Position numbers and translations under genes: made by a program | Notes under the pieces: generated by a model | Database searches by the model: none | The model's input: only the letters and a program-made list of their open reading frames with translations | Told to the model about the DNA's origin: nothing | From: Fusobacteriota bacterium | GTDB lineage: Bacteria; Fusobacteriota; Fusobacteriia; Fusobacteriales; JBNJFI01 | Direction: 5' to 3' | NCBI GenBank assembly: GCA_051746725.1 | Contig: JBNJFI010000009.1 | Span: 1-37,715 of the forward strand | DNA length: 37,715 nucleotides | In this document: positions 1 through 37,715 of the stretch, piece by piece | Layout of the letters: each line of letters begins with the position of its first letter | Position numbering within the stretch: the stretch's first letter is position 1

Positions 1-1487
1 GTCTTTCCCAGTCCCATGTCATCTGCTAAAATTCCTGAAAAATTATAATTTTTCAGGAATTTCATCCATTTAACTCCCCTTTTTTGGTATGATCTTAATA
101 TTTTCTCTAATTTTTTATTATTTATGGTTATATCATTATATAAATTGTTTTTATAAATATTTTTATTTTCTAATTCTTTTAATTTGCAAAAAATTTCTTC
201 TCTGTTATTAATATTTGAATCCATATTTATATCTTTATCTTTATTTTCTAAATCTTCTTTATTTTTTATTAAATATATTTTACCATTTTTAGAAATTACT
301 CCTGTCTTTCTTATTTGTTTTATTTCATCTTTTTTGAGATTATTTCTCTTTATTTTATAATTTATCTTCAGATAGCTTTTTTGTTTATCAAAACTATAAT
401 CGACATCAGATTTTATTTTTATATCAGATATCCCTAGTTTTGACCAATCCTTATTAATTTTTTTATAGTCTTTTTTGAAAAAGACATCTTTACAATAAAA
501 TTTAGAGTTTTTAAACTCAATATTTTCTCCTTTTAAAAAATTAATAAACTCATTATATTCCTTATTATCCACTTTTTCCCATGAATACTTATCAATTTTT
601 TTATAATCAGTATTAATCTTTAATATATCCTGGTTTTTATACGCCTTATCTTCAAAACGGATAACTGGTATAATAATATATTTTGATTTTATCTTTTTAA
701 ATTTTAAAATATAACTAACATCTTTTTTATATAAAACATACTTCTTTATCTCTTTTCCTAATTTTACATTTGATTCTTTTATATATTTATCTAATTTTTC
801 AAACAAAAAAGCAGGATAAATTTCTTTATTATTCTCAGATAACAATTCTTTATTTTCAATATAAAATATCTCTTTCTTTTTTGAACTAATATCTTTTATA
901 CTTATTTTTTCTTTTTTAATATCAACTTTATAAGTAGATTTTTTTATATCAAGATTTTTATCTTCAATATATAATTTTTTCAATATCTTTATAATTTCAG
1001 GATTTAATTTAAAATTCTTTCTTATAGCTAAAGTATAAATTAATAACCTCTCATAATAAGAAATTTCATCTAATAATCTTTTTATTTTTTCATTATAATC
1101 AGTATATCCTAATATCCAATTTGAAATATCACTTTCATATTGGACTTTGAGTTTATTATTTGATATTTTATATTCATATTTTTGATATGTCATATCCTCG
1201 TTTTTTTTATTTTTTCCATTATAACTTAATATTAAAGTAATTATATGACTACATATTCCATTATAATCACAGCTGCAACTATAAGTAGACTTATATTCAT
1301 AATTTTTATTTATAAATATCTCGACATCTTCATATTTATATCCATTTTTAACTTTTCCAAAAAGAGATACTACACCAGGTAATTCTTTCTTTTGGGAAAC
1401 ATCCTTAATCTTCCCTTTAGAAAAAACATCTTTTCCTTCATTATACATATATTTCTCGCTTATTGCCTTTAAATATTTTTTAATCAT
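1..1487 (-). CDS. SNF2/SWI2-family helicase, N-terminal ~495 aa only (SWIM zinc finger + start of ATPase domain). The gene continues past the window start.
   Basis: A minus-strand ORF runs from ATG at 1487 to the window edge with no stop, so it is absent from the ORF track. The RBS is 'aaaagggaga' (rc of 1491-1500). Hand translation of the last codons at the window start gives '...FLKNYNFSGILADDMGLGKT', the SNF2 motif I / Walker A. A mid-region translation gives 'STYSCSCDYNGICSHIITLIL', a CxC-x(n)-CxH SWIM zinc finger. Confidence 0.8.
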   Translation of the reverse strand, partial: MIKKYLKAISEKYMYNEGKDVFSKGKIKDVSQKKELPGVVSLFGKVKNGYKYEDVEIFINKNYEYKSTYSCSCDYNGICSHIITLILSYNGKNKKNEDMTYQKYEYKISNNKLKVQYESDISNWILGYTDYNEKIKRLLDEISYYERLLIYTLAIRKNFKLNPEIIKILKKLYIEDKNLDIKKSTYKVDIKKEKISIKDISSKKKEIFYIENKELLSENNKEIYPAFLFEKLDKYIKESNVKLGKEIKKYVLYKKDVSYILKFKKIKSKYIIIPVIRFEDKAYKNQDILKINTDYKKIDKYSWEKVDNKEYNEFINFLKGENIEFKNSKFYCKDVFFKKDYKKINKDWSKLGISDIKIKSDVDYSFDKQKSYLKINYKIKRNNLKKDEIKQIRKTGVISKNGKIYLIKNKEDLENKDKDINMDSNINNREEIFCKLKELENKNIYKNNLYNDITINNKKLEKILRSYQKRGVKWMKFLKNYNFSGILADDMGLGK

Positions 1488-1515
1488 AATTCTCCCTTTT
1501 TTTATTATTTAGTCC

Positions 1516-1544
1516 ATTATATCATCCAAAGATATTTTAATCAA
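1516..1544 (-). promoter_or_regulatory. Candidate sigma70 promoter of the SNF2 helicase gene: -35 TTGATT, 17-bp spacer, extended -10 TGaTATAAT, read on the minus strand.
   Basis: The rc of 1516-1544 reads 'ttgatt' + 17 nt + 'tataat' with 'tg' one base upstream. It lies about 30 nt upstream of the ATG at 1487. Confidence 0.35.
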
Positions 1545-1601
1545 TTAAGGTTTTTTGCATCTTATCTTTTTAATTTAATTAAGATAAATTGTAATATAAA
1601 A

Positions 1602-1640
1602 AAGACAGATATAAATTACTCTTATCTGTCTTTTTAGATT
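1602..1640 (-). terminator. Rho-independent terminator downstream of the stomatin-like gene.
   Basis: Plus strand 'aaaaaagacagatataaattactcttatctgtcttttt'. The stem 'agacagat'/'atctgtct' is flanked by an A-run and a T-run, so it can act in both directions. It lies just below the stop at 1645. Confidence 0.6.
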
Positions 1641-1644
1641 TTTG

Positions 1645-2598
1645 TTACATATTCAATTTATTTTTTCCTATTAATTCTTTAATTCCACCAATAGAACTTA
1701 AAACAGAACTAGTTTCATATGGCATAAATACAACTTTATCTGTATCTTTCTGAGCTAATTCTTTTAAATTATCTATATATTTAATTGCTATAAGATAATT
1801 TGCTGGATCCATGGGATCACCATTCATTGATTTAGATATTTTTCCAATTGCTTCTGATTCTGCTTGGGCCACCTTTAATCTTGCTTCTGCCTTACCTTCT
1901 GCATGTAATATTTTCGATCTTCTAACACCTTCTGCTTTTTTGATTTCTGCTTCTTTCTTACCTTGGGCTTCTAAAATAAGAGCTCTTTTAGTTCTTTCAG
2001 CCTTCATTTGTTTTTCCATTGCATCTCTTATTTCTTTAGGAGGTATAATATCTTGTAACTCTACTCTATTAACTTTAACTCCCCATTTATCAGTTGCTTC
2101 ATCTAAAATTAATCTCAATTTATTATTTATAGTATCCCTAGAGACCAAAGTTTCATCTAAATCCAACTCCCCTATTACATTTCTAAGAGTAGTCTGAGTT
2201 AATTTTTCAATTGCATTTGGAACATTATTTATCTCATAAGTTGTCTTCTTGGGGTCTATTATTTGAAAATAAATCAAAGCATTGATTTGTATTGTAACGT
2301 TATCTTTTGTTATTACATTTTGTTTTGGAAAATCATATACAGTTTCTCTCAAGTCTATCTTGCTTACCATCTGAGAAGCATATGTATTCACCCCTTGGGT
2401 ATCTGTTTCGACATATTTCCAAATTATAGTTCTAGGTGAATCTATAATAGGAATTATAAAATTCAAACCACTTTCTAATGTTTTATGATATTTTCCAAGT
2501 CTTTCTACTATCATAACTTCTGCTTGATGGATTATTCTTACCCCTTTTGCTATAAATATTATTACAAAAATTCCTAATACTATACTTATTATTTGCAT
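1645..2598 (-). CDS. SPFH/band-7 (stomatin/prohibitin-like) membrane protein.
   Basis: N-terminal TM helix, then a typical stomatin core ('IDLRETVYDFPKQNVITKDNVTIQINALIYFQIIDP') and a C-terminal E/K-rich coiled coil. The RBS 'aaaaaaggaga' precedes the ATG. Confidence 0.9.
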   Translation of the reverse strand: MQIISIVLGIFVIIFIAKGVRIIHQAEVMIVERLGKYHKTLESGLNFIIPIIDSPRTIIWKYVETDTQGVNTYASQMVSKIDLRETVYDFPKQNVITKDNVTIQINALIYFQIIDPKKTTYEINNVPNAIEKLTQTTLRNVIGELDLDETLVSRDTINNKLRLILDEATDKWGVKVNRVELQDIIPPKEIRDAMEKQMKAERTKRALILEAQGKKEAEIKKAEGVRRSKILHAEGKAEARLKVAQAESEAIGKISKSMNGDPMDPANYLIAIKYIDNLKELAQKDTDKVVFMPYETSSVLSSIGGIKELIGKNKLNM

Positions 2599-2617
2599 TT
2601 TTTATCTCCTTTTTTTA

Positions 2618-3364
2618 TTATTTTACATATTTTTCTAATATTTTATCATATACATCTTTGTCTTTTGTTTTTAACTTTTCAATGGATTTCTGAAATTTAT
2701 TTACGATTTCATCTGAAGTATCTTTATTAAATCCTATAAAGAGCTCCCCTTCTTTTAATAGATATATACTTTCATAGTCATTGGGATTATATCCCTCAGA
2801 CCTTAATGTATAACTTGCAACATTTTCCTCATAAGCCCAAATATCTATTCTCTCTGCATTCAATTTTCTAGCATTTAACTTCGGTGTAGCATCTTCATAT
2901 AGATTTTTATCTGGAACCCCCATCTTTTCCAAAAGTTGCTGTGCTATATCATCTCTAACAACACCAATTTTGTAGTCTTTCATATCTTCAACACCATTTA
3001 TCTCAATTTCTTCTTCTTTTTTAGCTTTTAAGACAACTCTATTTTTTATAACCGGTCCTGCCCACTTAAACTTAGGTTTTCTTTCTTCAGTAAAAGTGAT
3101 ACCAAAAATAACTGTGTTTTTTCTATTCAAAGTTTCATTATAGCCTCTGGCCCAAGGAACTAAGTTAATATCCTCTTTAGTTAAACTCGAATTATTATCT
3201 TCCAAAATGTACTCTACTACATCCACCATTATTCCTTCTAATTTTCCAGTTTTCTCATTTTCATAATTATAAGGTGGATACTGTTCTGTGTACATTTTTA
3301 AATCATTAATTCCAGCACTAAATAGGATGCCTGTTATTAAAAAAAACATAATTACTTTCTTCAT
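2618..3364 (-). CDS. Periplasmic/extracytoplasmic substrate-binding protein, family 3 (amino-acid ABC-type SBP fold), with signal peptide.
   Basis: Signal peptide 'MKKVIMFFLITGILFSAG'. Length (~250 aa) and lobe/hinge pattern ('NAERIDIWAYEE') are typical of SBP_bac_3. It is paralogous to 4226..4987. Confidence 0.75.
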   Translation of the reverse strand: MKKVIMFFLITGILFSAGINDLKMYTEQYPPYNYENEKTGKLEGIMVDVVEYILEDNNSSLTKEDINLVPWARGYNETLNRKNTVIFGITFTEERKPKFKWAGPVIKNRVVLKAKKEEEIEINGVEDMKDYKIGVVRDDIAQQLLEKMGVPDKNLYEDATPKLNARKLNAERIDIWAYEENVASYTLRSEGYNPNDYESIYLLKEGELFIGFNKDTSDEIVNKFQKSIEKLKTKDKDVYDKILEKYVK

Positions 3365-3400
3365 GTCATCAACCCCTTCTATATTTTAAGACTTTTATAA

Positions 3401-3919
3401 TTATTCTCTTATCTTAACACCGCTAAATACTGCACTTATCTTTATTGTAATAGGATCCACATCAGATTTGGAATCAAAATTCTTACTCTTATATTTTCCT
3501 TTCCCCAGAGCAGCAACATTATCATTTGGAAATTTAACTCCTGCAAATGCTGTATCAGCTTCTATTATAACAGGAATATCTGTATCCAAATATATGTCTG
3601 CACTTCCAAATACAACATTGATTTTAACATTTTCTCCAGCTTCTAGTTTATTCAATCGTATCTCAGACCCTGAAAAAACAACATTATATTCTTTAAATTC
3701 ACCATCAAATTCAAAATCTTTTTTTCCAAATACCACTGTGTTTTCTTCAGTTTCTATTTTTCCTAGTCCAATATGAGTCTTACCTGGAAATAACATTGTC
3801 ACTCCTAGGTAAATAAAAAATATTGCCAATGCAATCCTAAAAATTGGTATGTTAATCGGTAATATTACTGAAATTCCTAACAGTATCAATATTGCTCCCC
3901 AAAAAAGGTTCATCTTCAT
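3401..3919 (-). CDS. Membrane protein with one N-terminal TM segment and a beta-rich C-terminal domain (LiaF/DUF2154-like).
   Basis: Two hydrophobic helices at the N-terminus, then repeated 'VVFG../..IDL' beta-strand motifs as in the LiaF C-terminal domain. Assignment is by pattern only. Confidence 0.45.
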   Translation of the reverse strand: MKMNLFWGAILILLGISVILPINIPIFRIALAIFFIYLGVTMLFPGKTHIGLGKIETEENTVVFGKKDFEFDGEFKEYNVVFSGSEIRLNKLEAGENVKINVVFGSADIYLDTDIPVIIEADTAFAGVKFPNDNVAALGKGKYKSKNFDSKSDVDPITIKISAVFSGVKIRE

Positions 3920-3940
3920 TTTTACCTCCTAATCATATTT

Positions 3941-4225
3941 TTAATTTCTTATTTCTATTCCATATTTTTCCATTATTTCTTTATACTTCCCACTTTCTTT
4001 TATTTCTTCCAATCCTTTATTAAATGCATTAATTAATTCTTTATGTCTAGGATTTTTAAACCCAATGGCAATATATAATTCCTCGCTAGATAATGGAGTT
4101 TTAACAAAATCTACTTCATTAAGCAAATCTTCGTCTTCTTGTGCCATTTTTATTCTTCCTACAATTTCATCTTCCAAGGTTAAATCTATTCTTCCAGCTA
4201 TTAATTTTCTTATATTAAATTTAGA
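3941..4225 (-). pseudogene. 3' remnant of a family-3 substrate-binding-protein paralog, in frame with the upstream gene and directly after its TAA stop.
   Basis: Reading through the TAA (4226-4228) of ORF 4226..4987 in the same frame gives 'SKFNIRKLIAGRIDLT(L)EDEIVGRIKMAQ...INAFNKGLEEIKESGKYKEIMEKYGIEIRN*'. This aligns with the C-terminal lobe of both SBP paralogs ('LLAGRIDIF...', '...KFNKGLNKLKESGEYDEF'). There is no N-terminal lobe and no signal peptide. Confidence 0.5.
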
Positions 4226-4987
4226 TTACTTTGCATAATTTCCTTCTAGAGAATTTTGGATAAATTCATCATATTCCCCGCTCTCTTTCAGTTTATTTAA
4301 CCCTTTATTAAATTTTTTCATTAATTCTTTGTTTTCAGGATCTTTACGAGTTAAAATTAATTTATAACTTTTTTGTGTTATAGGCTTAGAATGATGAGTA
4401 AGTTTTCCAAAATCTTCAGAATCAAATTCATTTCTAATCATTTCATAACCTATATCCTTGTCTAAAGGAAATATATCTATTCTTCCTGCTAACAATTTTT
4501 TTAAATTTGTCTCATCATTTGGAGCCTGTTCTATATCTAAGTTCTTCTCCTCTACATACTCATCTAACCCCTGATAAGCATAACCTATAGTAGTCCCTAT
4601 AGTTAATCCTTTTAAGTCATCGATAGTTTCCCAATCAAAATCTGTACCTTTTTTGTAGAAAAATACCGTATCAGAATACATAACGGGATCACTATAATAA
4701 ACATCTTTTTTTCTCTCTTCTGTTTCCGACCATAATATAGATCCATCCCATCTTCCTCTTTTAACTAAATCATATGATCTTGCCCATGGAAAAAAACCAT
4801 ACTCAACTTCTATTCCTTCCTTTGCAAAAGCTTCTGTTACAATGTGTGAAGCCACTCCATAATGCTTATAATTCTCTGATAACCATGGTGCCCATTCCCC
4901 ATTTGTTATTTTTACTTTCTCTCCTAAAGTTAAAGCAGATAATATTAATAAACCGATCACAACTAAATTTCTAATTTTTTTTGTCAT
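4226..4987 (-). CDS. Substrate-binding protein, family 3, with signal peptide/lipoprotein-like N-terminus.
   Basis: N-terminus 'MTKKIRNLVVIGLLILSAL'. Full two-lobe SBP length. The RBS 'aggagggg' precedes the ATG. The stop lies 12 bp after the MCP stop. Confidence 0.8.
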   Translation of the reverse strand: MTKKIRNLVVIGLLILSALTLGEKVKITNGEWAPWLSENYKHYGVASHIVTEAFAKEGIEVEYGFFPWARSYDLVKRGRWDGSILWSETEERKKDVYYSDPVMYSDTVFFYKKGTDFDWETIDDLKGLTIGTTIGYAYQGLDEYVEEKNLDIEQAPNDETNLKKLLAGRIDIFPLDKDIGYEMIRNEFDSEDFGKLTHHSKPITQKSYKLILTRKDPENKELMKKFNKGLNKLKESGEYDEFIQNSLEGNYAK

Positions 4988-4999
4988 TTTAAACCCCTC

Positions 5000-6658
5000 C
5001 TAATTTTTATTAAGTTCCTTTAAATCACCTGAATGAATGGCCTCAACTTCTTTTAATTTAAAAAATTTCACTTTTTCTTTTAACTCACCTGCCATGGATG
5101 TTAAATTTGTCATTTCTTTTATCTGTCTATCTAAAATATGGTTTATTTTTTCAGAAATTTCATAATTATAAGTAGATTTTTCTTCTATTTCTGTTGATTG
5201 ATCTGTTATAGCCCCTATCGCTTCGGTTATCTCCTCAGTTGCCACTACTTCTTCTTTCATAGACTGAGTAATACTAGATATTTCTTCATTATTTTTTCTT
5301 ATCATATTCATTATATTATCTATAGCTTTTCGTATACTTTGACTTATATCCATTCCAGCTTGAACATTTCCTATGACCATATCATTGGCATCTTGCACTG
5401 TTTCTACTTCTTTTTGTATGTCTGTTATTATCTCTTCTATTTTATCAGTCTCGCCATTTGTTTTTTCAGCAAGCTTTCTTATTTCTTCTGCTACAACTGC
5501 AAAACCTTTTCCAGCTTCCCCTGCTCTAGCAGCTTCTATTGCTGCATTTAATGCTAATAAATTAGTTTGTTCAGATATTCCATTTATTGCAACAATTATT
5601 TCTCCAATACGATCTGATAAACCAGAAAGATCTCCAATTTTTTTACTAGATCTTTGAACATTTTTATTAGTCTCTTCCATTTTTGAATTCATCGCTTCTA
5701 TCTGTTCTACGCTTCCTTTGGATCTCTCTAAAGCCTCTTTAGAAGTTTCATTAGTCTTTTCAGTCTTTTCTCCTATATTCTTTGAAGTTGCTGATACCTC
5801 CTGAAGGGTAGCCAGACTTTGTTCAGAAGATGCTGTCTGAGATCGAACACTATCCATAACTTCTTCATTATATTCTTTTAATTGCTTTATTCCTTTTTCT
5901 ACTTTATCTTCTAAATCTTTAAAATACTCACTATCCTCACCTAAAACTATATTATCCATGGTTTTAGATAATTTTTTGTTCTTTTCTTCAACTTTATCAA
6001 CCATCTCCAAAATTCCCTTGATTAAACCATTTAAAATTTCCATAAATTCATTAAACTGATTTGCTAAATTTCCTATTTCATCTTTAGTTTTTATATCCAA
6101 TTTAATTTGTAAGTCCCCTTCAGTACCTTTTTTAAAAGCCTTGGAAAATTTCTGTAATGGTTTAAGTAAAACTGAAGATATTGACGTTATAGTAATTATT
6201 AAAATTATCAATATTACAGCTAAAGATATAATTAAAAAATTTCTAGTTTTAGTTACTTCCTGCATTGCAAATTTATTAGTAAAATGAATTTCAGCTTTAC
6301 CTATAGATTCGCCCTCCTTCTTAATATCAATAACTTCTTTTATTAGGTTTATATTTTCTTCTTTTTCTAATTTACCAATTTCTGTTAAAGTTTCATCATA
6401 GCTATCTATTACCTTTATATAGGTAATATAATTATTTTTTAGGAAAATATTCATATCTTCTTCTAATTGATCATAATCCAAATTCCAAATACTACTTGCA
6501 CTTATTCCTGGGATAGTTCTAGATATCAAGTCTATTTTTTGTTCTAAGTGATTCATGCTTTGATCTTTTTGTACTGAGATCAAAAAAACAATAAAAATTA
6601 TAAAAATTGTTGATAGAATACCTACTGTTGGTAAGATTATTTTATCTCGTAGTTTCAT
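5000..6658 (-). CDS. Methyl-accepting chemotaxis protein (small periplasmic domain, HAMP, MCP signalling domain).
   Basis: Two TM segments bracket a ~120-aa periplasmic region. The highly conserved MCP signalling motif '[34 protein letters not shown]' is present. The RBS 'gggggga' precedes the ATG at 6658. Confidence 0.9.
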
Positions 6659-6685
6659 ATAAATCCCCCCATTTCTAAATCTTAT

Positions 6686-6958
6686 TAGCTAGTTGCAAAA
6701 CTCTAACCATTACATTTAATTGCTTTTATTACACTTACTTTTAAGGTCTGCCCCCCTCTAAATCTCCCCCTAGCAGGGGAGACTATCTTTATTTTCTTTC
6801 AAAATTGATTTTTAGAAAACATCTGAATTATTTAAACCCTTGCTACTTTCTTGCTTATCCCGTCCCCTGCCAGGGGGAAGGCTAGGAAGGGGGGCTTTAA
6901 ATTGTTGGTAATTCTGTGGATAACCTAAAATTTTATTCTTCAGTTTTGCAACTACCTA
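6686..6958. mobile_element. MITE-like element copy 1: terminal inverted repeats 'tagctagttgcaaaact' ... 'agttttgcaactaccta' around a GC-rich core built from two inverted ~35-nt hairpin units.
   Basis: Left terminus 6686-6702 and right terminus 6942-6958 are reverse complements of each other. The core has 'gcccccct...tctcccc-ctagca-ggggaga' (6750-6783) and its inverted counterpart 'tcccc-tgcca-ggggg...aggggggc' (6863-6898). This is strongly GC-rich in an AT-rich genome. It is homologous at both ends to the element at 21625-21876. Confidence 0.5.
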
Positions 6959-6964
6959 TAAATA

Positions 6965-7375
6965 TTATATTAAAATCATCTTATTTCCATCTATCTCAGA
7001 AACCTTTACTTTATCACCTTTTTCTAAATCTTTTTTGCAAATTCCCATCCACTCTTCACCAAAAATTTTAACTCGATAATTCCCGTCATCTAATTTTTTT
7101 ATAACCTCAACCTCTTTTCCTATATAAGTTTTATTATTACTTTTATACTCGGTGTTGGGATTAAAAATTTCTTTTTTTCTCATAAAAAAGAAAATCCCCA
7201 TTGATAAAATTATATCTATAATTATTAACATAGTTATATCTTCTATCCATAAAGATATTATGCCAGTTATCAAAGTTCCAACTCCTATTCCAAAAAATAT
7301 AAAACTAGATGGGGTAAACATCTCTAATATAATTAGAATTATTCCCAAAATAAATAAAACTTCTGTTATTCCCAT
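6965..7375 (-). CDS. NfeD-like membrane protein (TM N-terminus, C-terminal OB-fold).
   Basis: Hydrophobic N-terminal half, then 'YRVKIFGEEWMGICKKDLEKGDKVKVSEIDGNKMILI', typical of the NfeD C-terminal beta-barrel. The RBS is 'ggaaggagg'. Confidence 0.7.
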   Translation of the reverse strand: MGITEVLFILGIILIILEMFTPSSFIFFGIGVGTLITGIISLWIEDITMLIIIDIILSMGIFFFMRKKEIFNPNTEYKSNNKTYIGKEVEVIKKLDDGNYRVKIFGEEWMGICKKDLEKGDKVKVSEIDGNKMILI

Positions 7376-7390
7376 AATTTCCTCCTTCCC

Positions 7391-8353
7391 TTATCGTTTC
7401 AAATAATCAGAAACTGTAAGAGCTGCTTTTACTCCCTCAGAAGCAGATATTAATATTTGCTTATATGGTACATTTGTAACATCACCTACGGCAAATATAC
7501 CCTTTTTTGATGTTTCATTCTTACAGTTAATTATTATTTCGTTTTTTTCATTTAACTCTAATAGATCTTTTACAAAAAAGGAATTAGGTTTGTATCCTAT
7601 TTCTATAAAAGCTGCCTTTACTTCAAAAGTAGATTTATCATGATTTTTTCTATTTTCAATAACTACTTTTTCTAAATTATCATCACCTTCTAATCTTAAA
7701 ACTTTAGAATCTGTATATATTTTTATGTTATCCAATGATTTTAATTTATCAACTAAAATCTTATCTGCATTTAATTCACTGGTCCATTCTATCAATCTTA
7801 CCGAATTTGTATATTTAGAAAGATCTATTGCAGCTTCTACTGCAGAATTACCTCCTCCTATTACACAAACATCCTCTTTTTTATATAAAGGACCATCACA
7901 TATGGCACAGTACGTAGCTCCTTTTCCATAAAATTTATCCTCTCCTGGTATGCCTAGTTTTTTATTATGAGTTCCTGTGCTTATAATAACACTCCTAGAT
8001 TTAATTACCTCTCCATTCTCTAATTCTGATCCCTTGATTTCATTATATTTGATATTATTAACTTTTACATCTTCTAGAAAAGGAATATCATATGATTTAA
8101 GATGCTTTTCAAATTGACCTACTAATTCTTCTCCCATTATAGATTCAAACCCCAGATAATTTTCTATTACTCCAGAATCCAAAACTTTTCCTCCTAAATT
8201 CTTAGTCACTAAAATAACATCTAAACCTTTTCGTTTTGAATATATAGCAGAAGCAAAAGCTCCTGGTCCACCACCTATTATAATGACATCGTAAATTTTT
8301 TCATAATCAAAATTTTCTTTCTCCTCTGTATCTAGATCGAAATTAAACTCCAT
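7391..8353 (-). CDS. trxB: Thioredoxin-disulfide reductase (TrxB-like; FAD/NAD(P)-binding, CxxC redox centre). Start re-assigned to the internal ATG.
   Basis: Contains 'YDVIIIGGGPGAFASAIY' (FAD GxGxxG), 'CAICDG' redox motif and 'VCVIGGGNSAVEAA' (NADPH site). The ORF track starts at 8395, but the perfect SD 'aaaggaggag' sits 5 nt before the ATG at 8353 ('MEFNFDLD...'). Confidence 0.85.
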   Translation of the reverse strand: MEFNFDLDTEEKENFDYEKIYDVIIIGGGPGAFASAIYSKRKGLDVILVTKNLGGKVLDSGVIENYLGFESIMGEELVGQFEKHLKSYDIPFLEDVKVNNIKYNEIKGSELENGEVIKSRSVIISTGTHNKKLGIPGEDKFYGKGATYCAICDGPLYKKEDVCVIGGGNSAVEAAIDLSKYTNSVRLIEWTSELNADKILVDKLKSLDNIKIYTDSKVLRLEGDDNLEKVVIENRKNHDKSTFEVKAAFIEIGYKPNSFFVKDLLELNEKNEIIINCKNETSKKGIFAVGDVTNVPYKQILISASEGVKAALTVSDYLKR

Positions 8354-8485
8354 TTCTCCTCCTTTATTGCTTCCTTTTTCTTCTTTATCCCCCATCCTAT
8401 TCTTATATTCGAATTATTTTCATTTTTCCTTTAAATTTATACAAGTTATTTATTTAATTTTTTAATCAATTATAATGTATATCCA

Positions 8486-10123
8486 TTATTTACAAAATAA
8501 AGGGATTCTTACTTTGAAAGTAGTCCCTGTACCTTCTTTGGTAGTAAAATCAATATTTCCTCCTATAGCTTCAACTAGTTCCTTTACTATCTTCAAGGAT
8601 ATTCCTGTTCCAGCATATACCTTTGTCATATGATGTTCTCCTTGATAAAATGCTTCAAAGGCTCTTTTAGCTACCTCTTCTTTCATTCCTATACCTGTAT
8701 CAGAAACTATTATTGTAATATAATTATTATTACTTTCTTCTATTTTCACTAATATCTCTCCGTCTGGAGTGAATTTTAAAGCATTTTCCATTAAAAAATA
8801 GATTATATGAACTATTTTAAGTTGATCCCCTGTGTAAACCTTATTATTAACGGCTTTATCTATAGACATTTTCACCTTGGCGTTACTTTTTTGTATAGGA
8901 ATCTTAAGTAAATCTCTTACATCTTTGATTAATTCACTAAATTTAAACTTGCTTTCTCTAATAGAATAATCTTCATTGGCAAGATTATTATGTAATAATA
9001 ATTTTTCTATTAAATCTTCAAGTCTATATGTAGAATCTTTTAATATTGATACCAACTTTTCATTTTCTTTTTCAAAATCACTTGGTAAAAGGTCAATCCC
9101 TCCAATAAGACCTGTAAGTGGAGTTCTTAACTCATGGGACATATTACTTAAAAAATCCTCCTTTATTCTCAAAGCTATTTCAGATTTTTTCATCTCTTCT
9201 TCCAGTTCTTCCATTATTTGATTTTTTTTCTGAATTAATTCGATATTTTCAAAATTTACCTTTATAATATAAATAAAAATTCCAAATAAATAATTTTCTA
9301 TAAGATTAAATCCTCTATCTTTTTTTACGTAACAACAAATTTTATCTCCATTGGATATTTCAAAAAAAGAACATTTAATGAGATTTTCACTCTTTTCTTT
9401 TTCCAAAATTTCCTTTTTAGGTATTTGAATCATTTCGCCAGATTTTGATTTTAAATCTCCTAAACCCGATAATAATCTATAACCATTACTTGATTTCGTA
9501 GCTATATACCCTTCTAAATCGTCTTCAGATCTGTCCCCAAAAATTCTTAATAGATTTTCCATTACTCTATCAGAAAACGACCTTAAATTTTCCTTAGCAT
9601 ATACATCAGTTGTACTTTTAATTATCTTTTCTAGCCCTTTTTTGCTCTGTTCCATGACATCGAGATCTCTATATGCCCTCAAAGCAGAAATTGTAGTAGT
9701 TATTAGTCGTTGAGAAGTTAACTCAGTTTTGTTTTTATAATCATTTATGTCATAATCTCTAATAACTCTTTCCTCAGGCGCTTGTCCTGGCTGACCTGTT
9801 CTCAAAATAATTCGAGTTTTATTATTGTGTAGTTTTTCTCTAACGTATTTAACCACTTCTAAGCCACTATCTTCGCTTTCCATTACGACATCCAAAAATA
9901 AAATTGCTATATCTCTCATACTTTCAATAACTTTTTTGGTTTCCTCTCCAGAATAGCAATTTATAATTTTTATCTTTCTTCCTTCGAGATCTTTATTGTT
10001 TAATATTAATTTTGTAATTTTATGGACATCTTCATTGTCATCTGCTACTAATATTTTCCATTCATTTTCACTTGTTTTTTTTAACTTTTTTTTATTTTTA
10101 TGAAATAACATCTTACTTCCCAT
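8486..10123 (-). CDS. Hybrid two-component protein: N-terminal receiver (REC) domain, central uncharacterised region, C-terminal HisKA + HATPase_c histidine kinase.
   Basis: REC: 'KILVADDNEDVHK...ILFLDVVME' carrying the phospho-Asp. HisKA H-box 'SHELRTPLTGLIGGIDLL'. ATPase G-boxes 'VSDTGIGM' and 'GTGISLKIVKELVEAIGG'. The track start is GTG 10132; the ATG at 10123 has SD 'aggaggtg' 7 nt upstream. Confidence 0.85.
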   Translation of the reverse strand: MGSKMLFHKNKKKLKKTSENEWKILVADDNEDVHKITKLILNNKDLEGRKIKIINCYSGEETKKVIESMRDIAILFLDVVMESEDSGLEVVKYVREKLHNNKTRIILRTGQPGQAPEERVIRDYDINDYKNKTELTSQRLITTTISALRAYRDLDVMEQSKKGLEKIIKSTTDVYAKENLRSFSDRVMENLLRIFGDRSEDDLEGYIATKSSNGYRLLSGLGDLKSKSGEMIQIPKKEILEKEKSENLIKCSFFEISNGDKICCYVKKDRGFNLIENYLFGIFIYIIKVNFENIELIQKKNQIMEELEEEMKKSEIALRIKEDFLSNMSHELRTPLTGLIGGIDLLPSDFEKENEKLVSILKDSTYRLEDLIEKLLLHNNLANEDYSIRESKFKFSELIKDVRDLLKIPIQKSNAKVKMSIDKAVNNKVYTGDQLKIVHIIYFLMENALKFTPDGEILVKIEESNNNYITIIVSDTGIGMKEEVAKRAFEAFYQGEHHMTKVYAGTGISLKIVKELVEAIGGNIDFTTKEGTGTTFKVRIPLFCK

Positions 10124-10204
10124 AAAAATCACCTCCTGATCTATTAACCTAATTAAGTATACTATATATTTTTTTAAATATCAAAAGAAATTACCCAAAA
10201 AAAA

Positions 10205-10231
10205 GAAAGGCTTTTAGCCTCTCTTTTTTTT
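10205..10231 (-). terminator. Intrinsic terminator (A-run, hairpin, T-run) downstream of the MIF-like gene.
   Basis: 'aaaaaaaagaaaggcttttagcctctctttttttt' with stem 'aggct'/'agcct' extended by a few pairs. The flanking A8 and T8 runs make it bidirectional. Confidence 0.55.
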
Positions 10232-10256
10232 GCTTTTAATATTATTTTATTTTAAG

Positions 10257-10616
10257 TTAAGTTCTGCTAGCAAATGTTTTACCATTAAATCCCCAGTCTT
10301 GACGCTCCATCTCAAAAAAGGTTATATAAATCTTATTTGAATCTACATTTAATATTTCATTATATAGCTTTCCAATTCTATTAGTCAAAATATCTTTTTG
10401 TTCTATATTAAGTTTTCCTAATAATTTAATCTCTACATAAGATACCGTATCTAATTTGCCTCCTAAATATATTCTTTTCTCATCTTCAATATTGATCATT
10501 AAAGCTCTTTCAGGTTTTCCGATCTCTTCTTCCATTATCTTTGCAAAACCATGTTTAAGATCTATTTCTTCAGTCTTCGTAACTGCTTTTCCTATCTTAG
10601 TTTCTATAAATGGCAT
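10257..10616 (-). CDS. MIF (macrophage migration inhibitory factor)-family tautomerase homologue with N-terminal Pro1.
   Basis: From the ATG at 10616 the protein begins 'MPFIETKIG...' (Pro right after Met, the tautomerase-superfamily catalytic residue). It is ~118 aa and ends '...IYITFFEMERQDWGFNGKTFA', which parallels the MIF C-terminus '...[20 protein letters not shown]'. SD 'aaaggtga' lies 5 nt upstream. The track start at 10625 is GTG. Confidence 0.6.
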   Translation of the reverse strand: MPFIETKIGKAVTKTEEIDLKHGFAKIMEEEIGKPERALMINIEDEKRIYLGGKLDTVSYVEIKLLGKLNIEQKDILTNRIGKLYNEILNVDSNKIYITFFEMERQDWGFNGKTFASRT

Positions 10617-10632
10617 CAAAATCACCTTTTCC

Positions 10633-11277
10633 TTATTTGATTTTTTCTATTTCTTCTAAAAATTTCTGAATAGGTTGATCTCCTGTGAATTCGTACTCGT
10701 CATTTATTACTATTTTAGGTACACCTCTTACATTAAATTTTTTTGAAAGCTCCTGAAATGTTTGAGCTTCAATCATCTCTCCTGAAATGTGGTCGTTTAA
10801 CATCGCTAATTTATGAGCTTTAGAAACTGCTCCTGGACAATGCGGACATGATAATGTTACAAAAACTTTTATATCTACATCCTTATCTATCGCTTTTATT
10901 TTTTTAGTTATTTCCTCTGGCAGATCATGACCAGAACCTGAAACTTCTAATATTCCATTTACAAAAGAATTAATCTCATGTCCAGCTGGTATTCCATAAT
11001 ATTTTACTCCATTATTTTTCTTATTAGAATCTAAAATTACTATTGCTGGAGCTTTATCAACTTTAAGATCCTCTGCCATTTTTTTATCTTTTTCTATATC
11101 ATATATTTCTAAATTAATTTTTTCAGATAAATCCTGTATCTCATTCATAAAACCTTTGGTATCCTCACATATTTCACATCCATCTTCTTTTAAAAATAAA
11201 ACTAAATTCACCTCATCTTTTAATTTTGAAAATACTTCTTTTAGTTGACCACTTACTTCTTCATTTAATAAACTCAT
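10633..11277 (-). CDS. Protein disulfide oxidoreductase / glutaredoxin-like protein with two thioredoxin-fold units (CxxC x2).
   Basis: Two CXXC motifs ('CEIC' near the N-terminus and 'CPHCP' in the second half) at the spacing typical of archaeal/Thermotogae PDO-type proteins. The RBS is 'aggagg'. Confidence 0.75.
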   Translation of the reverse strand: MSLLNEEVSGQLKEVFSKLKDEVNLVLFLKEDGCEICEDTKGFMNEIQDLSEKINLEIYDIEKDKKMAEDLKVDKAPAIVILDSNKKNNGVKYYGIPAGHEINSFVNGILEVSGSGHDLPEEITKKIKAIDKDVDIKVFVTLSCPHCPGAVSKAHKLAMLNDHISGEMIEAQTFQELSKKFNVRGVPKIVINDEYEFTGDQPIQKFLEEIEKIK

Positions 11278-11325
11278 TTTTTCCTCCTATTTAATTTTTA
11301 TAAAAATATATCATTTTATATTACT

Positions 11326-11703
11326 TTAACAGTCATTTAGTTCTAAATTTAAAGCTTTGACAGAAATCCTGATTTCTAACATAGACAGTAATAGAGAAAA
11401 CAATAGAAATATTAATCCTACTCCAAATAATATCTTCCCCCAAAATTGTTGTTCAACAAATAGTAACATCATACTGAATACTGAGAAAAATAGACTTGTT
11501 ATCCCTAAAAATTGCATATTCTTAATCAAGTTTATTCTGGTTTTTAAATTTTTAATTTGCCCTGAAATAATAGAGTCATCTCCTGAACTTTTCTTTCTAT
11601 GCAATTCTCTTACTAGTCTTGCTAACTCCAAAAATCTATTTGTATATGCAAGCAAAAGAAGAGATAATGCAGAAAAAAGTAAAGCTGGTGTTGTCAAAGT
11701 CAT
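11326..11703 (-). CDS. Small membrane protein (DUF2721-like), three predicted TM helices.
   Basis: Hydrophobic N- and C-terminal helices and a basic loop 'RLVRELHRKKSSGDD'. The RBS is 'aaggagg'. Confidence 0.45.
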   Translation of the reverse strand: MTLTTPALLFSALSLLLLAYTNRFLELARLVRELHRKKSSGDDSIISGQIKNLKTRINLIKNMQFLGITSLFFSVFSMMLLFVEQQFWGKILFGVGLIFLLFSLLLSMLEIRISVKALNLELNDC

Positions 11704-11774
11704 ATTGAACCTCCTTTCATATTAATATATTGTAATATAAATCAATATAAAAGTCAACCTTAATTACATAAATA

Positions 11775-11815
11775 ATAAAAAAAGCGACAGATTGATCTAA
11801 TCTGTCGCTTTTTAT
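11775..11815 (-). terminator. Intrinsic terminator downstream of glgP.
   Basis: 'aaaaaaagcgacagattgatctaatctgtcgcttttt' with an 11-bp stem 'agcgacagatt'/'aatctgtcgct', flanked by A- and T-runs. Confidence 0.65.
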
Positions 11816-11819
11816 TATT

Positions 11820-14270
11820 CTATTTAACGTTAACTGATTCTATTTTCCATATTTCATCTGAATATTGTCTTATTGTTCTATCACTTGAGAATTTTCCAGC
11901 ATTAGCTATATTCATAAGTGACATTTTAGCCCATTTCTTTTTATCTCTATATGCAGCATCTACATCTTCCTGAGATTTTACATATGAATCAAAATCTTTT
12001 AATACATAATAAACATCAGGTCTATTACCATCTAATCCATGCATTAAAGAGTCATAAATATCTCTAAAAATTTCAGTATGATCAACATTATATGTTCCAT
12101 CTATTAATTGATCTACAACTTTTTTCAAGTCAGGGTTACTGTTATATATATCCCATGGATTGTATTGTCCATTTTTATTTAATTTTTCTATTTCATCTGA
12201 ATCTAAACCAAAGATAAATGCATTTTCTTCTCCTGCTTCTTCTACTATCTCAACATTTGCACCATCCATTGTTCCTATTGTTAAAGCCCCATTCAACATA
12301 AACTTCATATTTCCAGTTCCAGAAGCCTCTTTTCCAGCAGTTGATATTTGCTCTGAAATATCAGCAGCAGGGAATAATAATTCTGCATTTGAAACTCTAT
12401 AGTTTTCAATAAATACAACTTTTAATTTTCCATTTATTGATTCATCATTATTGATTCTTTCTCCTACAGTATTTATCAATTTAATTATATCTTTTGCAAT
12501 ATCATATCCAGAAGCCGCTTTTGCTCCAAATATAAATGTTCTTGGATGTATATCTTTTTCTGGATTTTCTTTTAAGTCGTTATATAGTTTCATTATATGT
12601 AAGACATTTAATAATTGTCTCTTATATTCATGAAGTCTTTTAATCTGAATATCAAATATTGAATTAGGATCCACTACAATTCCATTATGTTCTTTGATAT
12701 ATTCAGCTAATTCAACTTTCTTCTCATGTTTAATTTCCATTACTCTATCTAAGATAGCATCATCATCAACAAATTTTTCGAATTCTTCTAATTTTGAAAG
12801 CTCTTTTGCCCAATCTGTACCTATTTTATCATTTAATAAGTCTGATAAAGCTTTATTAGATTTAAGTAGCCATCTTCTCTGTGTTATTCCATTTGTTTTG
12901 TTATTAAATTTCTCTGGGTATAACTCATACCAATCTTTTAATTCTTGATTTTTCAATATTTCTGTATGTAATGCAGCAACACCATTTACTGAATGTGATC
13001 CAACAATAGCCAACCAAGCCATTTTTATAACTCCATCTGCTATGATTCCCATTCTATGATGTCTAGCCCAGTCTCCTGGATATTTCCCTCTTAATTCTAA
13101 TAAAAATCTTCTATTTATTTCTTCTATTATTTGATATTGTCTCGGTAATAAATTTTTAAATAAATCTATTGGCCATTTTTCCAAAGCTTCTGCCAATATT
13201 GTATGGTTTGTATATGCAAAAGTTCTTGTACATATATCCCATGCTGTCTCCCAATCTAGATTTTCCCATCTCATTAATATTCTCATTAATTCAGGAATTG
13301 CAACAACTGGATGCGTATCATTTAATTGTATTGCAACTTTTTCTGGAAATTGAGAAAAGTCTGAACCATATTTTTCTCTATAGTTTTGAACTATATCTTG
13401 TAAACTTGCTGAAACAAAGAAAAATTGTTGTCTCAATCTTAATTCTTTTCCAGAAGGTCCTTTATCATTTGGATATAAAACTCTTGATATATCTTCTGCT
13501 CTATTTCCTTTTTCAACAGATTCTGTATATCTTTCTTGATTAAATAACTGCAGATCAAACTCATTTTCAGCTTCTGCTTCCCATAATCTCAAAGTATTAA
13601 CTGTTTTAGTATCATAACCAACAATTGGCATATCATAAGGTATAGCTTCTACTCTTTCAGTACCTTTTCTTATATATGTTTCTGTTCCATCATCTGCTCT
13701 TTCTACCTCTATATGTCCACCAAATTTAACTATTACAGCTTCATCTTTTCTTTTTATAGTCCAAGCATCTCCATCTTCTAGCCATTTATCAGGATATTCT
13801 ACTTGGTAACCATTTTCTATTCTTTGTTCAAACATTCCATATTTATACTTTATTCCGTAACCATGTCCAGGTAATTCTAGTGTAGCTAAAGAATCTAAAA
13901 AACAAGCAGCTAATCTTCCTAAACCACCATTTCCTAATCCAGCATCAGACTCCTTATCTTCCACCTCATTATAATTAAATCCTAAATCATCTAAAACATC
14001 TTTTACATCTTCTTCAATAAGCATATTTACTAAGTTATTACTTAATGCTCTACCCATTAAAAATTCTGCTGATAAATAATAAGCTTGTTTAACCTCTTTT
14101 TCATCATATGTTTTTTTTGTGTCTACCCAATTTTCTAATACAAGATCCATTGTAGCTTTAGATACTGCTTGAAATACTTGGTTTTCATTTGCTTCTTCTA
14201 AAGTTTTTCCAAATTGCTCTTTCATTTTTAATTTCAAATTACTCTTAAATTCGTTTCTATCAATATTCAT
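11820..14270 (-). CDS. glgP: Glycogen/maltodextrin phosphorylase (GT35).
   Basis: 816 aa. PLP-site motif 'EASGTGNMKFMLNGALTIGTMDGANVEI'. Also 'NGGLGRLAACFLDS' and 'YPND' motifs. Confidence 0.95.
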   Translation of the reverse strand: MNIDRNEFKSNLKLKMKEQFGKTLEEANENQVFQAVSKATMDLVLENWVDTKKTYDEKEVKQAYYLSAEFLMGRALSNNLVNMLIEEDVKDVLDDLGFNYNEVEDKESDAGLGNGGLGRLAACFLDSLATLELPGHGYGIKYKYGMFEQRIENGYQVEYPDKWLEDGDAWTIKRKDEAVIVKFGGHIEVERADDGTETYIRKGTERVEAIPYDMPIVGYDTKTVNTLRLWEAEAENEFDLQLFNQERYTESVEKGNRAEDISRVLYPNDKGPSGKELRLRQQFFFVSASLQDIVQNYREKYGSDFSQFPEKVAIQLNDTHPVVAIPELMRILMRWENLDWETAWDICTRTFAYTNHTILAEALEKWPIDLFKNLLPRQYQIIEEINRRFLLELRGKYPGDWARHHRMGIIADGVIKMAWLAIVGSHSVNGVAALHTEILKNQELKDWYELYPEKFNNKTNGITQRRWLLKSNKALSDLLNDKIGTDWAKELSKLEEFEKFVDDDAILDRVMEIKHEKKVELAEYIKEHNGIVVDPNSIFDIQIKRLHEYKRQLLNVLHIMKLYNDLKENPEKDIHPRTFIFGAKAASGYDIAKDIIKLINTVGERINNDESINGKLKVVFIENYRVSNAELLFPAADISEQISTAGKEASGTGNMKFMLNGALTIGTMDGANVEIVEEAGEENAFIFGLDSDEIEKLNKNGQYNPWDIYNSNPDLKKVVDQLIDGTYNVDHTEIFRDIYDSLMHGLDGNRPDVYYVLKDFDSYVKSQEDVDAAYRDKKKWAKMSLMNIANAGKFSSDRTIRQYSDEIWKIESVNVK

Positions 14271-14339
14271 TATTGATATCTCCTTTCAAATTGTCAAATT
14301 TTTATTAAAATATGTTTCTTTATTATTAGTTGCTCGTAT

Positions 14340-14368
14340 ATTATACCTATTTTAATACAAATTGTCAA
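14340..14368 (-). promoter_or_regulatory. Consensus sigma70 promoter for glgP on the minus strand: TTGACA, 17-bp spacer, TATAAT.
   Basis: The rc of 14340-14368 is 'ttgaca atttgtattaaaatagg tataat'. A second 'aaattgtcaaattt' copy at 14288-14301 may be a tandem -35-like element or operator. Confidence 0.5.
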
Positions 14369-14446
14369 ATTTTAAAAGCTAAAGTTTATTTCAAGTTTTC
14401 ATAATTTCACTTCTTTCTTATATTTCTTTACATAAACGCGAGATTA

Positions 14447-14483
14447 TACAAAAAAGGGAACCCAAGATTGGGTTCCCTTTTTT
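14447..14483 (-). terminator. Intrinsic terminator downstream of the repeat-lipoprotein gene.
   Basis: 'aaaaaagggaacccaagattgggttccctttttt' with a 9-bp GC-containing stem 'gggaaccca'/'tgggttccc', flanked by A- and T-runs. Confidence 0.65.
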
Positions 14484-14505
14484 GTATAATTTAGATAAAA
14501 TATTT

Positions 14506-15560
14506 TTATCTTCGTTCTACAGCTATTTTTGCTAATTGTTTTATTAATTGTGACATCAAACTTTGAAATTCTTTATAACTTTCTTCCAAAGACATTTCCG
14601 ATAAATCTTTTCCTTCTACTTTTTCACCTTTTATTGCAGAAAGTAAATTTATTCCATCTTCATAATCTTTTACTATTTCATCTTTTGATCTTTCTATTTC
14701 TACTTCTTGCTTTGCCCCTTCTGAACCTATTGCTTTAATTACTTCAGATATTACCTTTTGAAATTCTTTATAACTTTCTTCCAAAGACATTTCCGATAAA
14801 TCTTTTACTTTTACTTTTTCATTTTTTATTGCAGAAAGAACATTTGATGCATCTTTATAATCTCTTATAATCTCTTCTTTTGATTTTTCTATAGCTATTT
14901 CCCTTTCAGCACCTGCTAATCCTAATTCTTGAACTAACATTGATATTATGTTCTGGAACTCTCTATAGCTTTCTTCCAAGGACATTTCCGATAAATCTTT
15001 TTCTTCTACTTTTTCACCTTTTATTGAAGAAAGTAAATTTATTCCATCTTTATAATCATTTATAATTTCTTCCTTTGATCTTTGAATCTTTAACTCTTGT
15101 TCAGCTCCAGCTTTACCTAAAGCTTCTATTAATTGTGAAATTACATTTTGAAATTCCTTATAAGCTTTTTCTGTTGTCATTTCATCCAATTTTTTCGCTT
15201 CTTTTTTCTCTCCTGTTAGTAAAGATAAAAGTTTTATACCATCTTCATAATCCTTTATGATATCAAGCTTTAATGATAATCCTTCAGTTTCTTGAACTCT
15301 TGTATTTAAAGCTCTAGATAAATGACCCATTATTTTTTCCATTACATTTTGAAATTCCTCATAAGCTGCAGCTGGCGTCATCTTTGTTAAGTCTTTCTTT
15401 TTAATCTCTTTTTCTTCTATTATTGATAACATTTCTAGTGCATTTTCATAATCTTCATTGATTTTGTTAATTGGTTTTTCAAATCCTTGTTTATACAATT
15501 CTTGTCTGATTTGATTATTTGTAGCCTTTAGAGTATCATAAAGTTCCTCTTCTGACATTG
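14506..15560. repeat. ~195-bp tandem DNA repeats (about 5 diverged copies) inside the lipoprotein CDS.
   Basis: The near-identical segment 'ctttataactttcttccaaagacatttccgataaatctttt' recurs at about 14573, 14766 and 14961. The period equals 65 codons. Confidence 0.7.
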
Positions 15561-15786
15561 TACTTACATCTTTGGACTTAACTTCCTCCCCTGTTAATGT
15601 TGCTAATATTTTTCTATTTAACTTATAATCTTTCTTTAAAGTCTCTGACAATTGACTCTCTACTTTCTCCTCTTTTACAGCTTTAGATTCCATAGCCTTA
15701 GATTCTTCCGTCTCACTAGTAGTACACCCTCCAATTAGCAACAATGAAGACAATAAAACACCAAGCATAAAATTTCTCTTTCTCAT
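14506..15786 (-). CDS. Lipoprotein made of about five and a half tandem copies of a ~65-aa helical repeat. Function unknown.
   Basis: Signal peptide plus lipobox 'LLLIGGCTTS'. The repeat unit is roughly 'KDLSEMSLEESYKEFQxxISxLxxxLGxAGAxxExxIExSKEEIIxDYKDGINLLSxIKGEKV'. The RBS is 'gggagggg'. Confidence 0.7.
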   Translation of the reverse strand: MRKRNFMLGVLLSSLLLIGGCTTSETEESKAMESKAVKEEKVESQLSETLKKDYKLNRKILATLTGEEVKSKDVSTMSEEELYDTLKATNNQIRQELYKQGFEKPINKINEDYENALEMLSIIEEKEIKKKDLTKMTPAAAYEEFQNVMEKIMGHLSRALNTRVQETEGLSLKLDIIKDYEDGIKLLSLLTGEKKEAKKLDEMTTEKAYKEFQNVISQLIEALGKAGAEQELKIQRSKEEIINDYKDGINLLSSIKGEKVEEKDLSEMSLEESYREFQNIISMLVQELGLAGAEREIAIEKSKEEIIRDYKDASNVLSAIKNEKVKVKDLSEMSLEESYKEFQKVISEVIKAIGSEGAKQEVEIERSKDEIVKDYEDGINLLSAIKGEKVEGKDLSEMSLEESYKEFQSLMSQLIKQLAKIAVERR

Positions 15787-15926
15787 AATTTACCCCTCCC
15801 ATTTATTTTTATTTTAACTTTCAAGTAAGTATACTTTATAATTTTTGATAAATCAAACTTTTTTTCAAATTTATCAAAAAAGATTAGTATCACCCCTTTT
15901 TTGAGCAATTCTAATCTTTTTTGATT

Positions 15927-17726
15927 TTAGTTATCTAATTTTAATATTGACAAAAAAGCTTCTTGTGGAATATCTACGCTTCCTATATTTTTCATTCTTT
16001 TCTTTCCTTCTTTTTGCTTTTCAAGTAGTTTCTTTTTACGAGTAATGTCTCCACCGTAACATTTTGACAACACATCTTTTCTCAAAGCTTTTATTGTAGA
16101 TCTAGCAATTACCTTACTTCCAATTGCTGCTTGTAAAGGAATTTTAAATTGCTTTTTTGGTATTACATTTTTTAATTTTTCAACAACTGCTTTTCCTCTA
16201 TTATATGCAGAATCTCGATGTATAATAAATGAAAATGCATCTACAACTTCTTTATTTACTAGAATATTTACTTTCGTTAAATCAGATTTTCTATAATCCA
16301 AAGTCTCATATTCAAAAGAAGCATATCCTCTAGTTTTTGACTTTAATTTATCATAAAAATCTACTATTATTTCTGCTAAAGGAAGCTCATATTTTATCAT
16401 AACTCTATCTTCATCAAGATATTTCATATCTTTAAATTCCCCTCGTTTTTCCTGGCAAAGTTCCATAACATTACCAACGAACTCTTCAGGGATCATTACA
16501 GTTCCTTCTATATAAGGTTCTTCAACATAATCTATTTGACCATCTGGATATTCTATAGGGCTATCTATTTCTAATACTTCTCCATCACTTTTAGCTACTC
16601 TGTATATTACACTTGGGCTAGTAGAAATAAGATCAATTCCATATTCACGCCTTAATCTTTCAACTATTATCTCCATATGCAAAAGGCCCAAAAATCCAGC
16701 TCTAAATCCAAATCCTAAAACAGAAGAACTTTCTGGTTCAAAATATAAAGAAGCATCATTTAATTGTAACTTTTCTATTGCATCTCTAAGATCTTCATAA
16801 TCATCTGTTGATATAGGGTAAATCCCTGCATATACCATTGGCTGACTTTCTTGATACCCTGATAAAGGTTCAGTCGCCCTATTATATGCTAGAGTGATGG
16901 TATCTCCAATTTTTGTATCCGCTATATTTTTTATTCCTGAGATAATATAACCAACATCTCCGGCTTTAAGTGAACCTGTTTCTTTTCTAGTAGGAGAAAA
17001 AATCCCTACTTCTAAAACTTCAAATTTTTGCTTAGTTGACATTATCTCTATTTGATCCCCTTTTTTGACTTGACCTTCCATTACTCTTGTATATGTAATT
17101 ACACCTCTATAATCATCAAAATGTGAATCAAATATTAAAGATCTCAAAGGTTTATCAATTTCAAACTTTGGTGCTGGAATACGTTTTACTATTGCCTCTA
17201 ATAAGTCTTGGGTTCCTTCTCCTGTCTTTCCACTGGTAAGAACTGCATCCGATGCATCTATTCCAACAACTTCTTCTATCTCCTTTTTCACTTTTTCAAT
17301 GTTGGCATTGGGAAGATCTATTTTATTTATTACTGGAATTATCTCTAAATCATGTTCTAAAGCTAAATAAACATTTGCCAATGTCTGAGCCTCAACACCT
17401 TGAGTTGCATCTACTATTAATAAGCATCCCTCACAAGCTGTCAAGCTTCTCGAAACTTCATAAATAAAATCAACATGGCCAGGTGTATCTATCATATTTA
17501 ATTTATATTTCTGATTATCTTTGGCATCATAAAAACATGTAACGGCCTGTGATTTTATAGTGATTCCTTTTTCTCTTTCCAAATCCATACTATCTAATAA
17601 TTGTTCTTTCATATCTCTTTTCGTTATTGTTCCTGTATATTCTAACATTCTATCTGCCAAAGTCGATTTTCCATGATCAATATGAGCAATAATAGAAAAA
17701 TTTCGAATATTTTCTGCTTTTTTCAA
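15927..17726 (-). CDS. lepA: Translation elongation factor 4 (LepA).
   Basis: '[18 protein letters not shown]' G1 motif, 'DTPGHVDF' G3 and the LepA-specific C-terminal domain. ~599 aa. The start is TTG at 17726 with 'aggagg' upstream. Confidence 0.95.
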
Positions 17727-17742
17727 AATCTAGTCCTCCTAT

Positions 17743-19524
17743 TTATATCATTTCCTCTTCTTTTTCAACAACTCCAGTTAAATCATTGAAGTTGAAATCC
17801 ATTGCTAATATAGCTACAAATTCATCTTTTTCATTGGTTACAGGAGTAGATGCTGTAAAGCATAATTTCCCAGTTGTTTCTGATATGTAATAATCTGTAA
17901 CATGTGTTTTTCCATCTGATAAAACTTGTGAAAACCAAGGTCTATCTGTTCTGTCATCACCTTTTTTGGAAATATTATCAGATTTTTTCTTTAATTCTTT
18001 TTGAGATATATTCTCTGTTATCTGAATACCTTCTGCATCTGTCATATAAACCATTTGTATATATTTATTTTCTTCTATAACATTGCTTAATACCGAACAT
18101 ATTTTTTCATAATCCATACTCTTTATTTCAGGTAATTCAGCATACTCTTTGATAAGTTCTTTTACTTTTTGAGTTGTCTTTTCTCCAATTTTTTCAAACT
18201 CTGTTTTAAATAATTCTGGCATATGTTTTCTTGTTAACTCATACATTTCATCGTTTGAGATTGCAGTAGTTCTACCATTATCATATTGTTCATCAATCCA
18301 TCTATATATTTTAGTTATTTTTGGATGCTTTTTACTTATTTTTTCTTTAGGATTTAAGTTTGCATTTATCCAATGTGTTATCCCGGCAACACCTGACTTA
18401 TCAGTTATACTAACTTTAAGCGGTCTATCTAATATAGTAGTTGTATCAAAAATATTATATATTTCCTCATTTTTTATTGCACCATCTGCATGAATCCCTG
18501 CTCTAGTTACATTAAAATCCTCTCCAATAAAAGGATATCGTCTAGAAATTGCAATTCCCATTTCATTTTGCATAAATCTAGCTATATCTGTGATTACTTT
18601 AGTATTAATAGTTTCATCATGACCTTTAAGAGACATGTAATCCATAATCAAACCTTCTATAGGTGGGTTTCCTGTTCTTTCTCCTATTCCCACTAAAGTT
18701 CCGTTAACTGCTGCTGCTCCATACATCCAAGCAGCTGTTCCGTTAACTAAAACTTTATGAAAATCATTATGCCCATGCCATTCAATTAATCTAGAAGGCA
18801 CACCTAATTCAGATTTTAAAATTTGGATCATTTTAGGAACAGATCTCGGAATTTCAACAGATGGAAACGGAACTCCATATCCCATTGTATCACAAAGTCT
18901 AATCTTAACATCAACACCAGATTTCTTTGAAATTTCCATTAGACCTTCTACAAATGGAATAACCACTCCTCTAAAGTCTGCTCTAGTAATATCTTCTAAG
19001 TGACATCTTGCAACTATCCCTTCACTTACAACAGTTCTAACAACATCTAGATATTTATTAATTATTGTTTTTCTATCACTTTTTAATTTTTTATAAATAT
19101 GGTAGTCTGATACAGATGTTAATATTCCCGTTTCTTTTAATTCTAAGTCTTTAACAAGTTCAAAATCTTTTTTGCTAGCTCTCATCCAACTTGTTATTTC
19201 AGGAAATTTTAAACCTAAATTTTTACAGCTTTCCACTGCTCTTCTATCTCTATCACTATATAGAAAAAATTCAGTCTGTCTTATCAACCCCTTTTTTCCA
19301 CCTAATTCATTTAGATATTTATATAATTTTACAATATGGTCCTCTTTAAAAGGAGCCATTGATTGTTGTCCATCTCTAAAAGTTGTATCTGTTATCCAAA
19401 TATCCTCTGGCATATCTGGAGTTATTATTTTATTTTCCATTTTTATTTTTGGCACTTCTTTATAACTAAATGTATCTCTAAGTAAATTTGGCTTTTCTAA
19501 GTTTATCAATCTGTTATTTTTCAT
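17743..19524 (-). CDS. Fusion protein: N-terminal DRE-TIM metallolyase domain (LeuA/homocitrate-synthase/HMGL-like) plus C-terminal Cache-like (PAS-fold) ligand-binding domain.
   Basis: N-terminus: 'TDTTFRDGQQS' (cf. LeuA 'DTTLRDGEQS') and 'HGHNDFHKVLVNGTAAWMYGAAAVNGTLVGIGERTGNPPIEGL' (cf. LeuA 'HCHND...GIGERAGN'). C-terminus: 'DRPWFSQVLSDGKTHVTDYYISETTGKLCFTASTPV...DEFVAILAMDFNFNDL', the classic Cache/sCache signature (RPWY...DPY.D..TG.LVIT.S.PV...G.LGVDI.L..L). No TM segments. Confidence 0.65.
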   Translation of the reverse strand: MKNNRLINLEKPNLLRDTFSYKEVPKIKMENKIITPDMPEDIWITDTTFRDGQQSMAPFKEDHIVKLYKYLNELGGKKGLIRQTEFFLYSDRDRRAVESCKNLGLKFPEITSWMRASKKDFELVKDLELKETGILTSVSDYHIYKKLKSDRKTIINKYLDVVRTVVSEGIVARCHLEDITRADFRGVVIPFVEGLMEISKKSGVDVKIRLCDTMGYGVPFPSVEIPRSVPKMIQILKSELGVPSRLIEWHGHNDFHKVLVNGTAAWMYGAAAVNGTLVGIGERTGNPPIEGLIMDYMSLKGHDETINTKVITDIARFMQNEMGIAISRRYPFIGEDFNVTRAGIHADGAIKNEEIYNIFDTTTILDRPLKVSITDKSGVAGITHWINANLNPKEKISKKHPKITKIYRWIDEQYDNGRTTAISNDEMYELTRKHMPELFKTEFEKIGEKTTQKVKELIKEYAELPEIKSMDYEKICSVLSNVIEENKYIQMVYMTDAEGIQITENISQKELKKKSDNISKKGDDRTDRPWFSQVLSDGKTHVTDYYISETTGKLCFTASTPVTNEKDEFVAILAMDFNFNDLTGVVEKEEEMI

Positions 19525-19550
19525 TTATATCACCTCTTTTTATTTAGTAT

Positions 19551-19579
19551 ATTATATCAATAAATTCAATAATTGTCAA
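19551..19579 (-). promoter_or_regulatory. Consensus sigma70 promoter for the DRE-TIM/Cache gene: TTGACA, 17-bp spacer, TATAAT.
   Basis: The rc of 19551-19579 is 'ttgaca attattgaatttattga tataat'. It lies about 25 nt upstream of the ATG at 19524. Confidence 0.5.
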
Positions 19580-19634
19580 TTATGTTAAGTTTACATATGT
19601 TTTACTTTTTTTAATTTTTAGTATAATTTCTAAA

Positions 19635-19672
19635 TATAAAAAATCTTCCTATTATTTTAGGAAGATTTTCAT
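19635..19672 (-). terminator. Intrinsic terminator downstream of phnA.
   Basis: 'aaaaaatcttcctattattttaggaagatttt' with a 10-bp stem 'aatcttccta'/'taggaagatt', flanked by A- and T-runs. Confidence 0.6.
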
Positions 19673-19685
19673 AAAATTATAAATT

Positions 19686-20033
19686 TTAACCTTTTTTGAC
19701 AAATTCCGATTTTAATTTCATAGCCCCAAATCCATCTATCTTGCAATCTATATTGTGATCGCCTTCTACTAATCTTATATCTTTAACCCGTGTACCTCTT
19801 TTTAGAGGATCTGAGCTTCCTTTTACTTTTAAGTCTTTTACTATTGTAATCTCATCTCCATCTTCTAATATGTTTCCATATGCATCTCTTATTAATTTCT
19901 CTTTTGGCTCATCTTTTCCCTTCATATCTGCTGTCTCAGTCCATTCATGGGAACACATAGGACATACAAGTAAATATCCATCCTTATATGTAAATTCAGA
20001 TCCACATTCAGGACATTTTGGTAAATTTTCCAT
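19686..20033 (-). CDS. phnA: PhnA-family zinc-ribbon protein (YjdC/PhnA).
   Basis: Zinc ribbon '[10 protein letters not shown]...CPMCSHEW', then '[52 protein letters not shown]', nearly identical in pattern to E. coli PhnA. The likely start is the ATG at 20033 (RBS 'gaaaggagaaa'). The track start at 20090 overlaps the upstream gene. Confidence 0.85.
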
Positions 20034-20065
20034 ATTTTCTCCTTTCAAAATACTTTCTTGTTTCT

Positions 20066-21472
20066 TTAAAAAGTGGATAATCCACTCCACTCTTGAAATC
20101 TATATACCCAATATTTAAACTTTGATTTATCTTCAAATTTAGAATAATCTACAGTATAAATCCCTTCTTTATTATTCCAAAGTCTATCAAATGATTCAGT
20201 AACTTCTTTTGTAAACTCTATATCTTTAGGAACACTTATTTTTAAATTAGTTTCTAAATTATAATCCCCTATATTTCGCCGCGTGTAATTTGCAGATCCA
20301 CCTATTACAATAGATTCATTATTTTTTTCAATATATATATATTTCGTATGGAATTGCTCTCCTTTAGTATTTGCCCATCGAATTTTTATGTCTGTCTCCT
20401 TTTTTAATTCATAAGCAACTTGTCTATTAGGAATCCCTGGTTTTTCTCTACCAAATGCGTCTTTATTAGGATCCAAAATCATTTTTATCTCTACTCCTCT
20501 ATTAGAAGCTTTTTTGAATTCCTTTATAATTTTTCGATCTGCTATATAAAACATTCCAAGGTTGATCTTATCCCCTTTTTTGCAATCGCTTATTTCTCTT
20601 ATAACAGATTCTCTTATCTTTCCCTCTGTAATTACTTTTACTTTAAAATTTTTAGTAATATCTTTACTTATATTTTCTGGTTTATTTTGTTTTTTATATT
20701 TTACTCCATTTAAATCAGATCCAGATAATTTCGCAACTGCACGTTCTGTATCCAATAAATCACCTAAAATTTTCCCTTCTAATATAAATGCAATATTTGA
20801 ATGATAAGAACTTGCATCATGAGGATTCCCAGATGTTACAATTGCTTTTTTGTCTGTAATAACAACCTTTCTATGATTTGCTTTAAAATTAAGTAATTTC
20901 AAATAAGATCTTAGAGTTACTTTAGGAGCATTATCGGTAAATGGATTTGGTAACCAACCATTTCCAGAAGTTCCAAACCACTGAAAAAATACTTTCCATA
21001 TAGAAGACCAGAGCTTATTACTATCTTTCAATTTATTTAAATCTGTTATAATTACTTCTATATCATTTTCTTTTAACCTTCTAAACATTTCATTTTCATA
21101 TGATCCATAAAAATTGTTTATTTCATCAGATATAACTATTATTTCTATGTTTTCTTCTCTGTTTTTAGCTTCAATTAAAGAATCAGTTAACTGTCTAGAT
21201 AAATCTATAAAAGAATCTCCTTTGTCATAATAATTATTATATAAAAACATATCTATTATTATATATTCTTTTGCTTCATCAATAATCGTGAATATGTTTT
21301 CAAATATCTCCTGCTCATGGACTCTTTTTCCATCTTTAATATAAGTTATATCGTTTAAAAATTCTACATTTGAAGTTCTTCTAACTGGCGTTTCAACTGA
21401 TATCCCCTTGGGTAAACCCCGACATCCAAGATTAAAAAGTATTAACAATCCTAGTAATGTATTTTTTCTCAT
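20066..21472 (-). CDS. Secreted/lipoprotein phospholipase-D-family protein with two HKD motifs (cardiolipin-synthase/PLD-like).
   Basis: Signal peptide '[17 protein letters not shown]'. HKD motif 1 'NHRKVVITD...TSGNPHDAS'. HKD motif 2 'FHTKYIYIE...[11 protein letters not shown]'. Confidence 0.8.
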
Positions 21473-21562
21473 TTTTTTCCTTTCCTAGATATAATTATTT
21501 TAATCAATATAATTATATCATATTGTTATATTTTTTTCAAAGCTATTAAATTTGAGATTAAC

Positions 21563-21591
21563 TATAAAATCTAAATATAATATGTTATAAT
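21563..21591 (+). promoter_or_regulatory. Candidate extended -10 promoter (TGtTATAAT) reading toward the element and the J-domain gene.
   Basis: 'tgttataat' at 21583-21591 with a weak -35 'tataaa' 17 bp upstream. The same 'atgttataat' motif appears in the permease promoter at 32367-32377. Confidence 0.3.
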
Positions 21592-21610
21592 AGGGATATA
21601 ATCATTTACT

Positions 21611-21890
21611 AGAATATAAAATTAGGAAGTTGCAAAACTAAAAAGATAAGATATCAAGTTTTCCACAGATTTATTAACAGAATTAGTTTTGGGGATGCGG
21701 TCGAAGGCTCTTCGCCCTTACATTTCAGATTACGTAGGGATAAAGAATATCAGTTTTTCTGTAAGGGCAAATGGCGTTTGCCCGGGTGTGAGCAGTATAT
21801 AAAAATGGAGGGAAGCCTTAATTATCAGGTCTAATAAATTAAATAAAATCAGTGAATTACAATTTTGCAACTAGCTAGAATATAAAATTA
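21611..21890. mobile_element. MITE-like element copy 2 (21625-21876, inverted relative to copy 1), flanked by a perfect 14-bp direct repeat 'agaatataaaatta' (21611-21624 and 21877-21890).
   Basis: Termini 'ggaagttgcaaaacta' (21625-21640) and 'attttgcaactagcta' (21863-21878) are inverted repeats. About 55 bp at each end align with the copy at 6686-6958 in reverse-complement orientation, including a shared 'ttaagg' 53-54 nt in and a shared 'ctgtgga[a/t]aac' near the other end. The GC-rich core differs and contains hairpins 'cgaag-gct-cttcg' and 'gggcaaa-tggcg-tttgccc'. Confidence 0.5.
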
Positions 21891-22008
21891 AAAGGGGGCC
21901 ATTATCAATACCAATAAAATTGAAAATCTTATAATTAAAATTTTAAAAAAAAATAAAGCTGGATTAACCGAACATAACCTTATTTTAAAATTACAAAAGA
22001 AATCTTTT

Positions 22009-22473
22009 TTGCCCAAGACTTCCCACTCAGATTCACTATCAATATTTCAAGTACATTTTATTTTGTTTAATACTCTTTATAAATTAAGAGAAAAGTTACT
22101 AAAAGCAAAAAAGGGAATTTTAGATATCCATACTTTAGAAATCAAACTTAAGGATTTCAAAAAAGGAAATAAAGGGATCTCAGAATACGATCCCCTAGCA
22201 GAATATTATTTGGATATTTCGAATTTAGAAAATACTACAAAAAAGGATGTAGAAGACCTTTTAGATAGTTTCTGGAAAAAATATTTGGCTAAAGATTATA
22301 AAGTCGATGCTTTAAAAGTTTTGGATCTTAAAGAACCAGTTGATTATAAAACTATAAAATCTAAATATAAAAAATTGGCCTCTAAATATCATCCTGATGT
22401 TGGAGGAGATATAAAAAAAATTCAAATTTTGAACCAAGCTATGGAAACTTTAAATAATTATTATGGAAAATAA
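22009..22473 (+). CDS. J-domain (DnaJ-like) protein with C-terminal J domain. TTG start as called by the track; the true start may be further upstream.
   Basis: C-terminal 'DYKTIKSKYKKLASKYHPDVGGD' with the HPD motif. The reading frame is open upstream to 21892 ('KGAIINTNKIENLIIKILKKNKAGLTEHNLILKLQKKSF...'), directly after the strong RBS 'aaaggggg' (21891-21898). No canonical start codon sits there (ATT 21901 / ATC 21904). Confidence 0.7.
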   Translation: MPKTSHSDSLSIFQVHFILFNTLYKLREKLLKAKKGILDIHTLEIKLKDFKKGNKGISEYDPLAEYYLDISNLENTTKKDVEDLLDSFWKKYLAKDYKVDALKVLDLKEPVDYKTIKSKYKKLASKYHPDVGGDIKKIQILNQAMETLNNYYGK

Positions 22474-22512
22474 ATCTAAGGACTTACTTATTATAAATCA
22501 ATTTAAATAATT

Positions 22513-23358
22513 TCAATTATATTCATTTTTATTATCTTTATTAATATATTCTTCTAAGAATTTAGCAACACCATCTTCATCATTATTTTTAATAACAAAT
22601 GTGGCTGCCTTTTTAACCTGTTTTGGAGCATTTGCCATTGCACAACTAACATCCGCAATTTTAAACATAGAAAGATCGTTTAAATTATCTCCAAAACACA
22701 CTACTTTAGATGGTTTTATGATTTCTTTTAAGTGTTCTAAACCATTTCCTTTAGTACTTCCAATATTAGATATCTCTAACCAATAATGTCCTTCACAATA
22801 TATATCTTCGCCAAAATGATATTCTAAGTCATATTTATCAATTATTTCTTGATATACGGGAAAAATATTTTCCTTTGTATTTATTCCAATAATTCCAAAA
22901 ATTCTATTATTATCGTTGATCTTTAAATCTTCTATCTCATGAAATCTACCTTGATCCTCTTTCCCTCTCATATCAATAAAACACCTTTCTCCTTCATTTC
23001 CAATTTCTCCATGAAAAACCCGATTTCTATCATTATGCTCTAAATTTACAATTGGATTTATATCTCTACTTTTCATCATCTTAATTATATCTCGTGTTAC
23101 CATATGATCAATTTCATTTTGATAAATATATTTCTCTTCCTTTATATCATATACACTTACACCATTTGATATAATAATGGGTAAATTTAAATTTATGCCA
23201 GACAAAACTTTTTTGACAGAAACTAATGGTCTAGCTGTTGCCACTGTGAATAATCCACCTTTTTTAATAAATTCATTTATCACTTTTTTTGTTTTATCAC
23301 TAATTTCTTGATTTGAATTTAATAGTGTTCCATCTAAGTCTGAAACAAATAATGTCAT
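22513..23358 (-). CDS. HAD-superfamily hydrolase, Cof-type (subfamily IIB) phosphatase.
   Basis: 'MTLFVSDLDGTLL' motif I, 'ATARPL' and C-terminal 'FGDNLNDLSM' motif IV. ~281 aa. Confidence 0.85.
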   Translation of the reverse strand: MTLFVSDLDGTLLNSNQEISDKTKKVINEFIKKGGLFTVATARPLVSVKKVLSGINLNLPIIISNGVSVYDIKEEKYIYQNEIDHMVTRDIIKMMKSRDINPIVNLEHNDRNRVFHGEIGNEGERCFIDMRGKEDQGRFHEIEDLKINDNNRIFGIIGINTKENIFPVYQEIIDKYDLEYHFGEDIYCEGHYWLEISNIGSTKGNGLEHLKEIIKPSKVVCFGDNLNDLSMFKIADVSCAMANAPKQVKKAATFVIKNNDEDGVAKFLEEYINKDNKNEYN

Positions 23359-23374
23359 AATCCACCTTCCTATT

Positions 23375-23659
23375 TCAATGATAATATTTACTTTTTTTTA
23401 TTGATTTTAATTTTTCTTTCTTTTCTTCTAATAATCCATAACAAAACTTTTTTGCTTCTGTATAAAATTTTTTTACTGCTTTCTTCTTTCTATTTTTAAA
23501 TTCTAGATATTCCATTTCCTCTATTTTTTTTTGTAAAAGTTTGATCTCTTTTTTTAATTCTTCTTTTTTTTTATTAGATTCTTTATTAGAATTTTTTTGC
23601 TTTGCTCTTGGCCTCTTTTTTATTTTTGAATCATCGCTTTTAAAAATATTCCAAAACAT
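23375..23659 (-). CDS. Small, very basic, lysine-rich coiled-coil protein. Function unknown.
   Basis: 94 aa and more than 35% Lys/Arg. Good RBS 'aatgggag'. It follows a terminator, so it is probably expressed on its own. Confidence 0.45.
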   Translation of the reverse strand: MFWNIFKSDDSKIKKRPRAKQKNSNKESNKKKEELKKEIKLLQKKIEEMEYLEFKNRKKKAVKKFYTEAKKFCYGLLEEKKEKLKSIKKSKYYH

Positions 23660-23713
23660 TATTAACTCCCATTTCTTAAATTTTAATTTTTTTATTTGAA
23701 TCCTTCTTTTATT

Positions 23714-23740
23714 AAAAGAGGGAGAACCCCCCTCTTTTTT
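23714..23740 (-). terminator. Intrinsic terminator downstream of the DUF2892 gene.
   Basis: 'aaaagagggagaacccccctctttttt' with stem 'aaaagaggg'/'ccctctttt', flanked by A-run and T-run. Confidence 0.6.
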
Positions 23741-23743
23741 GAA

Positions 23744-23941
23744 TTATTTTTCCACTTTTTCTGAATTACATGTATTTATTCCAGCTAATCTGTATAATGG
23801 ACATTGACCTATTATACCAGTAACTAGAGGAATCACACCTATGATTCCTATCCAATTTTTACTCATAGCCCCCCATACTAATAAGGCAACTCCAAGTATA
23901 ACTCTTATAACTTTATCTACCTTTCCTACATTAACTTTCAT
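23744..23941 (-). CDS. DUF2892-family small membrane protein (YgaP C-terminal-like), often found next to rhodanese genes.
   Basis: 65 aa, two TM helices, 'GxxxG'-rich with a conserved 'CPLY' motif ('IIGQCPLYRLAGINTC'). Confidence 0.6.
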   Translation of the reverse strand: MKVNVGKVDKVIRVILGVALLVWGAMSKNWIGIIGVIPLVTGIIGQCPLYRLAGINTCNSEKVEK

Positions 23942-23954
23942 TTTTACCTCCTAA

Positions 23955-24212
23955 TTAAAGTTCAAAATCCATATTTTTCAATTTTACGCCATCTAATTTT
24001 AAAAGTTCTGCTTCCATTTTAAGCCAAGAACTTTTTTGCCCAACTAATTCTAATATAATTAAACCATCTCTAGGACATTCTTTATCTGTAACTTCATGGA
24101 TTCCCAGTCTAGTTCTAATATTACATCCATATTTTGTCAAGATAGATTGTAATTCTGTTGCATCTTCAATACGATTTTCTAATACTATTCCAACTATCCG
24201 AATATTTTCCAT
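23955..24212 (-). CDS. Small ACT/ferredoxin-like regulatory protein. It resembles the ~85-aa proteins annotated as putative iron-only hydrogenase system regulator (TM1266-like).
   Basis: 85 aa, pattern 'IVGIVLENR...L..IL..YG..I..RLGI...D....GLIILEL'. The family call comes from memory of the family pattern and is not verified. Confidence 0.4.
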   Translation of the reverse strand: MENIRIVGIVLENRIEDATELQSILTKYGCNIRTRLGIHEVTDKECPRDGLIILELVGQKSSWLKMEAELLKLDGVKLKNMDFEL

Positions 24213-24313
24213 TTATTTCACCTCCTTAAAATTTATCTAAAATATTTATATCTTATTAATAAATATACTAAAGATAACACAATTTCCTTTTTTTATTTCA
24301 ACTTTTTTGAAAT

Positions 24314-24358
24314 AAAAAAATTCCAGCATGATAAAAATTATCATACTGGAATTTTCTT
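24314..24358 (-). terminator. Intrinsic terminator downstream of acr3.
   Basis: 'aaaaaaattccagcatgataaaaattatcatactggaattttctt' with a 14-bp stem carrying one mismatch, flanked by A-run and T-run. Confidence 0.6.
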
Positions 24359-25439
24359 AATCATCTAATCCATATTCTTCTAAAACTTCTTTATTAAACC
24401 AACCTGTTGTTTTATTTGCTATTCTAACTAAAAATAACATCACAGGAACTTCAACTAAAACTCCTACAACTGTTGCCAATGTAGCTCCAGAATTTAAACC
24501 AAATAAAGATATTGAGACTGCAACTGCTAGTTCAAAAAAGTTGCTCGCTCCAATAAGTCCAGCTGGGGCTGCAATATTATGTGGTAATTTCCAAAATTTG
24601 GACCAGAAATATGCTATAAAGAATATTAAAACTGTTTGGATAATAAGAGGAATTGCTATTAATCCTATATGTAATGGATTTTTTAGAATTCTTTCTCCTT
24701 GGAATGAAAATATTATAACCAGAGTTAATAATAATCCCATTATTGTTATATTATTAAACTTAGGTAAAAATTTCTTTTCAAAATATTCTTTACCCTTCTT
24801 TTTTACTATTTGATTTCTAGTTATAAATCCTGCTGTAAAAGGAATAACTACAAATAGTATAACAGATAAAAATAATGTATCATATGGTACTGTTATATCA
24901 CTCATTCCCAATAAAATTGCTACTATTGGAGTAAATGCAAATAATATAATTATATCATTAAGCGCTACCTGAACCAATGTATAAGCTGGATTACCTTTGG
25001 TTAGATGACTCCAAACAAAAACCATGGCTGTACAAGGCGCTGCTCCTAAAAGTACTGCTCCTGCTAAATATTCTGTAGAAAGATCGGCTCCTATGATATC
25101 TTTAAATATAACTTTGAAAAACAAGTAAGCTATAAAATACATACTAAACGGTTTTATAAGCCAATTAGTTACTACTGTAACTGTAAGTCCCTTTGGTTGT
25201 TTAGCGTTGTGTAATAAGCTTGTGAAATCAATTTTTAACATCATTGGAAATATCATAAGCCAAATCAAAATTGCTATTGGCATAGATACATTTGCATATT
25301 CAAATTTTTCCAAAAAATTTGGGACACCTGGTAAAAATTGTCCAATTGCTACTCCGGCTATTATACATAATGTAACCCATATTGTTAGATATCTTTCAAA
25401 AAAGCTAATTCCTTCATTTTTCTTATTCTCTTTTTTCAT
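24357..25439 (-). CDS. acr3: Arsenite efflux transporter, ACR3 family.
   Basis: 'FERYLTIWV' N-terminal signature, 10 TM helices, ~360 aa. Confidence 0.9.
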   Translation of the reverse strand: MKKENKKNEGISFFERYLTIWVTLCIIAGVAIGQFLPGVPNFLEKFEYANVSMPIAILIWLMIFPMMLKIDFTSLLHNAKQPKGLTVTVVTNWLIKPFSMYFIAYLFFKVIFKDIIGADLSTEYLAGAVLLGAAPCTAMVFVWSHLTKGNPAYTLVQVALNDIIILFAFTPIVAILLGMSDITVPYDTLFLSVILFVVIPFTAGFITRNQIVKKKGKEYFEKKFLPKFNNITIMGLLLTLVIIFSFQGERILKNPLHIGLIAIPLIIQTVLIFFIAYFWSKFWKLPHNIAAPAGLIGASNFFELAVAVSISLFGLNSGATLATVVGVLVEVPVMLFLVRIANKTTGWFNKEVLEEYGLDD

Positions 25440-25454
25440 TTTTTCACTTCCTTT

Positions 25455-27113
25455 TTATTTTTTTATATATTTTTCTTCCATTGAATACTGCTTATATCCT
25501 CCAGAAATATTATAAACCTCTTTAAATCCCATATTTAACAATAAATTTTGCGCAAGATTTCCAGTTACACCTTTATTACAGTGAACCACAATATCTCGGC
25601 CCTTTAATTGGTCTTTTATTTCAGTTTTTTTACCTCGAATCTCTTGTAAAGGGATATTAATAGCTCCTTTTATATGTCCATCTTTATAATTAGAATTACT
25701 TCTTACATCTATAATCAAAAAATCATCATCTTGTTTTCTTAATTTTGTAGGAGTTATTATTTTATTACGACCATTTATAGCATTATCCAAAACCATCCCA
25801 GTATACATAACAGGATCCTTTGTCGTTGAAAATGGTGGAGCATATCCAAAGTCCATATGAAATAGATCCGATATTTTACCTCCTAAAGTCATAACAGATA
25901 CAAAAACATCAAGTCTCTTATCTATTCCTTTTTTTCCAACTATCTGAACTCCTAATACATTTTGAGTGTTCTTGTCTGCAATTGCCTTTATAACCATAAG
26001 ACTACTATCTTTGAAATATTTTGTCTGGTTATTTTTAATATTATGAATTACTTGAATATCATACCCTTTTTTGATAGCCTCTTTTTCAGTCAAACCTGTG
26101 CATCCAACTCCCATATCGAAGCTTTTAAATATTCCAGTTCCCAAAACACCTCTAAATTCTAGATTTCCACCTGTAATTACATCTCCAGCAATTCTTCCCA
26201 TTTTATTCGCAGTAGATCCCAAAGGAATGTATATTTCTTCACCTGTTATTCTAGAAAAAGTTTGTGCACAATCTCCAACTGCGTATATATCTTTAATATT
26301 TGTTCTCATCTTTTTATCTACTTTTATTGCCTTATTATTTCCCAGTTCAATATCTATATTTTCTGCTAACTTTGTATTTGGTTTGACACCAGTTGCTACA
26401 ATAATCATATCTGCTTCATATGTATTACCATCATCTGTTTTCAATATTTTTCCATTTGGTTCAATTTTAGTTACAGTTTTTCCAAGTTCTAAATTAACCC
26501 CTTTTTTGATTAAGTAATCTCGCAAATGAACTTCTACATCTAAATCAAAATTTGGAATTAATTGCTTTTCTCTTTCGATTAGTGTGAGATCCATATTTCT
26601 ATTATGTAGATTTTCAAGTAATTCTAACCCAATATATCCGCCACCAATAATTATTGCAGATTTTGGATCATTTTGTTTTACATATTTTCTTATTCTTTCT
26701 CCATCTCTTATATTACTAAGAAAAAATATTTTTTCTGTTTTTATTCCATCAATTGGAGGTATTACGGGTTTGGATCCAGTTGCTATAACTAGTTTATCAT
26801 AATCATCTGTAATTATTTTTCCATTTTTCAAGTTTTTAATTCTTAAGATTTTTTTATCTTTGTCTATTTCTAAAACTTCATGTAATATGTTTATCTCAAT
26901 GTCCATTCTATCTTTAAACCATTTTGGATCCCGGGGAGTCAAATCATCTCTTTTTATATAGTCATTTCCTATATAGTATGGTAGTCCACAGCCTGAATAC
27001 GATATATCACTGTCCCGTTCATAAATTACTATCTCATTTTCTTCGTTATTTCTCCTTGCTTTTGCTGCAACAGAAGTTCCAGCTGCTACAGATCCTATTA
27101 TTACTATTTTCAT
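25455..27113 (-). CDS. CoA-disulfide reductase / NADH-oxidase-family flavoprotein with a C-terminal rhodanese domain (CoADR-RHD).
   Basis: N-terminus 'MKIVIIGSVAAGTSVAAKARR' (FAD) and the redox-active Cys region 'SYSGCGLPYYIG'. C-terminal rhodanese with the catalytic loop 'VHCNKGVTGN'. Confidence 0.85.
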   Translation of the reverse strand: MKIVIIGSVAAGTSVAAKARRNNEENEIVIYERDSDISYSGCGLPYYIGNDYIKRDDLTPRDPKWFKDRMDIEINILHEVLEIDKDKKILRIKNLKNGKIITDDYDKLVIATGSKPVIPPIDGIKTEKIFFLSNIRDGERIRKYVKQNDPKSAIIIGGGYIGLELLENLHNRNMDLTLIEREKQLIPNFDLDVEVHLRDYLIKKGVNLELGKTVTKIEPNGKILKTDDGNTYEADMIIVATGVKPNTKLAENIDIELGNNKAIKVDKKMRTNIKDIYAVGDCAQTFSRITGEEIYIPLGSTANKMGRIAGDVITGGNLEFRGVLGTGIFKSFDMGVGCTGLTEKEAIKKGYDIQVIHNIKNNQTKYFKDSSLMVIKAIADKNTQNVLGVQIVGKKGIDKRLDVFVSVMTLGGKISDLFHMDFGYAPPFSTTKDPVMYTGMVLDNAINGRNKIITPTKLRKQDDDFLIIDVRSNSNYKDGHIKGAINIPLQEIRGKKTEIKDQLKGRDIVVHCNKGVTGNLAQNLLLNMGFKEVYNISGGYKQYSMEEKYIKK

Positions 27114-27168
27114 GATCCCTCCTAGATTAATTTTTATTAGTTTTACATCTAGATGATTTTATTTAAAT

Positions 27169-27495
27169 TTACACTTGACAACTAATCTCTTCTTCTAAAT
27201 TCTCAAGATCCTCTTTTAACTTCTTCTCTTTTTTGAATTCAGATATTAGTTTTTCCAAAAAAGGGTGTTTTCTTAATAATTCGTTATTTATAGAGTAATA
27301 AACCCATTGTGCAGATTTTCTAGATTTAATCAATTTAGATCGTTTTAATTTCCCTAAATGTCTAGAAGCATTAGATTGAGTTAAGTCTAAAATTTCTCGA
27401 ATATTACATACACATAATTCTTTTTTTTGAAGAATATTTAATATTCTAATTCGATTTTCGTCGGCAACTGACTTAAGTATATCAGTTAATTCCAT
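27169..27495 (-). CDS. arsR: ArsR-family metalloregulator with the canonical 'ELCVCNI' metal(loid)-binding motif.
   Basis: 'KKELCVCNIREILDLTQSNASRHLGKLKRSKLI' is the alpha3 CVC site followed by the HTH. The RBS is 'aaggaga'. Confidence 0.85.
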   Translation of the reverse strand: MELTDILKSVADENRIRILNILQKKELCVCNIREILDLTQSNASRHLGKLKRSKLIKSRKSAQWVYYSINNELLRKHPFLEKLISEFKKEKKLKEDLENLEEEISCQV

Positions 27496-27525
27496 AATCT
27501 CTCCTTTATTTTGCTTTTTATTTTT

Positions 27526-27580
27526 ATATGAGTATATGAACTTATACTCATATACTACCTTTTTTGATAAACTTTGTCAA
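27526..27580 (-). promoter_or_regulatory. Consensus sigma70 promoter (TTGACA, 17-bp spacer, TAGTAT) for the arsR operon, overlapped and followed by an 11-6-11 perfect palindrome (candidate ArsR operator).
   Basis: Minus-strand reading: 'ttgaca' (rc of 27575-27580), 17 nt, 'tagtat' (rc of 27552-27557). Palindrome 'atatgagtata tgaact tatactcatat' at 27526-27553. Confidence 0.5.
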
Positions 27581-27591
27581 CCTATTTTACC

Positions 27592-28545
27592 CTATTTTTT
27601 AATCTTTTTTATTCTTTTTTCTTTTTTGACAACCATATTCCTTCCATTTTTTTTACCTTCATAAAGTGCATCGTCAGCTCTATTTATAGCCGTTTCAATA
27701 TTTTCTCCAATACAATATTCAGAAACCCCTAGCGTTATAGTAACAGATAATTTCTGGTCATCATAATTATATTGTGCTTTTTCAATTTTTTCTCTAATTC
27801 TAGTAGCTAATTTATATGCTCCATCTAATTTAGTTTCAGGTAACAAAATCAAAAATTCTTCTCCTCCCCATCGAGAAACAAAATCTTGTTTTCTTGATAA
27901 ATCAACAAGATTTTCCGAAACTTTTTTGAGAACATAATCTCCACATTCGTGACCATATTTGTCATTAAATTTTTTAAATTTATCTATGTCTCCCATTATA
28001 AAAGAAAATTCTTTATTATTTCTATCAAATCTAGCTAATTCTTCATTAATCTTTTCCATCATATATCTTCTATTATAAAGGTTTGTAAGAGAATCTTTAG
28101 TTGCTAATCTTTCTAATTTCCTATTTTTTTCTTCTAATTCTTTTGCAAATTCTTCTATCCTTTTTTTCGATCTTCTAAGTTCCAAATGTGTTTGAACTCT
28201 AGCTTTCAACTCCACTCCATTAAATGGTTTTCTTACATAGTCAACTGCTCCCAATTTAAACGCTTTGGCAACACTTTCAATATCAGACTTAGCAGTCAAA
28301 AAGATTATTGGAATATCTTCTGTCTCTGGAGATTTTTTCAATCTTTTACAAACTTCAAAACCATCCATTTCAGGCATCATTATATCTAATAATATTAAAT
28401 CGAGTTCTTTTTCTTTAGCTTCTTTTATAGCAGCTTTTCCCTTTTTTGTAAATTCAATATTAATATTATCCGATTTTAATATATTAGCTGCAACTTGAAT
28501 ATTTTTAGAAACATCATCAACTATTAATATATTATACTTTTCCAT
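27592..28545 (-). CDS. Response regulator with a GGDEF diguanylate cyclase output (REC-GGDEF, PleD/WspR-like).
   Basis: REC 'ILIVDDVSKN...LILLDIMMPEMDG'. GGDEF active site 'RWGGEEF' and I-site-like 'RxxD'. Confidence 0.9.
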   Translation of the reverse strand: MEKYNILIVDDVSKNIQVAANILKSDNINIEFTKKGKAAIKEAKEKELDLILLDIMMPEMDGFEVCKRLKKSPETEDIPIIFLTAKSDIESVAKAFKLGAVDYVRKPFNGVELKARVQTHLELRRSKKRIEEFAKELEEKNRKLERLATKDSLTNLYNRRYMMEKINEELARFDRNNKEFSFIMGDIDKFKKFNDKYGHECGDYVLKKVSENLVDLSRKQDFVSRWGGEEFLILLPETKLDGAYKLATRIREKIEKAQYNYDDQKLSVTITLGVSEYCIGENIETAINRADDALYEGKKNGRNMVVKKEKRIKKIKK

Positions 28546-28594
28546 CTTTTCCTCCTGATTATTACTAAATAATTTTATTATTTATAATTTTAAT

Positions 28595-31500
28595 TTAATT
28601 TTCTACTTCCAATTCTTCTAAAATGCTTGGATATTTTTCTAATAATTTTTCAACGGTATCTAAATCAAATTCATCTAAATTATATAATATATCTGTACCA
28701 TAATTTTTTAAAGTTTCAATCTTTTTTTCTTCCCCATATTTTCGAACTTCCTCTCCAAATTCTTTTATATCCTCTGAAAACTTATTTTCTATTGCAATTT
28801 TCCACTTTTCATAAATCTTATTTTCCAATACTTCCTTTTGCTCTTTTGTTATAATCTCTGTGTCATCTGTATCATCTTTTGAAATAAAAATTTCATCCCT
28901 TTCATATTCTAAAAATTTCATAACTTCTCTATATAAGTCAGAAATTCTTGCTGGCTTATAAATATATCCATCAAAGATCTTTCTTTCTTCTACTTTTTCT
29001 TTAGTCTTAAGAGTTGAAGCTGTAAGAGCTATAATTTTTATATCTTTATCCTGATCTTTAATTTTTCTAGTTGCCTCATATCCATTTAATTTTGGCATTT
29101 TTATATCCATTAATATGAGGTCTATCTCTTCTTTTTGGGCCATTTCCACTGCTTTTTCTCCATCCGAAGCTTCATAGAGTTTTATATTAAATTCTGGATT
29201 AGAAAATATTTCTTTTATTAATTCCCTATTTTCTTTTATATCATCAACAATTAAGATTGAACCAGACTTAAATACAATATCATCATATCTGTTTTCATCT
29301 ATAAAATCTTTAATGCCTTTGGTTGCAGATATTCCTACTTCATTTAAAATTATATTAAATTTTGATCCTTCCCCTTTTTTGCTTTCCAATTCAATTTTAC
29401 CATTTAACATTTCAACCAACTTTTTTGTTATAGCTAGCCCCAAACCTGTTCCTCCGTATTCCTTAGTAATACTCGGCCCCTGCTGGGTAAAAGACTCGAA
29501 GATTTTTTCTTGAGAACTTTCCTCGATACCTATCCCGGTATCTTCAACTGTTATTTTTAAATCTATATTTGATCGATCAGACGATTTAGATATTTGTTTT
29601 AAAATTATTTTTATATATCCCATATCAGTAAATTTAACTGCATTCCCAACTAAATTAAATAAAATTTGACGAACTTTTGCTCTATCTAATATTAAAGTAT
29701 CAGGAACTTCATTATCAATTTCAATTTTAAACTTTAAACCTTTACTTTTTATTTTATGTATAAAAATATTTTCCACTTCTTTTATCAAATAGCTCACATT
29801 AACTGGCTCTTTATCCACTTGCATCTTTCCAGCTTCAATTTTTGAAATATCTAATATATCATTTATAATTGTTAATAGAGCGTCGCTGGAATTTTTAATA
29901 GATTTTAGATATTTTTTCTCTTTTTTTCCCACCATAATCCCTTCCATCAAGTCTGCAAATCCCACTATTGAATTTAGTGGCGTTCTTATTTCATGGCTCA
30001 TATTTGCCAAAAAAGCACTTTTAGCTTTATTAGCTGCCTCTGCTTCTTCTTTCGCTCTTTTTAAACGTTCTTCATATTTTTTATTTCGTGTTATGTCCCT
30101 TGCAACAGCATAAACTCTATTTCTATCTTCATCTGTAGAAGCATTCCATGATAACCAAATAATATCTCCATTTTTATTTTTATAACGATTTTGGAAGTCC
30201 CTAACTTGATTTCCTTCAAATAATCCACTCATTACATCTCTTGTTAAGTCTTTATCTTCCTCGATTACCAGGTCAAAAAAGGGTTTATTCATTAATTCTT
30301 TTTTGGAATATCCTAATATCTTTTCTGCAGCTTGATTAACAAATGTAAAATATCCCGCTTTATTAGAAACAACTATTATATCCTGAGATAATCTGAATAT
30401 CTTTTCTTTTTCTTCCATTGTTTTAGTCTTTTCTGTTATATCAGAAGCAATACTTATATATACCCTTTCACCATCTTTTGATTTACCAAGTGGAGCAGAG
30501 CTAAAATTCCATTTTCGATCTTCACCACTTTTCGTATTTATAGAAAAAACTCCTTCATTTATTTTTTTATCTATTGTATATATTTTTGATATTCTTTTTT
30601 CTATCTTCATTTTATTTTTTTTATAAGCTTTTGTAATCCAATCTCCCATAGTCTTTATTTCTTCTTTTTTGTAGCCAGTTATATCTTCCCAAATATTATT
30701 TATAGTAATAACCTTTCCAAATTCAGTATGAATCATAATTGGGAAAGGAGCATTAAGGATTGCCTTTTCGAATCTATCTTTAGATTCATTCAATTCTTCT
30801 GTTTTATCTCTTAATTCCAAAAGAGCATTTCTTAATTTTGCTGTTCTCTCCTCAACTCTATCCTCTAAATATTCATTTATATCTTCTAGTTTTTCAATGG
30901 CTTCTTTTTTCTCCGAAATATCTTTTATCACACCTAAAATATAAGTTTCATGATTTTTAGATTTTATTTTAGATACTGTTAAGTCACACCAAAGCAATTC
31001 TCCATTTTTACATTTATATCTTTTTTCTAAATTAAATGTTGAGATTTTATTTTTTAAAAGCTTTTCATATTTTTTAATATCTTCTTCTAAATCCTCTTTA
31101 TATGATATATCCTTAAAATTTTTATTTAACAACTCATCATTATTGTATCCTAACATATTACAGAGCTTATTGTTGACTCTTATGATATTTCCCTTTAAAT
31201 TGGTGTGTACCATTCCCACTGCTGCTTGCTCAAAAGTATTCTTGAAATTTTTCTGGGATTCCTCTATTTTTTCTCTTACTTTTACTTTTTCAGTTATATC
31301 GTGGAAAATACAGATTATTCCCTTTTCTTCCTTAAATTCAAATTTATCTATTTTTAATCCTATATGTTTTTCTTTATTTTCTTTATTTTTAATTAATACA
31401 TGAACTTCTCTAGAAATTTCTTTTTTTATATAATCAAATAATGTTTCAGTTTTATTATAACCTTTATTTTTAAAAATAAAATCCTTTGAATTCATATTCT

Positions 31501-31645
31501 TGATTTCATTGGAATTATATCCTAAAATTTCTTTTAAACTTTTATTAAAATCTAAAACTTTATAAATGGAAGAATTATCTAATATTAAAATCCCATCTTT
31601 TATATTATTAACTATAGTTTTATATTTTTCTAAATCCATTTCCAT
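28595..31645 (-). CDS. Cytoplasmic multi-PAS hybrid sensor histidine kinase (about 4 PAS, HisKA, HATPase_c, REC, plus an acidic C-terminal tail).
   Basis: Repeated PAS cores, e.g. 'AAVGMVHTNLKGNIIRVNNKLCNMLGY'. H-box 'SHEIRTPLNSIVGFADLM'. ATPase 'VEDTGIGI', 'GGTGLGLAITKKLVEMLNG'. REC 'ILIVDDIKENREL...LILMDIKMPKLNG'. No TM segment. Confidence 0.9.
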   Translation of the reverse strand: MEMDLEKYKTIVNNIKDGILILDNSSIYKVLDFNKSLKEILGYNSNEIKNMNSKDFIFKNKGYNKTETLFDYIKKEISREVHVLIKNKENKEKHIGLKIDKFEFKEEKGIICIFHDITEKVKVREKIEESQKNFKNTFEQAAVGMVHTNLKGNIIRVNNKLCNMLGYNNDELLNKNFKDISYKEDLEEDIKKYEKLLKNKISTFNLEKRYKCKNGELLWCDLTVSKIKSKNHETYILGVIKDISEKKEAIEKLEDINEYLEDRVEERTAKLRNALLELRDKTEELNESKDRFEKAILNAPFPIMIHTEFGKVITINNIWEDITGYKKEEIKTMGDWITKAYKKNKMKIEKRISKIYTIDKKINEGVFSINTKSGEDRKWNFSSAPLGKSKDGERVYISIASDITEKTKTMEEKEKIFRLSQDIIVVSNKAGYFTFVNQAAEKILGYSKKELMNKPFFDLVIEEDKDLTRDVMSGLFEGNQVRDFQNRYKNKNGDIIWLSWNASTDEDRNRVYAVARDITRNKKYEERLKRAKEEAEAANKAKSAFLANMSHEIRTPLNSIVGFADLMEGIMVGKKEKKYLKSIKNSSDALLTIINDILDISKIEAGKMQVDKEPVNVSYLIKEVENIFIHKIKSKGLKFKIEIDNEVPDTLILDRAKVRQILFNLVGNAVKFTDMGYIKIILKQISKSSDRSNIDLKITVEDTGIGIEESSQEKIFESFTQQGPSITKEYGGTGLGLAITKKLVEMLNGKIELESKKGEGSKFNIILNEVGISATKGIKDFIDENRYDDIVFKSGSILIVDDIKENRELIKEIFSNPEFNIKLYEASDGEKAVEMAQKEEIDLILMDIKMPKLNGYEATRKIKDQDKDIKIIALTASTLKTKEKVEERKIFDGYIYKPARISDLYREVMKFLEYERDEIFISKDDTDDTEIITKEQKEVLENKIYEKWKIAIENKFSEDIKEFGEEVRKYGEEKKIETLKNYGTDILYNLDEFDLDTVEKLLEKYPSILEELEVEN

Positions 31646-31664
31646 TTAATCCACCTCATTTTAA

Positions 31665-32114
31665 TTATAGTTTTATTAACCCTTCTTGATTCTCATTACC
31701 ATTTAAAGTTTGTACCATTAATTTATCAGTTTTTCTTAATCTTCTGCTCAGTTCCCTGGCTAAATTTGTAATTATAATTACGTATTCCTTTATATCTTTT
31801 TTGTATAATTTATATATCTCGCTCCGTTTTAAAATCCTAACTTTAAGATCTTCATTTGCTATTACATCAGTAGCTCTTCGCATCATATCCAAAACACTCA
31901 TTTCTCCAAAACCTTCACCTTCCTGTAACACAGCCAATTTTTGCCCCTCACTTTCTATAACTACACTTCCATCTTCAATAAAAAATAATTCATTGGCTGG
32001 CTCTCCTTCTGTACAAACAATTTCTCCTTTTTTGTAAGTTTTGACATTGCTTGATTCTTCTAAAAAATCCAACGTTTTATTTTGAAGTCCATGAAATATT
32101 TTCATATCACGCAT
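31665..32114 (-). CDS. Stand-alone cyclic-nucleotide-binding (cNMP) domain protein without an HTH.
   Basis: 'GEPANELFFIEDGSVVI...FGEMSVLD..RRATDVIANED' is the cNMP-binding beta-roll signature. It is only ~150 aa and has no DNA-binding domain. The start is re-assigned to the ATG at 32114 (SD 'gaagggag' 5 nt upstream) rather than the track start at 32129. Confidence 0.7.
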   Translation of the reverse strand: MRDMKIFHGLQNKTLDFLEESSNVKTYKKGEIVCTEGEPANELFFIEDGSVVIESEGQKLAVLQEGEGFGEMSVLDMMRRATDVIANEDLKVRILKRSEIYKLYKKDIKEYVIIITNLARELSRRLRKTDKLMVQTLNGNENQEGLIKL

Positions 32115-32348
32115 TTTTACTCCCTTCATAATCCATATATTATTTTAAAGTAATCAAATTATACCTAAAACTTTCTTATTCTTTAATTATATCCTAGCTT
32201 TTTTTTTACAGTTTGTCAATCTTTTTTGAGCTCATATTCTAATCTATTTAAATTGTTATATCCTCTTTATAAAATAAAATCCTTATAAAATACCTGAAAA
32301 GTTTTGTGTTTGACTTTATTTTTAAAGTTTTATTTAAAAATAATATCA

Positions 32349-32405
32349 TTTATTTTTCTCAAAATATATGTTATAATATTATTATATAGTAACATTTGTT
32401 ACAGA
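32349..32405 (+). promoter_or_regulatory. Candidate promoter (extended -10 TGtTATAAT at 32369-32377) followed by the perfect palindrome 'gtaaca tt tgttac' (32390-32403), a candidate operator for the split permease operon.
   Basis: 'atatgttataat' then 'agtaacatttgttacag'. It lies about 60 nt upstream of the RBS 'gaggagg' and the ATG at 32459. Confidence 0.4.
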
Positions 32406-32458
32406 CATTTTAACTAAATAATTGTATAATCTTTATATAAAAATTTGAGGAGGTATTT

Positions 32459-32935
32459 ATGATATATGGAGTTACTTTTTTATTATTAATCATTTTATTT
32501 TTTAAGGATAAAGAAAAAACTATAAAGGGCTTTAAATTAGGAATAAAAAAACTTTTTAAACAATTACCTGTATTTTTTAATATGATGGCTTTAGTTGCTA
32601 TTTCTTTATATTTTATATCAGATGATTTAATAATAAGATTTCTAGGAGAAGATAGTGGTAATATCGGTATGGCTTTAGGTGCTGGCTTTGGATCAGTAGC
32701 TATTATGCCTGGTTTTATAGCTTTTCCTCTGGCAGGTTTGCTACTTGAAAAAGGAATCTCTTACATGGTTTTGGCGAGTTTTACAAATACTCTTATGATG
32801 GTTGGAGTAGCTAGTTTTCCTGTTGAAAAAGAGTATTTTGGAGTAAAGGTGTCCATCATTAGGAATATTATTGGTTTTATTATGGCTATAGTAGTTGCGT
32901 TAATAATAGGTTTATTATATGGGGAGTTGATTTAA
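32459..32935 (+). CDS. Predicted permease, N-terminal half of a split COG0701/DUF318-type 'two-component membrane permease'.
   Basis: Four or five TM helices and a Gly-rich 'GMALGAGFGSVAIMPGFIAFPLAGLLL'. The stop TAA (32933-32935) is directly abutted by the TTG start of the next ORF. Confidence 0.65.
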   Translation: MIYGVTFLLLIILFFKDKEKTIKGFKLGIKKLFKQLPVFFNMMALVAISLYFISDDLIIRFLGEDSGNIGMALGAGFGSVAIMPGFIAFPLAGLLLEKGISYMVLASFTNTLMMVGVASFPVEKEYFGVKVSIIRNIIGFIMAIVVALIIGLLYGELI

Positions 32936-33457
32936 TTGAAAGAAAAATTACAAAAATTATTGATCCCAATATTATTTTTTGGGGGAATTATAATAAGTTC
33001 AATAATAGGTTTTGCACCTGGAAAGGGAATTGGAATTAATTTTGTTAAATTTTTTAAAAGTATGATCTCATTTTTACCAGCAGTTTTTATAATGATTGGA
33101 TTATTTGAGGTTTTTGTAGATAAAAAAACTATCGAAAAACATCTAGGAGAAGATTCAAAATTCCATGCTTATCTTTGGGCTATATTATTATCAGGAACTA
33201 CTGTTGGAGGTTTATTTGTAGCTTTTCCTGTGGCTCATTCTCTTTACAAAAAAGGGGCTAAAATAAGTATCATTTTTACATATATCGGTGCAGCCGCTGT
33301 TGCGCGTGTTCCCATGACACTTTTTGAAGCTTCTTATGTGGGGTTAAAGTTTACAATTATAAGGTTATCAGTCTCACTTCCATTTATAATAATAAGTAGT
33401 ATCTTGTTGGAAAAATATCTCAAAAATTCAAATTTTAAAATCAAAAAAGTTGCTTAA
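32936..33457 (+). CDS. Predicted permease, C-terminal half of the split COG0701/DUF318-type permease. TTG start, translationally coupled.
   Basis: TM-rich, 'LWAILLSGTTVGGLFVAFPVAHSLYKKGAKISIIFTYIGAAAVARVPMTLFEA'. It starts immediately after the upstream stop. Confidence 0.65.
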   Translation: MKEKLQKLLIPILFFGGIIISSIIGFAPGKGIGINFVKFFKSMISFLPAVFIMIGLFEVFVDKKTIEKHLGEDSKFHAYLWAILLSGTTVGGLFVAFPVAHSLYKKGAKISIIFTYIGAAAVARVPMTLFEASYVGLKFTIIRLSVSLPFIIISSILLEKYLKNSNFKIKKVA

Positions 33458-33537
33458 AATTTATAAAATTATAAATCAAAAATAATTATCGATGATTATA
33501 TTTATTAGTATTTTGAAATTCTAACATCTGATATTAT

Positions 33538-33568
33538 AAATAGGGCCGATTCGATATCTGCCCTATTT
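33538..33568. terminator. Hairpin between the convergent permease and glyoxalase genes (candidate bidirectional terminator).
   Basis: 'aaatagggc cgattcgatatct gccctattt' with a 9-bp stem, followed by 'aataataaaatc'. The T-run is weak. Confidence 0.45.
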
Positions 33569-33615
33569 AATAATAAAATCTTATTTTTCAGAATACACAA
33601 AATCCCCTTTTATCC

Positions 33616-34035
33616 CTACCAACTACCTACATTTTCCATAGAAACCCATGGTTCTTTTTTATCTAATTTTTCACCTTTTTGTAAAATTTCTATTGATATA
33701 TTATCTGGAGTTTTTACAAATGCCATATGTCCATCTCGTGGAGGCCTATTAATTAAAACTCCCATTTCTTGTAATTTTTCACAGGTTTCATATATATCAT
33801 CTACTAAAATAGCTATATGACCAAAATTTCTCGCATTTCCATAATCCTCGTTACTATCCCAATTATAAGTAAGTTCTATTTCTGATCCACCTTCATCGTC
33901 TCTTAGATAACATAAAGTACATTCCCATTCAGGATACTCATTTTCTTTTATTATTTCAAATCCAAATCCTTTTACAAAAAAGTTTTTACTTTCTTCTAAA
34001 TCAGATACTCTTATCATACAGTGTGCTAATTTCAT
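33616..34035 (-). CDS. gloA: Glyoxalase I / lactoylglutathione-lyase-like VOC-family enzyme.
   Basis: 'MKLAHCMIRVSDLEESKNFF..GFGFE' plus 'GHIAILVDDIYETCEKLQEMGV' metal-binding pattern. The start is re-assigned to the ATG at 34035 (SD 'ggaggtaaaa'). Confidence 0.8.
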   Translation of the reverse strand: MKLAHCMIRVSDLEESKNFFVKGFGFEIIKENEYPEWECTLCYLRDDEGGSEIELTYNWDSNEDYGNARNFGHIAILVDDIYETCEKLQEMGVLINRPPRDGHMAFVKTPDNISIEILQKGEKLDKKEPWVSMENVGSW

Positions 34036-34106
34036 TTTTACCTCCATTTTATTTTGAAAAATTCAAAATTCTTATTATTGTCTACGTTTTCTAAGTAAGT
34101 TTATAT

Positions 34107-37100
34107 TCATTTTTCATTACTTTCTTTATATGTATTATCACTTATCATGCATATTTTATTTCGTCCATCTTTTTTGGCACAATATAACGACTCATCTGCA
34201 ATTTTTAACATATCTTTTATATTCGTATCCTTTTCTGGACTTTGACTAGTAATCCCAATACTTACTGTCGTTTTTATTCTTATATCTTCAAAATTTCCTT
34301 CTAGTTTTACAGATGTATAATATTTTTCTACAGCCTCTCTAATATCTTTAGCTATTTTTTTAGATCCCTTTTCATCTGTATCATATAAAACAACAACAAA
34401 TTCATCTCCACCATATCTAGCCACAAAATCTGTGCTACGAGCAAGTTGATTGGAAATAATATCACTTATTCCCACTAAATACTTATCACCTATCAAATGT
34501 CCATAGGTATCATTTATCTCTTTAAATTTATCAATATCTATCATCAAAAAAGATAAATTTGTTTTGCTACGTTTAGCTAATTTAAAAAATTCATCTATTC
34601 TTGTATTAAAATATCTTCTGTTATATATTCCTGTAAGTTGATCTTTTATAGAATGTTCCTCTAATTCTTTATTAACAGTTTTGAGTTTTTTATTTAAACT
34701 TGACAGTTCTCTATTTTTTTCATTTATTAGCTTTCCTTCTTTAATTTTAAATAATATATATATTAATAGTATAAATAATATTATATATGAAAAATAAGCT
34801 AAATTTGTTTTAAACCAAGGTTTATCTATATCAAAGGATAACTGCTCTATGCTAGATTTAACTCCTCTGGCAGTTTGCGCTTGAACCTTAAGTGTATAAC
34901 TCCCTGCTGGCAAATTTGAATAGGAAATATAATCTCTATTTCCTAAATTAACCCATTCAGAATCAAATCCTTCTAATATATATGAGAATTTTATCTTTTC
35001 TGGATCATCAAAATCTAATGCTACAAATTTAAATTCTAAAAAATTATCGTTGGGTTTAAATTTTAAATATTCATCATTAAAAAATGATTTTTTTAAATCA
35101 ATAGATTCTTGATACAATTTCACATCTTTTATATATAATCTAGGTGGAGGTATATTCCCATCTGTAAAAGTAGATGGTATCCGTGTTATTCCGTGAACTC
35201 CTCCAAAAAGAAGGTCTCCATTATTATCTAGAAAGTGCCCTGAATTAAATTCCCATCCACCTATTCCATCATCTGGTTTTAATATATAAATATTTTGATT
35301 ATCAGGATTAATTATCGATATTCCATCTTGTGTAGATACCCATATTCTCCCATCAGAACCTTCCAATATTCCGACTACAGTATTACTTGACAACCCATCT
35401 TTTTCAGTAAATGTTTTAAACGAACCTTTTTCATTATAAACAGCGACTCCTCCACCATTCATCCCTATCCATATTTTTCCTTTAGAATCTTCAAATAATA
35501 CTTTCATAACATTACTTCCAAGACCATTTTTATTAATTGGATTTTTATGATATATCGTAAAACTTTCTTTTCCTGACTTCAATAAATTAAGTCCATTATT
35601 TGTAGCTATCCAGACTCGATCTTTAGAATCAACTAAAACATCATAAATTAAATTGTCTGAAAGATAATTTTTTCCCTTTTTTGAATGATTATAGTTTTTT
35701 AAATCCCCAGTTTTTCTATTATAATAATAGACGCCATTGGTATAAGTCCCTAACCAAAGTTCAGAATTATTAGATTCATCCATAGTATATACAAAACTAT
35801 CTTCGGGTAAAACTTCCATACTTACAAACTTATCTTCATCATATTCGTAATAGGATATTCCCTTACCGTTTCCTATTAGAAGTTTTCCATCGGAAGTCTC
35901 TAATATATCAGTTACTCTATTTTCTGATATGGAATTTGGATTTTCTGGATCATGTCTATATTTAAGCATTCTTTTTTGATTTGGATCATATCGATCTAAA
36001 CCTAAATTATATACAGATATCCATAAATTTCCTCTACTATCTCTAAAAATAGCGTTTATTTTTCCAGCACTTAAACTATAAGGGTCTTCTGGATCATTAG
36101 AAAATTGAACATAGTTTCTTTTTCGGGGGTTTATTTTAGAAACTCCACCTCCATTTGTACCAACCCATAAAATATCTGTATGATCTTGATACATAGAATA
36201 AACTATTGGATGCGGCAAAGAATTTTTGTTTTTTTGTACTGTATAATTATATATTTTTCCTCGATTATCAATTGCATATAATCCTCCACCCCAAGTACCT
36301 ACCCATTCTATTCCATCTGAGGTTTTTATTGTAGAATAAACACGATTATCTTTAAAAGAAATTATTTTTACATCTTTAGTTGCTAAATTAACTTTTGCAA
36401 GGCCTCCATCCCATAAACCTAAAGTTATTATTCCATTTTCATATTCATTTATAGTCATAACATATTGAGATGGTAAATCTAATTCAATTTTTTGGATATC
36501 ATCTTTTTTATCATCATAATAATAGAGCCCTTTATAAGTTCCAATCAAAAGTTTATTTTCAGTACTTATTTTTAAACTCCTAACTACTTTCCCTGGTATT
36601 TCATAGTTACTTATACTACCTGTCTTAGGATCTATTTTATTTAGCCCCTCCATTGTTCCAGCCCAAATATTACCATCTACATCTTTTGTTATTGCAACTA
36701 TAACTGGATTAGATAAACCTTCCTCTTCTACTTTATAATTTTTAAAATTCTTTTCTTTAATCGCAAAACGGGATATTCCCTGATATGTACCGATCCATAT
36801 TTCGTGTTTCTCTTTATCATAATACATAGTCTGTATTAAATTATGGATTAATCCATTTTCTTGAAAGGGATTATTTCGATAAACTTTCATCTTTCTTCCA
36901 TCATAATAATTTAGACCTCCTTGAGTACCAAACCAAAAAAAGCCGTATTTATCTTGTATGATCGAAGAAACTGACATATTCGATAAACCTGAATCTCTAG
37001 TTAGAGTTTCAAAAGATGGAGAGGTTCCTTGGGTTAATACAGGCTCTGAGTAACTATAACTAAGACTTGCTATAACTAAAATAAAAGTTATATAGATTAG

Positions 37101-37127
37101 TTTATTTATTATATTTGATTTTTTCAT
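34107..37127 (-). CDS. Ligand-sensing diguanylate cyclase: signal peptide, two-component-regulator beta-propeller repeats, Y_Y_Y domain, TM, GGDEF.
   Basis: Repeated 'W.GT..GL..YD' propeller motifs. TM 'LAYFSYIILFILLIYILF'. GGDEF 'RYGGDEF'. The start is re-assigned to the ATG at 37127 (SD 'gggggagaa'); the track start is TTG 37163. Confidence 0.9.
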   Translation of the reverse strand: MKKSNIINKLIYITFILVIASLSYSYSEPVLTQGTSPSFETLTRDSGLSNMSVSSIIQDKYGFFWFGTQGGLNYYDGRKMKVYRNNPFQENGLIHNLIQTMYYDKEKHEIWIGTYQGISRFAIKEKNFKNYKVEEEGLSNPVIVAITKDVDGNIWAGTMEGLNKIDPKTGSISNYEIPGKVVRSLKISTENKLLIGTYKGLYYYDDKKDDIQKIELDLPSQYVMTINEYENGIITLGLWDGGLAKVNLATKDVKIISFKDNRVYSTIKTSDGIEWVGTWGGGLYAIDNRGKIYNYTVQKNKNSLPHPIVYSMYQDHTDILWVGTNGGGVSKINPRKRNYVQFSNDPEDPYSLSAGKINAIFRDSRGNLWISVYNLGLDRYDPNQKRMLKYRHDPENPNSISENRVTDILETSDGKLLIGNGKGISYYEYDEDKFVSMEVLPEDSFVYTMDESNNSELWLGTYTNGVYYYNRKTGDLKNYNHSKKGKNYLSDNLIYDVLVDSKDRVWIATNNGLNLLKSGKESFTIYHKNPINKNGLGSNVMKVLFEDSKGKIWIGMNGGGVAVYNEKGSFKTFTEKDGLSSNTVVGILEGSDGRIWVSTQDGISIINPDNQNIYILKPDDGIGGWEFNSGHFLDNNGDLLFGGVHGITRIPSTFTDGNIPPPRLYIKDVKLYQESIDLKKSFFNDEYLKFKPNDNFLEFKFVALDFDDPEKIKFSYILEGFDSEWVNLGNRDYISYSNLPAGSYTLKVQAQTARGVKSSIEQLSFDIDKPWFKTNLAYFSYIILFILLIYILFKIKEGKLINEKNRELSSLNKKLKTVNKELEEHSIKDQLTGIYNRRYFNTRIDEFFKLAKRSKTNLSFLMIDIDKFKEINDTYGHLIGDKYLVGISDIISNQLARSTDFVARYGGDEFVVVLYDTDEKGSKKIAKDIREAVEKYYTSVKLEGNFEDIRIKTTVSIGITSQSPEKDTNIKDMLKIADESLYCAKKDGRNKICMISDNTYKESNEK

Positions 37128-37240
37128 TTCTCCCCCTTTTTGTTTTGACGTAGGAAGTGTCAAAAGATTTTCTCTTTTTCCTCACTAACCCTTTATTTTA
37201 TAATCTAATATATTATATATTTATTATTCTATCCAGTATT

Positions 37241-37715
37241 TTATAAATATGTATCTATTATTTCAGAAATATCTGTAGACTTAATAGGCTTCGATATATA
37301 ATCATCCATTCCTTTCCTTAAACAAATTTCTCTATCTTCTCTAGTTGCATGAGCTGTCATTGCAATTATGGGAATATCTTTTCGTTCATCCATATCTTTT
37401 ATCTTTTGAGTAGCCTCAAAACCATTCATTATAGGCATCTGTACATCCATGAATATTATATCAAACTCTTTTTTCTTTAATATTTCTACAGCTCTACGAC
37501 CATCTTCAGCCATAGTTGTTTCCACACCATTATTTATGAGCATCTCTCTTCCAATTTCTCTATTTATCTCATTATCATCTACTAATAATGCACTTTTCCC
37601 AAATTTATCTTTCTTATGGAGTTGTTCAATTTTTTTCTCCACTTTCTCTTTAACATCTGTGGAGTTACCTAGCTTATATGGAATTTCAAAAAAGAAGGTT
37701 GTTCCTTCTCCAAGA
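37241..37715 (-). CDS. C-terminal part (end of HATPase_c plus REC domain) of a hybrid sensor histidine kinase that continues beyond the window end.
   Basis: The frame stays open upstream of the track's GTG start to the window edge: '...LGEGTTFFFEIPYKLGNSTDVKEKVEKKIEQLHKKDKFGKSALLVDDNEINR...'. 'GEGTTFFFEIP' is the G2-box end of a kinase ATPase domain. REC 'ALLVDDNEINRE...IIFMDVQMPIMNG'. Confidence 0.8.
   Translation of the reverse strand, partial: LGEGTTFFFEIPYKLGNSTDVKEKVEKKIEQLHKKDKFGKSALLVDDNEINREIGREMLINNGVETTMAEDGRRAVEILKKKEFDIIFMDVQMPIMNGFEATQKIKDMDERKDIPIIAMTAHATREDREICLRKGMDDYISKPIKSTDISEIIDTYL

Follow-up and report, generated by a model that had tools for sequence, protein, structure and literature searches.

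A probable non-autonomous DNA transposon (MITE) between the NfeD and MCP genes of an environmental Fusobacteriota genome

On the minus strand of a contig from an uncultured Fusobacteriota bacterium, analysed here as a window of 37.7 kb (37,715 nucleotides, the whole stretch of DNA considered), the gene for an NfeD protein is followed by the MCP/SBP/stomatin genes. The gap between the NfeD stop and the MCP start comprises 306 nt (6659–6964), and a stretch of 27 nt next to the MCP gene (6659–6685) does not belong to the element described below. Both sizes agree with a preliminary description of the locus, which had proposed that the gap is filled by a repeated element bounded by terminal inverted repeats (TIRs). 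A second copy with the same two ends is indeed present in the window (Table 1). The TIRs of copy 1 are 17 nt long and agree in 16/17 positions when TAGCTAGTTGCAAAACT is compared with the reverse complement of 6942–6958, and the list of open reading frames of the window shows none of at least 50 amino acids inside the element.

Table 1. Features of the two element copies in the window and of their surroundings.
Feature	Position	Strand	Remarks
MITE copy 1, whole element (probable)	6686..6958	- (sense relative to downstream MCP gene)	273 bp; TIRs, target-site duplication, both ends homologous to copy 2, L155 and L162
Upstream TIR	6942..6958	-	TAGGTAGTTGCAAAACT on - strand
Gene-proximal TIR	6686..6702	+	TAGCTAGTTGCAAAACT; sense strand AGTTTTGCAACTAGCTA
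GC-rich unit 1	6750..6783	+	34 nt, GC 0.65
GC-rich unit 2	6863..6898	+	36 nt, GC 0.67; inverted copy of unit 1
AT-rich central spacer/loop	6784..6862	.	79 nt, GC 0.27
Local 7-bp G/C hairpin TCTCCCC-CTAGCA-GGGGAGA, then T-rich tail	6763..6782	+	terminator-like on + strand only, antisense to genes
Conserved subterminal block GGTTATCCACAGAATTACCAAC	6904..6925	-	common to copy 1, copy 2 and L155; absent from L162
Sigma-54-like -24/-12 match TGGTTAGAGTTTTGCA	6694..6709	-	partly TIR-built; copy 1 only; weak lead
Target-site duplication, upstream copy	6959..6968	.	TAAATATTAT on + strand; 9/10 vs 6676-6685; holds NfeD stop codon 6965-6967
Target-site duplication, gene-proximal copy	6676..6685	.	TAAATCTTAT on + strand
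MCP Shine-Dalgarno G-run (GGGGGG)	6665..6670	-	5 nt past duplication, 15 nt past element end; MCP ATG 6656-6658
MITE copy 2 (probable)	21623..21877	+	255 bp; perfect 11-bp duplication GAATATAAAAT (21612-21622, 21878-21888); GGGGG ribosome-binding site 21894-21898
Sigma-70-like promoter TTGAGA-18-TATAAT (11/12)	21552..21581	+	upstream of copy 2, which would lie inside the 5' UTR

The two GC-rich units of the core had been quoted and placed correctly before, and they are real inverted copies: unit 1 aligned to the reverse complement of unit 2 shows 26 identities, 5 mismatches and one 2-nt indel, and the outer arms GCCCCCCT (6750–6757) and AGGGGGGC (6888–6895), for which pairing had been suggested, are perfectly complementary. 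From the two local 7-bp hairpins proposed for the core the first was found as described, but the second has a stem of 5 bp (TCCCC/GGGGA), and the spacer, put at 75 nt, is 79 nt long. As had been claimed, such a structure is absent elsewhere in the 37.7-kb window, copy 1 containing both its only perfect GC-rich hairpin of at least 6 bp and its only GC-rich long-range 8-mer inverted repeat. AT-rich terminator hairpins do exist; the other strong hairpins of the window are terminators of this kind and not nested GC-rich palindromes, for example a 23-bp perfect terminator palindrome at 14443–14490. The potential for a cruciform or a structured RNA that had been seen in the element is borne out by RNA folding, in which the whole of copy 1 beats its shuffles on both strands (z = −6.1 for the minus and −4.2 for the plus strand, 0/200 shuffles as good), with z = −4.7 for the core alone and a self-complementarity score of 86 compared to −47 ± 17.5 for shuffles. 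In the minimum-energy fold units 1 and 2 pair together and the local hairpins are not formed. Over its full extent copy 1 forms an imperfect palindrome, and the nested GC-rich palindrome is its subfamily-specific core. In centroid folds calculated for copy 1 and copy 2 the Shine-Dalgarno sequence remains single-stranded. No intrinsic terminator was found on the sense strand of copy 1, where the hairpins precede UUUAGAGG or CGGGAUAA and no U-tract.

The direct repeats reported before at both sides of copy 1 are present, although they are best read as a 10-bp target-site duplication with 9/10 identical positions. Removal of the element together with one copy of the duplication leaves TAA-TATTTAGAAATGGGGGGATTTAT-ATG with an intercistronic spacer of 23 nt, and the reconstructed empty sites read NfeD-TAA-TATTTAGAAATGGGGGG... 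(copy 1) and ...CTAGAATATAAAATTAAAAGGGGG. As the NfeD–MCP spacer had only 23 nt there was no room for a promoter before the insertion, and with the NfeD stop inside the duplication NfeD and MCP were therefore an operon pair of adjacent cistrons. Thus the view that the element sits in a gap where the promoter should be does not hold. A promoter inside the element or read-through had been offered as the two sources of MCP transcription; read-through from upstream is the parsimonious choice and, judged from this arrangement, likely. A simple sigma-70 scan found no sense-strand promoter inside copy 1. A syntenic empty site for copy 1 was not found, the best MCP homologues (51% and 48% identity) not being syntenic. 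An outward hybrid sigma-70 promoter starting from the TTGCAA of the TIR was also considered and rejected, its −10 falling after the duplication and its start at the Shine-Dalgarno.

Further copies were found in two other Fusobacteriota MAGs (L155 and L162), so that four copies are known from three genomes (2 in the 37.7-kb contig and 1 each in 14.6 kb and 21 kb of the other MAGs), located upstream of unrelated genes encoding an MCP, a DnaJ-related protein, a NUDIX protein and a secreted protein. Copy 1, copy 2, L155 and L162 are 273, 255, 266 and 224 bp long and their termini are adjoined by target-site duplications with 9/10, 11/11, 10/11 and 11/11 matching positions, respectively; at a per-base match chance of 0.31 an 11/11 match has p ~3e-6. 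The imperfect duplication of copy 1 compared to the perfect one of copy 2 fits the earlier suggestion that copy 1 is the older insertion. The motif TAGnnAGTTGCAAAA is found at 8/8 ends, the gene-proximal end of L162 showing a variant of it (CGTTGCAAAA). While the ends are conserved across the copies the cores are barely alignable, each of them being hairpin-forming and often GC-rich in genomes of 26–29% GC. The cores of the two window copies differ so much that a recent simple amplification from one master copy is excluded. Folding of the RNA gave z = −3.6 for L070/L155 and −4.0 for L162. The sense strand of copy 2 folds no better than its shuffles (z = −1.0, and +0.9 with flanks), and because of this a conserved role at the RNA level is not established; a consensus structure calculated with RNAalifold has the TIR stem as the only shared element. 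On the antisense strand, copy 1 and L155 have a terminator-like hairpin, and copy 2 and L162 have none. Like copy 2, the L155 element appears to lie in a 5' UTR, with a strong promoter-like site upstream of it (9571–9599). The NUDIX orthologue in L158 (68% amino-acid identity) has a short leader and lacks the element present in L155. For copy 2 no empty site was found, the best homologue of the DnaJ-related protein being only 41% identical. An empty site within the same species was not detected. A leader peptide was rejected after inspection, short open reading frames crossing the gene-proximal TIR in three different frames.

We consider it probable that 6686–6958 is a non-autonomous DNA transposon (MITE) belonging to a previously undescribed family in environmental Fusobacteriota. 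It is shorter than ~500 bp, has no coding capacity and possesses TIRs and a directly flanking duplication of 10–11 bp, as is typical for MITEs, and in this respect it is nothing unusual. Its one peculiarity is the placement: all copies detected lie immediately upstream of a ribosome-binding site and have the same orientation. A literature search revealed no report of MITEs in Fusobacteria or of a TAGnnAGTTGCAAAA-type TIR. No transposase domain was detected in any ORF of the window and no autonomous insertion sequence with these termini in the sequences searched here. The element might be mobilised in trans by a DDE-type transposase encoded elsewhere, which would recognise the TAGnnAGTTGCAAAA(C)T termini, make staggered cuts of 10–11 bp in AT-rich target DNA and insert the element. 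Copy 1 would have landed in the 23-nt spacer from the NfeD stop codon to the MCP ribosome-binding site, inside the operon, and is probably transcribed together with the operon genes as a result of read-through. It would fold in the mRNA into a single long hairpin with the TIR stem at its base and a GC-rich inner helix of ~29 bp, leaving the MCP Shine-Dalgarno free 15 nt downstream. Such a long helix would be a plausible RNase III substrate or a barrier to decay, so that expression of the MCP operon would most likely be uncoupled or modulated at the post-transcriptional level, as has been shown for Correia elements. Precedents for MITE hairpins in mRNAs that are cut by RNase III and for other roles of MITEs have been published (PMC10969869; PMC2649163). 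The MITE explains the 306-bp "intergenic" stretch and corrects the reading of the operon, in which NfeD and MCP were neighbours. The combination of conserved ends with nearly unrelated hairpin-forming cores may also be relevant to how MITE subfamilies arise.

The Correia elements of Neisseria (CREE/NEMIS) are alike in being small, non-coding, TIR-bounded and often located immediately upstream of genes, and also in being co-transcribed to give a long RNA hairpin from their TIRs, as would be the case for the Fusobacteriota element. Correia elements have a length of ~100–155 bp, TIRs of 26 bp and a TA duplication. In contrast to their conserved core and hundreds of near-identical copies, the Fusobacteriota element is 224–273 bp long and shows unrelated TIRs of 17 nt, duplications of 10–11 bp, hypervariable cores and a fixed orientation. 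No sequence similarity to Correia/CREE was found, and neither the TA duplication nor the 26-bp TIR nor a conserved core with an IHF site is present, these feature values being in part those of PMC2649163. Correia elements are known to be cleaved by RNase III and to have promoter or IHF effects (PMC2649163; PMC10969869). ERIC/IRU and YPAL from enterobacteria and Yersinia are likewise imperfect palindromes over their whole length in transcribed intergenic regions near coding sequences, and effects on mRNA stability depending on orientation have been described for ERIC (PMC10969869, section 4.1). However, they belong to another phylum, have other sequences and conserved cores and are mostly found near 3' ends or stop codons in both orientations. 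The mobile insertion cassettes and MITEs of IS231 (IS4 family) from the Bacillus cereus group share the principle of conserved, transposase-recognised ends with an unrelated and variable interior. IS231-derived elements have a target duplication of 10–12 bp (ISfinder family tables) and ends reading CATGCCC..., which are unrelated to TAGnnAGTTGCAAAA; moreover, MIC231 usually carries passenger genes, and no IS4-family partner was found here. The terminal repeats of the IS6/IS26 family (GGCACTGTTGCAAA; GGCTCTGTTGCAAAAA) share what we take to be a common (C/T)(A/T)GTTGCAAA(A) core with the Fusobacteriota element. IS6-family elements produce 8-bp duplications and their ends start with GG; by these family values our element is not a derivative, as its duplications have 10–11 bp and its termini start with TAG. 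REP/BIME (REPIN) sequences also form GC-rich hairpins, which lie in intergenic or intercistronic mRNA and can act as barriers to decay, but they are 20–40 nt long, without TIRs and duplications, mobilised by RAYT (IS200-like) and mostly located 3' of genes. Integron attC sites have the core sites RYYYAAC / GTTRRRY, lack a target duplication and are associated with cassette ORFs; the element is not such a site, as its termini GTTGCAA do not fit GTTRRRY, duplications flank it and a cassette ORF is missing.

It is unlikely that transcription of the MCP/SBP/stomatin genes starts from a promoter supplied by the element, be it a sigma-70 promoter or a sigma-54 −24/−12 promoter built from the TTGCA of the TIR. 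Chemotaxis genes are often under the control of alternative sigma factors, and TGGTTAGAGTTTTGCA does have GG and GC at sigma-54 spacing ~35 nt upstream of the MCP ATG; moreover, promoters are carried by known MITEs (PMC10969869). However, given the ancestral spacer the MCP gene was expressed without any local promoter, the sigma-70 scan of the sense strand inside the element was blank, the sigma-54-like match is missing from the other three copies, and 5 similar matches elsewhere on the same strand are mostly intragenic, suggesting a coding-strand bias. From the sequence geometry, transcription directed by an outward −35 in the TIR would begin no earlier than the Shine-Dalgarno, and copy 2 and L155 have good promoters upstream of the element. 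We regard it as very improbable that copy 1 is a structured non-coding RNA or a cis-regulatory leader (riboswitch-like or a small RNA) which is bracketed by repeats only by chance. The strong and significant folding of copy 1, L155 and L162, the constant sense orientation in leaders and the GC-rich stems in a genome of 28% GC would be in line with it, but insertion is shown by the target-site duplications, the downstream genes are functionally unrelated, and neither the sequence nor the fold of the core is conserved. The expectation that the core matches no known Rfam family proved right, with 0 hits in the window at the gathering threshold (the best being a spurious miRNA model with 23.8 bits vs a threshold of 90) and only sub-threshold chance hits for copy 1, copy 2, L155 and L162 in E-value mode; the idea of a novel structured-RNA gene is not supported, as conservation of the GC-rich core does not extend to the other three copies. 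A site acting at the DNA level and unrelated to transposition, such as a cruciform, a recombination site or a DnaA-binding site, is extremely improbable. The subterminal block does contain the only perfect DnaA-box-like 9-mer TTATCCACA of the window (6915–6923), with variants in copy 2 and L155, and with DNA folding parameters copy 1 has cruciform potential (z = −2.1), yet equally good or better folds were obtained with 7/200 shuffles. L162 lacks the DnaA-like block, which is more simply explained as a subterminal transposase-binding site, and transposition accounts better for the duplications and the TIRs.

The placement of the MITE deserves separate consideration. All copies (4/4, from 3 genomes) turn one and the same end (..TTTTGCAAC..CTA) toward the gene that follows. 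Between the duplication and the next GGGGG/GGAGG run there are 5, 5, 5 and 7 nt, and the Shine-Dalgarno run lies 15, 16, 16 and 18 nt away from the end of the element; the intergenic spaces had ~23, 160, 240 and 110 nt before insertion. As far as can be judged from the surrounding genes and promoter-like sites each of the four sites is a transcribed leader or an intercistronic spacer, and by our own rough post-hoc estimate from n=4 copies such a placement under uniform insertion has a probability of the order of 1e-5 or lower. It could therefore be possible, even if we find it doubtful, that the element is a mobile leader module specific for site and orientation, which is actively targeted to an AT-rich stretch a few nt upstream of a Shine-Dalgarno and works as a portable 5'-UTR or intercistronic hairpin, e.g. 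as a 5' stabiliser or a processing site directly in front of the ribosome-binding site. The copies number only four and the pattern was seen only afterwards; it could also result from purifying selection, which removes disruptive insertions from compact genomes, together with polar effects of the opposite orientation. Furthermore, the antisense terminator-like hairpin is restricted to copy 1 and L155, the target sites share no motif beyond A/T richness followed by the Shine-Dalgarno, and the cores are not conserved. Still more speculative, and in our opinion rather unlikely, is the proposal that the element inserts by target choice and not by later selection at a fixed position a few nt upstream of the Shine-Dalgarno and always in sense orientation, thereby installing a large, stable and sequence-variable hairpin at the 5' edge of the ribosome-binding region and acting as a portable leader or processing module that changes how the mRNAs of arbitrary genes are translated or degraded. 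Should the 4/4 regularity be confirmed across whole genomes, a transposon that homes to the 5' border of the ribosome-binding site would represent a new behaviour in target choice and a natural source of modular 5'-UTR hairpins.

Additional copies of the MITE were searched for in several ways. Among the matches listed for the pattern AGTTGCAAAA-N(215-245)-TTTTGCAACT in genome contigs only L070 is real and the rest are chance matches, as are 25/25 loci from a metagenome scan with the TIR and the subterminal block. A blastn search against plasmids gave no match, none of the further Fusobacteriota-like contigs (L113, L139-141, L159, L163, L164; ~120 kb together) contains a copy, and no close relative of the MAG of the window is present in the databases searched. 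An apparent full-length element at 182–1562 of the window was discarded as a chance pair inside a helicase-like ORF. A search of 1.18 Mb with an nhmmer profile of the element yielded nothing new and also missed L162, from which it follows that copies with diverged cores escape profile searches; the L162 copy was found only by a search with the TIR word. Pattern scans of viral contigs gave chance matches and no element copy; the viral contigs L150, L153 and L154 carry an unrelated palindromic, operator-like sequence, AGTTGCAAAATGCAACT.

[quoted passage not shown] The preliminary description of 6675–6972 matches the sequence as read, and its view of this stretch as an element is strengthened by a second copy with shared ends and duplications. 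Direct repeats of 10 bp, differing at one position (sense ATAA[T/G]ATTTA), flank copy 1 itself. The two copies in the window correspond over about 70 nt at one end, with 77% identity (E = 1e-8), and over about 35–60 nt at the other, with cores that are barely alignable, and two further members were found in other Fusobacteriota MAGs (L155 and L162). The motif TAGnnAGTTGCAAAA occurs at all eight element ends; the gene-proximal one of the L162 element has it as the variant CGTTGCAAAA. Apart from L070, the matches listed in the genome-collection and metagenome scans were chance matches, and the nhmmer profile search missed the L162 element, which was recovered by the TIR word search alone; members with diverged cores escape profile searches.

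Positions of the element copies and of the repeats within copy 1
Feature	Position	Repeat or composition	Source or orientation
Copy 1 TIRs	6686-6702 (TAGCTAGTTGCAAAACT) vs reverse complement of 6942-6958	16/17 matching	
Copy 1 GC-rich unit 1	6750-6783	GC 0.65	
Copy 1 GC-rich unit 2	6863-6898	GC 0.67	
Copy 2	21623-21877	perfect 11-bp direct repeat GAATATAAAAT flanking	genomic orientation opposite to copy 1
L155 element (L070 = L155 = L156)	L155 9706-9971	10/11 duplication	Mono Lake metagenome, JGI 3300001335, GCA_964506865.1
L162 element	L162 19982-20205	perfect 11-bp duplication AAGTTAAGATA	GCA_016928735.1

The elements would be mobilised in trans, presumably by a DDE transposase cutting with a 10–11-bp stagger; no autonomous partner was found in the sequences searched, and no transposase domain is present among the window ORFs. 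The terminal motif is reminiscent of the GTTGCAAA core in IS6/IS26-family repeats, and the length of the duplication is reminiscent of the IS4/IS231 or ISAs1 families; none of these families fits in full. Three of the four elements contain a DnaA-box-like 9-mer in the conserved subterminal block (TTATCCACA at 6915–6923, minus strand; TTTTCCACA at 21659–21667, plus strand; TTTTCCATA at about 9745 in L155), which is probably a transposase-binding site. The window has a single perfect box of this kind, that of copy 1.

The upstream duplication copy (6959–6968) holds the NfeD stop codon (6965–6967), and removal of copy 1 with one duplication copy gives ...ATA-TAA-TATTTAGAAATGGGGGGATTTAT-ATG, that is, an NfeD–MCP spacer of 23 nt. 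As NfeD in turn starts 15 nt past the preceding reductase gene, MCP was an internal operon cistron, and the promoter gap proposed in the preliminary description never existed. Since, moreover, the sigma-70 scan of the sense strand within copy 1 gave no promoter-like site and the sole terminator-like hairpin lies on the antisense strand, MCP transcription is most economically explained by read-through from upstream, which had been named as one option. A sigma-54-type promoter inside copy 1 is a weak counter-lead: TGGTTAGAGTTTTGCA (6694–6709, minus strand) shows sigma-54-like -24/-12 spacing and draws on the TTGCA of the TIR, but the other copies lack it, and comparable matches turn up within genes of that strand. 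With transcription by read-through, the long hairpin co-transcribed between NfeD and MCP would, by analogy with Correia and ERIC elements, probably be a substrate for RNase III or a barrier to decay and would modulate, not initiate, expression; the MCP Shine-Dalgarno sequence is unpaired in the sense-RNA centroid fold. In Correia and ERIC elements RNase III cleaves at TIR hairpins and the effects on mRNA depend on orientation (PMC10969869; PMC2649163), and from the likeness of a co-transcribed long hairpin we infer a possible role of copy 1 in NfeD–MCP mRNA processing or decay. The MCP protein (5000–6658, minus strand) is 100% identical to MGM0508019.1. Within 1645–7375 (minus strand) the genes for MCP and two SBP_bac_3 proteins, together with a 172-aa ORF without Pfam match, lie between NfeD (6965–7375) and its usual partner stomatin/SPFH (1645–2598), an unusual expansion of a normally adjacent pair.

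The end that points toward the downstream gene (..TTTTGCAAC..CTA) is the same in each of the four copies, and the downstream genes are unrelated (MCP, DnaJ-related, NUDIX and secreted protein). The GGGGGG, GGGGG, GGAGG or GGAGGGG run follows the duplication end after 5, 5, 5 and 7 nt, and the element end lies 15, 16, 16 and 18 nt from this Shine-Dalgarno run. Copy 2 and the L155 element have an 11/12 sigma-70-like promoter upstream and thus sit in the 5' UTR, copy 1 is intercistronic, and the L162 element lies behind the terminator of the upstream operon, with a TATAAT upstream that was spotted by eye and not reported by the sigma-70 scan. For uniform insertion into pre-insertion spaces of about 23–240 nt, a rough after-the-fact estimate gives such positions a very low probability; with four copies, target choice and purifying selection cannot be separated. 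The orthologous NUDIX locus L158 has a short leader without the element, and no close relatives for an empty-site comparison at copies 1 and 2 were found.

GC-rich unit 2 of copy 1 repeats unit 1 in inverted orientation, with 26 identities, 5 mismatches and a 2-nt indel, and a 79-nt spacer with a GC of 0.27 lies between them. Compared with dinucleotide shuffles copy 1 folds as RNA with z = -6.1 (minus strand) and -4.2 (plus strand) and its core alone with z = -4.7, equalled by 0/200 shuffles. In the predicted fold both units pair together into an interrupted helix of about 29 bp instead of two local hairpins; of the two 7-bp local hairpins described before, the first does have 7 bp and the second only 5 bp. 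In the window (overall GC 27.7%, nearly all genes on the minus strand) copy 1 is the sole site of a GC-rich perfect hairpin of at least 6 bp and of a GC-rich long-range 8-mer inverted repeat, in agreement with the earlier statement that such structure is absent elsewhere, the remaining strong hairpins being AT-rich terminators. Among them, a perfect 23-bp palindrome at 14443–14490 (AAAAAAGGGAACCCAA/TTGGGTTCCCTTTTTT) resembles a bidirectional intrinsic terminator between genes, as does a 40-nt imperfect palindrome at 10173–10255.

Every member forms a hairpin within the TIR stem. Self-complementarity scores well over shuffles in copy 1 and L155, and RNA folding gave z = -3.6 for L155 and, for L162, -4.0 on one strand and -4.7 on the other; the copy 2 sense strand folds no better than shuffles. 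GC-rich stems within AT-rich genomes are found in copy 1, copy 2 and L162, and L155 is without one. As the core sequences are unrelated, the RNAalifold common structure is the TIR stem only and none of the four copies matches an Rfam family, the nested GC-rich palindrome represents the core of one subfamily of a palindromic MITE and not a conserved RNA gene, and a reading of copy 1 as a novel structured RNA is unsupported. The duplication of copy 2 is perfect yet its core very different, so copies 1 and 2 belong to different subfamilies with common ends.

Downstream of copy 2, the frame of the DnaJ-related gene (21889–22473, plus strand) is open from 21892 and has its first ATG/GTG/TTG at 22009, where the Pfam DNAJ_related match already starts at profile position 36. 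NCBI lists a 184-aa protein (P0126), which would put the start at an ATT at 21919, and directly past the GGGGG ribosome-binding site there is an ATT or ATC (21901 or 21904). These features suggest that the start codon is non-canonical or the 5' end damaged. A 426-aa ORF without Pfam match (14506–15786, minus strand) includes three or more tandem repeats of 195 nt (65 aa) with 74–76% identity (14515–15204). In a 593-aa ORF (17743–19524, minus strand) an HMGL-like (aldolase/carboxylase) domain is followed by a dCache/PDC sensor domain at the C-terminus, an odd pairing or possibly a fusion artefact. Two abutting ORFs of 158 and 173 aa (32459–33457, plus strand) both align with the ArsP_1 permease profile over its N-terminal half and may represent a split or duplicated gene or a frameshift. 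The long ORF running past the left contig end (1–1490, minus strand), with the helicase motif I ..ILADDMGLGK.. at its end, looks SNF2-like by inspection only. In three phage-like IMG/VR contigs (L150 9494–9750, L153 9322–9578, L154 4218–4481) the palindrome AGTTGCAAAA(T/C)GCAACT occurs in pairs with a spacing of about 255 bp, which bracket a short region beside TTGACA promoters. These pairs resemble operators and are linked to the MITE only by a common word. The JGI metagenome contigs L128 and L137 carry closely spaced TATAGTTGCAAAA.../...TTTTGCAACTATA repeats at about 760–830 which form overlapping palindromes.

Follow-up and report, generated by a model that had tools for sequence, protein, structure and literature searches.

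The window, a 37,715-nt stretch of contig JBNJFI010000009.1 from a Fusobacteriota bacterium, carries two short elements, which we call A and B. Element A lies between the stop codon of an NfeD gene (6965-6967) and the SD of an MCP gene, and element B lies in the 5′ leader of a gene for a DnaJ-related protein. No open reading frame of at least 80 aa overlaps either element. When the 17-nt terminus TAGSWAGTTGCAAAAYT was sought with at most three mismatches, the window gave 4 matches compared with 0.23 expected by chance, and none of 100 shuffled sequences reached 4. These four matches are the inverted ends of A and B and nothing else, and A and B alone fit the paired-terminus pattern in the window. 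Thus, the matching inverted termini reported in an earlier sequence-only reading of this DNA are real. The features of both elements are listed in the table.

Table. Elements A and B, their termini and their insertion sites (window coordinates)
Feature	Position	Strand	Remarks
Element A	6686..6958	sense minus	273 bp; End2 at 6958, End1 at 6686
A, End1 terminal inverted repeat TAGCTAGTTGCAAAACT	6686..6702	+	terminus scan
A, End2 terminal inverted repeat TAGGTAGTTGCAAAACT	6942..6958	-	terminus scan
A, subterminal TTATCCACA	6915..6923	-	36-44 nt from End2 tip
A, GC-rich core	6750..6895		nested inverted repeat GCCCCCCT...AGGGGGGC
A, target-site duplication, upstream copy TAAATATTAT (+ strand)	6959..6968		includes NfeD stop codon
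A, target-site duplication, gene-side copy TAAATCTTAT	6676..6685		9/10 vs upstream copy
A, target context	6656..6675	-	5-nt spacer GAAAT 6671-6675 between duplication and SD; SD GGGGGG 6665-6670; MCP ATG 6656-6658
Promoter-like site TTGAGA-18-TATAAT (11/12)	21552..21581	+	42 nt upstream of B
Element B	21623..21877	sense plus	255 bp; End2 at 21623, End1 at 21877
B, End2 terminal inverted repeat TAGGAAGTTGCAAAACT	21623..21639	+	terminus scan
B, End1 terminal inverted repeat TAGCTAGTTGCAAAATT	21861..21877	-	terminus scan
B, subterminal TTTTCCACA (DnaA-box-like)	21659..21667	+	37-45 nt from End2 tip
B, target-site duplication, upstream copy GAATATAAAAT	21612..21622
B, target-site duplication, gene-side copy GAATATAAAAT	21878..21888		11/11
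B, target context	21889..21921	+	5-nt spacer TAAAA 21889-21893; SD GGGGG 21894-21898; DnaJ-related start region

In the DnaJ-related gene, in-frame ATG, GTG and TTG codons are absent before 22009, and the 184-aa NCBI protein implies an ATT start at 21919. Provided that the promoter-like site upstream of B is used, B would be transcribed within the 5′ UTR of this gene.

The two elements align collinearly when A is read on the plus strand and B on the minus strand, with an overall identity of 58% and no long perfect tract. The sequence-only reading had described an alignment of about 55 bp at each end. This held for End2, where the 53 nt past the terminal inverted repeat (the TT(A/T)TCCACAG side) scored 29, compared with 14.0 ± 2.4 for shuffles (0/2000 as good), but at End1 (the TTAAGG side) the similarity past the repeat was not significant (255/2000). 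The interiors, said to be unrelated, indeed showed no similarity (207/2000). They had also been called structured, which is correct for A but not for B. In A, RNA folding was far better than shuffles (z = -6.1), driven by the nested inverted repeat of the core, each arm of which contains a TCTCCCC-loop-GGGGAGA hairpin, whereas the fold of B was at the level of shuffles (z = -1.0). The core of A also holds a terminator-like site (6763-6782), which is read on the plus strand and is therefore antisense to the operon. The subterminal TTATCCACA of A matches the DnaA-box consensus perfectly.

Direct repeats flanking the elements, likewise proposed before, are present at both. Each element has its own matched target-site duplication. 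This bears on a second proposal, a possible inversion of the 14.7-kb trxB-PLD segment (6958-21624) by recombination between A and B, and on the related idea that the pair moves the segment as a composite transposon. The elements are inverted, share their 17-nt termini and are similar over about 50 nt at one end. However, an odd number of exchanges between A and B would have separated the two copies of each duplication, and insertion as a composite would instead have duplicated the outer flanks. GC skew ranges from -0.25 to -0.39 at the A boundary and within the intervening segment and never changes sign, and all genes from 1645 to 21472 lie on the minus strand. The homology available for recombination amounts to 17 nt plus patches. 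We therefore give almost no credence to inversion or composite movement of the segment. The skew is shallower near B, at -0.15 for 21001-23000, an interval that spans the plus-strand DnaJ-related gene. The inverted arrangement carries no special meaning and simply mirrors the opposite strands of the two target genes, since MCP is a minus-strand gene and the DnaJ-related gene a plus-strand one. As they lie opposite within uniform GC skew, their orientation follows the gene and not replication.

The same terminal inverted repeat was found by scanning in about 26 further non-redundant copies, in the Fusobacteriaceae MAG JAFGUR01 and in RRZT01/RRZU01 metagenome contigs; a search for such copies had been suggested as a check of the sequence-only reading. 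The MAG holds 13 full copies (one of them, L085, sampled only as a contig-start fragment) and a solo repeat, and the contigs hold about 17 element-bearing loci, of which about 14 are non-redundant. The genome of A and B contributes two copies of the window type, counted within the window. Elements of the family are 219-273 bp long and carry no gene of their own. Their repeat, which is kept in all the other copies, is an imperfect 17-nt TAGnWnGTTGCAAAAYT, so that the tips read TAG...CTA. At End2, ACTAAAAA and a subterminal motif resembling T(T/A)TCCACAG come after it, and at End1 a AATAAAAT-like motif precedes it. The cores differ between sub-families. Two of the additional loci, L106 and L122, contain the window-type subterminal motifs, with a TTATCCACA-like motif at the place equivalent to that in A and B, and the End1 motifs of A and B recur there as well; in JAFGUR-type copies the DnaA-box-like motif is degenerate.

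Nearly every copy is flanked by an AT-rich target-site duplication, and for two of them the unoccupied target was found. Loci L055 and L110 share 97-98% identity along more than 5 kb. The element at L110:148-367 is missing from L055, which has a single AATGTAATTG there, and the element at L055:4344-4598 is missing from L110, which has a single AATATAAAATT. In both pairs the filled site differs from the empty one by exactly TAG...CTA plus one extra copy of the 10-11 bp AT-rich target; an exact empty site gives a duplication of 10 bp. These pairs establish mobility for the JAFGUR-type sub-family but do not extend to A or B. The searches returned no close relative of the window's organism, and the genes flanking A and B have their nearest homologues at 57% and 41% identity. 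L116 is a case of re-targeting, in which a fresh copy has inserted at the SD of an older, decayed copy and separates that copy from it.

Short non-coding sequence, terminal inverted repeats, duplications, dispersed copies and precise empty sites are together the marks of a MITE family, and the proposal of an undescribed non-autonomous family gains support from the further copies, the duplications and the filled and empty sites. We found no match to the family on plasmids or in the literature. Neither the window nor 234 kb of related fusobacterial loci yielded an autonomous partner with matching ends. The window contained no transposase domain, the 234 kb contained no multi-copy segment of at least 400 bp, and a tblastn search of the related loci for an IS6-like ORF, with an approximate Tnp26 query, returned nothing below E = 0.07.

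A rival reading sees the units as conserved leader RNAs with a cis-regulatory role or, as the sequence-only reading had also considered, as small-RNA cassettes set between a promoter and a terminator. They are located in transcribed leaders directly 5′ of genes, the fold of A is well beyond chance, and compensatory changes occur in one AT-rich hairpin of the JAFGUR type (6 double changes at pair 215-237). Yet the target-site duplications and precise empty sites contradict RNA function as the sole explanation. Cores are unrelated between sub-families, and the structure of B is no better than random. With Rfam 15, the window and 12 related loci gave nothing at gathering level and only sub-threshold microRNA/snoRNA noise. 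The cassette version fares no better, because no consensus promoter was found inside the elements, the sense direction lacks a promoter or terminator consensus, the sole terminator-like hairpin (in A) is antisense and the downstream genes are functionally unrelated. It is thus very unlikely that these units are RNA elements rather than mobile DNA.

The downstream genes encode AzlC, LacZ, an acyltransferase, an FMN reductase, GH1, a DAPG hydrolase, a Na/H exchanger, ClpP, ThiD, IclR, an MCP and the DnaJ-related protein. As these are unrelated, the family is not a regulon. What the sites have in common is their geometry. The set comprises about 28 insertion sites, A and B included, and the orientation of each copy was assigned from internal motifs alone, before the flanks were examined. 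At all of these sites End1 faces the downstream gene. At the 22 sites with a clear duplication, its gene-side edge is upstream of a GGAG, GAGG or GGGG motif, by 5 nt at 19 sites and by 6 nt at 3. Duplication length at these sites is 10 bp (eight), 11 bp (eight), 12 bp (two), 13 bp (two), 9 bp (one) or 15 bp (one); at the other 6 of 28 the duplication is degraded or unclear. A long ORF has a canonical start codon at +22 to +32 at 24 of 28 sites, and an SD-like motif is nevertheless present at the remaining four. Between the End1 tip and the SD there are 14 to 20 nt. The duplication is variable in length while its gene-side edge is constant, which suggests that one cut is tied to the SD and that the other is loose. 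A spread of 9-15 bp is unusual among DDE transposases.

This pattern might also arise by selection. If MITEs inserted anywhere AT-rich, SD adjacency and orientation could reflect the survival of copies that neither disrupt genes nor terminate transcription, or that supply a promoter or leader. Consistent with this, co-directional genes flank 20 of 24 scorable sites, a setting in which selection would act against polarity, the terminator-like hairpin of A is on the antisense strand only, and the TTGCAA of the IS6 type is known to serve as a bidirectional -35 motif (PMC6807381). However, the constant feature is the gene-side edge of the duplication, which in the final structure adjoins no element sequence, whereas the quantity open to selection, the distance between the End1 tip and the SD, is the one that varies. 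Neutral insertions, for instance downstream of genes, are absent among the 28 sites. Copies of the JAFGUR type lack a consensus promoter, and neither of their strands has a terminator-like site; an outward promoter from the End1 TTGCAA would have its -10 overlying the SD. We therefore regard selection in place of targeting as unlikely. In our judgement, A and B are probably two diverged copies of a MITE family of uncultured Fusobacteriota whose insertion is SD-anchored and orientation-specific.

Based on these observations, we propose a model for how the family moves. A trans-acting DDE-type transposase may mobilize the elements by binding a site that resembles the inner part of IS6/IS26 ends. 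From the geometry, it would read the purine-rich SD region asymmetrically in DNA, with End2 joined at a constant spacing to the SD and End1 joined upstream at a less strict spacing. Once inserted, the element would occupy a 5′ leader or the gap that separates two co-directional genes and be transcribed from outside. We put at about even chances the more specific proposal that the machinery reads the SD in double-stranded DNA, makes one strand transfer precisely 5 nt upstream of the G-run and the other 9-15 nt further up, in a single orientation, and uses an IS6-like inner site with different tips.

MITEs are common, and two extra copies would be routine; as far as the resources searched show, the novelty here is an undescribed family from a poorly sampled phylum. 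In annotating the contig, both the 306-nt gap between NfeD and MCP and the long leader of the DnaJ-related gene should be treated as insertions and not as native regulatory regions. If the geometry is enzyme-derived, it points to a new principle of target recognition, a previously undescribed choice of target aimed at gene starts generally as opposed to a single attachment site. It would also represent a natural means of inserting about 250 nt of foreign sequence into many 5′ leaders that leaves the genes intact, with relevance to the evolution of leaders and operon junctions and possibly as a tool for leader insertion. One fixed and one variable cut make a directly testable signature. To our knowledge, no IS or MITE anchors at the RBS of arbitrary genes in a fixed orientation, and we found none in the literature.

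Several known systems share parts of this pattern. The Correia elements (NEMIS) of Neisseria and the ERIC/IRU elements of enterobacteria are small non-coding repeats that are bounded by terminal inverted repeats and occupy leaders and the gaps between cistrons; they are co-transcribed with their neighbours and form long hairpins through their ends. The present family resembles them in size, terminal repeats and leader position, and may do so in co-transcription and hairpin folding. However, Correia elements duplicate TA, are found in either orientation and vary in their distance from genes, and we know of no description of a fixed SD spacing or an obligatory orientation for them. In the IS4 family, IS231 makes duplications of 10-12 bp, and IS50/Tn5 has a DnaA box in its outside end. 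The AT-rich duplications of about 10-12 bp and the TTATCCACA-like motif at a fixed subterminal place in window-type copies are similar, but the terminal repeat is unrelated, the 9-15 bp spread is wider and no IS4-type transposase was found. Members of the IS1016 subgroup of the IS1595 family (e.g. ISApl4, with the terminal repeat GGGGCTGTACTAGA) make AT-rich duplications of 7-9 bp, and the targets here are also AT-rich. The GGGGCTGT-type tips of IS1016/IS1595 resemble GGGGCTGTTGCAAAAYT elements from the same scan in other phyla. The window repeat, however, shares only G3 and G7-T8 with that tip, its duplication is longer and a partner was not found.

The closest likeness in the termini is to IS6/IS26, for which the consensus is GGTTCTGTTGCAAA (PMC6807381). 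Positions 7-14 of the family repeat, GTTGCAAA, equal this consensus at the same offset from the tip in every terminus and include G7, G10 and the -35-like hexamer TTGCAA. In contrast, the GG at the tips (G1, G2), which is essential for IS26 (PMC6807381), is replaced by TA(G) in all four window termini and all fusobacterial copies, the duplication is 9-15 bp (modes 10 and 11) instead of 8 bp, and no choice of sites adjoining an RBS has been reported for IS6. Given the TA tips and the 9-15 bp duplication, we treat the link to IS6 as a resemblance only. The IS6-family MITEs MITEBth2 and MITEHarch3 (ISfinder), at 227-336 bp, are similar in size to the family described here.

The window is AT-rich (about 28% G+C) and carries two related elements, A (273 bp) and B (255 bp), as the sequence-only reading had claimed. 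The 17-nt pattern TAGSWAGTTGCAAAAYT, with up to three mismatches, has only four matches in the window, where 0.23 would be expected by chance, and no shuffled sequence reached four. These four termini are the inverted ends of A and B, and the plus strand of A aligns collinearly with the minus strand of B. Direct repeats, which had also been reported, are present at the flanks of both elements. We compared A and B further by a shuffle test with 2000 shuffles, in which the terminal inverted repeats (TIRs) were left out. The earlier reading placed additional similarity at both ends. This was borne out over the 53 nt inside the TIR of End2, the end with the subterminal motif T(T/A)TCCACAG (0/2000 shuffles), but not over the 53 nt inside the TIR of End1, the opposite end, which lies toward the downstream gene (255/2000 shuffles). 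The similarity of the cores was not significant either (207/2000), consistent with interiors that are unrelated.

Coordinates of the features of elements A and B and of units with other tips
Feature	Position	Strand	Remark
TIR	6686-6702	+	End of A, TAGSWAGTTGCAAAAYT search
TIR	6942-6958	-	End of A, TAGSWAGTTGCAAAAYT search
TIR	21623-21639	+	End of B, TAGSWAGTTGCAAAAYT search
TIR	21861-21877	-	End of B, TAGSWAGTTGCAAAAYT search
Flanking direct repeat TAAATCTTAT	6676-6685		A
Flanking direct repeat TAAATATTAT	6959-6968		A
Flanking direct repeat GAATATAAAAT	21612-21622 and 21878-21888		B
Predicted empty site	6675 joined to 6959		A; single TAAATNTTAT kept
Predicted empty site	21622 joined to 21889		B
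DnaA-box-like motif	6915-6923		A
DnaA-box-like motif	21659-21667		B
DnaA-box-like motif	Equivalent position in L106, L122		Second type of the family
GRGGCTGTTGCAAAAYT / ARTTTTGCAACAGCCYC units	L036, L044, L049, L053, L057, L062, L064, L066, L069		Examples within loci L030-L105
GRGGCTGTTGCAAAAYT / ARTTTTGCAACAGCCYC units	L070, L074, L076, L079, L080, L083, L088, L092, L094		Further examples

A and B belong to a larger family. A paired-terminus scan of a collection of species representatives, from which the window's own genome is absent, found 12 stretches in a single MAG, Fusobacteriaceae bacterium ZodW_maxbin.210 (JAFGUR01). These hold 13 full copies (one a fragment at a contig start) and one solo TIR. 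A stricter pattern gave 21 stretches in metagenome contigs, mostly in the RRZT01 and RRZU01 sets. Most copies form one coherent sub-family, the JAFGUR type (219-261 bp, mean column identity 82%). A second type consists of two copies, L106 and L122, with a mutual identity of 91%, and the cores of A and B are each unique. The TIR is common to all types, and all are collinear in ACTAAAAA after the End2 TIR and in a AATAAAAT-like block before the End1 TIR. These further copies, together with empty sites, support the proposal of an undescribed MITE family; a literature search on Fusobacterium MITEs and the motif GTTGCAAAA found nothing relevant. A single-terminus scan of viral contigs gave 29 isolated chance matches and no pairs, and a plasmid collection searched in distant mode with A and one JAFGUR-type copy gave no match.

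A, B, L106 and L122 share T(T/A)TCCACA 36-45 nt from the End2 tip, and at this position the four copies have a perfect or near-perfect DnaA-box sequence (TTATCCACA / TTTTCCACA). The only TTWTCCACA sites in the window are the two in A and B, and the motif is degenerate (TGTACAYAG) in JAFGUR-type copies. The outside end of IS50 carries a DnaA box. The predicted box could be a site for a host factor or a second binding site for the transposase. Separately, a solo TIR, TAGCTAGTTGCAAAATT, was observed on the minus strand of locus L041 (820-836), in a 47-nt gap between co-directional genes with the GGAG of the downstream gene 9 nt further on. It is probably the remnant of a deleted copy.

Evidence that the family transposes is direct, and it comes from copies other than A and B. 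Predicted empty sites were reconstructed and then compared with all collected loci. One pair of contigs, L055 and L110, with 97-98% identity over >5 kb, provided two reciprocal filled/empty cases. The copy at L110 148-367 has AATGTAATTG on each side, where L055 is uninterrupted and has one AATGTAATTG; conversely, L110 has one AATATAAAATT at the place where L055 carries a copy (4344-4598). What was inserted is precisely TAG...CTA together with a single target copy. The comparison was confined to these other copies because the window organism has no close relatives in the data: the nearest homologues of the genes flanking A and B are 57% and 41% identical, and exact-protein look-ups of these genes returned no record.

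The insertion sites suggest that the family chooses its target by its distance from a Shine-Dalgarno (SD) sequence. Removal of loci sampled twice left 28 scorable sites, A and B included. Copies were oriented by their internal motifs first and the flanks were inspected only afterwards. Beyond End1, all 28 have the second duplication copy, then a short A-rich stretch and a G-run that resembles an SD; in 24 of them a long ORF begins with a canonical start codon at +22 to +32. For A the order is GAAAT, GGGGGG and the start of the MCP gene; for B it is TAAAA, GGGGG and a DnaJ-related gene. A clear duplication is present at 22 sites; it is 9 to 15 bp long, most often 10 or 11 bp. Its gene-side edge lies 5 nt from the GGAG, GAGG or GGGG in 19 sites and 6 nt in the other three. 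It is this distance that is constant, while between the element tip and the SD there are anywhere from 14 to 20 nt. Once a site is filled, the gene-side edge in the right-hand copy of the duplication adjoins no element sequence, and selection on the final structure would therefore hardly explain the regularity. The fixed edge looks like the signature of the position at which the target is cut. A literature search on SD-targeting insertion sequences or MITEs found nothing relevant, and we found no published description of insertion that is anchored to the SD, specific in orientation and accompanied by a variable duplication length.

Two further observations concern individual sites. At locus L116 an older, mutated End1 half, GATTTTAGCAACAAGT (~1340-1416), lies directly upstream of an intact copy (1430-1648), and the 13-bp duplication of the intact copy fills the whole gap between the old tip and the fixed point 5 nt before the SD. 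Thus, one ribosome-binding site was targeted twice. Downstream of B, the DnaJ-related gene (PF12339 + DnaJ) has no in-frame ATG, GTG or TTG between the SD (21894-21898) and 22009. In the frame that opens at 21901, its Pfam match begins with residue 5, and the 184-aa NCBI protein implies an ATT start at 21919. The sites in L052, L118 and L122 likewise have an SD without a canonical start.

Upstream neighbours are co-directional at 20 of 24 scorable sites and divergent at four. A lies in the gene row trxB-NfeD-MCP, 6 nt past the NfeD stop codon, in an intergenic gap that originally measured roughly 20 nt. A strong promoter-like site, TTGAGA-18-TATAAT, is found 42 nt upstream of B, which places B within a 5' leader.

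The opposite orientations of A and B follow from their targets. A is co-oriented with the minus-strand MCP gene and B with the plus-strand DnaJ-related gene, so that orientation goes with the target gene and not with the replichore. GC skew is negative across the whole window and never changes sign, although it is shallower in two stretches with plus-strand genes (~21-23 kb and 31.5-33.5 kb). The minus strand carries every gene between 1645 and 21472. As A and B are opposed within one skew domain, we rejected an orientation directed by replication. The sequence-only reading had also raised the inversion of the segment between the elements. Each element has kept its own matched duplication, which argues against any inversion by recombination between A and B since insertion, and the same fact argues that the pair is not a composite transposon.

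The earlier alternative of small-RNA cassettes is not supported: the elements contain no consensus sigma-70 promoter and no terminator in the sense direction, and the one terminator-like hairpin of A is antisense to the operon. Rfam gave nothing, at the gathering threshold on the window and 12 loci or in E-value mode on both elements, and a tRNA/tmRNA search found none. The End1 TTGCAA was considered as a promoter for the downstream gene and rejected as too near the SD. A folds far better than its shuffles (z = -6.1) because of a nested inverted repeat, and B folds no better than shuffles (z = -1.0). The JAFGUR type has an AT-rich hairpin, ACATAAAAAAC-GTA-GTTTTTTATGT, with compensatory changes. 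Covariation in this type is modest to weak overall (double changes in 4/44 pairs); it appears convincing only for this hairpin and is not decisive. The genes downstream of the insertion sites have unrelated functions, and this diversity led us to reject a regulon or riboswitch. Given the lack of an Rfam family, a consensus promoter and a sense terminator, and the weak covariation, we regard the elements as selfish DNA carried along in leaders and intercistronic gaps. Should there be an effect at the RNA level, candidates for it would be the 17-bp stem of the TIRs or C-rich runs that could base-pair with the SD.

The GC hairpin module in the core of A, GTCTCCCC-loop-GGGGGAGATTTAGAGGG (6750-6895), recurs at locus L108 (1110-1260). 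There it sits in a different unit bounded by inverted repeats, with ends ATGTCGTCAACTTAAGAA... that we take to resemble IS231-type TIRs. This suggests that hairpin modules are common to unrelated MITE families in these communities.

Other features of the contig were also observed. Three or four tandem 195-nt repeats (14515-15204; 74-100% identity) lie inside a 426-aa ORF (14506-15786) that has no Pfam match; its product is a repetitive protein without an assigned function. Two abutting plus-strand ORFs of 158 and 173 aa (32459-33457), one of the contig's few plus-strand islands, both align to one and the same half, the N-terminal one, of the ArsP_1 permease profile (PF03773) and are tandem half-size paralogues, not one split gene. 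The closest homologues of the PLD-family gene (20066-21472) are 53-57% identical. The named top matches are from Clostridia and Bacillota, with no fusobacterial relative among the top matches; horizontal acquisition may account for this, or the lineage may simply be poorly sampled.

Neither the window nor 234 kb of related loci yielded a full-length partner transposase with matching ends. Pfam found no transposase domain in 30 window ORFs, tblastn of the related loci with a Tnp26 query found no IS6-type transposase, and an all-against-all comparison of the 234 kb of fusobacterial loci gave only orthologous overlaps and no multi-copy IS. The paired-terminus scan of genomes that found the JAFGUR01 copies also picked up 215-270 bp elements with GRGGCTGTTGCAAAAYT ends across many other phyla. 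We observed GRGGCTGTTGCAAAAYT / ARTTTTGCAACAGCCYC units, in some cases several per genome, in Bacteroidota, Lachnospiraceae, Verrucomicrobiota, Lentisphaerota, Patescibacteria, Acidobacteriota and a Methanomassiliicoccales archaeon. These look like IS6- or IS1016-type MITEs, and by eye they have no obvious duplications. Contig Ga0207120_1068 (L119), which by eye looks GC-richer, has three short units (3233-3448, 5965-6213 and 7384-7504) whose ends, GAGCTAGTTGCAAAATT, TAGGTAGTTGCAAAACT and TAGGTACTTGCAAAATT, mix GAG and TAG tips; they may link the GG-tipped class with the TA-tipped one.

Among known families, the closest comparison is with IS6/IS26. Its TIR consensus is GGTTCTGTTGCAAA, with G1, G2 and G7 near-invariant and GG essential; TTGCAA has the role of a -35 in both directions, and duplications measure 8 bp (PMC6807381). 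Only two MITEs are listed for this family. Like IS6/IS26, the TIR described here has GTTGCAAA at the same positions, 7-14. It differs from IS6/IS26 in having TA(G) tips and duplications of 9-15 bp. As these two defining features fail, the family should not be classed among the derivatives of IS6/IS26. Since GRGGCTGTTGCAAAAYT-ended elements occur elsewhere and GGGGCTGT tips are also found in IS1016/IS1595 elements, assignment from the ends alone is ambiguous. The resemblance to IS6/IS26 is a lead to the type of domain that binds the ends, and an autonomous partner, if present, would be an ORF enclosed by a pair of TAGNWNGTTGCAAAAYT termini.

Follow-up and report, generated by a model that had tools for sequence, protein, structure and literature searches.

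A single gene in a Fusobacteriota MAG joins a catalytic barrel of the isopropylmalate synthase superfamily to a C-terminal domain that resembles the Cache sensors. The locus raises the questions of which reaction this protein catalyses, what a sensor-like module may do on a metabolic enzyme and whether the two parts truly belong together. We analysed one contig of the MAG, a stretch of 37,715 nucleotides that we refer to as the window. Sequence comparison leads us to regard the gene as a probable Re-face-specific citrate synthase (Re-CS; EC 2.3.3.3, KEGG K05942) of the C. kluyveri/S. aciditrophicus type, equipped with a putative ligand-sensing, allosteric Cache module.

The gene and its similarity to Re-citrate synthases

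The candidate gene (17743..19524, minus strand), recognised from the open reading frame listing and by homology, is a complete coding sequence for 593 aa plus stop; its 593 codons run without interruption from an ATG start, and the stop codon lies within these coordinates. A first-pass annotation of this DNA had proposed that the gene has its own consensus promoter, and this proposal was borne out. A sigma-70-type promoter-like site (19551..19579, minus strand, read from 19579 to 19551) consists of TTGACA and TATAAT separated by 17 nt, with a TG extended -10 element; it matches the consensus at 12 of 12 positions and ranked top in a 6-kb scan. The ribosome-binding site GAGGTG (19531..19536, minus strand) can be read 6 nt 5' of the ATG, and a terminator-like hairpin at the end of the upstream yjdM/phnA-like gene (19639..19670, minus strand; a 13-bp stem followed by a T-run) marks the 5' limit of the transcription unit. 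Downstream, lepA (EF4; 15927..17726, minus strand; Pfam GTP_EFTU and LepA_C) has a GGAGG site of its own and begins 16 nt past the stop codon, and the two genes are probably co-transcribed. The same gene order is kept in L003, the closest relative on a long contig, whose protein is 68% identical.

All of the motifs quoted in the first-pass annotation are present in the 593-aa reading frame: the catalytic motifs TDTTFRDGQQS (residues 45-55), HGHND (250-254) and GIGERTGN (279-286) and the Cache-like stretch DRPWF...TDYYISETTGKLCFTASTPV...DEFVAILAMDFNFNDL (residues 527-582). The catalytic DRE-TIM (HMGL-like) barrel spans residues 43-317 (18574..19398, minus strand; Pfam HMGL-like, E = 1.8e-30), and in the predicted structure it shows alternating strands and helices with pLDDT values above 90. 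Its metal and substrate motifs, TDTTFRDGQQ (45-54) and EWHGHND (248-254), are invariant in 57 homologues, as are R50, D51, H250, H252, E282, R283 and N286; the DRE-TIM catalytic and metal-binding residues are therefore present. The barrel is followed by a helical subdomain or linker with GIHADG and YNIF motifs (residues 318-441; 18202..18573, minus strand), which is common to the LeuA/HCS-family enzymes and the Cache-less enzyme of C. kluyveri. Its invariant columns in the 57 homologues lie between residues 331 and 426, and NCBIfam LeuA/HCS alignments reach approximately residue 420-454.

The protein is 49% identical to S. aciditrophicus SYN_02536 across residues 8-593, Cache module included (E = 0), and 50% identical to C. 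kluyveri CKL_0973 across residues 12-442, where the alignment stops (E = 2e-147); both reference sequences were machine-read from the PDF of Table S1 of PMC12016533 and contain small errors. SYN_02536 is a characterised Re-citrate synthase (Kim et al. 2013, as referred to in PMC12016533). It falls in the same length class as our protein and has the same barrel, helical subdomain and C-terminal Cache-like module, with DRxWF...TD(F/Y)YIS..TG.LCFT...D motifs in both; it differs in coming from the Thermodesulfobacteriota and in having an N-terminus longer by about 20 aa and a C-terminal tail of about 20 aa. CKL_0973 is similar in its catalytic module and helical subdomain, but this clostridial enzyme stops right after the subdomain and lacks a Cache module. 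It is reportedly a characterised Re-citrate synthase, active without such a module, in work attributed to Li et al. 2007. We also considered the Dehalococcoides/Heliomicrobium type of Re-CS as the closest type and rejected it, as the Dehalococcoides-type enzyme is only 27% identical to the 593-aa protein.

Re-citrate synthases form citrate from oxaloacetate and acetyl-CoA with Re-face stereochemistry, depend on Mn2+ or Co2+ and are sensitive to O2; such an enzyme is usually the sole citrate synthase of its genome, with no Si-type gltA. The citrate that anaerobes make in this way enters the oxidative branch of a split TCA cycle, which leads to 2-oxoglutarate and glutamate. The DRE-TIM barrel of the present protein would, by homology, condense acetyl-CoA and oxaloacetate to citrate in the same manner.

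The C-terminal Cache module and its putative pocket

Residues 442-593 (17746..18201, minus strand) constitute a single cytoplasmic Cache/PDC module, made up of a helix at 442-462, a helix at 472-485 and then a PAS-like sheet with helices. The Cache-like character ascribed to this region by the first-pass annotation is confirmed by a Pfam match to MCP-like_PDC_1 over residues 477-583 (40.8 bits, cutoff 27). A further match, to dCache_1 over residues 471-586, is slightly under its cutoff (43.3 bits versus 45) and covers model positions 57-159 of 240, i.e., the distal half only, and YkuI_C gives a weak match in the C-terminal region. The predicted structure contains a long N-terminal helix and then a PAS-like alpha/beta module, as is typical of Cache domains, and structural matches also back this fold.

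Cache domains are viewed mainly as extracellular sensors of signal-transduction proteins. In 78% of members of the superfamily, the domain is extracytoplasmic and lies between two TM helices (PMC4822843). The Re-CS module departs from this placement: the protein has no TM segment, as had been remarked from the outset (maximum Kyte-Doolittle 19-residue mean, 1.05), and its N-terminus is hydrophilic and has no signal peptide. A membrane or periplasmic location was therefore rejected, and we regard the module as an intracellular member like YkuI_C. The B. subtilis protein YkuI (YkuI_C, PDB 2bas/2w27), which was found as a structural match, likewise has an intracellular Cache-like module C-terminal to an effector domain. 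The same arrangement occurs in chemoreceptors with a C-terminal Cache-like module, and these are the nearest sequence relatives of our module (85 of 109; the Pfam scan covered those 109 of 150 representatives whose length exceeds 200 aa). However, the partner domains in YkuI and the chemoreceptors are signalling outputs (EAL and MCPsignal), whereas here the partner is an enzyme of central metabolism.

The amino-acid motif of dCache_1 domains is formed by Y121, R126, W128, Y144 and D173 of PctA (PMC8915833). A profile-to-PDB alignment places four of these five residues in the Re-CS module, namely R528, W530, Y546 and D576. The segment R528-P-W530-F531 (17932..17943, minus strand) aligns with R126/W128/Y129 of PctA, the carboxylate-binding part of the motif, while Y546 (17887..17889, minus strand) aligns with Y144, a contact of the ligand amino group, and D576 (17797..17799, minus strand) with D173, an essential contact of that group. 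Conservation of these positions in the 57 homologues is almost complete: R528 is found in 56, W530 and D576 in all 57, F or Y at position 531 in all 57, and position 546 is Y in 51 and F in 6. The carboxylate-binding Arg, which is lost in amine sensors, is thus retained. The fifth residue is not: the equivalent of Y121, five residues before R528, is Asp here, and 45 of the 57 homologues have an acidic residue (Asp or Glu). Judged from the alignment, an acidic residue at this position could disfavour a carboxylate ligand.

Comparison with the dCache_1AA sensors (PctA, Tlp3, Mlp24/37 and CtaA; PMC8915833) shows likeness in the fold of their membrane-distal module and in the equivalents of R126, W128, Y129 (as F), Y144 and D173. 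However, theirs is a double, periplasmic and TM-flanked domain with a signalling output, whereas that of Re-CS is single by both Pfam and predicted structure, cytoplasmic and attached to an enzyme, with Asp/Glu in place of Y121. Because there is only a single module, we do not file the protein as a member of dCache_1AA, and we treat the motif likeness as a lead only.

Possible functions of the module

LeuA and CimA have a C-terminal amino-acid-binding feedback domain (for Leu and Ile, respectively). These enzymes belong to the same superfamily and have the same layout of barrel, helical subdomains and C-terminal small-molecule-binding regulatory domain; they differ in that their regulatory domain is of unrelated fold, their catalytic part is distant and their substrate is another. 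The long form of Re-CS carries, by way of a long helix, a single cytoplasmic Cache/PDC module in the place of that feedback domain. Such a module may bind a small metabolite of the cytoplasm that has a carboxylate and, probably, an amino group; the branch ends in glutamate, which would be an obvious candidate. Ligand binding might then tune catalysis allosterically, much as Leu and Ile exert feedback on LeuA and CimA, so that the module may be an allosteric sensor of a small molecule, possibly of an amino acid such as glutamate. We tentatively suggest, as one possibility, that it gates the entry of acetyl-CoA to the oxidative TCA branch by sensing an intracellular amino acid, e.g., glutamate, through the R/W/Y/D pocket, and that the same cassette is found in chemoreceptors with a C-terminal Cache, a class that is large and uncharacterised.

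Two other functions have to be weighed. The module could sense something other than an amino acid, namely a carboxylate from the TCA cycle or the keto acids (pyruvate, oxaloacetate, 2-oxoglutarate or citrate, for example). We consider this doubtful, as amino-acid and amine sensors bind the amino group of their ligand with an Asp that corresponds in the alignment to the invariant Asp576, whereas KinD, which binds pyruvate, has Ala there. An unlikely reading gives the module a role in structure or oligomerisation, e.g., as a dimer-forming helix with a PAS-like cap, with neither ligand nor regulatory function. Dimerisation is often mediated by PAS and Cache domains, the module opens with the long helix 442-462 and is without a known ligand, and Cache-less enzymes exist, all of which would fit such a role. 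However, the near-invariant positions are precisely those that contact the ligand in PctA-type sensors, while the remainder of the module has diverged to 28-59% identity; the chemoreceptor-linked relatives, in which a sensing role is expected, retain the same residues.

The module, in our preferred reading an amino-acid sensor, is an accessory part that is not needed for catalysis, because both characterised and natural Cache-less forms exist. Regulation by the module is not obligatory: the Cache-less forms are scattered in the tree, and the Re-CS of C. kluyveri is reportedly active although it has no such module. A conserved intracellular Cache domain on a central metabolic enzyme, with a putative amino-acid-type pocket that is largely intact, provides a testable hypothesis on how flux to 2-oxoglutarate and glutamate may be controlled in anaerobes, and it may also help to find the ligand of the cytoplasmic chemoreceptor modules, which form a large family. 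If the module is indeed an amino-acid sensor of Re-CS, this would be the first demonstrated Cache regulatory domain of a central-metabolism enzyme and a functional replacement for the feedback domain of LeuA and CimA.

Substrate, genomic context and distribution of the fusion

The first-pass annotation had described the protein as LeuA/HMGL-type with the LeuA_dimer domain missing. The HMGL-like barrel and the missing domain both stand, since Pfam gave no match to LeuA_dimer (PF08502) in the protein even at E <= 10, but the protein is not a variant of LeuA, given its 49-50% identity to Re-CS. We consider it very improbable that the enzyme has another Claisen-condensation specificity (i.e., for homocitrate, citramalate, isopropylmalate or another 2-oxoacid) rather than that of a citrate synthase. 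Membership of the same superfamily, with LeuA, HCS and CimA as top PDB and NCBIfam matches, would be consistent with such a specificity, as would the two-subunit LeuC/HacA-type hydratase that replaces classical aconitase as the neighbour at some loci and the lack of TCA genes in the window. However, the curated NCBIfam models score 3- to 10-fold under their cutoffs for LeuA (TIGR00973, 103.8 bits versus 598.7; NF002086, 128.3 versus 532), for NifV and LysS homocitrate synthases (TIGR02660, 145.1 versus 462.9; TIGR02146, 128.4 versus 413.55) and for CimA citramalate synthase (TIGR00977, 77.6 versus 450), and these three enzymes were rejected on this basis and on the lack of LeuA_dimer. Identity to the two characterised Re-citrate synthases contrasts with 20-30% to the other enzymes, and the neighbouring dehydrogenases pass the NADP-IDH equivalog cutoff but not those for LeuB or homoisocitrate dehydrogenase.

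Genes for homologues often adjoin those for NADP-isocitrate dehydrogenase (IDH), aconitase, malate dehydrogenase (MDH) or fumarase, and neighbours score high enough to reach the equivalog cutoffs of the NADP-IDH and aconitase models. Downstream genes encode aconitase and IDH at L005, IDH, MDH and fumarase at L006 and IDH at L001/L002, and in 15 of 80 genome loci the adjacent genes include an IDH-like one. A search of the 37.7-kb window, which is one contig of the MAG, for aconitase, IDH or other TCA genes was negative, and the TCA role in this Fusobacteriota MAG is therefore drawn from homology. Recognition of Re-CS changes reconstructions of the TCA cycle for many anaerobic lineages, of which this MAG is one.

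The fusion within a single gene had been pointed out at the start, and it is not an assembly artefact, because barrel and Cache module are encoded by one reading frame in 81 of 87 homologous loci and split between genes in none. A separate Cache-only reading frame was absent from all 87 loci, and both domains occur together in over 100 database proteins with lengths of 580-640 aa; together with the intact 593-codon frame, these results leave a negligible chance that two genes were joined by a frameshift or misassembly. A survey of phyletic distribution, as had been advised, found relatives encoded in at least 594 species genomes from many anaerobic phyla. Short forms lacking Cache are found sporadically in other phyla and are scattered through the tree of the catalytic domain. 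The long form of Re-CS with Cache is common, and the fusion is real: it is widespread and occurs in an enzyme that has already been characterised.

The proposal that the fusion represents a new allosteric architecture does not hold, as the S. aciditrophicus enzyme has the same layout. Because the architecture is already found in a characterised enzyme, our finding refines existing knowledge and does not define a new kind of system. The Cache module nevertheless seems to be an unstudied part of an otherwise known enzyme: a literature search, which did not extend to the primary papers Li 2007 and Kim 2013, returned nothing relevant on a Cache or C-terminal domain of Re-CS. Names in the databases vary, with several homologues labelled 'citrate (Re)-synthase' by JGI, many others deposited as 'histone-lysine N-methyltransferase' or 'isopropylmalate synthase' and the exact protein deposited as 'triose-phosphate isomerase'.

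Re-citrate synthase family and gene context

By sequence, the 593-aa product of the ORF at 17743..19524 (minus strand) is a predicted member of the Re-citrate synthases (Re-CS) of the C. kluyveri/S. aciditrophicus type, for which a KEGG entry (K05942) exists. An HMGL-like DRE-TIM domain covers residues 43 to 317 (Pfam, E 1.8e-30), and the NCBIfam isopropylmalate, homocitrate and citramalate synthase models are all below threshold for this protein (TIGR00973, 103.8 versus a cutoff of 598.7; TIGR02660, 145.1 versus 462.9). PDB sequence matches are limited to the barrel, the best being homocitrate synthase 6ktq (1.7e-24). Compared with reference Re-CS sequences machine-read, with small errors, from the PDF of Table S1 of PMC12016533, the protein shares approximately 49% identity over residues 8 to 593 with characterised S. 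aciditrophicus SYN_02536, a long form whose Cache module, like that of the window protein, is aligned throughout; approximately 50% over residues 12 to 442 with characterised C. kluyveri CKL_0973, which ends there and, unlike the window protein, lacks the module; and approximately 27% in the catalytic part with a Dehalococcoides-type Re-CS, in which the module is also absent.

Gene context in relatives supports this assignment. An IDH-like gene adjoins at 15 of 80 species-representative genome loci, and aconitase-family, MDH or fumarase genes are nearby at other loci among the 80. The gene is followed by IDH at two homologous loci (L001 and L002), by a 747-aa aconitase and IDH at a third (L005) and by IDH, malate dehydrogenase and both fumarase subunits at a fourth (L006). 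The neighbouring dehydrogenases pass the NADP-IDH equivalog cutoff (TIGR00183, 637 bits versus 567) and do not reach those for LeuB and homoisocitrate dehydrogenase; the L005 hydratase passes the aconitase cutoff. At four Syntrophorhabdus-like loci (L035, L042, L044 and L058; about 7770-10700 in each), the gene after Re-CS is not a classical aconitase; a two-subunit LeuC/HacA-type hydratase and then NADP-IDH follow, suggesting that a HacAB/LeuCD-like enzyme acts as aconitase in these genomes.

The protein is badly annotated in public records. NCBI names the exact window protein, in the Fusobacteriota MAG, 'triose-phosphate isomerase', and many homologues bear the name 'histone-lysine N-methyltransferase'; the two names seem to be mis-annotations of a Re-CS that were propagated.

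A Cache-like module and its distribution

Towards the window protein's C-terminus, Pfam matches MCP-like_PDC_1 at residues 477 to 583 (40.8 bits versus a cutoff of 27), the membrane-distal half only of dCache_1 at residues 471 to 586 (43.3 bits versus 45) and, weakly, YkuI_C. As the protein has neither a signal-like N-terminus nor a hydrophobic segment (the 19-residue Kyte-Doolittle mean peaks at 1.05), the Cache-like part is placed in the cytoplasm. AlphaFold gave a confident model of the full-length protein (pLDDT 89.5, pTM 0.71); residues 440 to 593 alone (pLDDT 91.7, pTM 0.87) fold into a long helix at the N-terminus, another helix and a PAS-like sheet, the Cache-type fold anticipated by the first-pass annotation. 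All factual elements of that annotation were borne out, namely the ORF, the HMGL and Cache-like domains in one protein, the lack of a TM segment, the absence of LeuA_dimer (no Pfam match even at E<=10) and a consensus promoter. Its interpretation stood only in part: the fusion is real, but the architecture is not new. Barrel and module share a single ORF in 81 of the window plus 86 loci, and characterised SYN_02536 has both.

A protein-collection search with the window protein gave 8000 candidates, all significant; the best 120 are all HMGL plus Cache proteins of 580 to 643 aa, from Nitrospirota, Thermodesulfobacteriota, Latescibacterota, Margulisiibacteriota and others, some bearing the JGI name 'citrate (Re)-synthase'. 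At least 594 relatives were confirmed among species-representative genomes, the best 80 coming from Syntrophales, Desulfobacterales, Desulfovibrio/Bilophila/Mailhella, Nitrospirota, Elusimicrobia, Omnitrophota, Lentisphaerae, Spirochaetales, Armatimonadota and Margulisbacteria. The Cache-bearing long form predominates, and one of its members is a characterised enzyme. Six of the window plus 86 loci lack the module, five ending directly past the helical subdomain as in C. kluyveri, and at none of the 87 is there a separate Cache ORF. In a rough neighbour-joining tree of the catalytic part, without support values, forms lacking the module fall at scattered places among those that have it, which suggests that the module is accessory and was repeatedly lost or gained. 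One Lentisphaeria homologue nested among Cache-bearing relatives (L076, 5911-7593) ends in a 93-aa tail in which no Cache match is detectable and which may be a degraded remnant of the module.

LeuA and CimA have a similar layout of barrel, subdomains and C-terminal effector-binding domain, but the fold of that domain differs. Searched exhaustively with HMMER, the module alone retrieved 424 cluster representatives, 99 of them at E<=1e-10; some are short forms, either stand-alone or fragmentary. Among the 109 with more than 200 aa, 85 have an MCPsignal domain, to which the module is C-terminal in those inspected, and HMGL enzymes are few. The module thus falls in a largely intracellular Cache subfamily that chemoreceptors also have. 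Predicted extracellular domains make up 78% of Cache domains, and only YkuI_C and Diacid_rec are mainly intracellular families (PMC4822843). As Cache partners in that study are signalling outputs, an enzyme partner is atypical for the superfamily, though common in the Re-CS family.

What the module may sense

In the receptor PctA, the dCache_1 amino-acid motif comprises three residues in contact with the carboxylate of the ligand (Y121, R126 and W128) and two in contact with its amino group (Y144 and D173); the D173A mutant no longer binds, and in R126A binding is 61-fold weaker (PMC8915833). We aligned the Re-CS module profile to PctA and scored conservation in 57 homologues. R126 corresponds to R528 (R in 56/57), W128 to W530 (W in all 57), Y129 to F531 (F in 54, Y in 3), Y144 to Y546 (Y in 51, F in 6) and D173 to D576 (D in all 57), while Y121 corresponds to D523 (Asp or Glu in 45/57). 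R/W/[YF]/D is retained in 89 of 100 chemoreceptor-linked relatives. Pyruvate-binding KinD, in contrast, has Ala at the Asp position, and in amine sensors the Asp is present and the Arg is lost. The pattern speaks for a module that would sense a ligand bearing a carboxylate and, probably, an amino group. In anaerobes, Re-CS supplies the pathway to 2-oxoglutarate and glutamate (PMC12016533, PMC8027424), which makes glutamate the natural candidate, with the acidic residue at the Y121 position as a caveat. The literature searched, which did not include the two primary enzyme papers, yielded no mention of a Cache module in Re-CS.

In a large class of chemoreceptors (representatives P0132, P0136, P0139, P0143, P0153, P0201 and P0258), a Cache-like module lies C-terminal to MCPsignal; its R, W, Y, S, T and D positions are nearly invariant and match the amino-acid-sensor pocket, a Trp stands three residues ahead of the Arg, and the Y121 position is Lys or Arg.

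The gene and its surroundings

The gene is intact (593 codons), with GAGGTG upstream of its ATG start and a perfect TTGACA-17-TATAAT promoter with a TG extension at 19579..19551 (minus strand), just downstream of the preceding yjdM/phnA-like gene, which ends in a terminator-like hairpin. lepA starts 16 nt past the stop codon, an order also present in the closest relative on a long contig. No TCA genes were found within the 37.7-kb window, which has 28% G+C and nearly all of its genes on the minus strand. GC skew across 1-37715 is strongly and uniformly negative on the plus strand (about -0.25 to -0.45), with short relaxations only around 21-22 kb and 32-33 kb, the regions of the few plus-strand genes; this is consistent with near-total gene co-orientation.

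A 426-aa lipoprotein-like ORF at 14506-15786 (minus strand; N-terminal lipobox LLLIGGC), with no informative Pfam match, is made of ~65-aa repeats ('KGEKVE.KDLSEMSLEESYKEFQ...'); within it, at 14562-15083, TRF reports 2.7 copies of a 195-nt unit (82% matches). Abutting ORFs at 32459-32935 and 32936-33457 (plus strand) each match the ArsP_1 permease model in the same, N-terminal half (13-134 and 16-139 of its 294 positions) and look like a tandem half-size pair rather than one frameshifted gene; an ArsR-family regulator gene lies at 27169-27495 (minus strand). Signalling genes are unusually many on this contig (5000-6658, 8486-10132, 27592-28545, 28595-31645, 31665-32129, 34107-37163 and 37241-37642, all minus strand), comprising an MCP, a hybrid histidine kinase with DUF3369, a multi-PAS hybrid kinase, a cNMP-binding protein, a stand-alone receiver and two GGDEF proteins, one with Reg_prop/Y_Y_Y sensor repeats.

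What the first reader, a model, noticed from the sequence alone, without database searches (positions are those of the whole stretch)
21583..21900. Element copy 2 has a perfect 14-bp target-site-like duplication and sits between a promoter and the RBS of the J-domain gene
'agaatataaaatta' occurs at 21611-21624 and again at 21877-21890. It immediately flanks the TIR-bounded 252-bp element. A perfect 14/14 direct repeat is the signature of a recent insertion, either a target-site duplication or insertion into a site-specific target. An extended -10 promoter (TGtTATAAT, 21583-21591) lies about 40 bp upstream of the element. The strong RBS 'aaaggggg' (21891-21898) of the J-domain gene lies 1 bp after the right repeat. 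The whole GC-rich structured element would therefore be transcribed as a ~290-nt 5' leader. Its core hairpins ('cgaag-gct-cttcg', 'gggcaaa-tggcg-tttgccc') could act as a cis-regulatory RNA structure, for example thermosensor-like control of a chaperone-type gene, or simply as a passenger.
Basis: partly seen in the sequence, partly recalled or inferred. Interest (0 to 1): 0.6.

Follow-up and report, generated by a model that had tools for sequence, protein, structure and literature searches.

The report
Small transposon inserted before a gene
The flagged segment is a 255-bp non-coding miniature transposon (a MITE derived from an IS1182-like insertion sequence) that recently jumped in just upstream of the ribosome-binding site of a DnaJ-related gene; it is an ordinary kind of mobile element, not a temperature-sensing RNA, though its family lands next to ribosome-binding sites unusually consistently.

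Summary
The perfect direct repeat is 16 bp (21609-21624 / 21875-21890) and flanks a 250-bp segment with terminal inverted repeats.

- **Copies:** a second copy lies at 6686-6958. A third is in a Haliovirga-related metagenome contig (L026). The orthologous Haliovirga abyssi locus has no element.
- **Origin:** one arm matches the end of an insertion sequence on a provirus contig (L036). That transposase's C-terminus is homologous to IS1182-like transposases (DUF772/DDE). Those insertion sequences have near-identical termini (TAGGnnnTTGCrAAAC) and exact 10-14-bp AT-rich target duplications. Copy 2 is therefore a MITE, termini 21623-21877, with a duplication of 11-16 bp.
- **Thermosensor idea, not supported:** no Rfam match, and the leader folds no better than shuffled sequence. 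Predicted ribosome-binding-site accessibility is the same with and without the insert at 15-45 °C. The three interiors are unrelated and precede unrelated genes.
- **Unexpected:** all three MITE copies and about 11 of 13 independent full-length relatives sit 13-17 nt upstream of a purine-rich Shine-Dalgarno motif, nearly always in one orientation. Random positions meet the strict test 3.3% of the time.

Verdict: a new member of a known kind, of modest interest. The target preference deserves follow-up.

The parts
21552..21581 (+). Promoter-like site TTGAGA-18-TATAAT upstream of the insertion
   Evidence: 11 of 12 consensus positions. This is a consensus match only; no transcription data exist.
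21583..21591 (+).
   Evidence: Read. Its TATAAT (21586-21591) was not among the two-hexamer sites listed.
21609..21624 (.). Left copy of the perfect 16-bp direct repeat CTAGAATATAAAATTA. The strict 11-bp target duplication GAATATAAAAT is 21612-21622.
   Evidence: Termini were fixed by homology with insertion sequences that have exact duplications.
21623..21877 (-). MITE copy 2, 255 bp, TAGGAAGTTGC...GCAACTAGCTA. The strand given is the orientation of the parent insertion sequence: its left-end (IRL-type) terminus is at 21877 and its right-end (IRR-type) terminus at 21623. Non-coding; core GC 43% against 27.7% for the window.
   Evidence: The only ORF inside is a 46-aa TTG frame on the minus strand.
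21623..21639 (.). IRR-type terminal inverted repeat TAGGAAGTTGCAAAACT
   Evidence: Homologous to TAGGTAGTTGCAAAA of the L036 insertion-sequence end.
21659..21667 (+). Conserved subterminal block containing TTTTCCACA, which resembles a DnaA box. Copy 1 and L036 have the perfect TTATCCACA.
   Evidence: Alignments. The DnaA-box resemblance rests on my own knowledge of the consensus and was not tested.
21702..21714 (+). GC-rich hairpin cgaag-gct-cttcg in the element core
   Evidence: Not conserved in copy 1 or L026.
21765..21783 (+). GC-rich hairpin gggcaaa-tggcg-tttgccc in the element core
   Evidence: Not conserved in the other copies. No T-run follows it, and no terminator-like site was found.
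21861..21877 (.). IRL-type terminal inverted repeat AATTTTGCAACTAGCTA. TTTTGCAACTAGCTA is identical in all three copies.
   Evidence: Compare GTTTTGCAATCAGCTAA in the C. tetani insertion sequence and GTTTCGCAATTACCTA in the Roseburia and Butyrivibrio ones.
21875..21890 (.). Right copy of the 16-bp direct repeat. The strict 11-bp duplication is 21878-21888.
21891..21898 (+). Purine-rich Shine-Dalgarno-like run AAAGGGGG. It is probably also the motif next to which this family inserts.
   Evidence: The same geometry appears in copy 1, L026 and about 11 of 13 related insertion-sequence sites.
21919..22473 (+). DnaJ-related gene (Pfam DNAJ_related plus DnaJ). The start shown is NCBI's ATT. The frame is open from 21892, and the first canonical start is TTG at 22009.
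6686..6958 (+). MITE copy 1, 273 bp, shown in parent-insertion-sequence orientation (IRL-type end at 6686). It lies between the NfeD stop codon and the ribosome-binding site of a chemoreceptor gene. It is a long imperfect hairpin.
   Evidence: I12; z = -4.2.
6676..6685 (.). Decayed target duplication of copy 1, TAAATCTTAT. Its partner is TAAATATTAT at 6959-6968 (9 of 10 identical), and that partner contains the NfeD stop codon.
   Evidence: In the sliding-window test the 10/12 match had p about 0.065, which is suggestive only.

Best explanation
Bases 21623-21877 are a non-autonomous miniature inverted-repeat transposable element (MITE). It keeps about 55 nt of the right end and about 70 nt of the left end of an IS1182-like DDE insertion sequence. 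These arms flank a GC-rich hairpin core that differs between copies.

A transposase supplied in trans, which is not encoded in this contig, inserted it with a staggered cut. That cut duplicated 11 bp (GAATATAAAAT). The repeat reads as 16 bp because adjacent flank bases match the element's termini. The repeat is still perfect, so the event is recent.

The insertion site fits the family's preference: a few nucleotides upstream of a purine-rich Shine-Dalgarno motif, with the left-end (IRL) terminus facing the gene.

The element carries no terminator in the gene's direction. It is probably read through from the upstream promoter-like sites as part of a leader of about 300 nt. In that RNA the terminal repeats pair and close the insert into a separate domain, leaving the ribosome-binding region as accessible as before. 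It is most likely a tolerated passenger.

- **Shown:** the anatomy, the existence of a family, the link to an insertion sequence, the duplications in relatives, and the position relative to the Shine-Dalgarno motif.
- **Inferred:** mobilisation in trans, read-through transcription, and neutrality.
For: - **Repeat and inverted repeats:**
- **Family:** copy 1 at 6686-6958 shares both arms but not the core. A third copy is in metagenome contig L026.
- **Absent at an orthologous locus:** the gene downstream of the L026 element is 81% identical to Haliovirga abyssi P0130. The syntenic SpoIIE/cNMP-binding intergenic region there has no element.
- **Insertion-sequence origin:**
  - L036 carries TTATAGGTAGTTGCAAAA...GGTTATCCACAGAA, matching the copy 1 arm.
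  - On the opposite strand, an ORF that runs off the contig ends about 120 nt inside that terminus. Its last 61 residues are 42% identical to a C. tetani plasmid transposase (tblastn E = 3e-5 against 7.3 Gb) and 37% identical to the 485-aa transposase of the 1755-bp insertion sequence.
  - Those transposases carry DUF772 and/or DDE_Tnp_1. Their best NCBIfam hit is IS1182.
- **Shared termini:** TAGGCGTTTGCAAAAC, TAGGCGCTTGCGAAAC and TTAGTCGCTTGCAAAAC in the relatives, against TAGG(T/A)AGTTGCAAAAC here.
- **Exact duplications in relatives:** 10, 10, 11, 11 and 14 bp, all AT-rich.
- **No transposase in the window**.
- **No terminator-like site** in 21350-22050.
- **Shine-Dalgarno accessibility unchanged** by the insert.
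Against: - No autonomous partner with both matching ends was found. L036 has only one end, and the similarity of its baseplate gene to a Clostridium phage suggests a Clostridia prophage rather than Fusobacteriota.
- The transposases score far below NCBI's IS1182 cut-off (65-74 bits against 270). The family assignment is 'IS1182-like', not established.
- A 16-bp perfect repeat is longer than any duplication seen in the relatives (maximum 14). The 11-bp reading requires 3+2 flanking bases to match the termini by coincidence, roughly p = 0.002 by my estimate.
- The duplications of copy 1 and L026 are only suggestive (9/10 and 8/11).
- No empty site exists for this exact locus.
- Transcription was not measured.
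- GC-rich cores persist in all three copies within a 28% GC genome. That hints at some selection, which pure neutrality does not explain.
Confidence: 0.8

Rival explanations
1. The element has been co-opted as a cis-acting RNA element. The stem of 13 or more bp formed by the terminal repeats, or the GC-rich core hairpins, would serve as an RNase III or other processing site, an mRNA stabiliser, or a translational or thermal switch for the downstream gene.
For: - All three copies are in the same orientation, immediately upstream of a ribosome-binding site.
- All keep GC-rich hairpins (core GC 41-43% against 27.7%).
- Copy 1 folds far better than shuffles (z = -4.2).
- The terminal-repeat stem appears in every predicted fold.
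- From my own knowledge: Correia elements in Neisseria are co-transcribed MITEs whose inverted-repeat stems are cut by RNase III.
Against: - The copy 2 leader is no more stable than shuffles (z = 0.01).
- The Shine-Dalgarno region is unpaired to the same degree with and without the insert, and shows the same temperature trend.
- Core sequences are unrelated between copies.
- The downstream genes are functionally unrelated.
- No Rfam match.
- Position and orientation are shared by full-length 1.75-kb insertion sequences. They are therefore explained by insertion preference rather than by RNA function.
Confidence: 0.12
2. The insertion disturbs expression of the DnaJ-related gene. It could uncouple the gene from its promoter, supply a promoter of its own, or drive antisense transcription from the former transposase promoter. 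Alternatively, the gene is already decaying.
For: - A promoter-like site lies inside the right arm (TTATCA-16-TAAAAT, 21822-21849, 9/12). A minus-strand site (TTGATA-18-TATATT, 21908-21879) reads into the element.
- The gene has no canonical start codon. The annotated ATT start is 20 nt from the G-run.
Against: - These are weak consensus matches in a 28% GC sequence. The scan found 9 sites against 4.6 expected by chance.
- The arm promoter's -35 is not conserved in copy 1 or L026.
- The reading frame is intact, with full-length Pfam matches.
- The lack of a start codon would be the same without the insert, because the duplication does not touch the frame.
Confidence: 0.1
3. The repeat is not a transposition footprint. 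It would be the shared core of a site-specific recombination event, as with a remnant of an integrative element, or the product of a local duplication.
For: A 16-bp perfect repeat is long for a DDE transposon. Part of it overlaps the element's terminal bases.
Against: - No similarity extends beyond the 16 bp on either side.
- The inverted half-sites would be about 20 bp apart in a joined junction, which fits no tyrosine or serine recombinase core that I know of.
- The ends are homologous to DDE-transposon ends that carry exact 10-14-bp duplications.
- No integrase is nearby.
Confidence: 0.03

Closest known systems
Bacterial MITEs derived from insertion sequences by internal deletion. Examples are MITEAba12 in Acinetobacter (PMC6382973, title and abstract seen) and, from my own knowledge, Correia elements in Neisseria, RUP in pneumococcus and ERIC.
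   Same: It is small (255-276 bp) and non-coding, with terminal inverted repeats and a target-site duplication. There are several diverged copies, and its ends are shared with a transposase-bearing insertion sequence. It lies between genes and is probably co-transcribed with them.
   Different: The duplication is long (11-16 bp). The arms are conserved while the GC-rich hairpin cores are unrelated between copies. The copies are placed strikingly regularly, just upstream of a Shine-Dalgarno motif and in one orientation.
IS1182 family insertion sequences (IS5-related DDE transposases). Examples are IS1272 (PMC4923244) and ISPse1 (PMC3281130).
   Same: The transposases linked to these ends have the DUF772 plus DDE_Tnp_1 architecture, and IS1182 is their best NCBIfam hit. 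The inverted repeats are about 16 bp.
   Different: - The scores are far below the family cut-off.
- IS1272 targets hairpins and makes no duplication (PMC4923244).
- ISPse1 makes a 4-bp duplication (PMC3281130).
- This group makes 10-14-bp AT-rich duplications next to Shine-Dalgarno motifs.
ISTde1 subgroup of the IS1202 family, which makes 15-17-bp duplications (bioRxiv 10.1101/2022.12.17.520857)
   Same: It produces an unusually long target duplication, comparable to the 16-bp repeat seen here.
   Different: Its inverted repeats start with 5'-TGT, whereas these start with TAGG. Its transposase type also differs (related to IS481/IS3). It was rejected as the source.
RNA thermometers and other 5'-leader switches. 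ROSE and fourU are the examples I know of; these are from my own knowledge.
   Same: It is a structured segment in the 5' leader of a J-domain gene.
   Different: There is no predicted sequestration of the Shine-Dalgarno region and no temperature-dependent difference from the leader without the insert. There is no family match and no conservation of the hairpins between copies.

Membership tests
MITE (non-autonomous DNA transposon) | Short, with no transposase gene | tested here: met
   The element is 255 bp. The only ORF inside is a 46-aa TTG frame. tblastn found no transposase homologue anywhere in the window.
MITE (non-autonomous DNA transposon) | Terminal inverted repeats | tested here: met
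   TAGGAAGTTGCAAAACT pairs with AATTTTGCAACTAGCTA. The same ends occur in copy 1 and L026.
MITE (non-autonomous DNA transposon) | Direct duplication of the target flanking the ends | tested here: met
   A perfect 16-bp repeat is present, of which 11 bp lie strictly outside the termini. Copy 1 shows 9/10 and L026 shows 8/11 at the same offsets.
MITE (non-autonomous DNA transposon) | Multiple copies at unrelated loci | tested here: met
   There are two copies in 37.7 kb and one in a Haliovirga-like metagenome contig. None were found in 85 kb from relatives. The rest of this genome could not be reached.
MITE (non-autonomous DNA transposon) | Presence/absence polymorphism (an empty site) | tested here: inconclusive
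   The L026 element is absent from the syntenic H. abyssi locus. The flanks are too diverged to define an exact empty site. No relative exists for the copy 2 locus.
MITE (non-autonomous DNA transposon) | An autonomous element with the same ends | tested here: inconclusive
   L036 has one matching end plus the 3' end of a transposase gene, but the contig stops there and it comes from another lineage. Full-length relatives share only the 16-bp termini.
IS1182 family (as the source of the ends) | Transposase meets the NCBIfam IS1182 equivalog model | tested here: not met
   IS1182 is the best hit, but at 74 and 65 bits against a cut-off of 270. Pfam DUF772 and DDE_Tnp_1 are present. It can only be described as IS1182-like.
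IS1182 family (as the source of the ends) | The family's characteristic target behaviour | not testable with these tools
   Published members differ from one another: no duplication with hairpin targeting (PMC4923244), or a 4-bp duplication (PMC3281130). ISfinder's curated table was not available.
IS1202 family, ISTde1 subgroup | Inverted repeats beginning 5'-TGT, with a 15-17-bp duplication | tested here: not met
   The repeat length fits, but the termini are TAGG...CTA with no TGT.
RNA thermometer / translational leader switch | Ribosome-binding site sequestered in a temperature-labile helix | tested here: not met
   The Shine-Dalgarno region is unpaired in the minimum-energy fold. Unpaired probability is 0.61-0.77 with the insert and 0.60-0.75 without it, over 15-45 °C.
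Any described RNA family (Rfam 15) | Covariance-model match | tested here: not met
   No match at gathering score in the window. None at E <= 10 in 21500-22000. L026 gave only chance-level hits.

The most novel reading that the evidence does not exclude
This MITE and the IS1182-like insertion sequences it derives from are transposons that seek ribosome-binding sites. Their transposase would recognise a purine-rich Shine-Dalgarno-type DNA motif (GAAAGGAG, GGAGG or GGGGG). It would insert 3-6 nt upstream of that motif, with a 10-16-bp duplication and with the left end facing the gene.

The evidence is as follows:
- All three MITE copies and about 11 of 13 independent full-length insertion sites show this geometry. 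The sites come from Clostridia plasmids and viral contigs, which belong to a different phylum.
- Eight of the 13 pass a strict test (motif, start codon and an ORF of at least 50 aa), against 3.3% of random positions in the same loci.
- Several sites carry the motif without a long ORF. That favours recognition of the DNA motif over selection on gene starts.

I found no description of such a preference. The searchable library is incomplete.
Probability: 0.4. Interest if true: 0.6.

Novelty: new member of a known kind. Interest (0 to 1): 0.38.

Why it matters
- **For this locus:** the GC-rich 'structured leader' should be annotated as a mobile-element insertion, not as a regulatory RNA. The perfect duplication suggests recent, possibly ongoing, transposition in an uncultured Fusobacteriota lineage known only from this contig.
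- **More broadly:** the family links Fusobacteriota MITEs to an unclassified IS1182-like group in Clostridia plasmids and prophages.
- **Target preference:** that group shows a reproducible preference for the few nucleotides upstream of Shine-Dalgarno motifs. If the transposase really reads that motif, the result would be a rare case of a DDE transposon homing to translation-initiation regions. Such insertions spare both the coding sequence and the ribosome-binding site while separating genes from their promoters. That would bear on operon polarity, gene silencing and activation, and how such elements persist in gene-dense phage and plasmid genomes.

Tried and rejected
- **Rfam.** Searches at gathering score and at E <= 10 found nothing relevant.
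- **Genome collection scan.** The pattern AGTTGCAAAACTN{15,30}TCCACAGA gave 12 hits, all at chance level. Two Cloacimonadota hits proved to be coding sequence.
- **First metagenome scan.** It found nothing.
- **Second metagenome scan.** It gave 18 hits, of which 17 are unrelated. These are other MITE-like families that share the AGTTGCAAAA/TTTTGCAACT ends, phage Xre operator pairs, and chance matches.
- **Other contigs of the same genome.** Retrieval through chemoreceptor paralogues failed because those NCBI proteins are not in the contig index.
- **A chemoreceptor 51% identical, on an ENA contig.** There is no synteny and no element.
- **blastn of both copies against plasmids.** No match.
- **Global MAFFT alignment of L026 against H. 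abyssi.** It was uninformative. Local alignments of the left flank were not significant.
- **The 27-nt palindrome flanking the Butyrivibrio insertion sequence.** I first read it as a duplicated hairpin target. It is internal insertion-sequence DNA repeated because two copies lie in tandem.
- **Origins considered and dropped:**
  - IS1202/ISTde1, because the ends lack TGT.
  - A retron non-coding RNA, because no reverse transcriptase lies downstream.
  - An integron attC site, because the ends do not fit RYYYAAC/GTTRRRY and the genes are ordinary chromosomal ones.
  - Casposon-type 14-15-bp duplications, because there is no Cas1 and the ends are homologous to DDE insertion sequences.
- **An outward hybrid promoter from the TTGCAA in the left end.** The spacing would put the -10 on or after the Shine-Dalgarno motif, so I rejected it.
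- **Pfam and NCBIfam on the 61-aa L036 fragment alone.** They gave nothing. Homology was established by tblastn and blastp instead.
Full report
**Source and context.** The window is a whole 37,715-bp contig of an NCBI metagenome-assembled genome labelled 'Fusobacteriota bacterium'. The length matches the longest contig recorded for its proteins. GC content is 27.7%. Six proteins from the window are each singleton clusters at 90% identity and occur on one contig only.

**The observation.** The 14-mer sits at the stated coordinates. The perfect repeat extends to 16 bp: CTAGAATATAAAATTA at 21609-21624 and 21875-21890. Between the copies lie 250 bp bounded by AGTTGCAAAA and TTTTGCAACT. With AT-rich 24-mers from this window as a null, and offsets allowed to slide, a 12/12 match next to the ends has p = 0.002. 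The observed 16/16 is far beyond that.

The upstream region holds promoter-like sites for both divergent genes. On the plus strand these are TTGAGA-18-TATAAT at 21552-21581 and TGtTATAAT at 21583-21591. A minus-strand site serves the phospholipase D gene. AAAGGGGG follows the right repeat directly.

The downstream frame encodes DNAJ_related plus DnaJ domains. It has no ATG, GTG or TTG before 22009, and NCBI starts it at ATT 21919.

**A family, not a single insertion.**
- A second copy lies at 6686-6958 on the other strand, between the stop codon of an NfeD gene and the ribosome-binding site of a chemoreceptor gene.
- When the two copies are oriented alike they share about 55 nt at one end. That arm reads TAGG(T/A)AGTTGCAAAACT, then GTT(A/T)TCCACAGA(A/T)TTA.
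- They also share about 70 nt at the other end, which finishes with TTTTGCAACTAGCTA. Their GC-rich cores cannot be aligned.
- A metagenome scan using both inverted repeats returned 18 loci. Seventeen are unrelated elements or chance matches.
- One locus, L026 (1,254 bp, 27% GC), is a genuine third copy. It has both arms, a third unrelated set of GC-rich hairpins, and the same position before a ribosome-binding site.
- Ungapped identity over the last 55 nt of the right (IRL-type) arm is 62-67% between copies. Core GC is 41-43%.

**Evidence that it is an insertion.** The gene after the L026 element is 81% identical to a Haliovirga abyssi protein. The H. abyssi locus has the same SpoIIE-then-cNMP-binding gene order and a 241-nt spacer with no inverted repeat and no element. 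The spacers are otherwise too diverged to mark an exact empty site. The conclusion is 'element absent at the orthologous locus' and no stronger. No copy was found in 85 kb from related Fusobacteriota contigs and H. abyssi.

**Link to an insertion sequence.**
- A scan of viral contigs with one arm's motif found L036. There, TTATAGGTAGTTGCAAAA...GGTTATCCACAGAA abuts the stop codon of a phage baseplate gene.
- On the opposite strand, an ORF that runs off the contig ends about 120 nt inside that terminus. Its last 61 residues end in ...IKSLIA.
- That fragment is 42% identical to a Clostridium tetani plasmid transposase (tblastn E = 3e-5 against 7.3 Gb). It is 37% identical to the 485-aa transposase of a 1,755-bp insertion sequence.
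- These transposases carry DUF772 and/or DDE_Tnp_1. Their best NCBIfam hit is IS1182, at 65-74 bits against a cut-off of 270. I therefore call them IS1182-like only.
- Their termini are very close to those of the MITE: TTAGTCGCTTGCAAAAC / GTTTTGCAATCAGCTAA in C. tetani, TAGGCGCTTGCGAAAC / GTTTCGCAATTACCTA in Roseburia, and TAGGCGTTTGCAAAAC / GTTTCGCAATTACCTA in Butyrivibrio pCY360.
- The arm carrying CCACAGA therefore corresponds to the end downstream of the transposase gene (IRR). The arm ending in AGCTA corresponds to the upstream end (IRL).
- No transposase homologue lies in the window.

**Length of the duplication.** Full-length relatives have exact flanking repeats of 11 bp (L046), 10 bp (L050) and 10 bp (L053). 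The two tandem copies in pCY360 have 11 and 14 bp. All are AT-rich and abut TAGG and CCTA.

By homology this fixes the MITE termini at TAGG...GCTA, so copy 2 spans 21623-21877. The duplication strictly outside the termini is then GAATATAAAAT (11/11). The other five bases of the 16-bp repeat, CTA and TA, coincide with the element's own ends. Whether the stagger was 11 or 16 bp cannot be decided.

At the same fixed offsets copy 1 gives 9/10 (TAAATCTTAT against TAAATATTAT). The second of these contains the NfeD stop codon. L026 gives 8/11. Copy 2 is the youngest insertion.

**The regulatory-RNA idea.**
- Rfam finds nothing.
- The copy 2 leader folds no better than shuffled sequence (z = 0.01). 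Copy 1 is a long hairpin (z = -4.2), so strong folding is not a property of the family.
- In partition-function folds of a transcript from about 21592, the Shine-Dalgarno region has mean unpaired probability 0.61, 0.63, 0.71 and 0.77 at 15, 25, 37 and 45 °C. After removing the element and one repeat the values are 0.60, 0.61, 0.67 and 0.75.
- The terminal repeats pair and close off the insert.
Those copies precede a chemoreceptor gene and a cNMP-binding gene.
- No terminator-like site faces the gene. In copy 1 the only terminator-like hairpin is on the antisense strand.

The most economical reading is a tolerated passenger that is transcribed through.

**An unexpected regularity.** In all three MITE copies the IRL-type end is followed by 15-16 nt and then the G-run of a ribosome-binding site belonging to a gene on the same strand.

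To test this without biasing the flanks, I scanned viral contigs with sequence internal to the insertion sequence. That gave 14 loci. Together with the three plasmid copies they make 13 independent sites.

- Reading outward from the IRL, about 11 of the 13 show CTA, then 13-17 nt, then GAAAGGAG, GGAGGG or GGGGGG. A start codon usually follows.
- One site, L053, has the motif on the IRR side, 3 nt beyond its 10-bp duplication. Another, L055, has none.
- Under a strict criterion (Shine-Dalgarno core 8-26 nt out, start codon 3-13 nt after it, ORF of at least 50 aa), 8 of 13 pass. Only 3.3% of 36,000 random positions in the same loci pass.
- Where exact duplications exist, the motif lies outside the duplication. 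It therefore belongs to the target and not to the element.
- Sites with the motif but no long ORF (L040, L043, L046) favour recognition of the DNA motif over selection for gene starts.

Two literature searches found no description of such a preference, which is not proof of novelty. Published IS1182-family members behave differently. IS1272 targets hairpins and makes no duplication (PMC4923244). ISPse1 makes a 4-bp duplication (PMC3281130).

**Verdict.** The mobile-element interpretation is supported and the thermosensor interpretation is not. The object is a new member of a known kind: an insertion-sequence-derived MITE in an uncultured Fusobacteriota lineage. As a locus it is of modest interest. 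The preference of its family for Shine-Dalgarno motifs is the part worth pursuing.

Noticed in passing
L037, L040, L041, L042-L055 (plasmid and IMG/VR loci); window 21878-21898 and 6659-6685: Related 1,755-bp IS1182-like insertion sequences and the three MITE copies sit 13-17 nt upstream of a purine-rich Shine-Dalgarno motif, almost always with the left end toward the gene. Eight of 13 insertion-sequence sites pass a strict gene-start test, against 3.3% of random positions.
   Followed up: partly
window 21892-22011: The DnaJ-related gene has no ATG, GTG or TTG start before 22009, although the Pfam domain begins near 21913. NCBI uses ATT 21919, which is 20 nt from the G-run. ATT 21901 and ATC 21904 are the only other near-cognate options.
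   Followed up: partly
window 6915-6923 (minus strand), 21659-21667; L036 308-316: A perfect DnaA-box-like 9-mer, TTATCCACA, is conserved in the subterminal arm of copy 1 and of the L036 insertion sequence. Copy 2 has TTTTCCACA and L026 has ATAACCACA. It might be a host-factor or transposase-binding site. The C. tetani, Roseburia and Butyrivibrio insertion sequences lack it.
   Followed up: no
window 6722-6928, 21680-21820; L026 about 650-800: All three MITE copies keep GC-rich hairpins (core GC 41-43% in a 27.7% GC genome) that are unrelated in sequence. Copy 1 carries a terminator-like hairpin plus T-run on the strand antisense to the host genes (6763-6782). That could explain why only this orientation is tolerated inside an operon.
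   Followed up: partly
L041 (Butyrivibrio proteoclasticus pCY360, record 63.7-67.3 kb): Two copies of the insertion sequence lie head to tail, separated by the 14-nt CATTTATTTATAAA. One is flanked by an 11-bp repeat and the other by a 14-bp repeat. This implies a second insertion into the duplication left by the first. PLSDB lists no gene there.
   Followed up: partly
L014-L031 (JGI metagenome contigs): At least three unrelated MITE-like families (groups L014/27/28/15/25/31, L019/20/24 and L016/21/29), on contigs of 30-45% GC, share the AGTTGCAAAA...TTTTGCAACT(AG) ends at about 250-bp spacing. L017 and L023 have the same half-sites flanking a small gene I did not scan (labelled Xre-like from reading the sequence).
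   Followed up: no
window 14515-15204: Three tandem 195-bp repeats (74-76% identical) lie inside the 426-aa ORF at 14506-15786 on the minus strand, so the protein has 65-residue repeats (D1).
   Followed up: no
window 17743-19524 (minus strand): NCBI names this 593-aa protein 'triose-phosphate isomerase'. That length is unusual for the enzyme, and the name looks doubtful. I did not run a domain search on it.
   Followed up: no
L036 336-345: The phage baseplate gene in L036 ends at a TAG that lies within the insertion sequence's terminal TAGGTAG. Its homology to Clostridium phage Saumur covers residues 8-301 of 308. The insertion sequence therefore sits right at the gene's end, as copy 1 does at the NfeD stop codon.
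   Followed up: partly

Follow-up and report, generated by a model that had tools for sequence, protein, structure and literature searches.

A CoA-disulfide reductase-rhodanese flavoprotein in an arsenite-resistance operon of a Fusobacteriota bacterium

Introduction

What is the role of a flavoprotein, combining a CoA-disulfide reductase (CoADR) with a rhodanese domain (RHD), encoded between an arsenic-type repressor and an arsenite pump? The question arises from a 37,715-nucleotide stretch of Fusobacteriota DNA, referred to here as the window. Judged by sequence, CoADR-rhodanese genes of ars operons are a widespread class that has been noticed earlier, with a function that is putative. Their linkage to ars genes is not new: papers on Fusibacter (PMC5525254) and on Exiguobacterium (PMC6775490) have described it.

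Results

An arsR-cdr-acr3 operon and a separate two-gene unit

An initial annotation placed five open reading frames in a single ars-type cluster. All five are present, on the minus strand. The features of the first three genes are as follows.

27552..27580, minus strand: sigma-70-type promoter of arsR-cdr-acr3, TTGACA-17 nt-TAGTAT, read directly, score 10/12
27525..27554, no strand assigned: putative ArsR operator, a perfect 12-6-12 inverted repeat, TATATGAGTATA-agttca-TATACTCATATA, from an inverted-repeat search
27169..27495, minus strand: arsR, ArsR/SmtB repressor, 108 aa (HTH_5, 48.6 bits; NF033788, 90.7 bits)
25455..27113, minus strand: cdr (or pno), ars-clade CoADR-rhodanese flavoprotein, 552 aa (Pyr_redox_2, Pyr_redox_dim and Rhodanese domains)
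24357..25439, minus strand: acr3, ACR3-family arsenite efflux permease, 360 aa (TIGR00832, 393.4 bits)
24305..24359, minus strand: intrinsic terminator 3' of acr3, a ~19-bp hairpin then a T-run, found by folding and as inverted repeat I1

The ars-type assignment stands, with ArsR and ACR3 both passing their family cut-offs (55 bits for NF033788 and 282.8 bits for TIGR00832). The ArsR sequence ELCVCNI is a CxC As(III)-type site (Cys28 and Cys30), and there is a C-terminal Cys106. Among ArsRs of orthologous loci, the CxC motif is near-universal and a C-terminal cysteine is frequent. The pump has the motifs GAAPCTAMV (Cys136) and LVEVPVM (Glu330). The three genes form a single unit; gaps of 55 nt (arsR/cdr) and 15 nt (cdr/acr3), in which no internal terminator was found, are consistent with the predicted co-transcription of cdr between its neighbours. 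We conclude that arsR-cdr-acr3 is a genuine arsenite-resistance operon, consisting of repressor, flavoprotein and efflux pump.

The promoter and palindrome described upstream of arsR were also recovered. The promoter is the joint highest-scoring promoter-like site between positions 23300 and 27800. Note that promoter-like hexamers are no commoner than chance in this AT-rich DNA (27 found, 27.5 expected). Hence, the case for the promoter rests on its position and on the overlapping operator. The palindrome, which overlaps the -10 hexamer, has no second exact copy in the window. Related half-sites, TATGAGTATA / ATATTAGTATAT, are found upstream of arsR in loci L004, L015, L007 and L008.

The hairpin after acr3 is strong (dG -28.2 kcal/mol, z -7.38), and none of 200 shuffled sequences folds equally well. 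It divides the five genes between arsR-cdr-acr3 and a second, separate unit of two genes:

23955..24212, minus strand: CPF_0552/TM1266-like small protein, 85 aa (NF052672, 99.6 bits, cut-off 85)
23744..23941, minus strand: DUF2892/YgaP-like membrane protein, 65 aa (YgaP-like_TM/DUF2892, PF11127, 78.8 bits)
23719..23732, minus strand: terminator-like GC hairpin with a T-run, at the end of the two-gene unit

Here, the initial annotation needs revision. The 85-aa gene, for which the TM1266-like match is below cut-off, is separated from acr3 by 144 nt and the terminator. No counterpart of its product was found in 83 CoADR-RHD loci; homologues adjoin radical-SAM/BATS, ThiC/ThiD or Rrf2/ZIP genes and never ars genes. 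The DUF2892 gene follows in the same orientation after 13 nt, and homologues of its product are absent from the 83 loci at E<=1e-5. Hence, the 85-aa gene is probably a separate transcription unit outside the ars module, and the DUF2892 gene is not a conserved ars partner.

An ars-linked clade of CoADR-rhodanese flavoproteins

The 552-aa protein has a redox cysteine, Cys42, in SYSGCGLPY, a rhodanese cysteine, Cys512, in HCNKGVTGN, and an NADH-type motif, GGGYIGLE...LIE. Cys42 and Cys512 are the only invariant cysteines. The clade is marked by the rhodanese loop CN[KSG]G[VT][TS]GN together with SYSxCG and LGSTANKMGR, and GTDB species genomes contain at least 552 relatives with these motifs. By this sequence signature, the flavoprotein is a member of an ars-specific CoADR-rhodanese clade.

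The initial annotation suggested a check of genome neighbourhoods, and this was strongly positive. The 80 loci used are the best 80 of the at least 552 relatives, selected on the clade motifs and ordered by their similarity to the 552-aa protein, and the counts apply to the ars clade of CoADR-RHD alone. Genes and clusters were assigned by a simple ORF/BLAST procedure, with one representative verified per gene cluster. ACR3 or ArsB is encoded within 6 kb in 56 of the 80 loci, which come from 80 species genomes and four phyla. Within the same distance, 65 loci have at least one ars structural gene and 62 have ArsR. The immediate same-strand neighbour is ArsB at 21 loci and ACR3 at 20; ArsA, ArsD, ArsC and ArsM are further partners. 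In 15 of the 80, the 6-kb neighbourhood contains no ars gene; several of these are short or truncated contigs. The linkage persists despite altered gene order, two unrelated pump families, two ACR3 clades and plasmid transfer. A 49% identical protein with the loop variant CNSGVSGN (P0132) is ars-linked, and four more distant CoADR-RHDs (37-43% identity) have no ars linkage. P0136 is a partial exception: it is 42% identical and has CNKGVTAN and LGSTANKTGR, yet is not ars-linked.

A rhodanese fusion could instead belong to a reactive-sulfur stress operon, as the initial annotation had allowed. ArsR would then be a BigR/SqrR-like sensor, the flavoprotein a persulfide reductase, and ACR3 an exporter of sulfur anions. 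Consistent with this, the relatives CoAPR and Npsr act on persulfides, and a DUF2892 gene is nearby; DUF2892 and rhodanese domains are linked in E. coli YgaP. However, ArsR reaches 37.6 bits with the BigR model (cut-off 155), its cysteines have the As(III)-type CxC pattern in helix 3, and regulators elsewhere share this type of site. Furthermore, the pump exceeds its equivalog cut-off, partners at other loci are ars proteins, the DUF2892 gene is beyond the terminator and unconserved, and As(III) and As(V) both induce the Exiguobacterium orthologue (PMC6775490). This alternative is already largely refuted, and we give it hardly any credence.

A role in Fe-S repair, supplying sulfide or handling persulfide under arsenic stress alongside a HesB/IscA-like protein, might also explain the linkage. 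In 22 of the 80 loci, a small IscA/HesB-family gene separates arsA from arsB/cdr; the published drawing of the Exiguobacterium operon labels it 'Fe-S' (PMC6775490). The gene is missing from the window and from all Fusobacteriota and Spirochaetota loci. Hence, it is not an obligate partner, and we regard the explanation as highly improbable.

The rhodanese loop is not of the arsenate reductase type

As stated in the initial annotation, ArsC is missing; we found none in the window, and arsC is within 6 kb in only 11 of the 80 loci. This fits the suggestion that the flavoprotein replaces ArsC as an NADH-driven arsenate reductase. Cys512 would attack arsenate, as in Acr2/Cdc25, CoA would resolve the adduct, and the flavoprotein half would re-reduce the CoA mixed disulfide. 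The Fusibacter orthologue had prompted the same idea (PMC5525254). In Terribacillus, arsR and arsB are arsenate-induced though a bona fide arsC was not found (PMC8755942). That organism also has an arsR-arsB-'pyridine nucleotide-disulfide oxidoreductase' arrangement, and nothing but arsenate was detected in its cells when they were fed arsenate, which speaks against reduction. Note that this point is weak, since intracellular fractions alone were measured and the identity of Te3674 is putative.

The loop HCNKGVTGN is of the short sulfurtransferase type, lacks arginine, and aligns without gaps to the loops of Npsr, CstB and PspE. Like the window protein, the Acr2p, LmACR2 and Cdc25 enzymes have a rhodanese fold and a histidine before the catalytic cysteine. 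Their defining 7-residue HCX5R loop is missing here, and they use glutathione and glutaredoxin with no flavoprotein fusion. Cdc25 structures match only the N-terminal part of the rhodanese domain, leaving the loop unaligned. The loop of bovine rhodanese (thiosulfate sulfurtransferase, 1RHD), CRKGVTA, has the same length as CNKGVTG and agrees at C-x-K-G-V-T. The bovine enzyme differs in being a tandem-domain protein without a flavoprotein, and its +1 arginine is asparagine here. The lysine varies in the ars clade (17 of the 80 loci have CNSG or CNGG). In addition, a thioredoxin-type arsC is present in the same operon in pSSP1, Oceanobacillus, Exiguobacterium and Fusibacter loci. Because of the short loop without HCX5R, and the co-occurrence with arsC, an Acr2-like activity is unlikely; we consider it very unlikely that the CoADR-rhodanese is a stand-in arsenate reductase.

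Discussion

A proposed role in sulfane-sulfur reduction

We favour, with a probability of about 0.5, a reading in which the 552-aa protein is an NADH/CoA-dependent sulfane-sulfur reductase, supporting arsenite export from within a three-gene, arsenite-derepressed operon. From family knowledge and sequence, ArsR would occupy the palindrome over the -10 hexamer, As(III) bound at Cys28/Cys30 would release it, and As(OH)3 would then be exported by ACR3. A mechanism analogous to that of CoAPR (E. faecalis) and Npsr (Shewanella) would start with Cys512 taking up sulfane sulfur. A tightly bound CoA 'swinging arm' would pass this sulfur to Cys42 and FAD in the form of a CoA persulfide or mixed disulfide, and reduction by NADH would yield H2S and regenerate CoASH. 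Under arsenic stress, in bacteria using CoA rather than glutathione, the enzyme might clear the CoA pool, or As-S species, of sulfane sulfur. Arsenic would thus stay as free As(III), pumpable by ACR3 or ArsB, and CoA would stay usable. The favoured activity, already suggested in the initial annotation, is per-/polysulfide or thioarsenate handling. Thioarsenate may be a substrate and, if so, would be a novel case.

The analogy draws on the nearest solved structures: BaCoADR-RHD (B. anthracis, 3ICR), Npsr (Shewanella loihica, 3NTA) and CoAPR (E. faecalis, 8A56). All have the same two-module fold and full-length homology to the window protein (346-387 bits), and both catalytic cysteines align. 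This makes a common CoA swinging-arm persulfide chemistry likely; in CoAPR, both cysteines are required (PMC9405070). However, identity is only ~35-40%. The three proteins have CxxGxR[GS]Y, SFANCGLPY and LAGPANKQGR, where the window protein has CNKGVTGN, SYSGCGLPY and LGSTANKMGR. Hence, with a loop unlike CxxGxR, their activities are not simply transferable. Genomic setting differs too: CoAPR is CstR-controlled in a cst-like sulfur operon, and the window gene lies with ArsR and an arsenite pump.

A plainer possibility is a CoA-disulfide reductase or antioxidant that restores CoASH oxidised or sequestered under arsenic stress, with the rhodanese domain as an accessory. The clade is restricted to phyla that generally lack glutathione, and the closest solved relative, BaCoADR-RHD, was deposited as a CoA-disulfide reductase. 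Such a role was suggested for Exiguobacterium Cdr (PMC6775490), and parallels arsT/arsX (thioredoxin reductase, thioredoxin) of other ars operons (PMC6205960). Nonetheless, the protein falls below the TIGR03385 CoADR equivalog cut-off (456 versus 578.8 bits). Moreover, members from four phyla share an invariant rhodanese cysteine and clade-specific loop, an argument that catalysis requires the domain, as it does in CoAPR. We therefore rate this account as unlikely.

Related operons in other bacteria

A close parallel is Fusibacter sp. (2017, PMC5525254, and the later Acosta-Grinok et al. 2022, PMC9751042), which shares the core order arsR > CoADR-RHD ("pno") > acr3, the domain architecture and the loop CNKGVTGN. 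Unlike the window, Fusibacter carries arsD upstream and, directly downstream, arsC, and it belongs to Bacillota; the function of pno is likewise putative there. The Listeria LGI2/pLI100 cassette 'arsR1D2R2A2B1B2' and S. saprophyticus pSSP1, arsD-arsA-X-arsR-arsB-arsC, encode CoADR-RHDs that are 48-49% identical to the window protein. In pLI100 the loop is YCNKGVTGN and the gene comes after the two ACR3-type 'arsB' genes; in pSSP1 the loop is YCNKGTTGN and the gene is mid-operon. In contrast to the window, these cassettes are plasmid- or island-borne and IS1216-flanked. Their gene is unnamed ('FAD-dependent oxidoreductase') and missing from the published operon formula.

In Exiguobacterium, the operon is arsR(D A Fe-S)B-cdr (Castro-Severyn et al. 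2019, PMC6775490), with cdr as the last gene. The product is of the same CoADR-RHD clade and 51-53% identical (loci L030, L031 and L038 among others). These aerobic Bacilli differ from the window in having ArsB with ArsDA, not ACR3, and a HesB-like gene. Under both As(III) and As(V), Cdr and ArsA were the most up-regulated proteins (PMC6775490).

A three-gene ars unit

The G+C content of the window is ~28% and nearly all of its genes lie on the minus strand. The initial annotation described a five-gene ars-type cluster in which a CoA-disulfide-reductase/rhodanese fusion (CoADR-RHD) might substitute for ArsC. All five ORFs were present at the coordinates it gave. They are listed here with the associated regulatory features.

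27580-27552, minus strand: promoter TTGACA-17-TAGTAT, read from the sequence
27525-27554: putative ArsR operator, a perfect 12-6-12 palindrome (TATATGAGTATA/TATACTCATATA) overlapping the -10 hexamer
27495-27169, minus strand: arsR, ArsR/SmtB winged-helix repressor (HTH_5, 48.6 bits; NF033788, 90.7 bits, cut-off 55)
27113-25455, minus strand: CoADR-RHD flavoprotein, 552 aa (PF07992 Pyr_redox_2, 228.6 bits; PF02852 Pyr_redox_dim, 60.2 bits; PF00581 Rhodanese, 74.5 bits)
25439-24357, minus strand: acr3 (TIGR00832 acr3 equivalog, 393.4 bits, cut-off 282.8)
24212-23955, minus strand: 85-aa ORF (CPF_0552 family, 99.6 bits, cut-off 85; a TM1266-like match stays below cut-off)
23941-23744, minus strand: 65-aa ORF (YgaP-like_TM/DUF2892 match)
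23732-23719, minus strand: terminator of the unit formed by the two small genes

The motifs quoted in the initial annotation, ELCVCNI in ArsR and HCNKGVTGN in the flavoprotein, were confirmed. The former is an As(III)-type CxC motif in helix 3 (Cys28/Cys30), common to nearly all ArsRs of orthologous loci. The window protein also has Cys106. In an alignment from 56 loci, most ArsRs of these operons have a conserved Cys or Cys pair in their last 1-4 residues (...SCQV, ...GC, ...SCDC, ...ITCC). The C-terminal cysteine, Cys106 in the window, may provide a third As(III) ligand from the tail.

Note that promoter-like hexamers are uninformative by themselves, because their number in this AT-rich DNA is close to expectation (27 observed, 27.5 expected). 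The palindrome occurs as an exact copy only once in the window. Similar half-sites are found between promoter and RBS of arsR at four loci (Ilyobacter, Propionigenium and two from Spirochaetota).

The gaps between arsR and the flavoprotein gene (55 nt), and between the latter and acr3 (15 nt), were searched for terminators and none was found. Directly 3' of acr3 is a ~19-bp hairpin followed by a T-run (dG -28.2 kcal/mol, z -7.4), and 144 nt separate acr3 from the 85-aa gene. Hence, the ars unit is arsR-flavoprotein-acr3, and the 85-aa and 65-aa genes are a separate unit. The proposed cluster of five is thus divided into three plus two: its first three genes stand together and the two small genes lie behind a terminator. 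We also rejected the small genes as members of an ars module: 83 related loci yielded no homologue of either, the 85-aa protein has homologues in other contexts only, and a terminator lies upstream. A second operator copy was sought before the 85-aa gene and not found. Homologues of the 85-aa protein adjoin radical-SAM/BATS, ThiC/ThiD or Rrf2/ZIP genes, never ars genes, which hints at radical-SAM, thiamine or metal-cofactor regulation, not arsenic. At loci L084-L092, from other genomes, such CPF_0552/TM1266-like homologues are next to radical-SAM/BATS genes with either Rrf2 and ZIP genes or divergent ThiC/ThiD2-TMP genes.

An Rfam scan returned nothing at the gathering threshold. A match to the Staphylococcus sRNA sau-19 (24301-24362, plus strand; 33 bits, gathering threshold 80) sits precisely on the hairpin behind acr3. 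It was dismissed as, most likely, a terminator-like structure only. Directly upstream of the ars promoter, at 27592-31645 on the minus strand, are genes for a 1016-aa multi-PAS hybrid histidine kinase and a response-regulator diguanylate cyclase. No terminator separates these genes from the ars promoter.

Linkage to ars genes across genomes and plasmids

One genome per GTDB species was scanned for the clade peptides LGSTANKM and CNKG[VT]TGN, yielding at least 552 relatives of the flavoprotein. The best 80 of these, 50-61% identical to the window protein, were analysed with their flanks. We called ORFs in the 80 loci by our own procedure, clustered them by BLAST, and checked one representative per cluster against NCBIfam.

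Table. NCBIfam results for cluster representatives
ArsA: 832 bits
ArsD: equivalog level
ArsB: 694 bits
Thioredoxin-type ArsC: 219 bits
Second ACR3 clade: 437 bits
ArsM: subfamily level
ArsE-type thioredoxin: subfamily level

Table. Genes near CoADR-RHD at the best 80 of at least 552 loci
ArsB as immediate same-strand neighbour: 21/80
ACR3 as immediate same-strand neighbour: 20/80
Efflux gene within 6 kb: 56/80
At least one ars structural gene within 6 kb: 65/80
ArsR within 6 kb: 62/80
ArsD and ArsA within 6 kb: 28/80
ArsC within 6 kb: 11/80

The initial annotation proposed a search of orthologous neighbourhoods, and most of those analysed do hold ars genes. The remaining 15 of the 80 loci have no ars gene within 6 kb, several of them being on short or truncated contigs. 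Linkage is kept over four phyla and three gene orders, and it does not depend on which of two unrelated pump families, or which of the two ACR3 clades, is present. The clade occurs in Bacillota (Clostridia, Negativicutes, Bacilli), Fusobacteriota, Spirochaetota and Bacteroidota; Ilyobacter relatives (57-61% identity) have the order arsR-acr3-CoADR-RHD. Together with the ArsR and ACR3 profile scores, both above cut-off, and the promoter-proximal palindrome, this conserved linkage bears out the ars-type assignment. As judged from sequence, the window holds a canonical ArsR/putative operator/ACR3 unit, and the flavoprotein gene within it belongs to an ars-specific CoADR-RHD clade.

The CoADR-RHD gene is mobile. 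A total of 42 PLSDB plasmids, among them enterococcal and staphylococcal ones and Listeria innocua pLI100, bear copies 48-58% identical to that of the window. In pLI100 the order is arsR-arsD-arsR-arsA, two ACR3-type 'arsB' genes, then CoADR-RHD, the whole set lying between IS1216 copies. In Staphylococcus saprophyticus pSSP1 it is arsD-arsA-CoADR-RHD-arsR-arsB-arsC. The pLI100 genes annotated arsB ('B1' and 'B2'; 4816-8674 of locus L099) encode ACR3-family proteins, one from each clade, that share 69% and 36% identity with the window ACR3, and CoADR-RHD starts 23 nt downstream. The pLI100 operon is reported to be 99% identical to that of Listeria genomic island LGI2. The pLI100/LGI2 operon has been written arsR1D2R2A2B1B2, omitting the CoADR-RHD gene (PMC8508797).

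Two further gene types recur. A protein of the IscA/HesB family, ~100-130 aa long and marked by a CGP motif and a C-terminal CC, is encoded at 22 of these best 80 of at least 552 loci (for example L030, L031, L033, L038, L040, L051 and L053). In Bacillaceae ars operons its gene lies between arsA and arsB/CoADR-RHD, and the Exiguobacterium operon paper shows it as 'Fe-S' (PMC6775490). A role of the flavoprotein in Fe-S repair, with the HesB-like protein as partner, is improbable; that partner is missing from the window. At L010, L012, L013 and L016 (Spirochaetota), and at L037, L061 and L041, a triad adjoins CoADR-RHD, replacing or joining ACR3. Its members are a PF03773-type permease, a ~79-aa thioredoxin-like protein of the MTH895/ArsE family, and a ~139-aa Cys-rich protein that matched no NCBIfam model.

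Clade motifs and catalytic residues

The window flavoprotein, flanked by arsR and acr3, carries the motifs SYSxCG, LGSTANK[MT]GR and CN[KSG]G[VT][TS]GN. When compared with 1.84 billion cluster representatives at 50% identity, SYSxCG, LGSTANKMGR and CN[KSG]G[VT][TS]GN were found together only in the nearest representatives. Mainstream proteins resembling CoADR-RHD, Npsr or CoAPR instead have SFANCGLPY, LAGPANKQGR and CxxGxR[GS]Y. A representative at 49% identity, with the loop variant CNSGVSGN, lies beside arsR-arsA-arsD. Four others, at 37-43% identity, have no ars linkage, and one of these adjoins thioredoxin and free rhodanese genes. Another of the four, P0136 (42% identity), has the near-identical loop CNKGVTAN. 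Hence, the loop by itself is no predictor of ars linkage.

The closest structures, aligned end to end, are Bacillus anthracis CoADR-RHD (3ICR, 387 bits), Shewanella Npsr (3NTA) and Enterococcus faecalis CoAPR (8A56). Cys42 (SYSGCGLPY; SxxxC near FAD) and Cys512 (HCNKGVTGN) are in register with the catalytic cysteines of these relatives, and are the only invariant cysteines in the clade. In CoAPR both cysteines are required, the one in the rhodanese domain carries a persulfide in vivo, and a swing of the bound CoA between sites ~27 Å apart has been proposed (PMC9405070). Chelation of As(III) by the flavoprotein was rejected, since only two cysteines are invariant and the equivalent CoAPR pair is ~27 Å apart.

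The loop differs from those of the characterised enzymes. The window has CNKGVTGN, whereas B. anthracis CoADR-RHD, Npsr and CoAPR have a CxxGxR-type loop, and CxxGxR[GS]Y dominates distant representatives. Bovine rhodanese (1RHD, sequence confirmed) has CRKGVTA, agreeing with the window CNKGVTG at C-x-K-G-V-T. In 17 of the best 80 of at least 552 clade members, Ser or Gly stands in place of the loop lysine. Over the loop, the rhodanese domain aligns without gaps to sulfurtransferase-type domains with 6-residue loops (Npsr, CstB-like, PspE).

The window flavoprotein also has a GGGYIGLE...LIE motif which, by the general rules for Rossmann folds, suggests a preference for NADH.

Function of the flavoprotein

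Our general reading, to which we give a probability of about one half, is NADH/CoA-dependent sulfane-sulfur reduction in support of arsenite export. As(III) would release ArsR from the palindrome and be exported by ACR3. Cys512 would pick up sulfane sulfur, for reduction by the flavoprotein with NADH and CoA. This would keep CoA and arsenic free of persulfide and As-S adducts.

The flavoprotein could instead be a plain CoA-disulfide reductase or antioxidant. This is a minority possibility: the rhodanese cysteine is invariant and the loop clade-specific. Note also that the protein falls short of the canonical CoADR equivalog cut-offs (TIGR03385, 456.2 against 578.8 bits; NF007123, 421.1 against 458).

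A second alternative, raised in the initial annotation, is a sulfide/persulfide stress operon under an ArsR-type sensor. We consider this very improbable. The partners in orthologous loci are ars genes, the regulators carry CxC, and arsenic induction has been shown for one orthologous operon, that of Exiguobacterium (PMC6775490). The score of the window ArsR (37.6 bits against the BigR model, cut-off 155) and its Cys pattern rule out a BigR/SqrR-type persulfide sensor. Furthermore, cst-like partners (PDO/CstB, SQR, TauE, free rhodaneses) were found neither in the window cluster nor in orthologous loci.

The initial annotation had also suggested that the rhodanese fusion might replace ArsC as an Acr2-type arsenate reductase. 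In line with its observation that the stretch has no ArsC, Pfam and NCBIfam scans of 28 window ORFs, including ArsC-sized ORFs of 122-173 aa, found none. With tblastn, 12 thioredoxin-type ArsC sequences gave no window match below E=0.07; glutaredoxin-type ArsC was covered by the HMM scans alone. The replacement itself is unlikely. The 7-residue HCX5R loop of Acr2/Cdc25 is absent from the window protein, where HCNKGVTGN has no Arg and is of sulfurtransferase type, and Cdc25 chains match just the N-terminal part of the rhodanese domain (residues 10-40). Moreover, arsC can accompany CoADR-RHD, in the same operon in pSSP1 and within 6 kb at 11 of the 80 loci. Speciation data from Terribacillus, where arsenate alone was detected inside cells fed arsenate (PMC8755942), argue weakly in the same direction.

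A more specific form of sulfane-sulfur reduction can be put forward tentatively. The ars-clade CoADR-RHD might be the missing enzyme of thioarsenate (perhaps also thio-methylarsenical) detoxification, an NADH-dependent 'thioarsenate reductase/desulfurase'. Cys512 would take the sulfane sulfur from monothioarsenate (AsO3S3-), leaving arsenite to be pumped out by ACR3 or ArsB. The sulfur would pass, as CoA persulfide, to Cys42/FAD and leave as H2S, with NADH spent. Behind this proposal lie the thiosulfate-sulfurtransferase-like loop and a desulfuration product that is the species exported by the adjacent pump. The passage of PMC6620896 citing Edwardson et al. presents monothioarsenate as an arsenic analogue of thiosulfate. 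According to Ben Fekih et al. (2018), resistance to thioarsenate by 'reduction and subsequent efflux' is expected yet unverified; if our proposal is true, CoADR-RHD would supply this route. Our literature search found no paper tying a rhodanese to thioarsenate turnover.

Relation to published operons

The association of arsR, CoADR-RHD and a pump was already in the literature. In Fusibacter sp. 3D3, Serrano et al. (2017) reported the order arsR, 'pyridine nucleotide-disulfide oxidoreductase' (CoADR plus rhodanese, with CNKGVTGN), acr3, arsC. They termed the protein a new family of unknown function and asked whether it was a new arsenate reductase, noting its dissimilarity to the Acr2 loop and the arsC alongside (PMC5525254). 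The gene was subsequently named pno (PMC9751042). In 36/36 Exiguobacterium genomes, according to Castro-Severyn et al. (2019), 'cdr' lies downstream of arsB. With As(III) as with As(V), no proteins were more strongly up-regulated than Cdr and ArsA, and the authors guessed that Cdr acts as an antioxidant or regenerates thiols (PMC6775490). In a paper on Terribacillus 'arsRB' the gene is listed downstream of arsB without comment (PMC8755942). Our literature search yielded no study in which an ars-clade CoADR-RHD protein was assayed or probed genetically. Usually the gene is annotated just as 'FAD-dependent oxidoreductase' and omitted from published operon formulas.

The window adds a Fusobacteriota member to a kind of gene that others have noted before. 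Taken by itself it is unremarkable; the class to which the gene belongs is widespread in arsenic operons. The value of the case is in the documented breadth of the clade and a testable thioarsenate hypothesis. Once established, the function of the clade would add an enzymatic step to ars systems, tying arsenic resistance to CoA/sulfane-sulfur chemistry, and might reveal a long-postulated mechanism of thioarsenate resistance. Since these are soluble flavoenzymes with solved homologues, direct assays should be straightforward.

Other arsenic- or redox-related genes

Two adjoining half-size ORFs on the plus strand each correspond to half of an ArsP_1 'predicted permease' (PF03773). Homologous pairs, split likewise, occur at locus L006, where arsR and CoADR-RHD flank them, and close to ars genes at L016 and L043. 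Hence, a second arsenic-related transporter may stand ~5 kb from the operon. Beside the pair is a gene for a glyoxalase-I-like protein, which may be an ordinary glyoxalase or a relative of ArsI-like C-As lyases. Two redox proteins are encoded elsewhere in the window.

32459-32935, plus strand: first half of the split permease, 158 aa
32936-33457, plus strand: second half of the split permease, 173 aa
33616-34047, minus strand: glyoxalase-I-like protein (PF00903; TIGR00068, 99.5 bits, short of the 120-bit cut-off)
7391-8395, minus strand: thioredoxin-reductase/AhpF-like flavoprotein
10633-11277, minus strand: two-domain protein disulfide oxidoreductase (TIGR02187, 264 bits)
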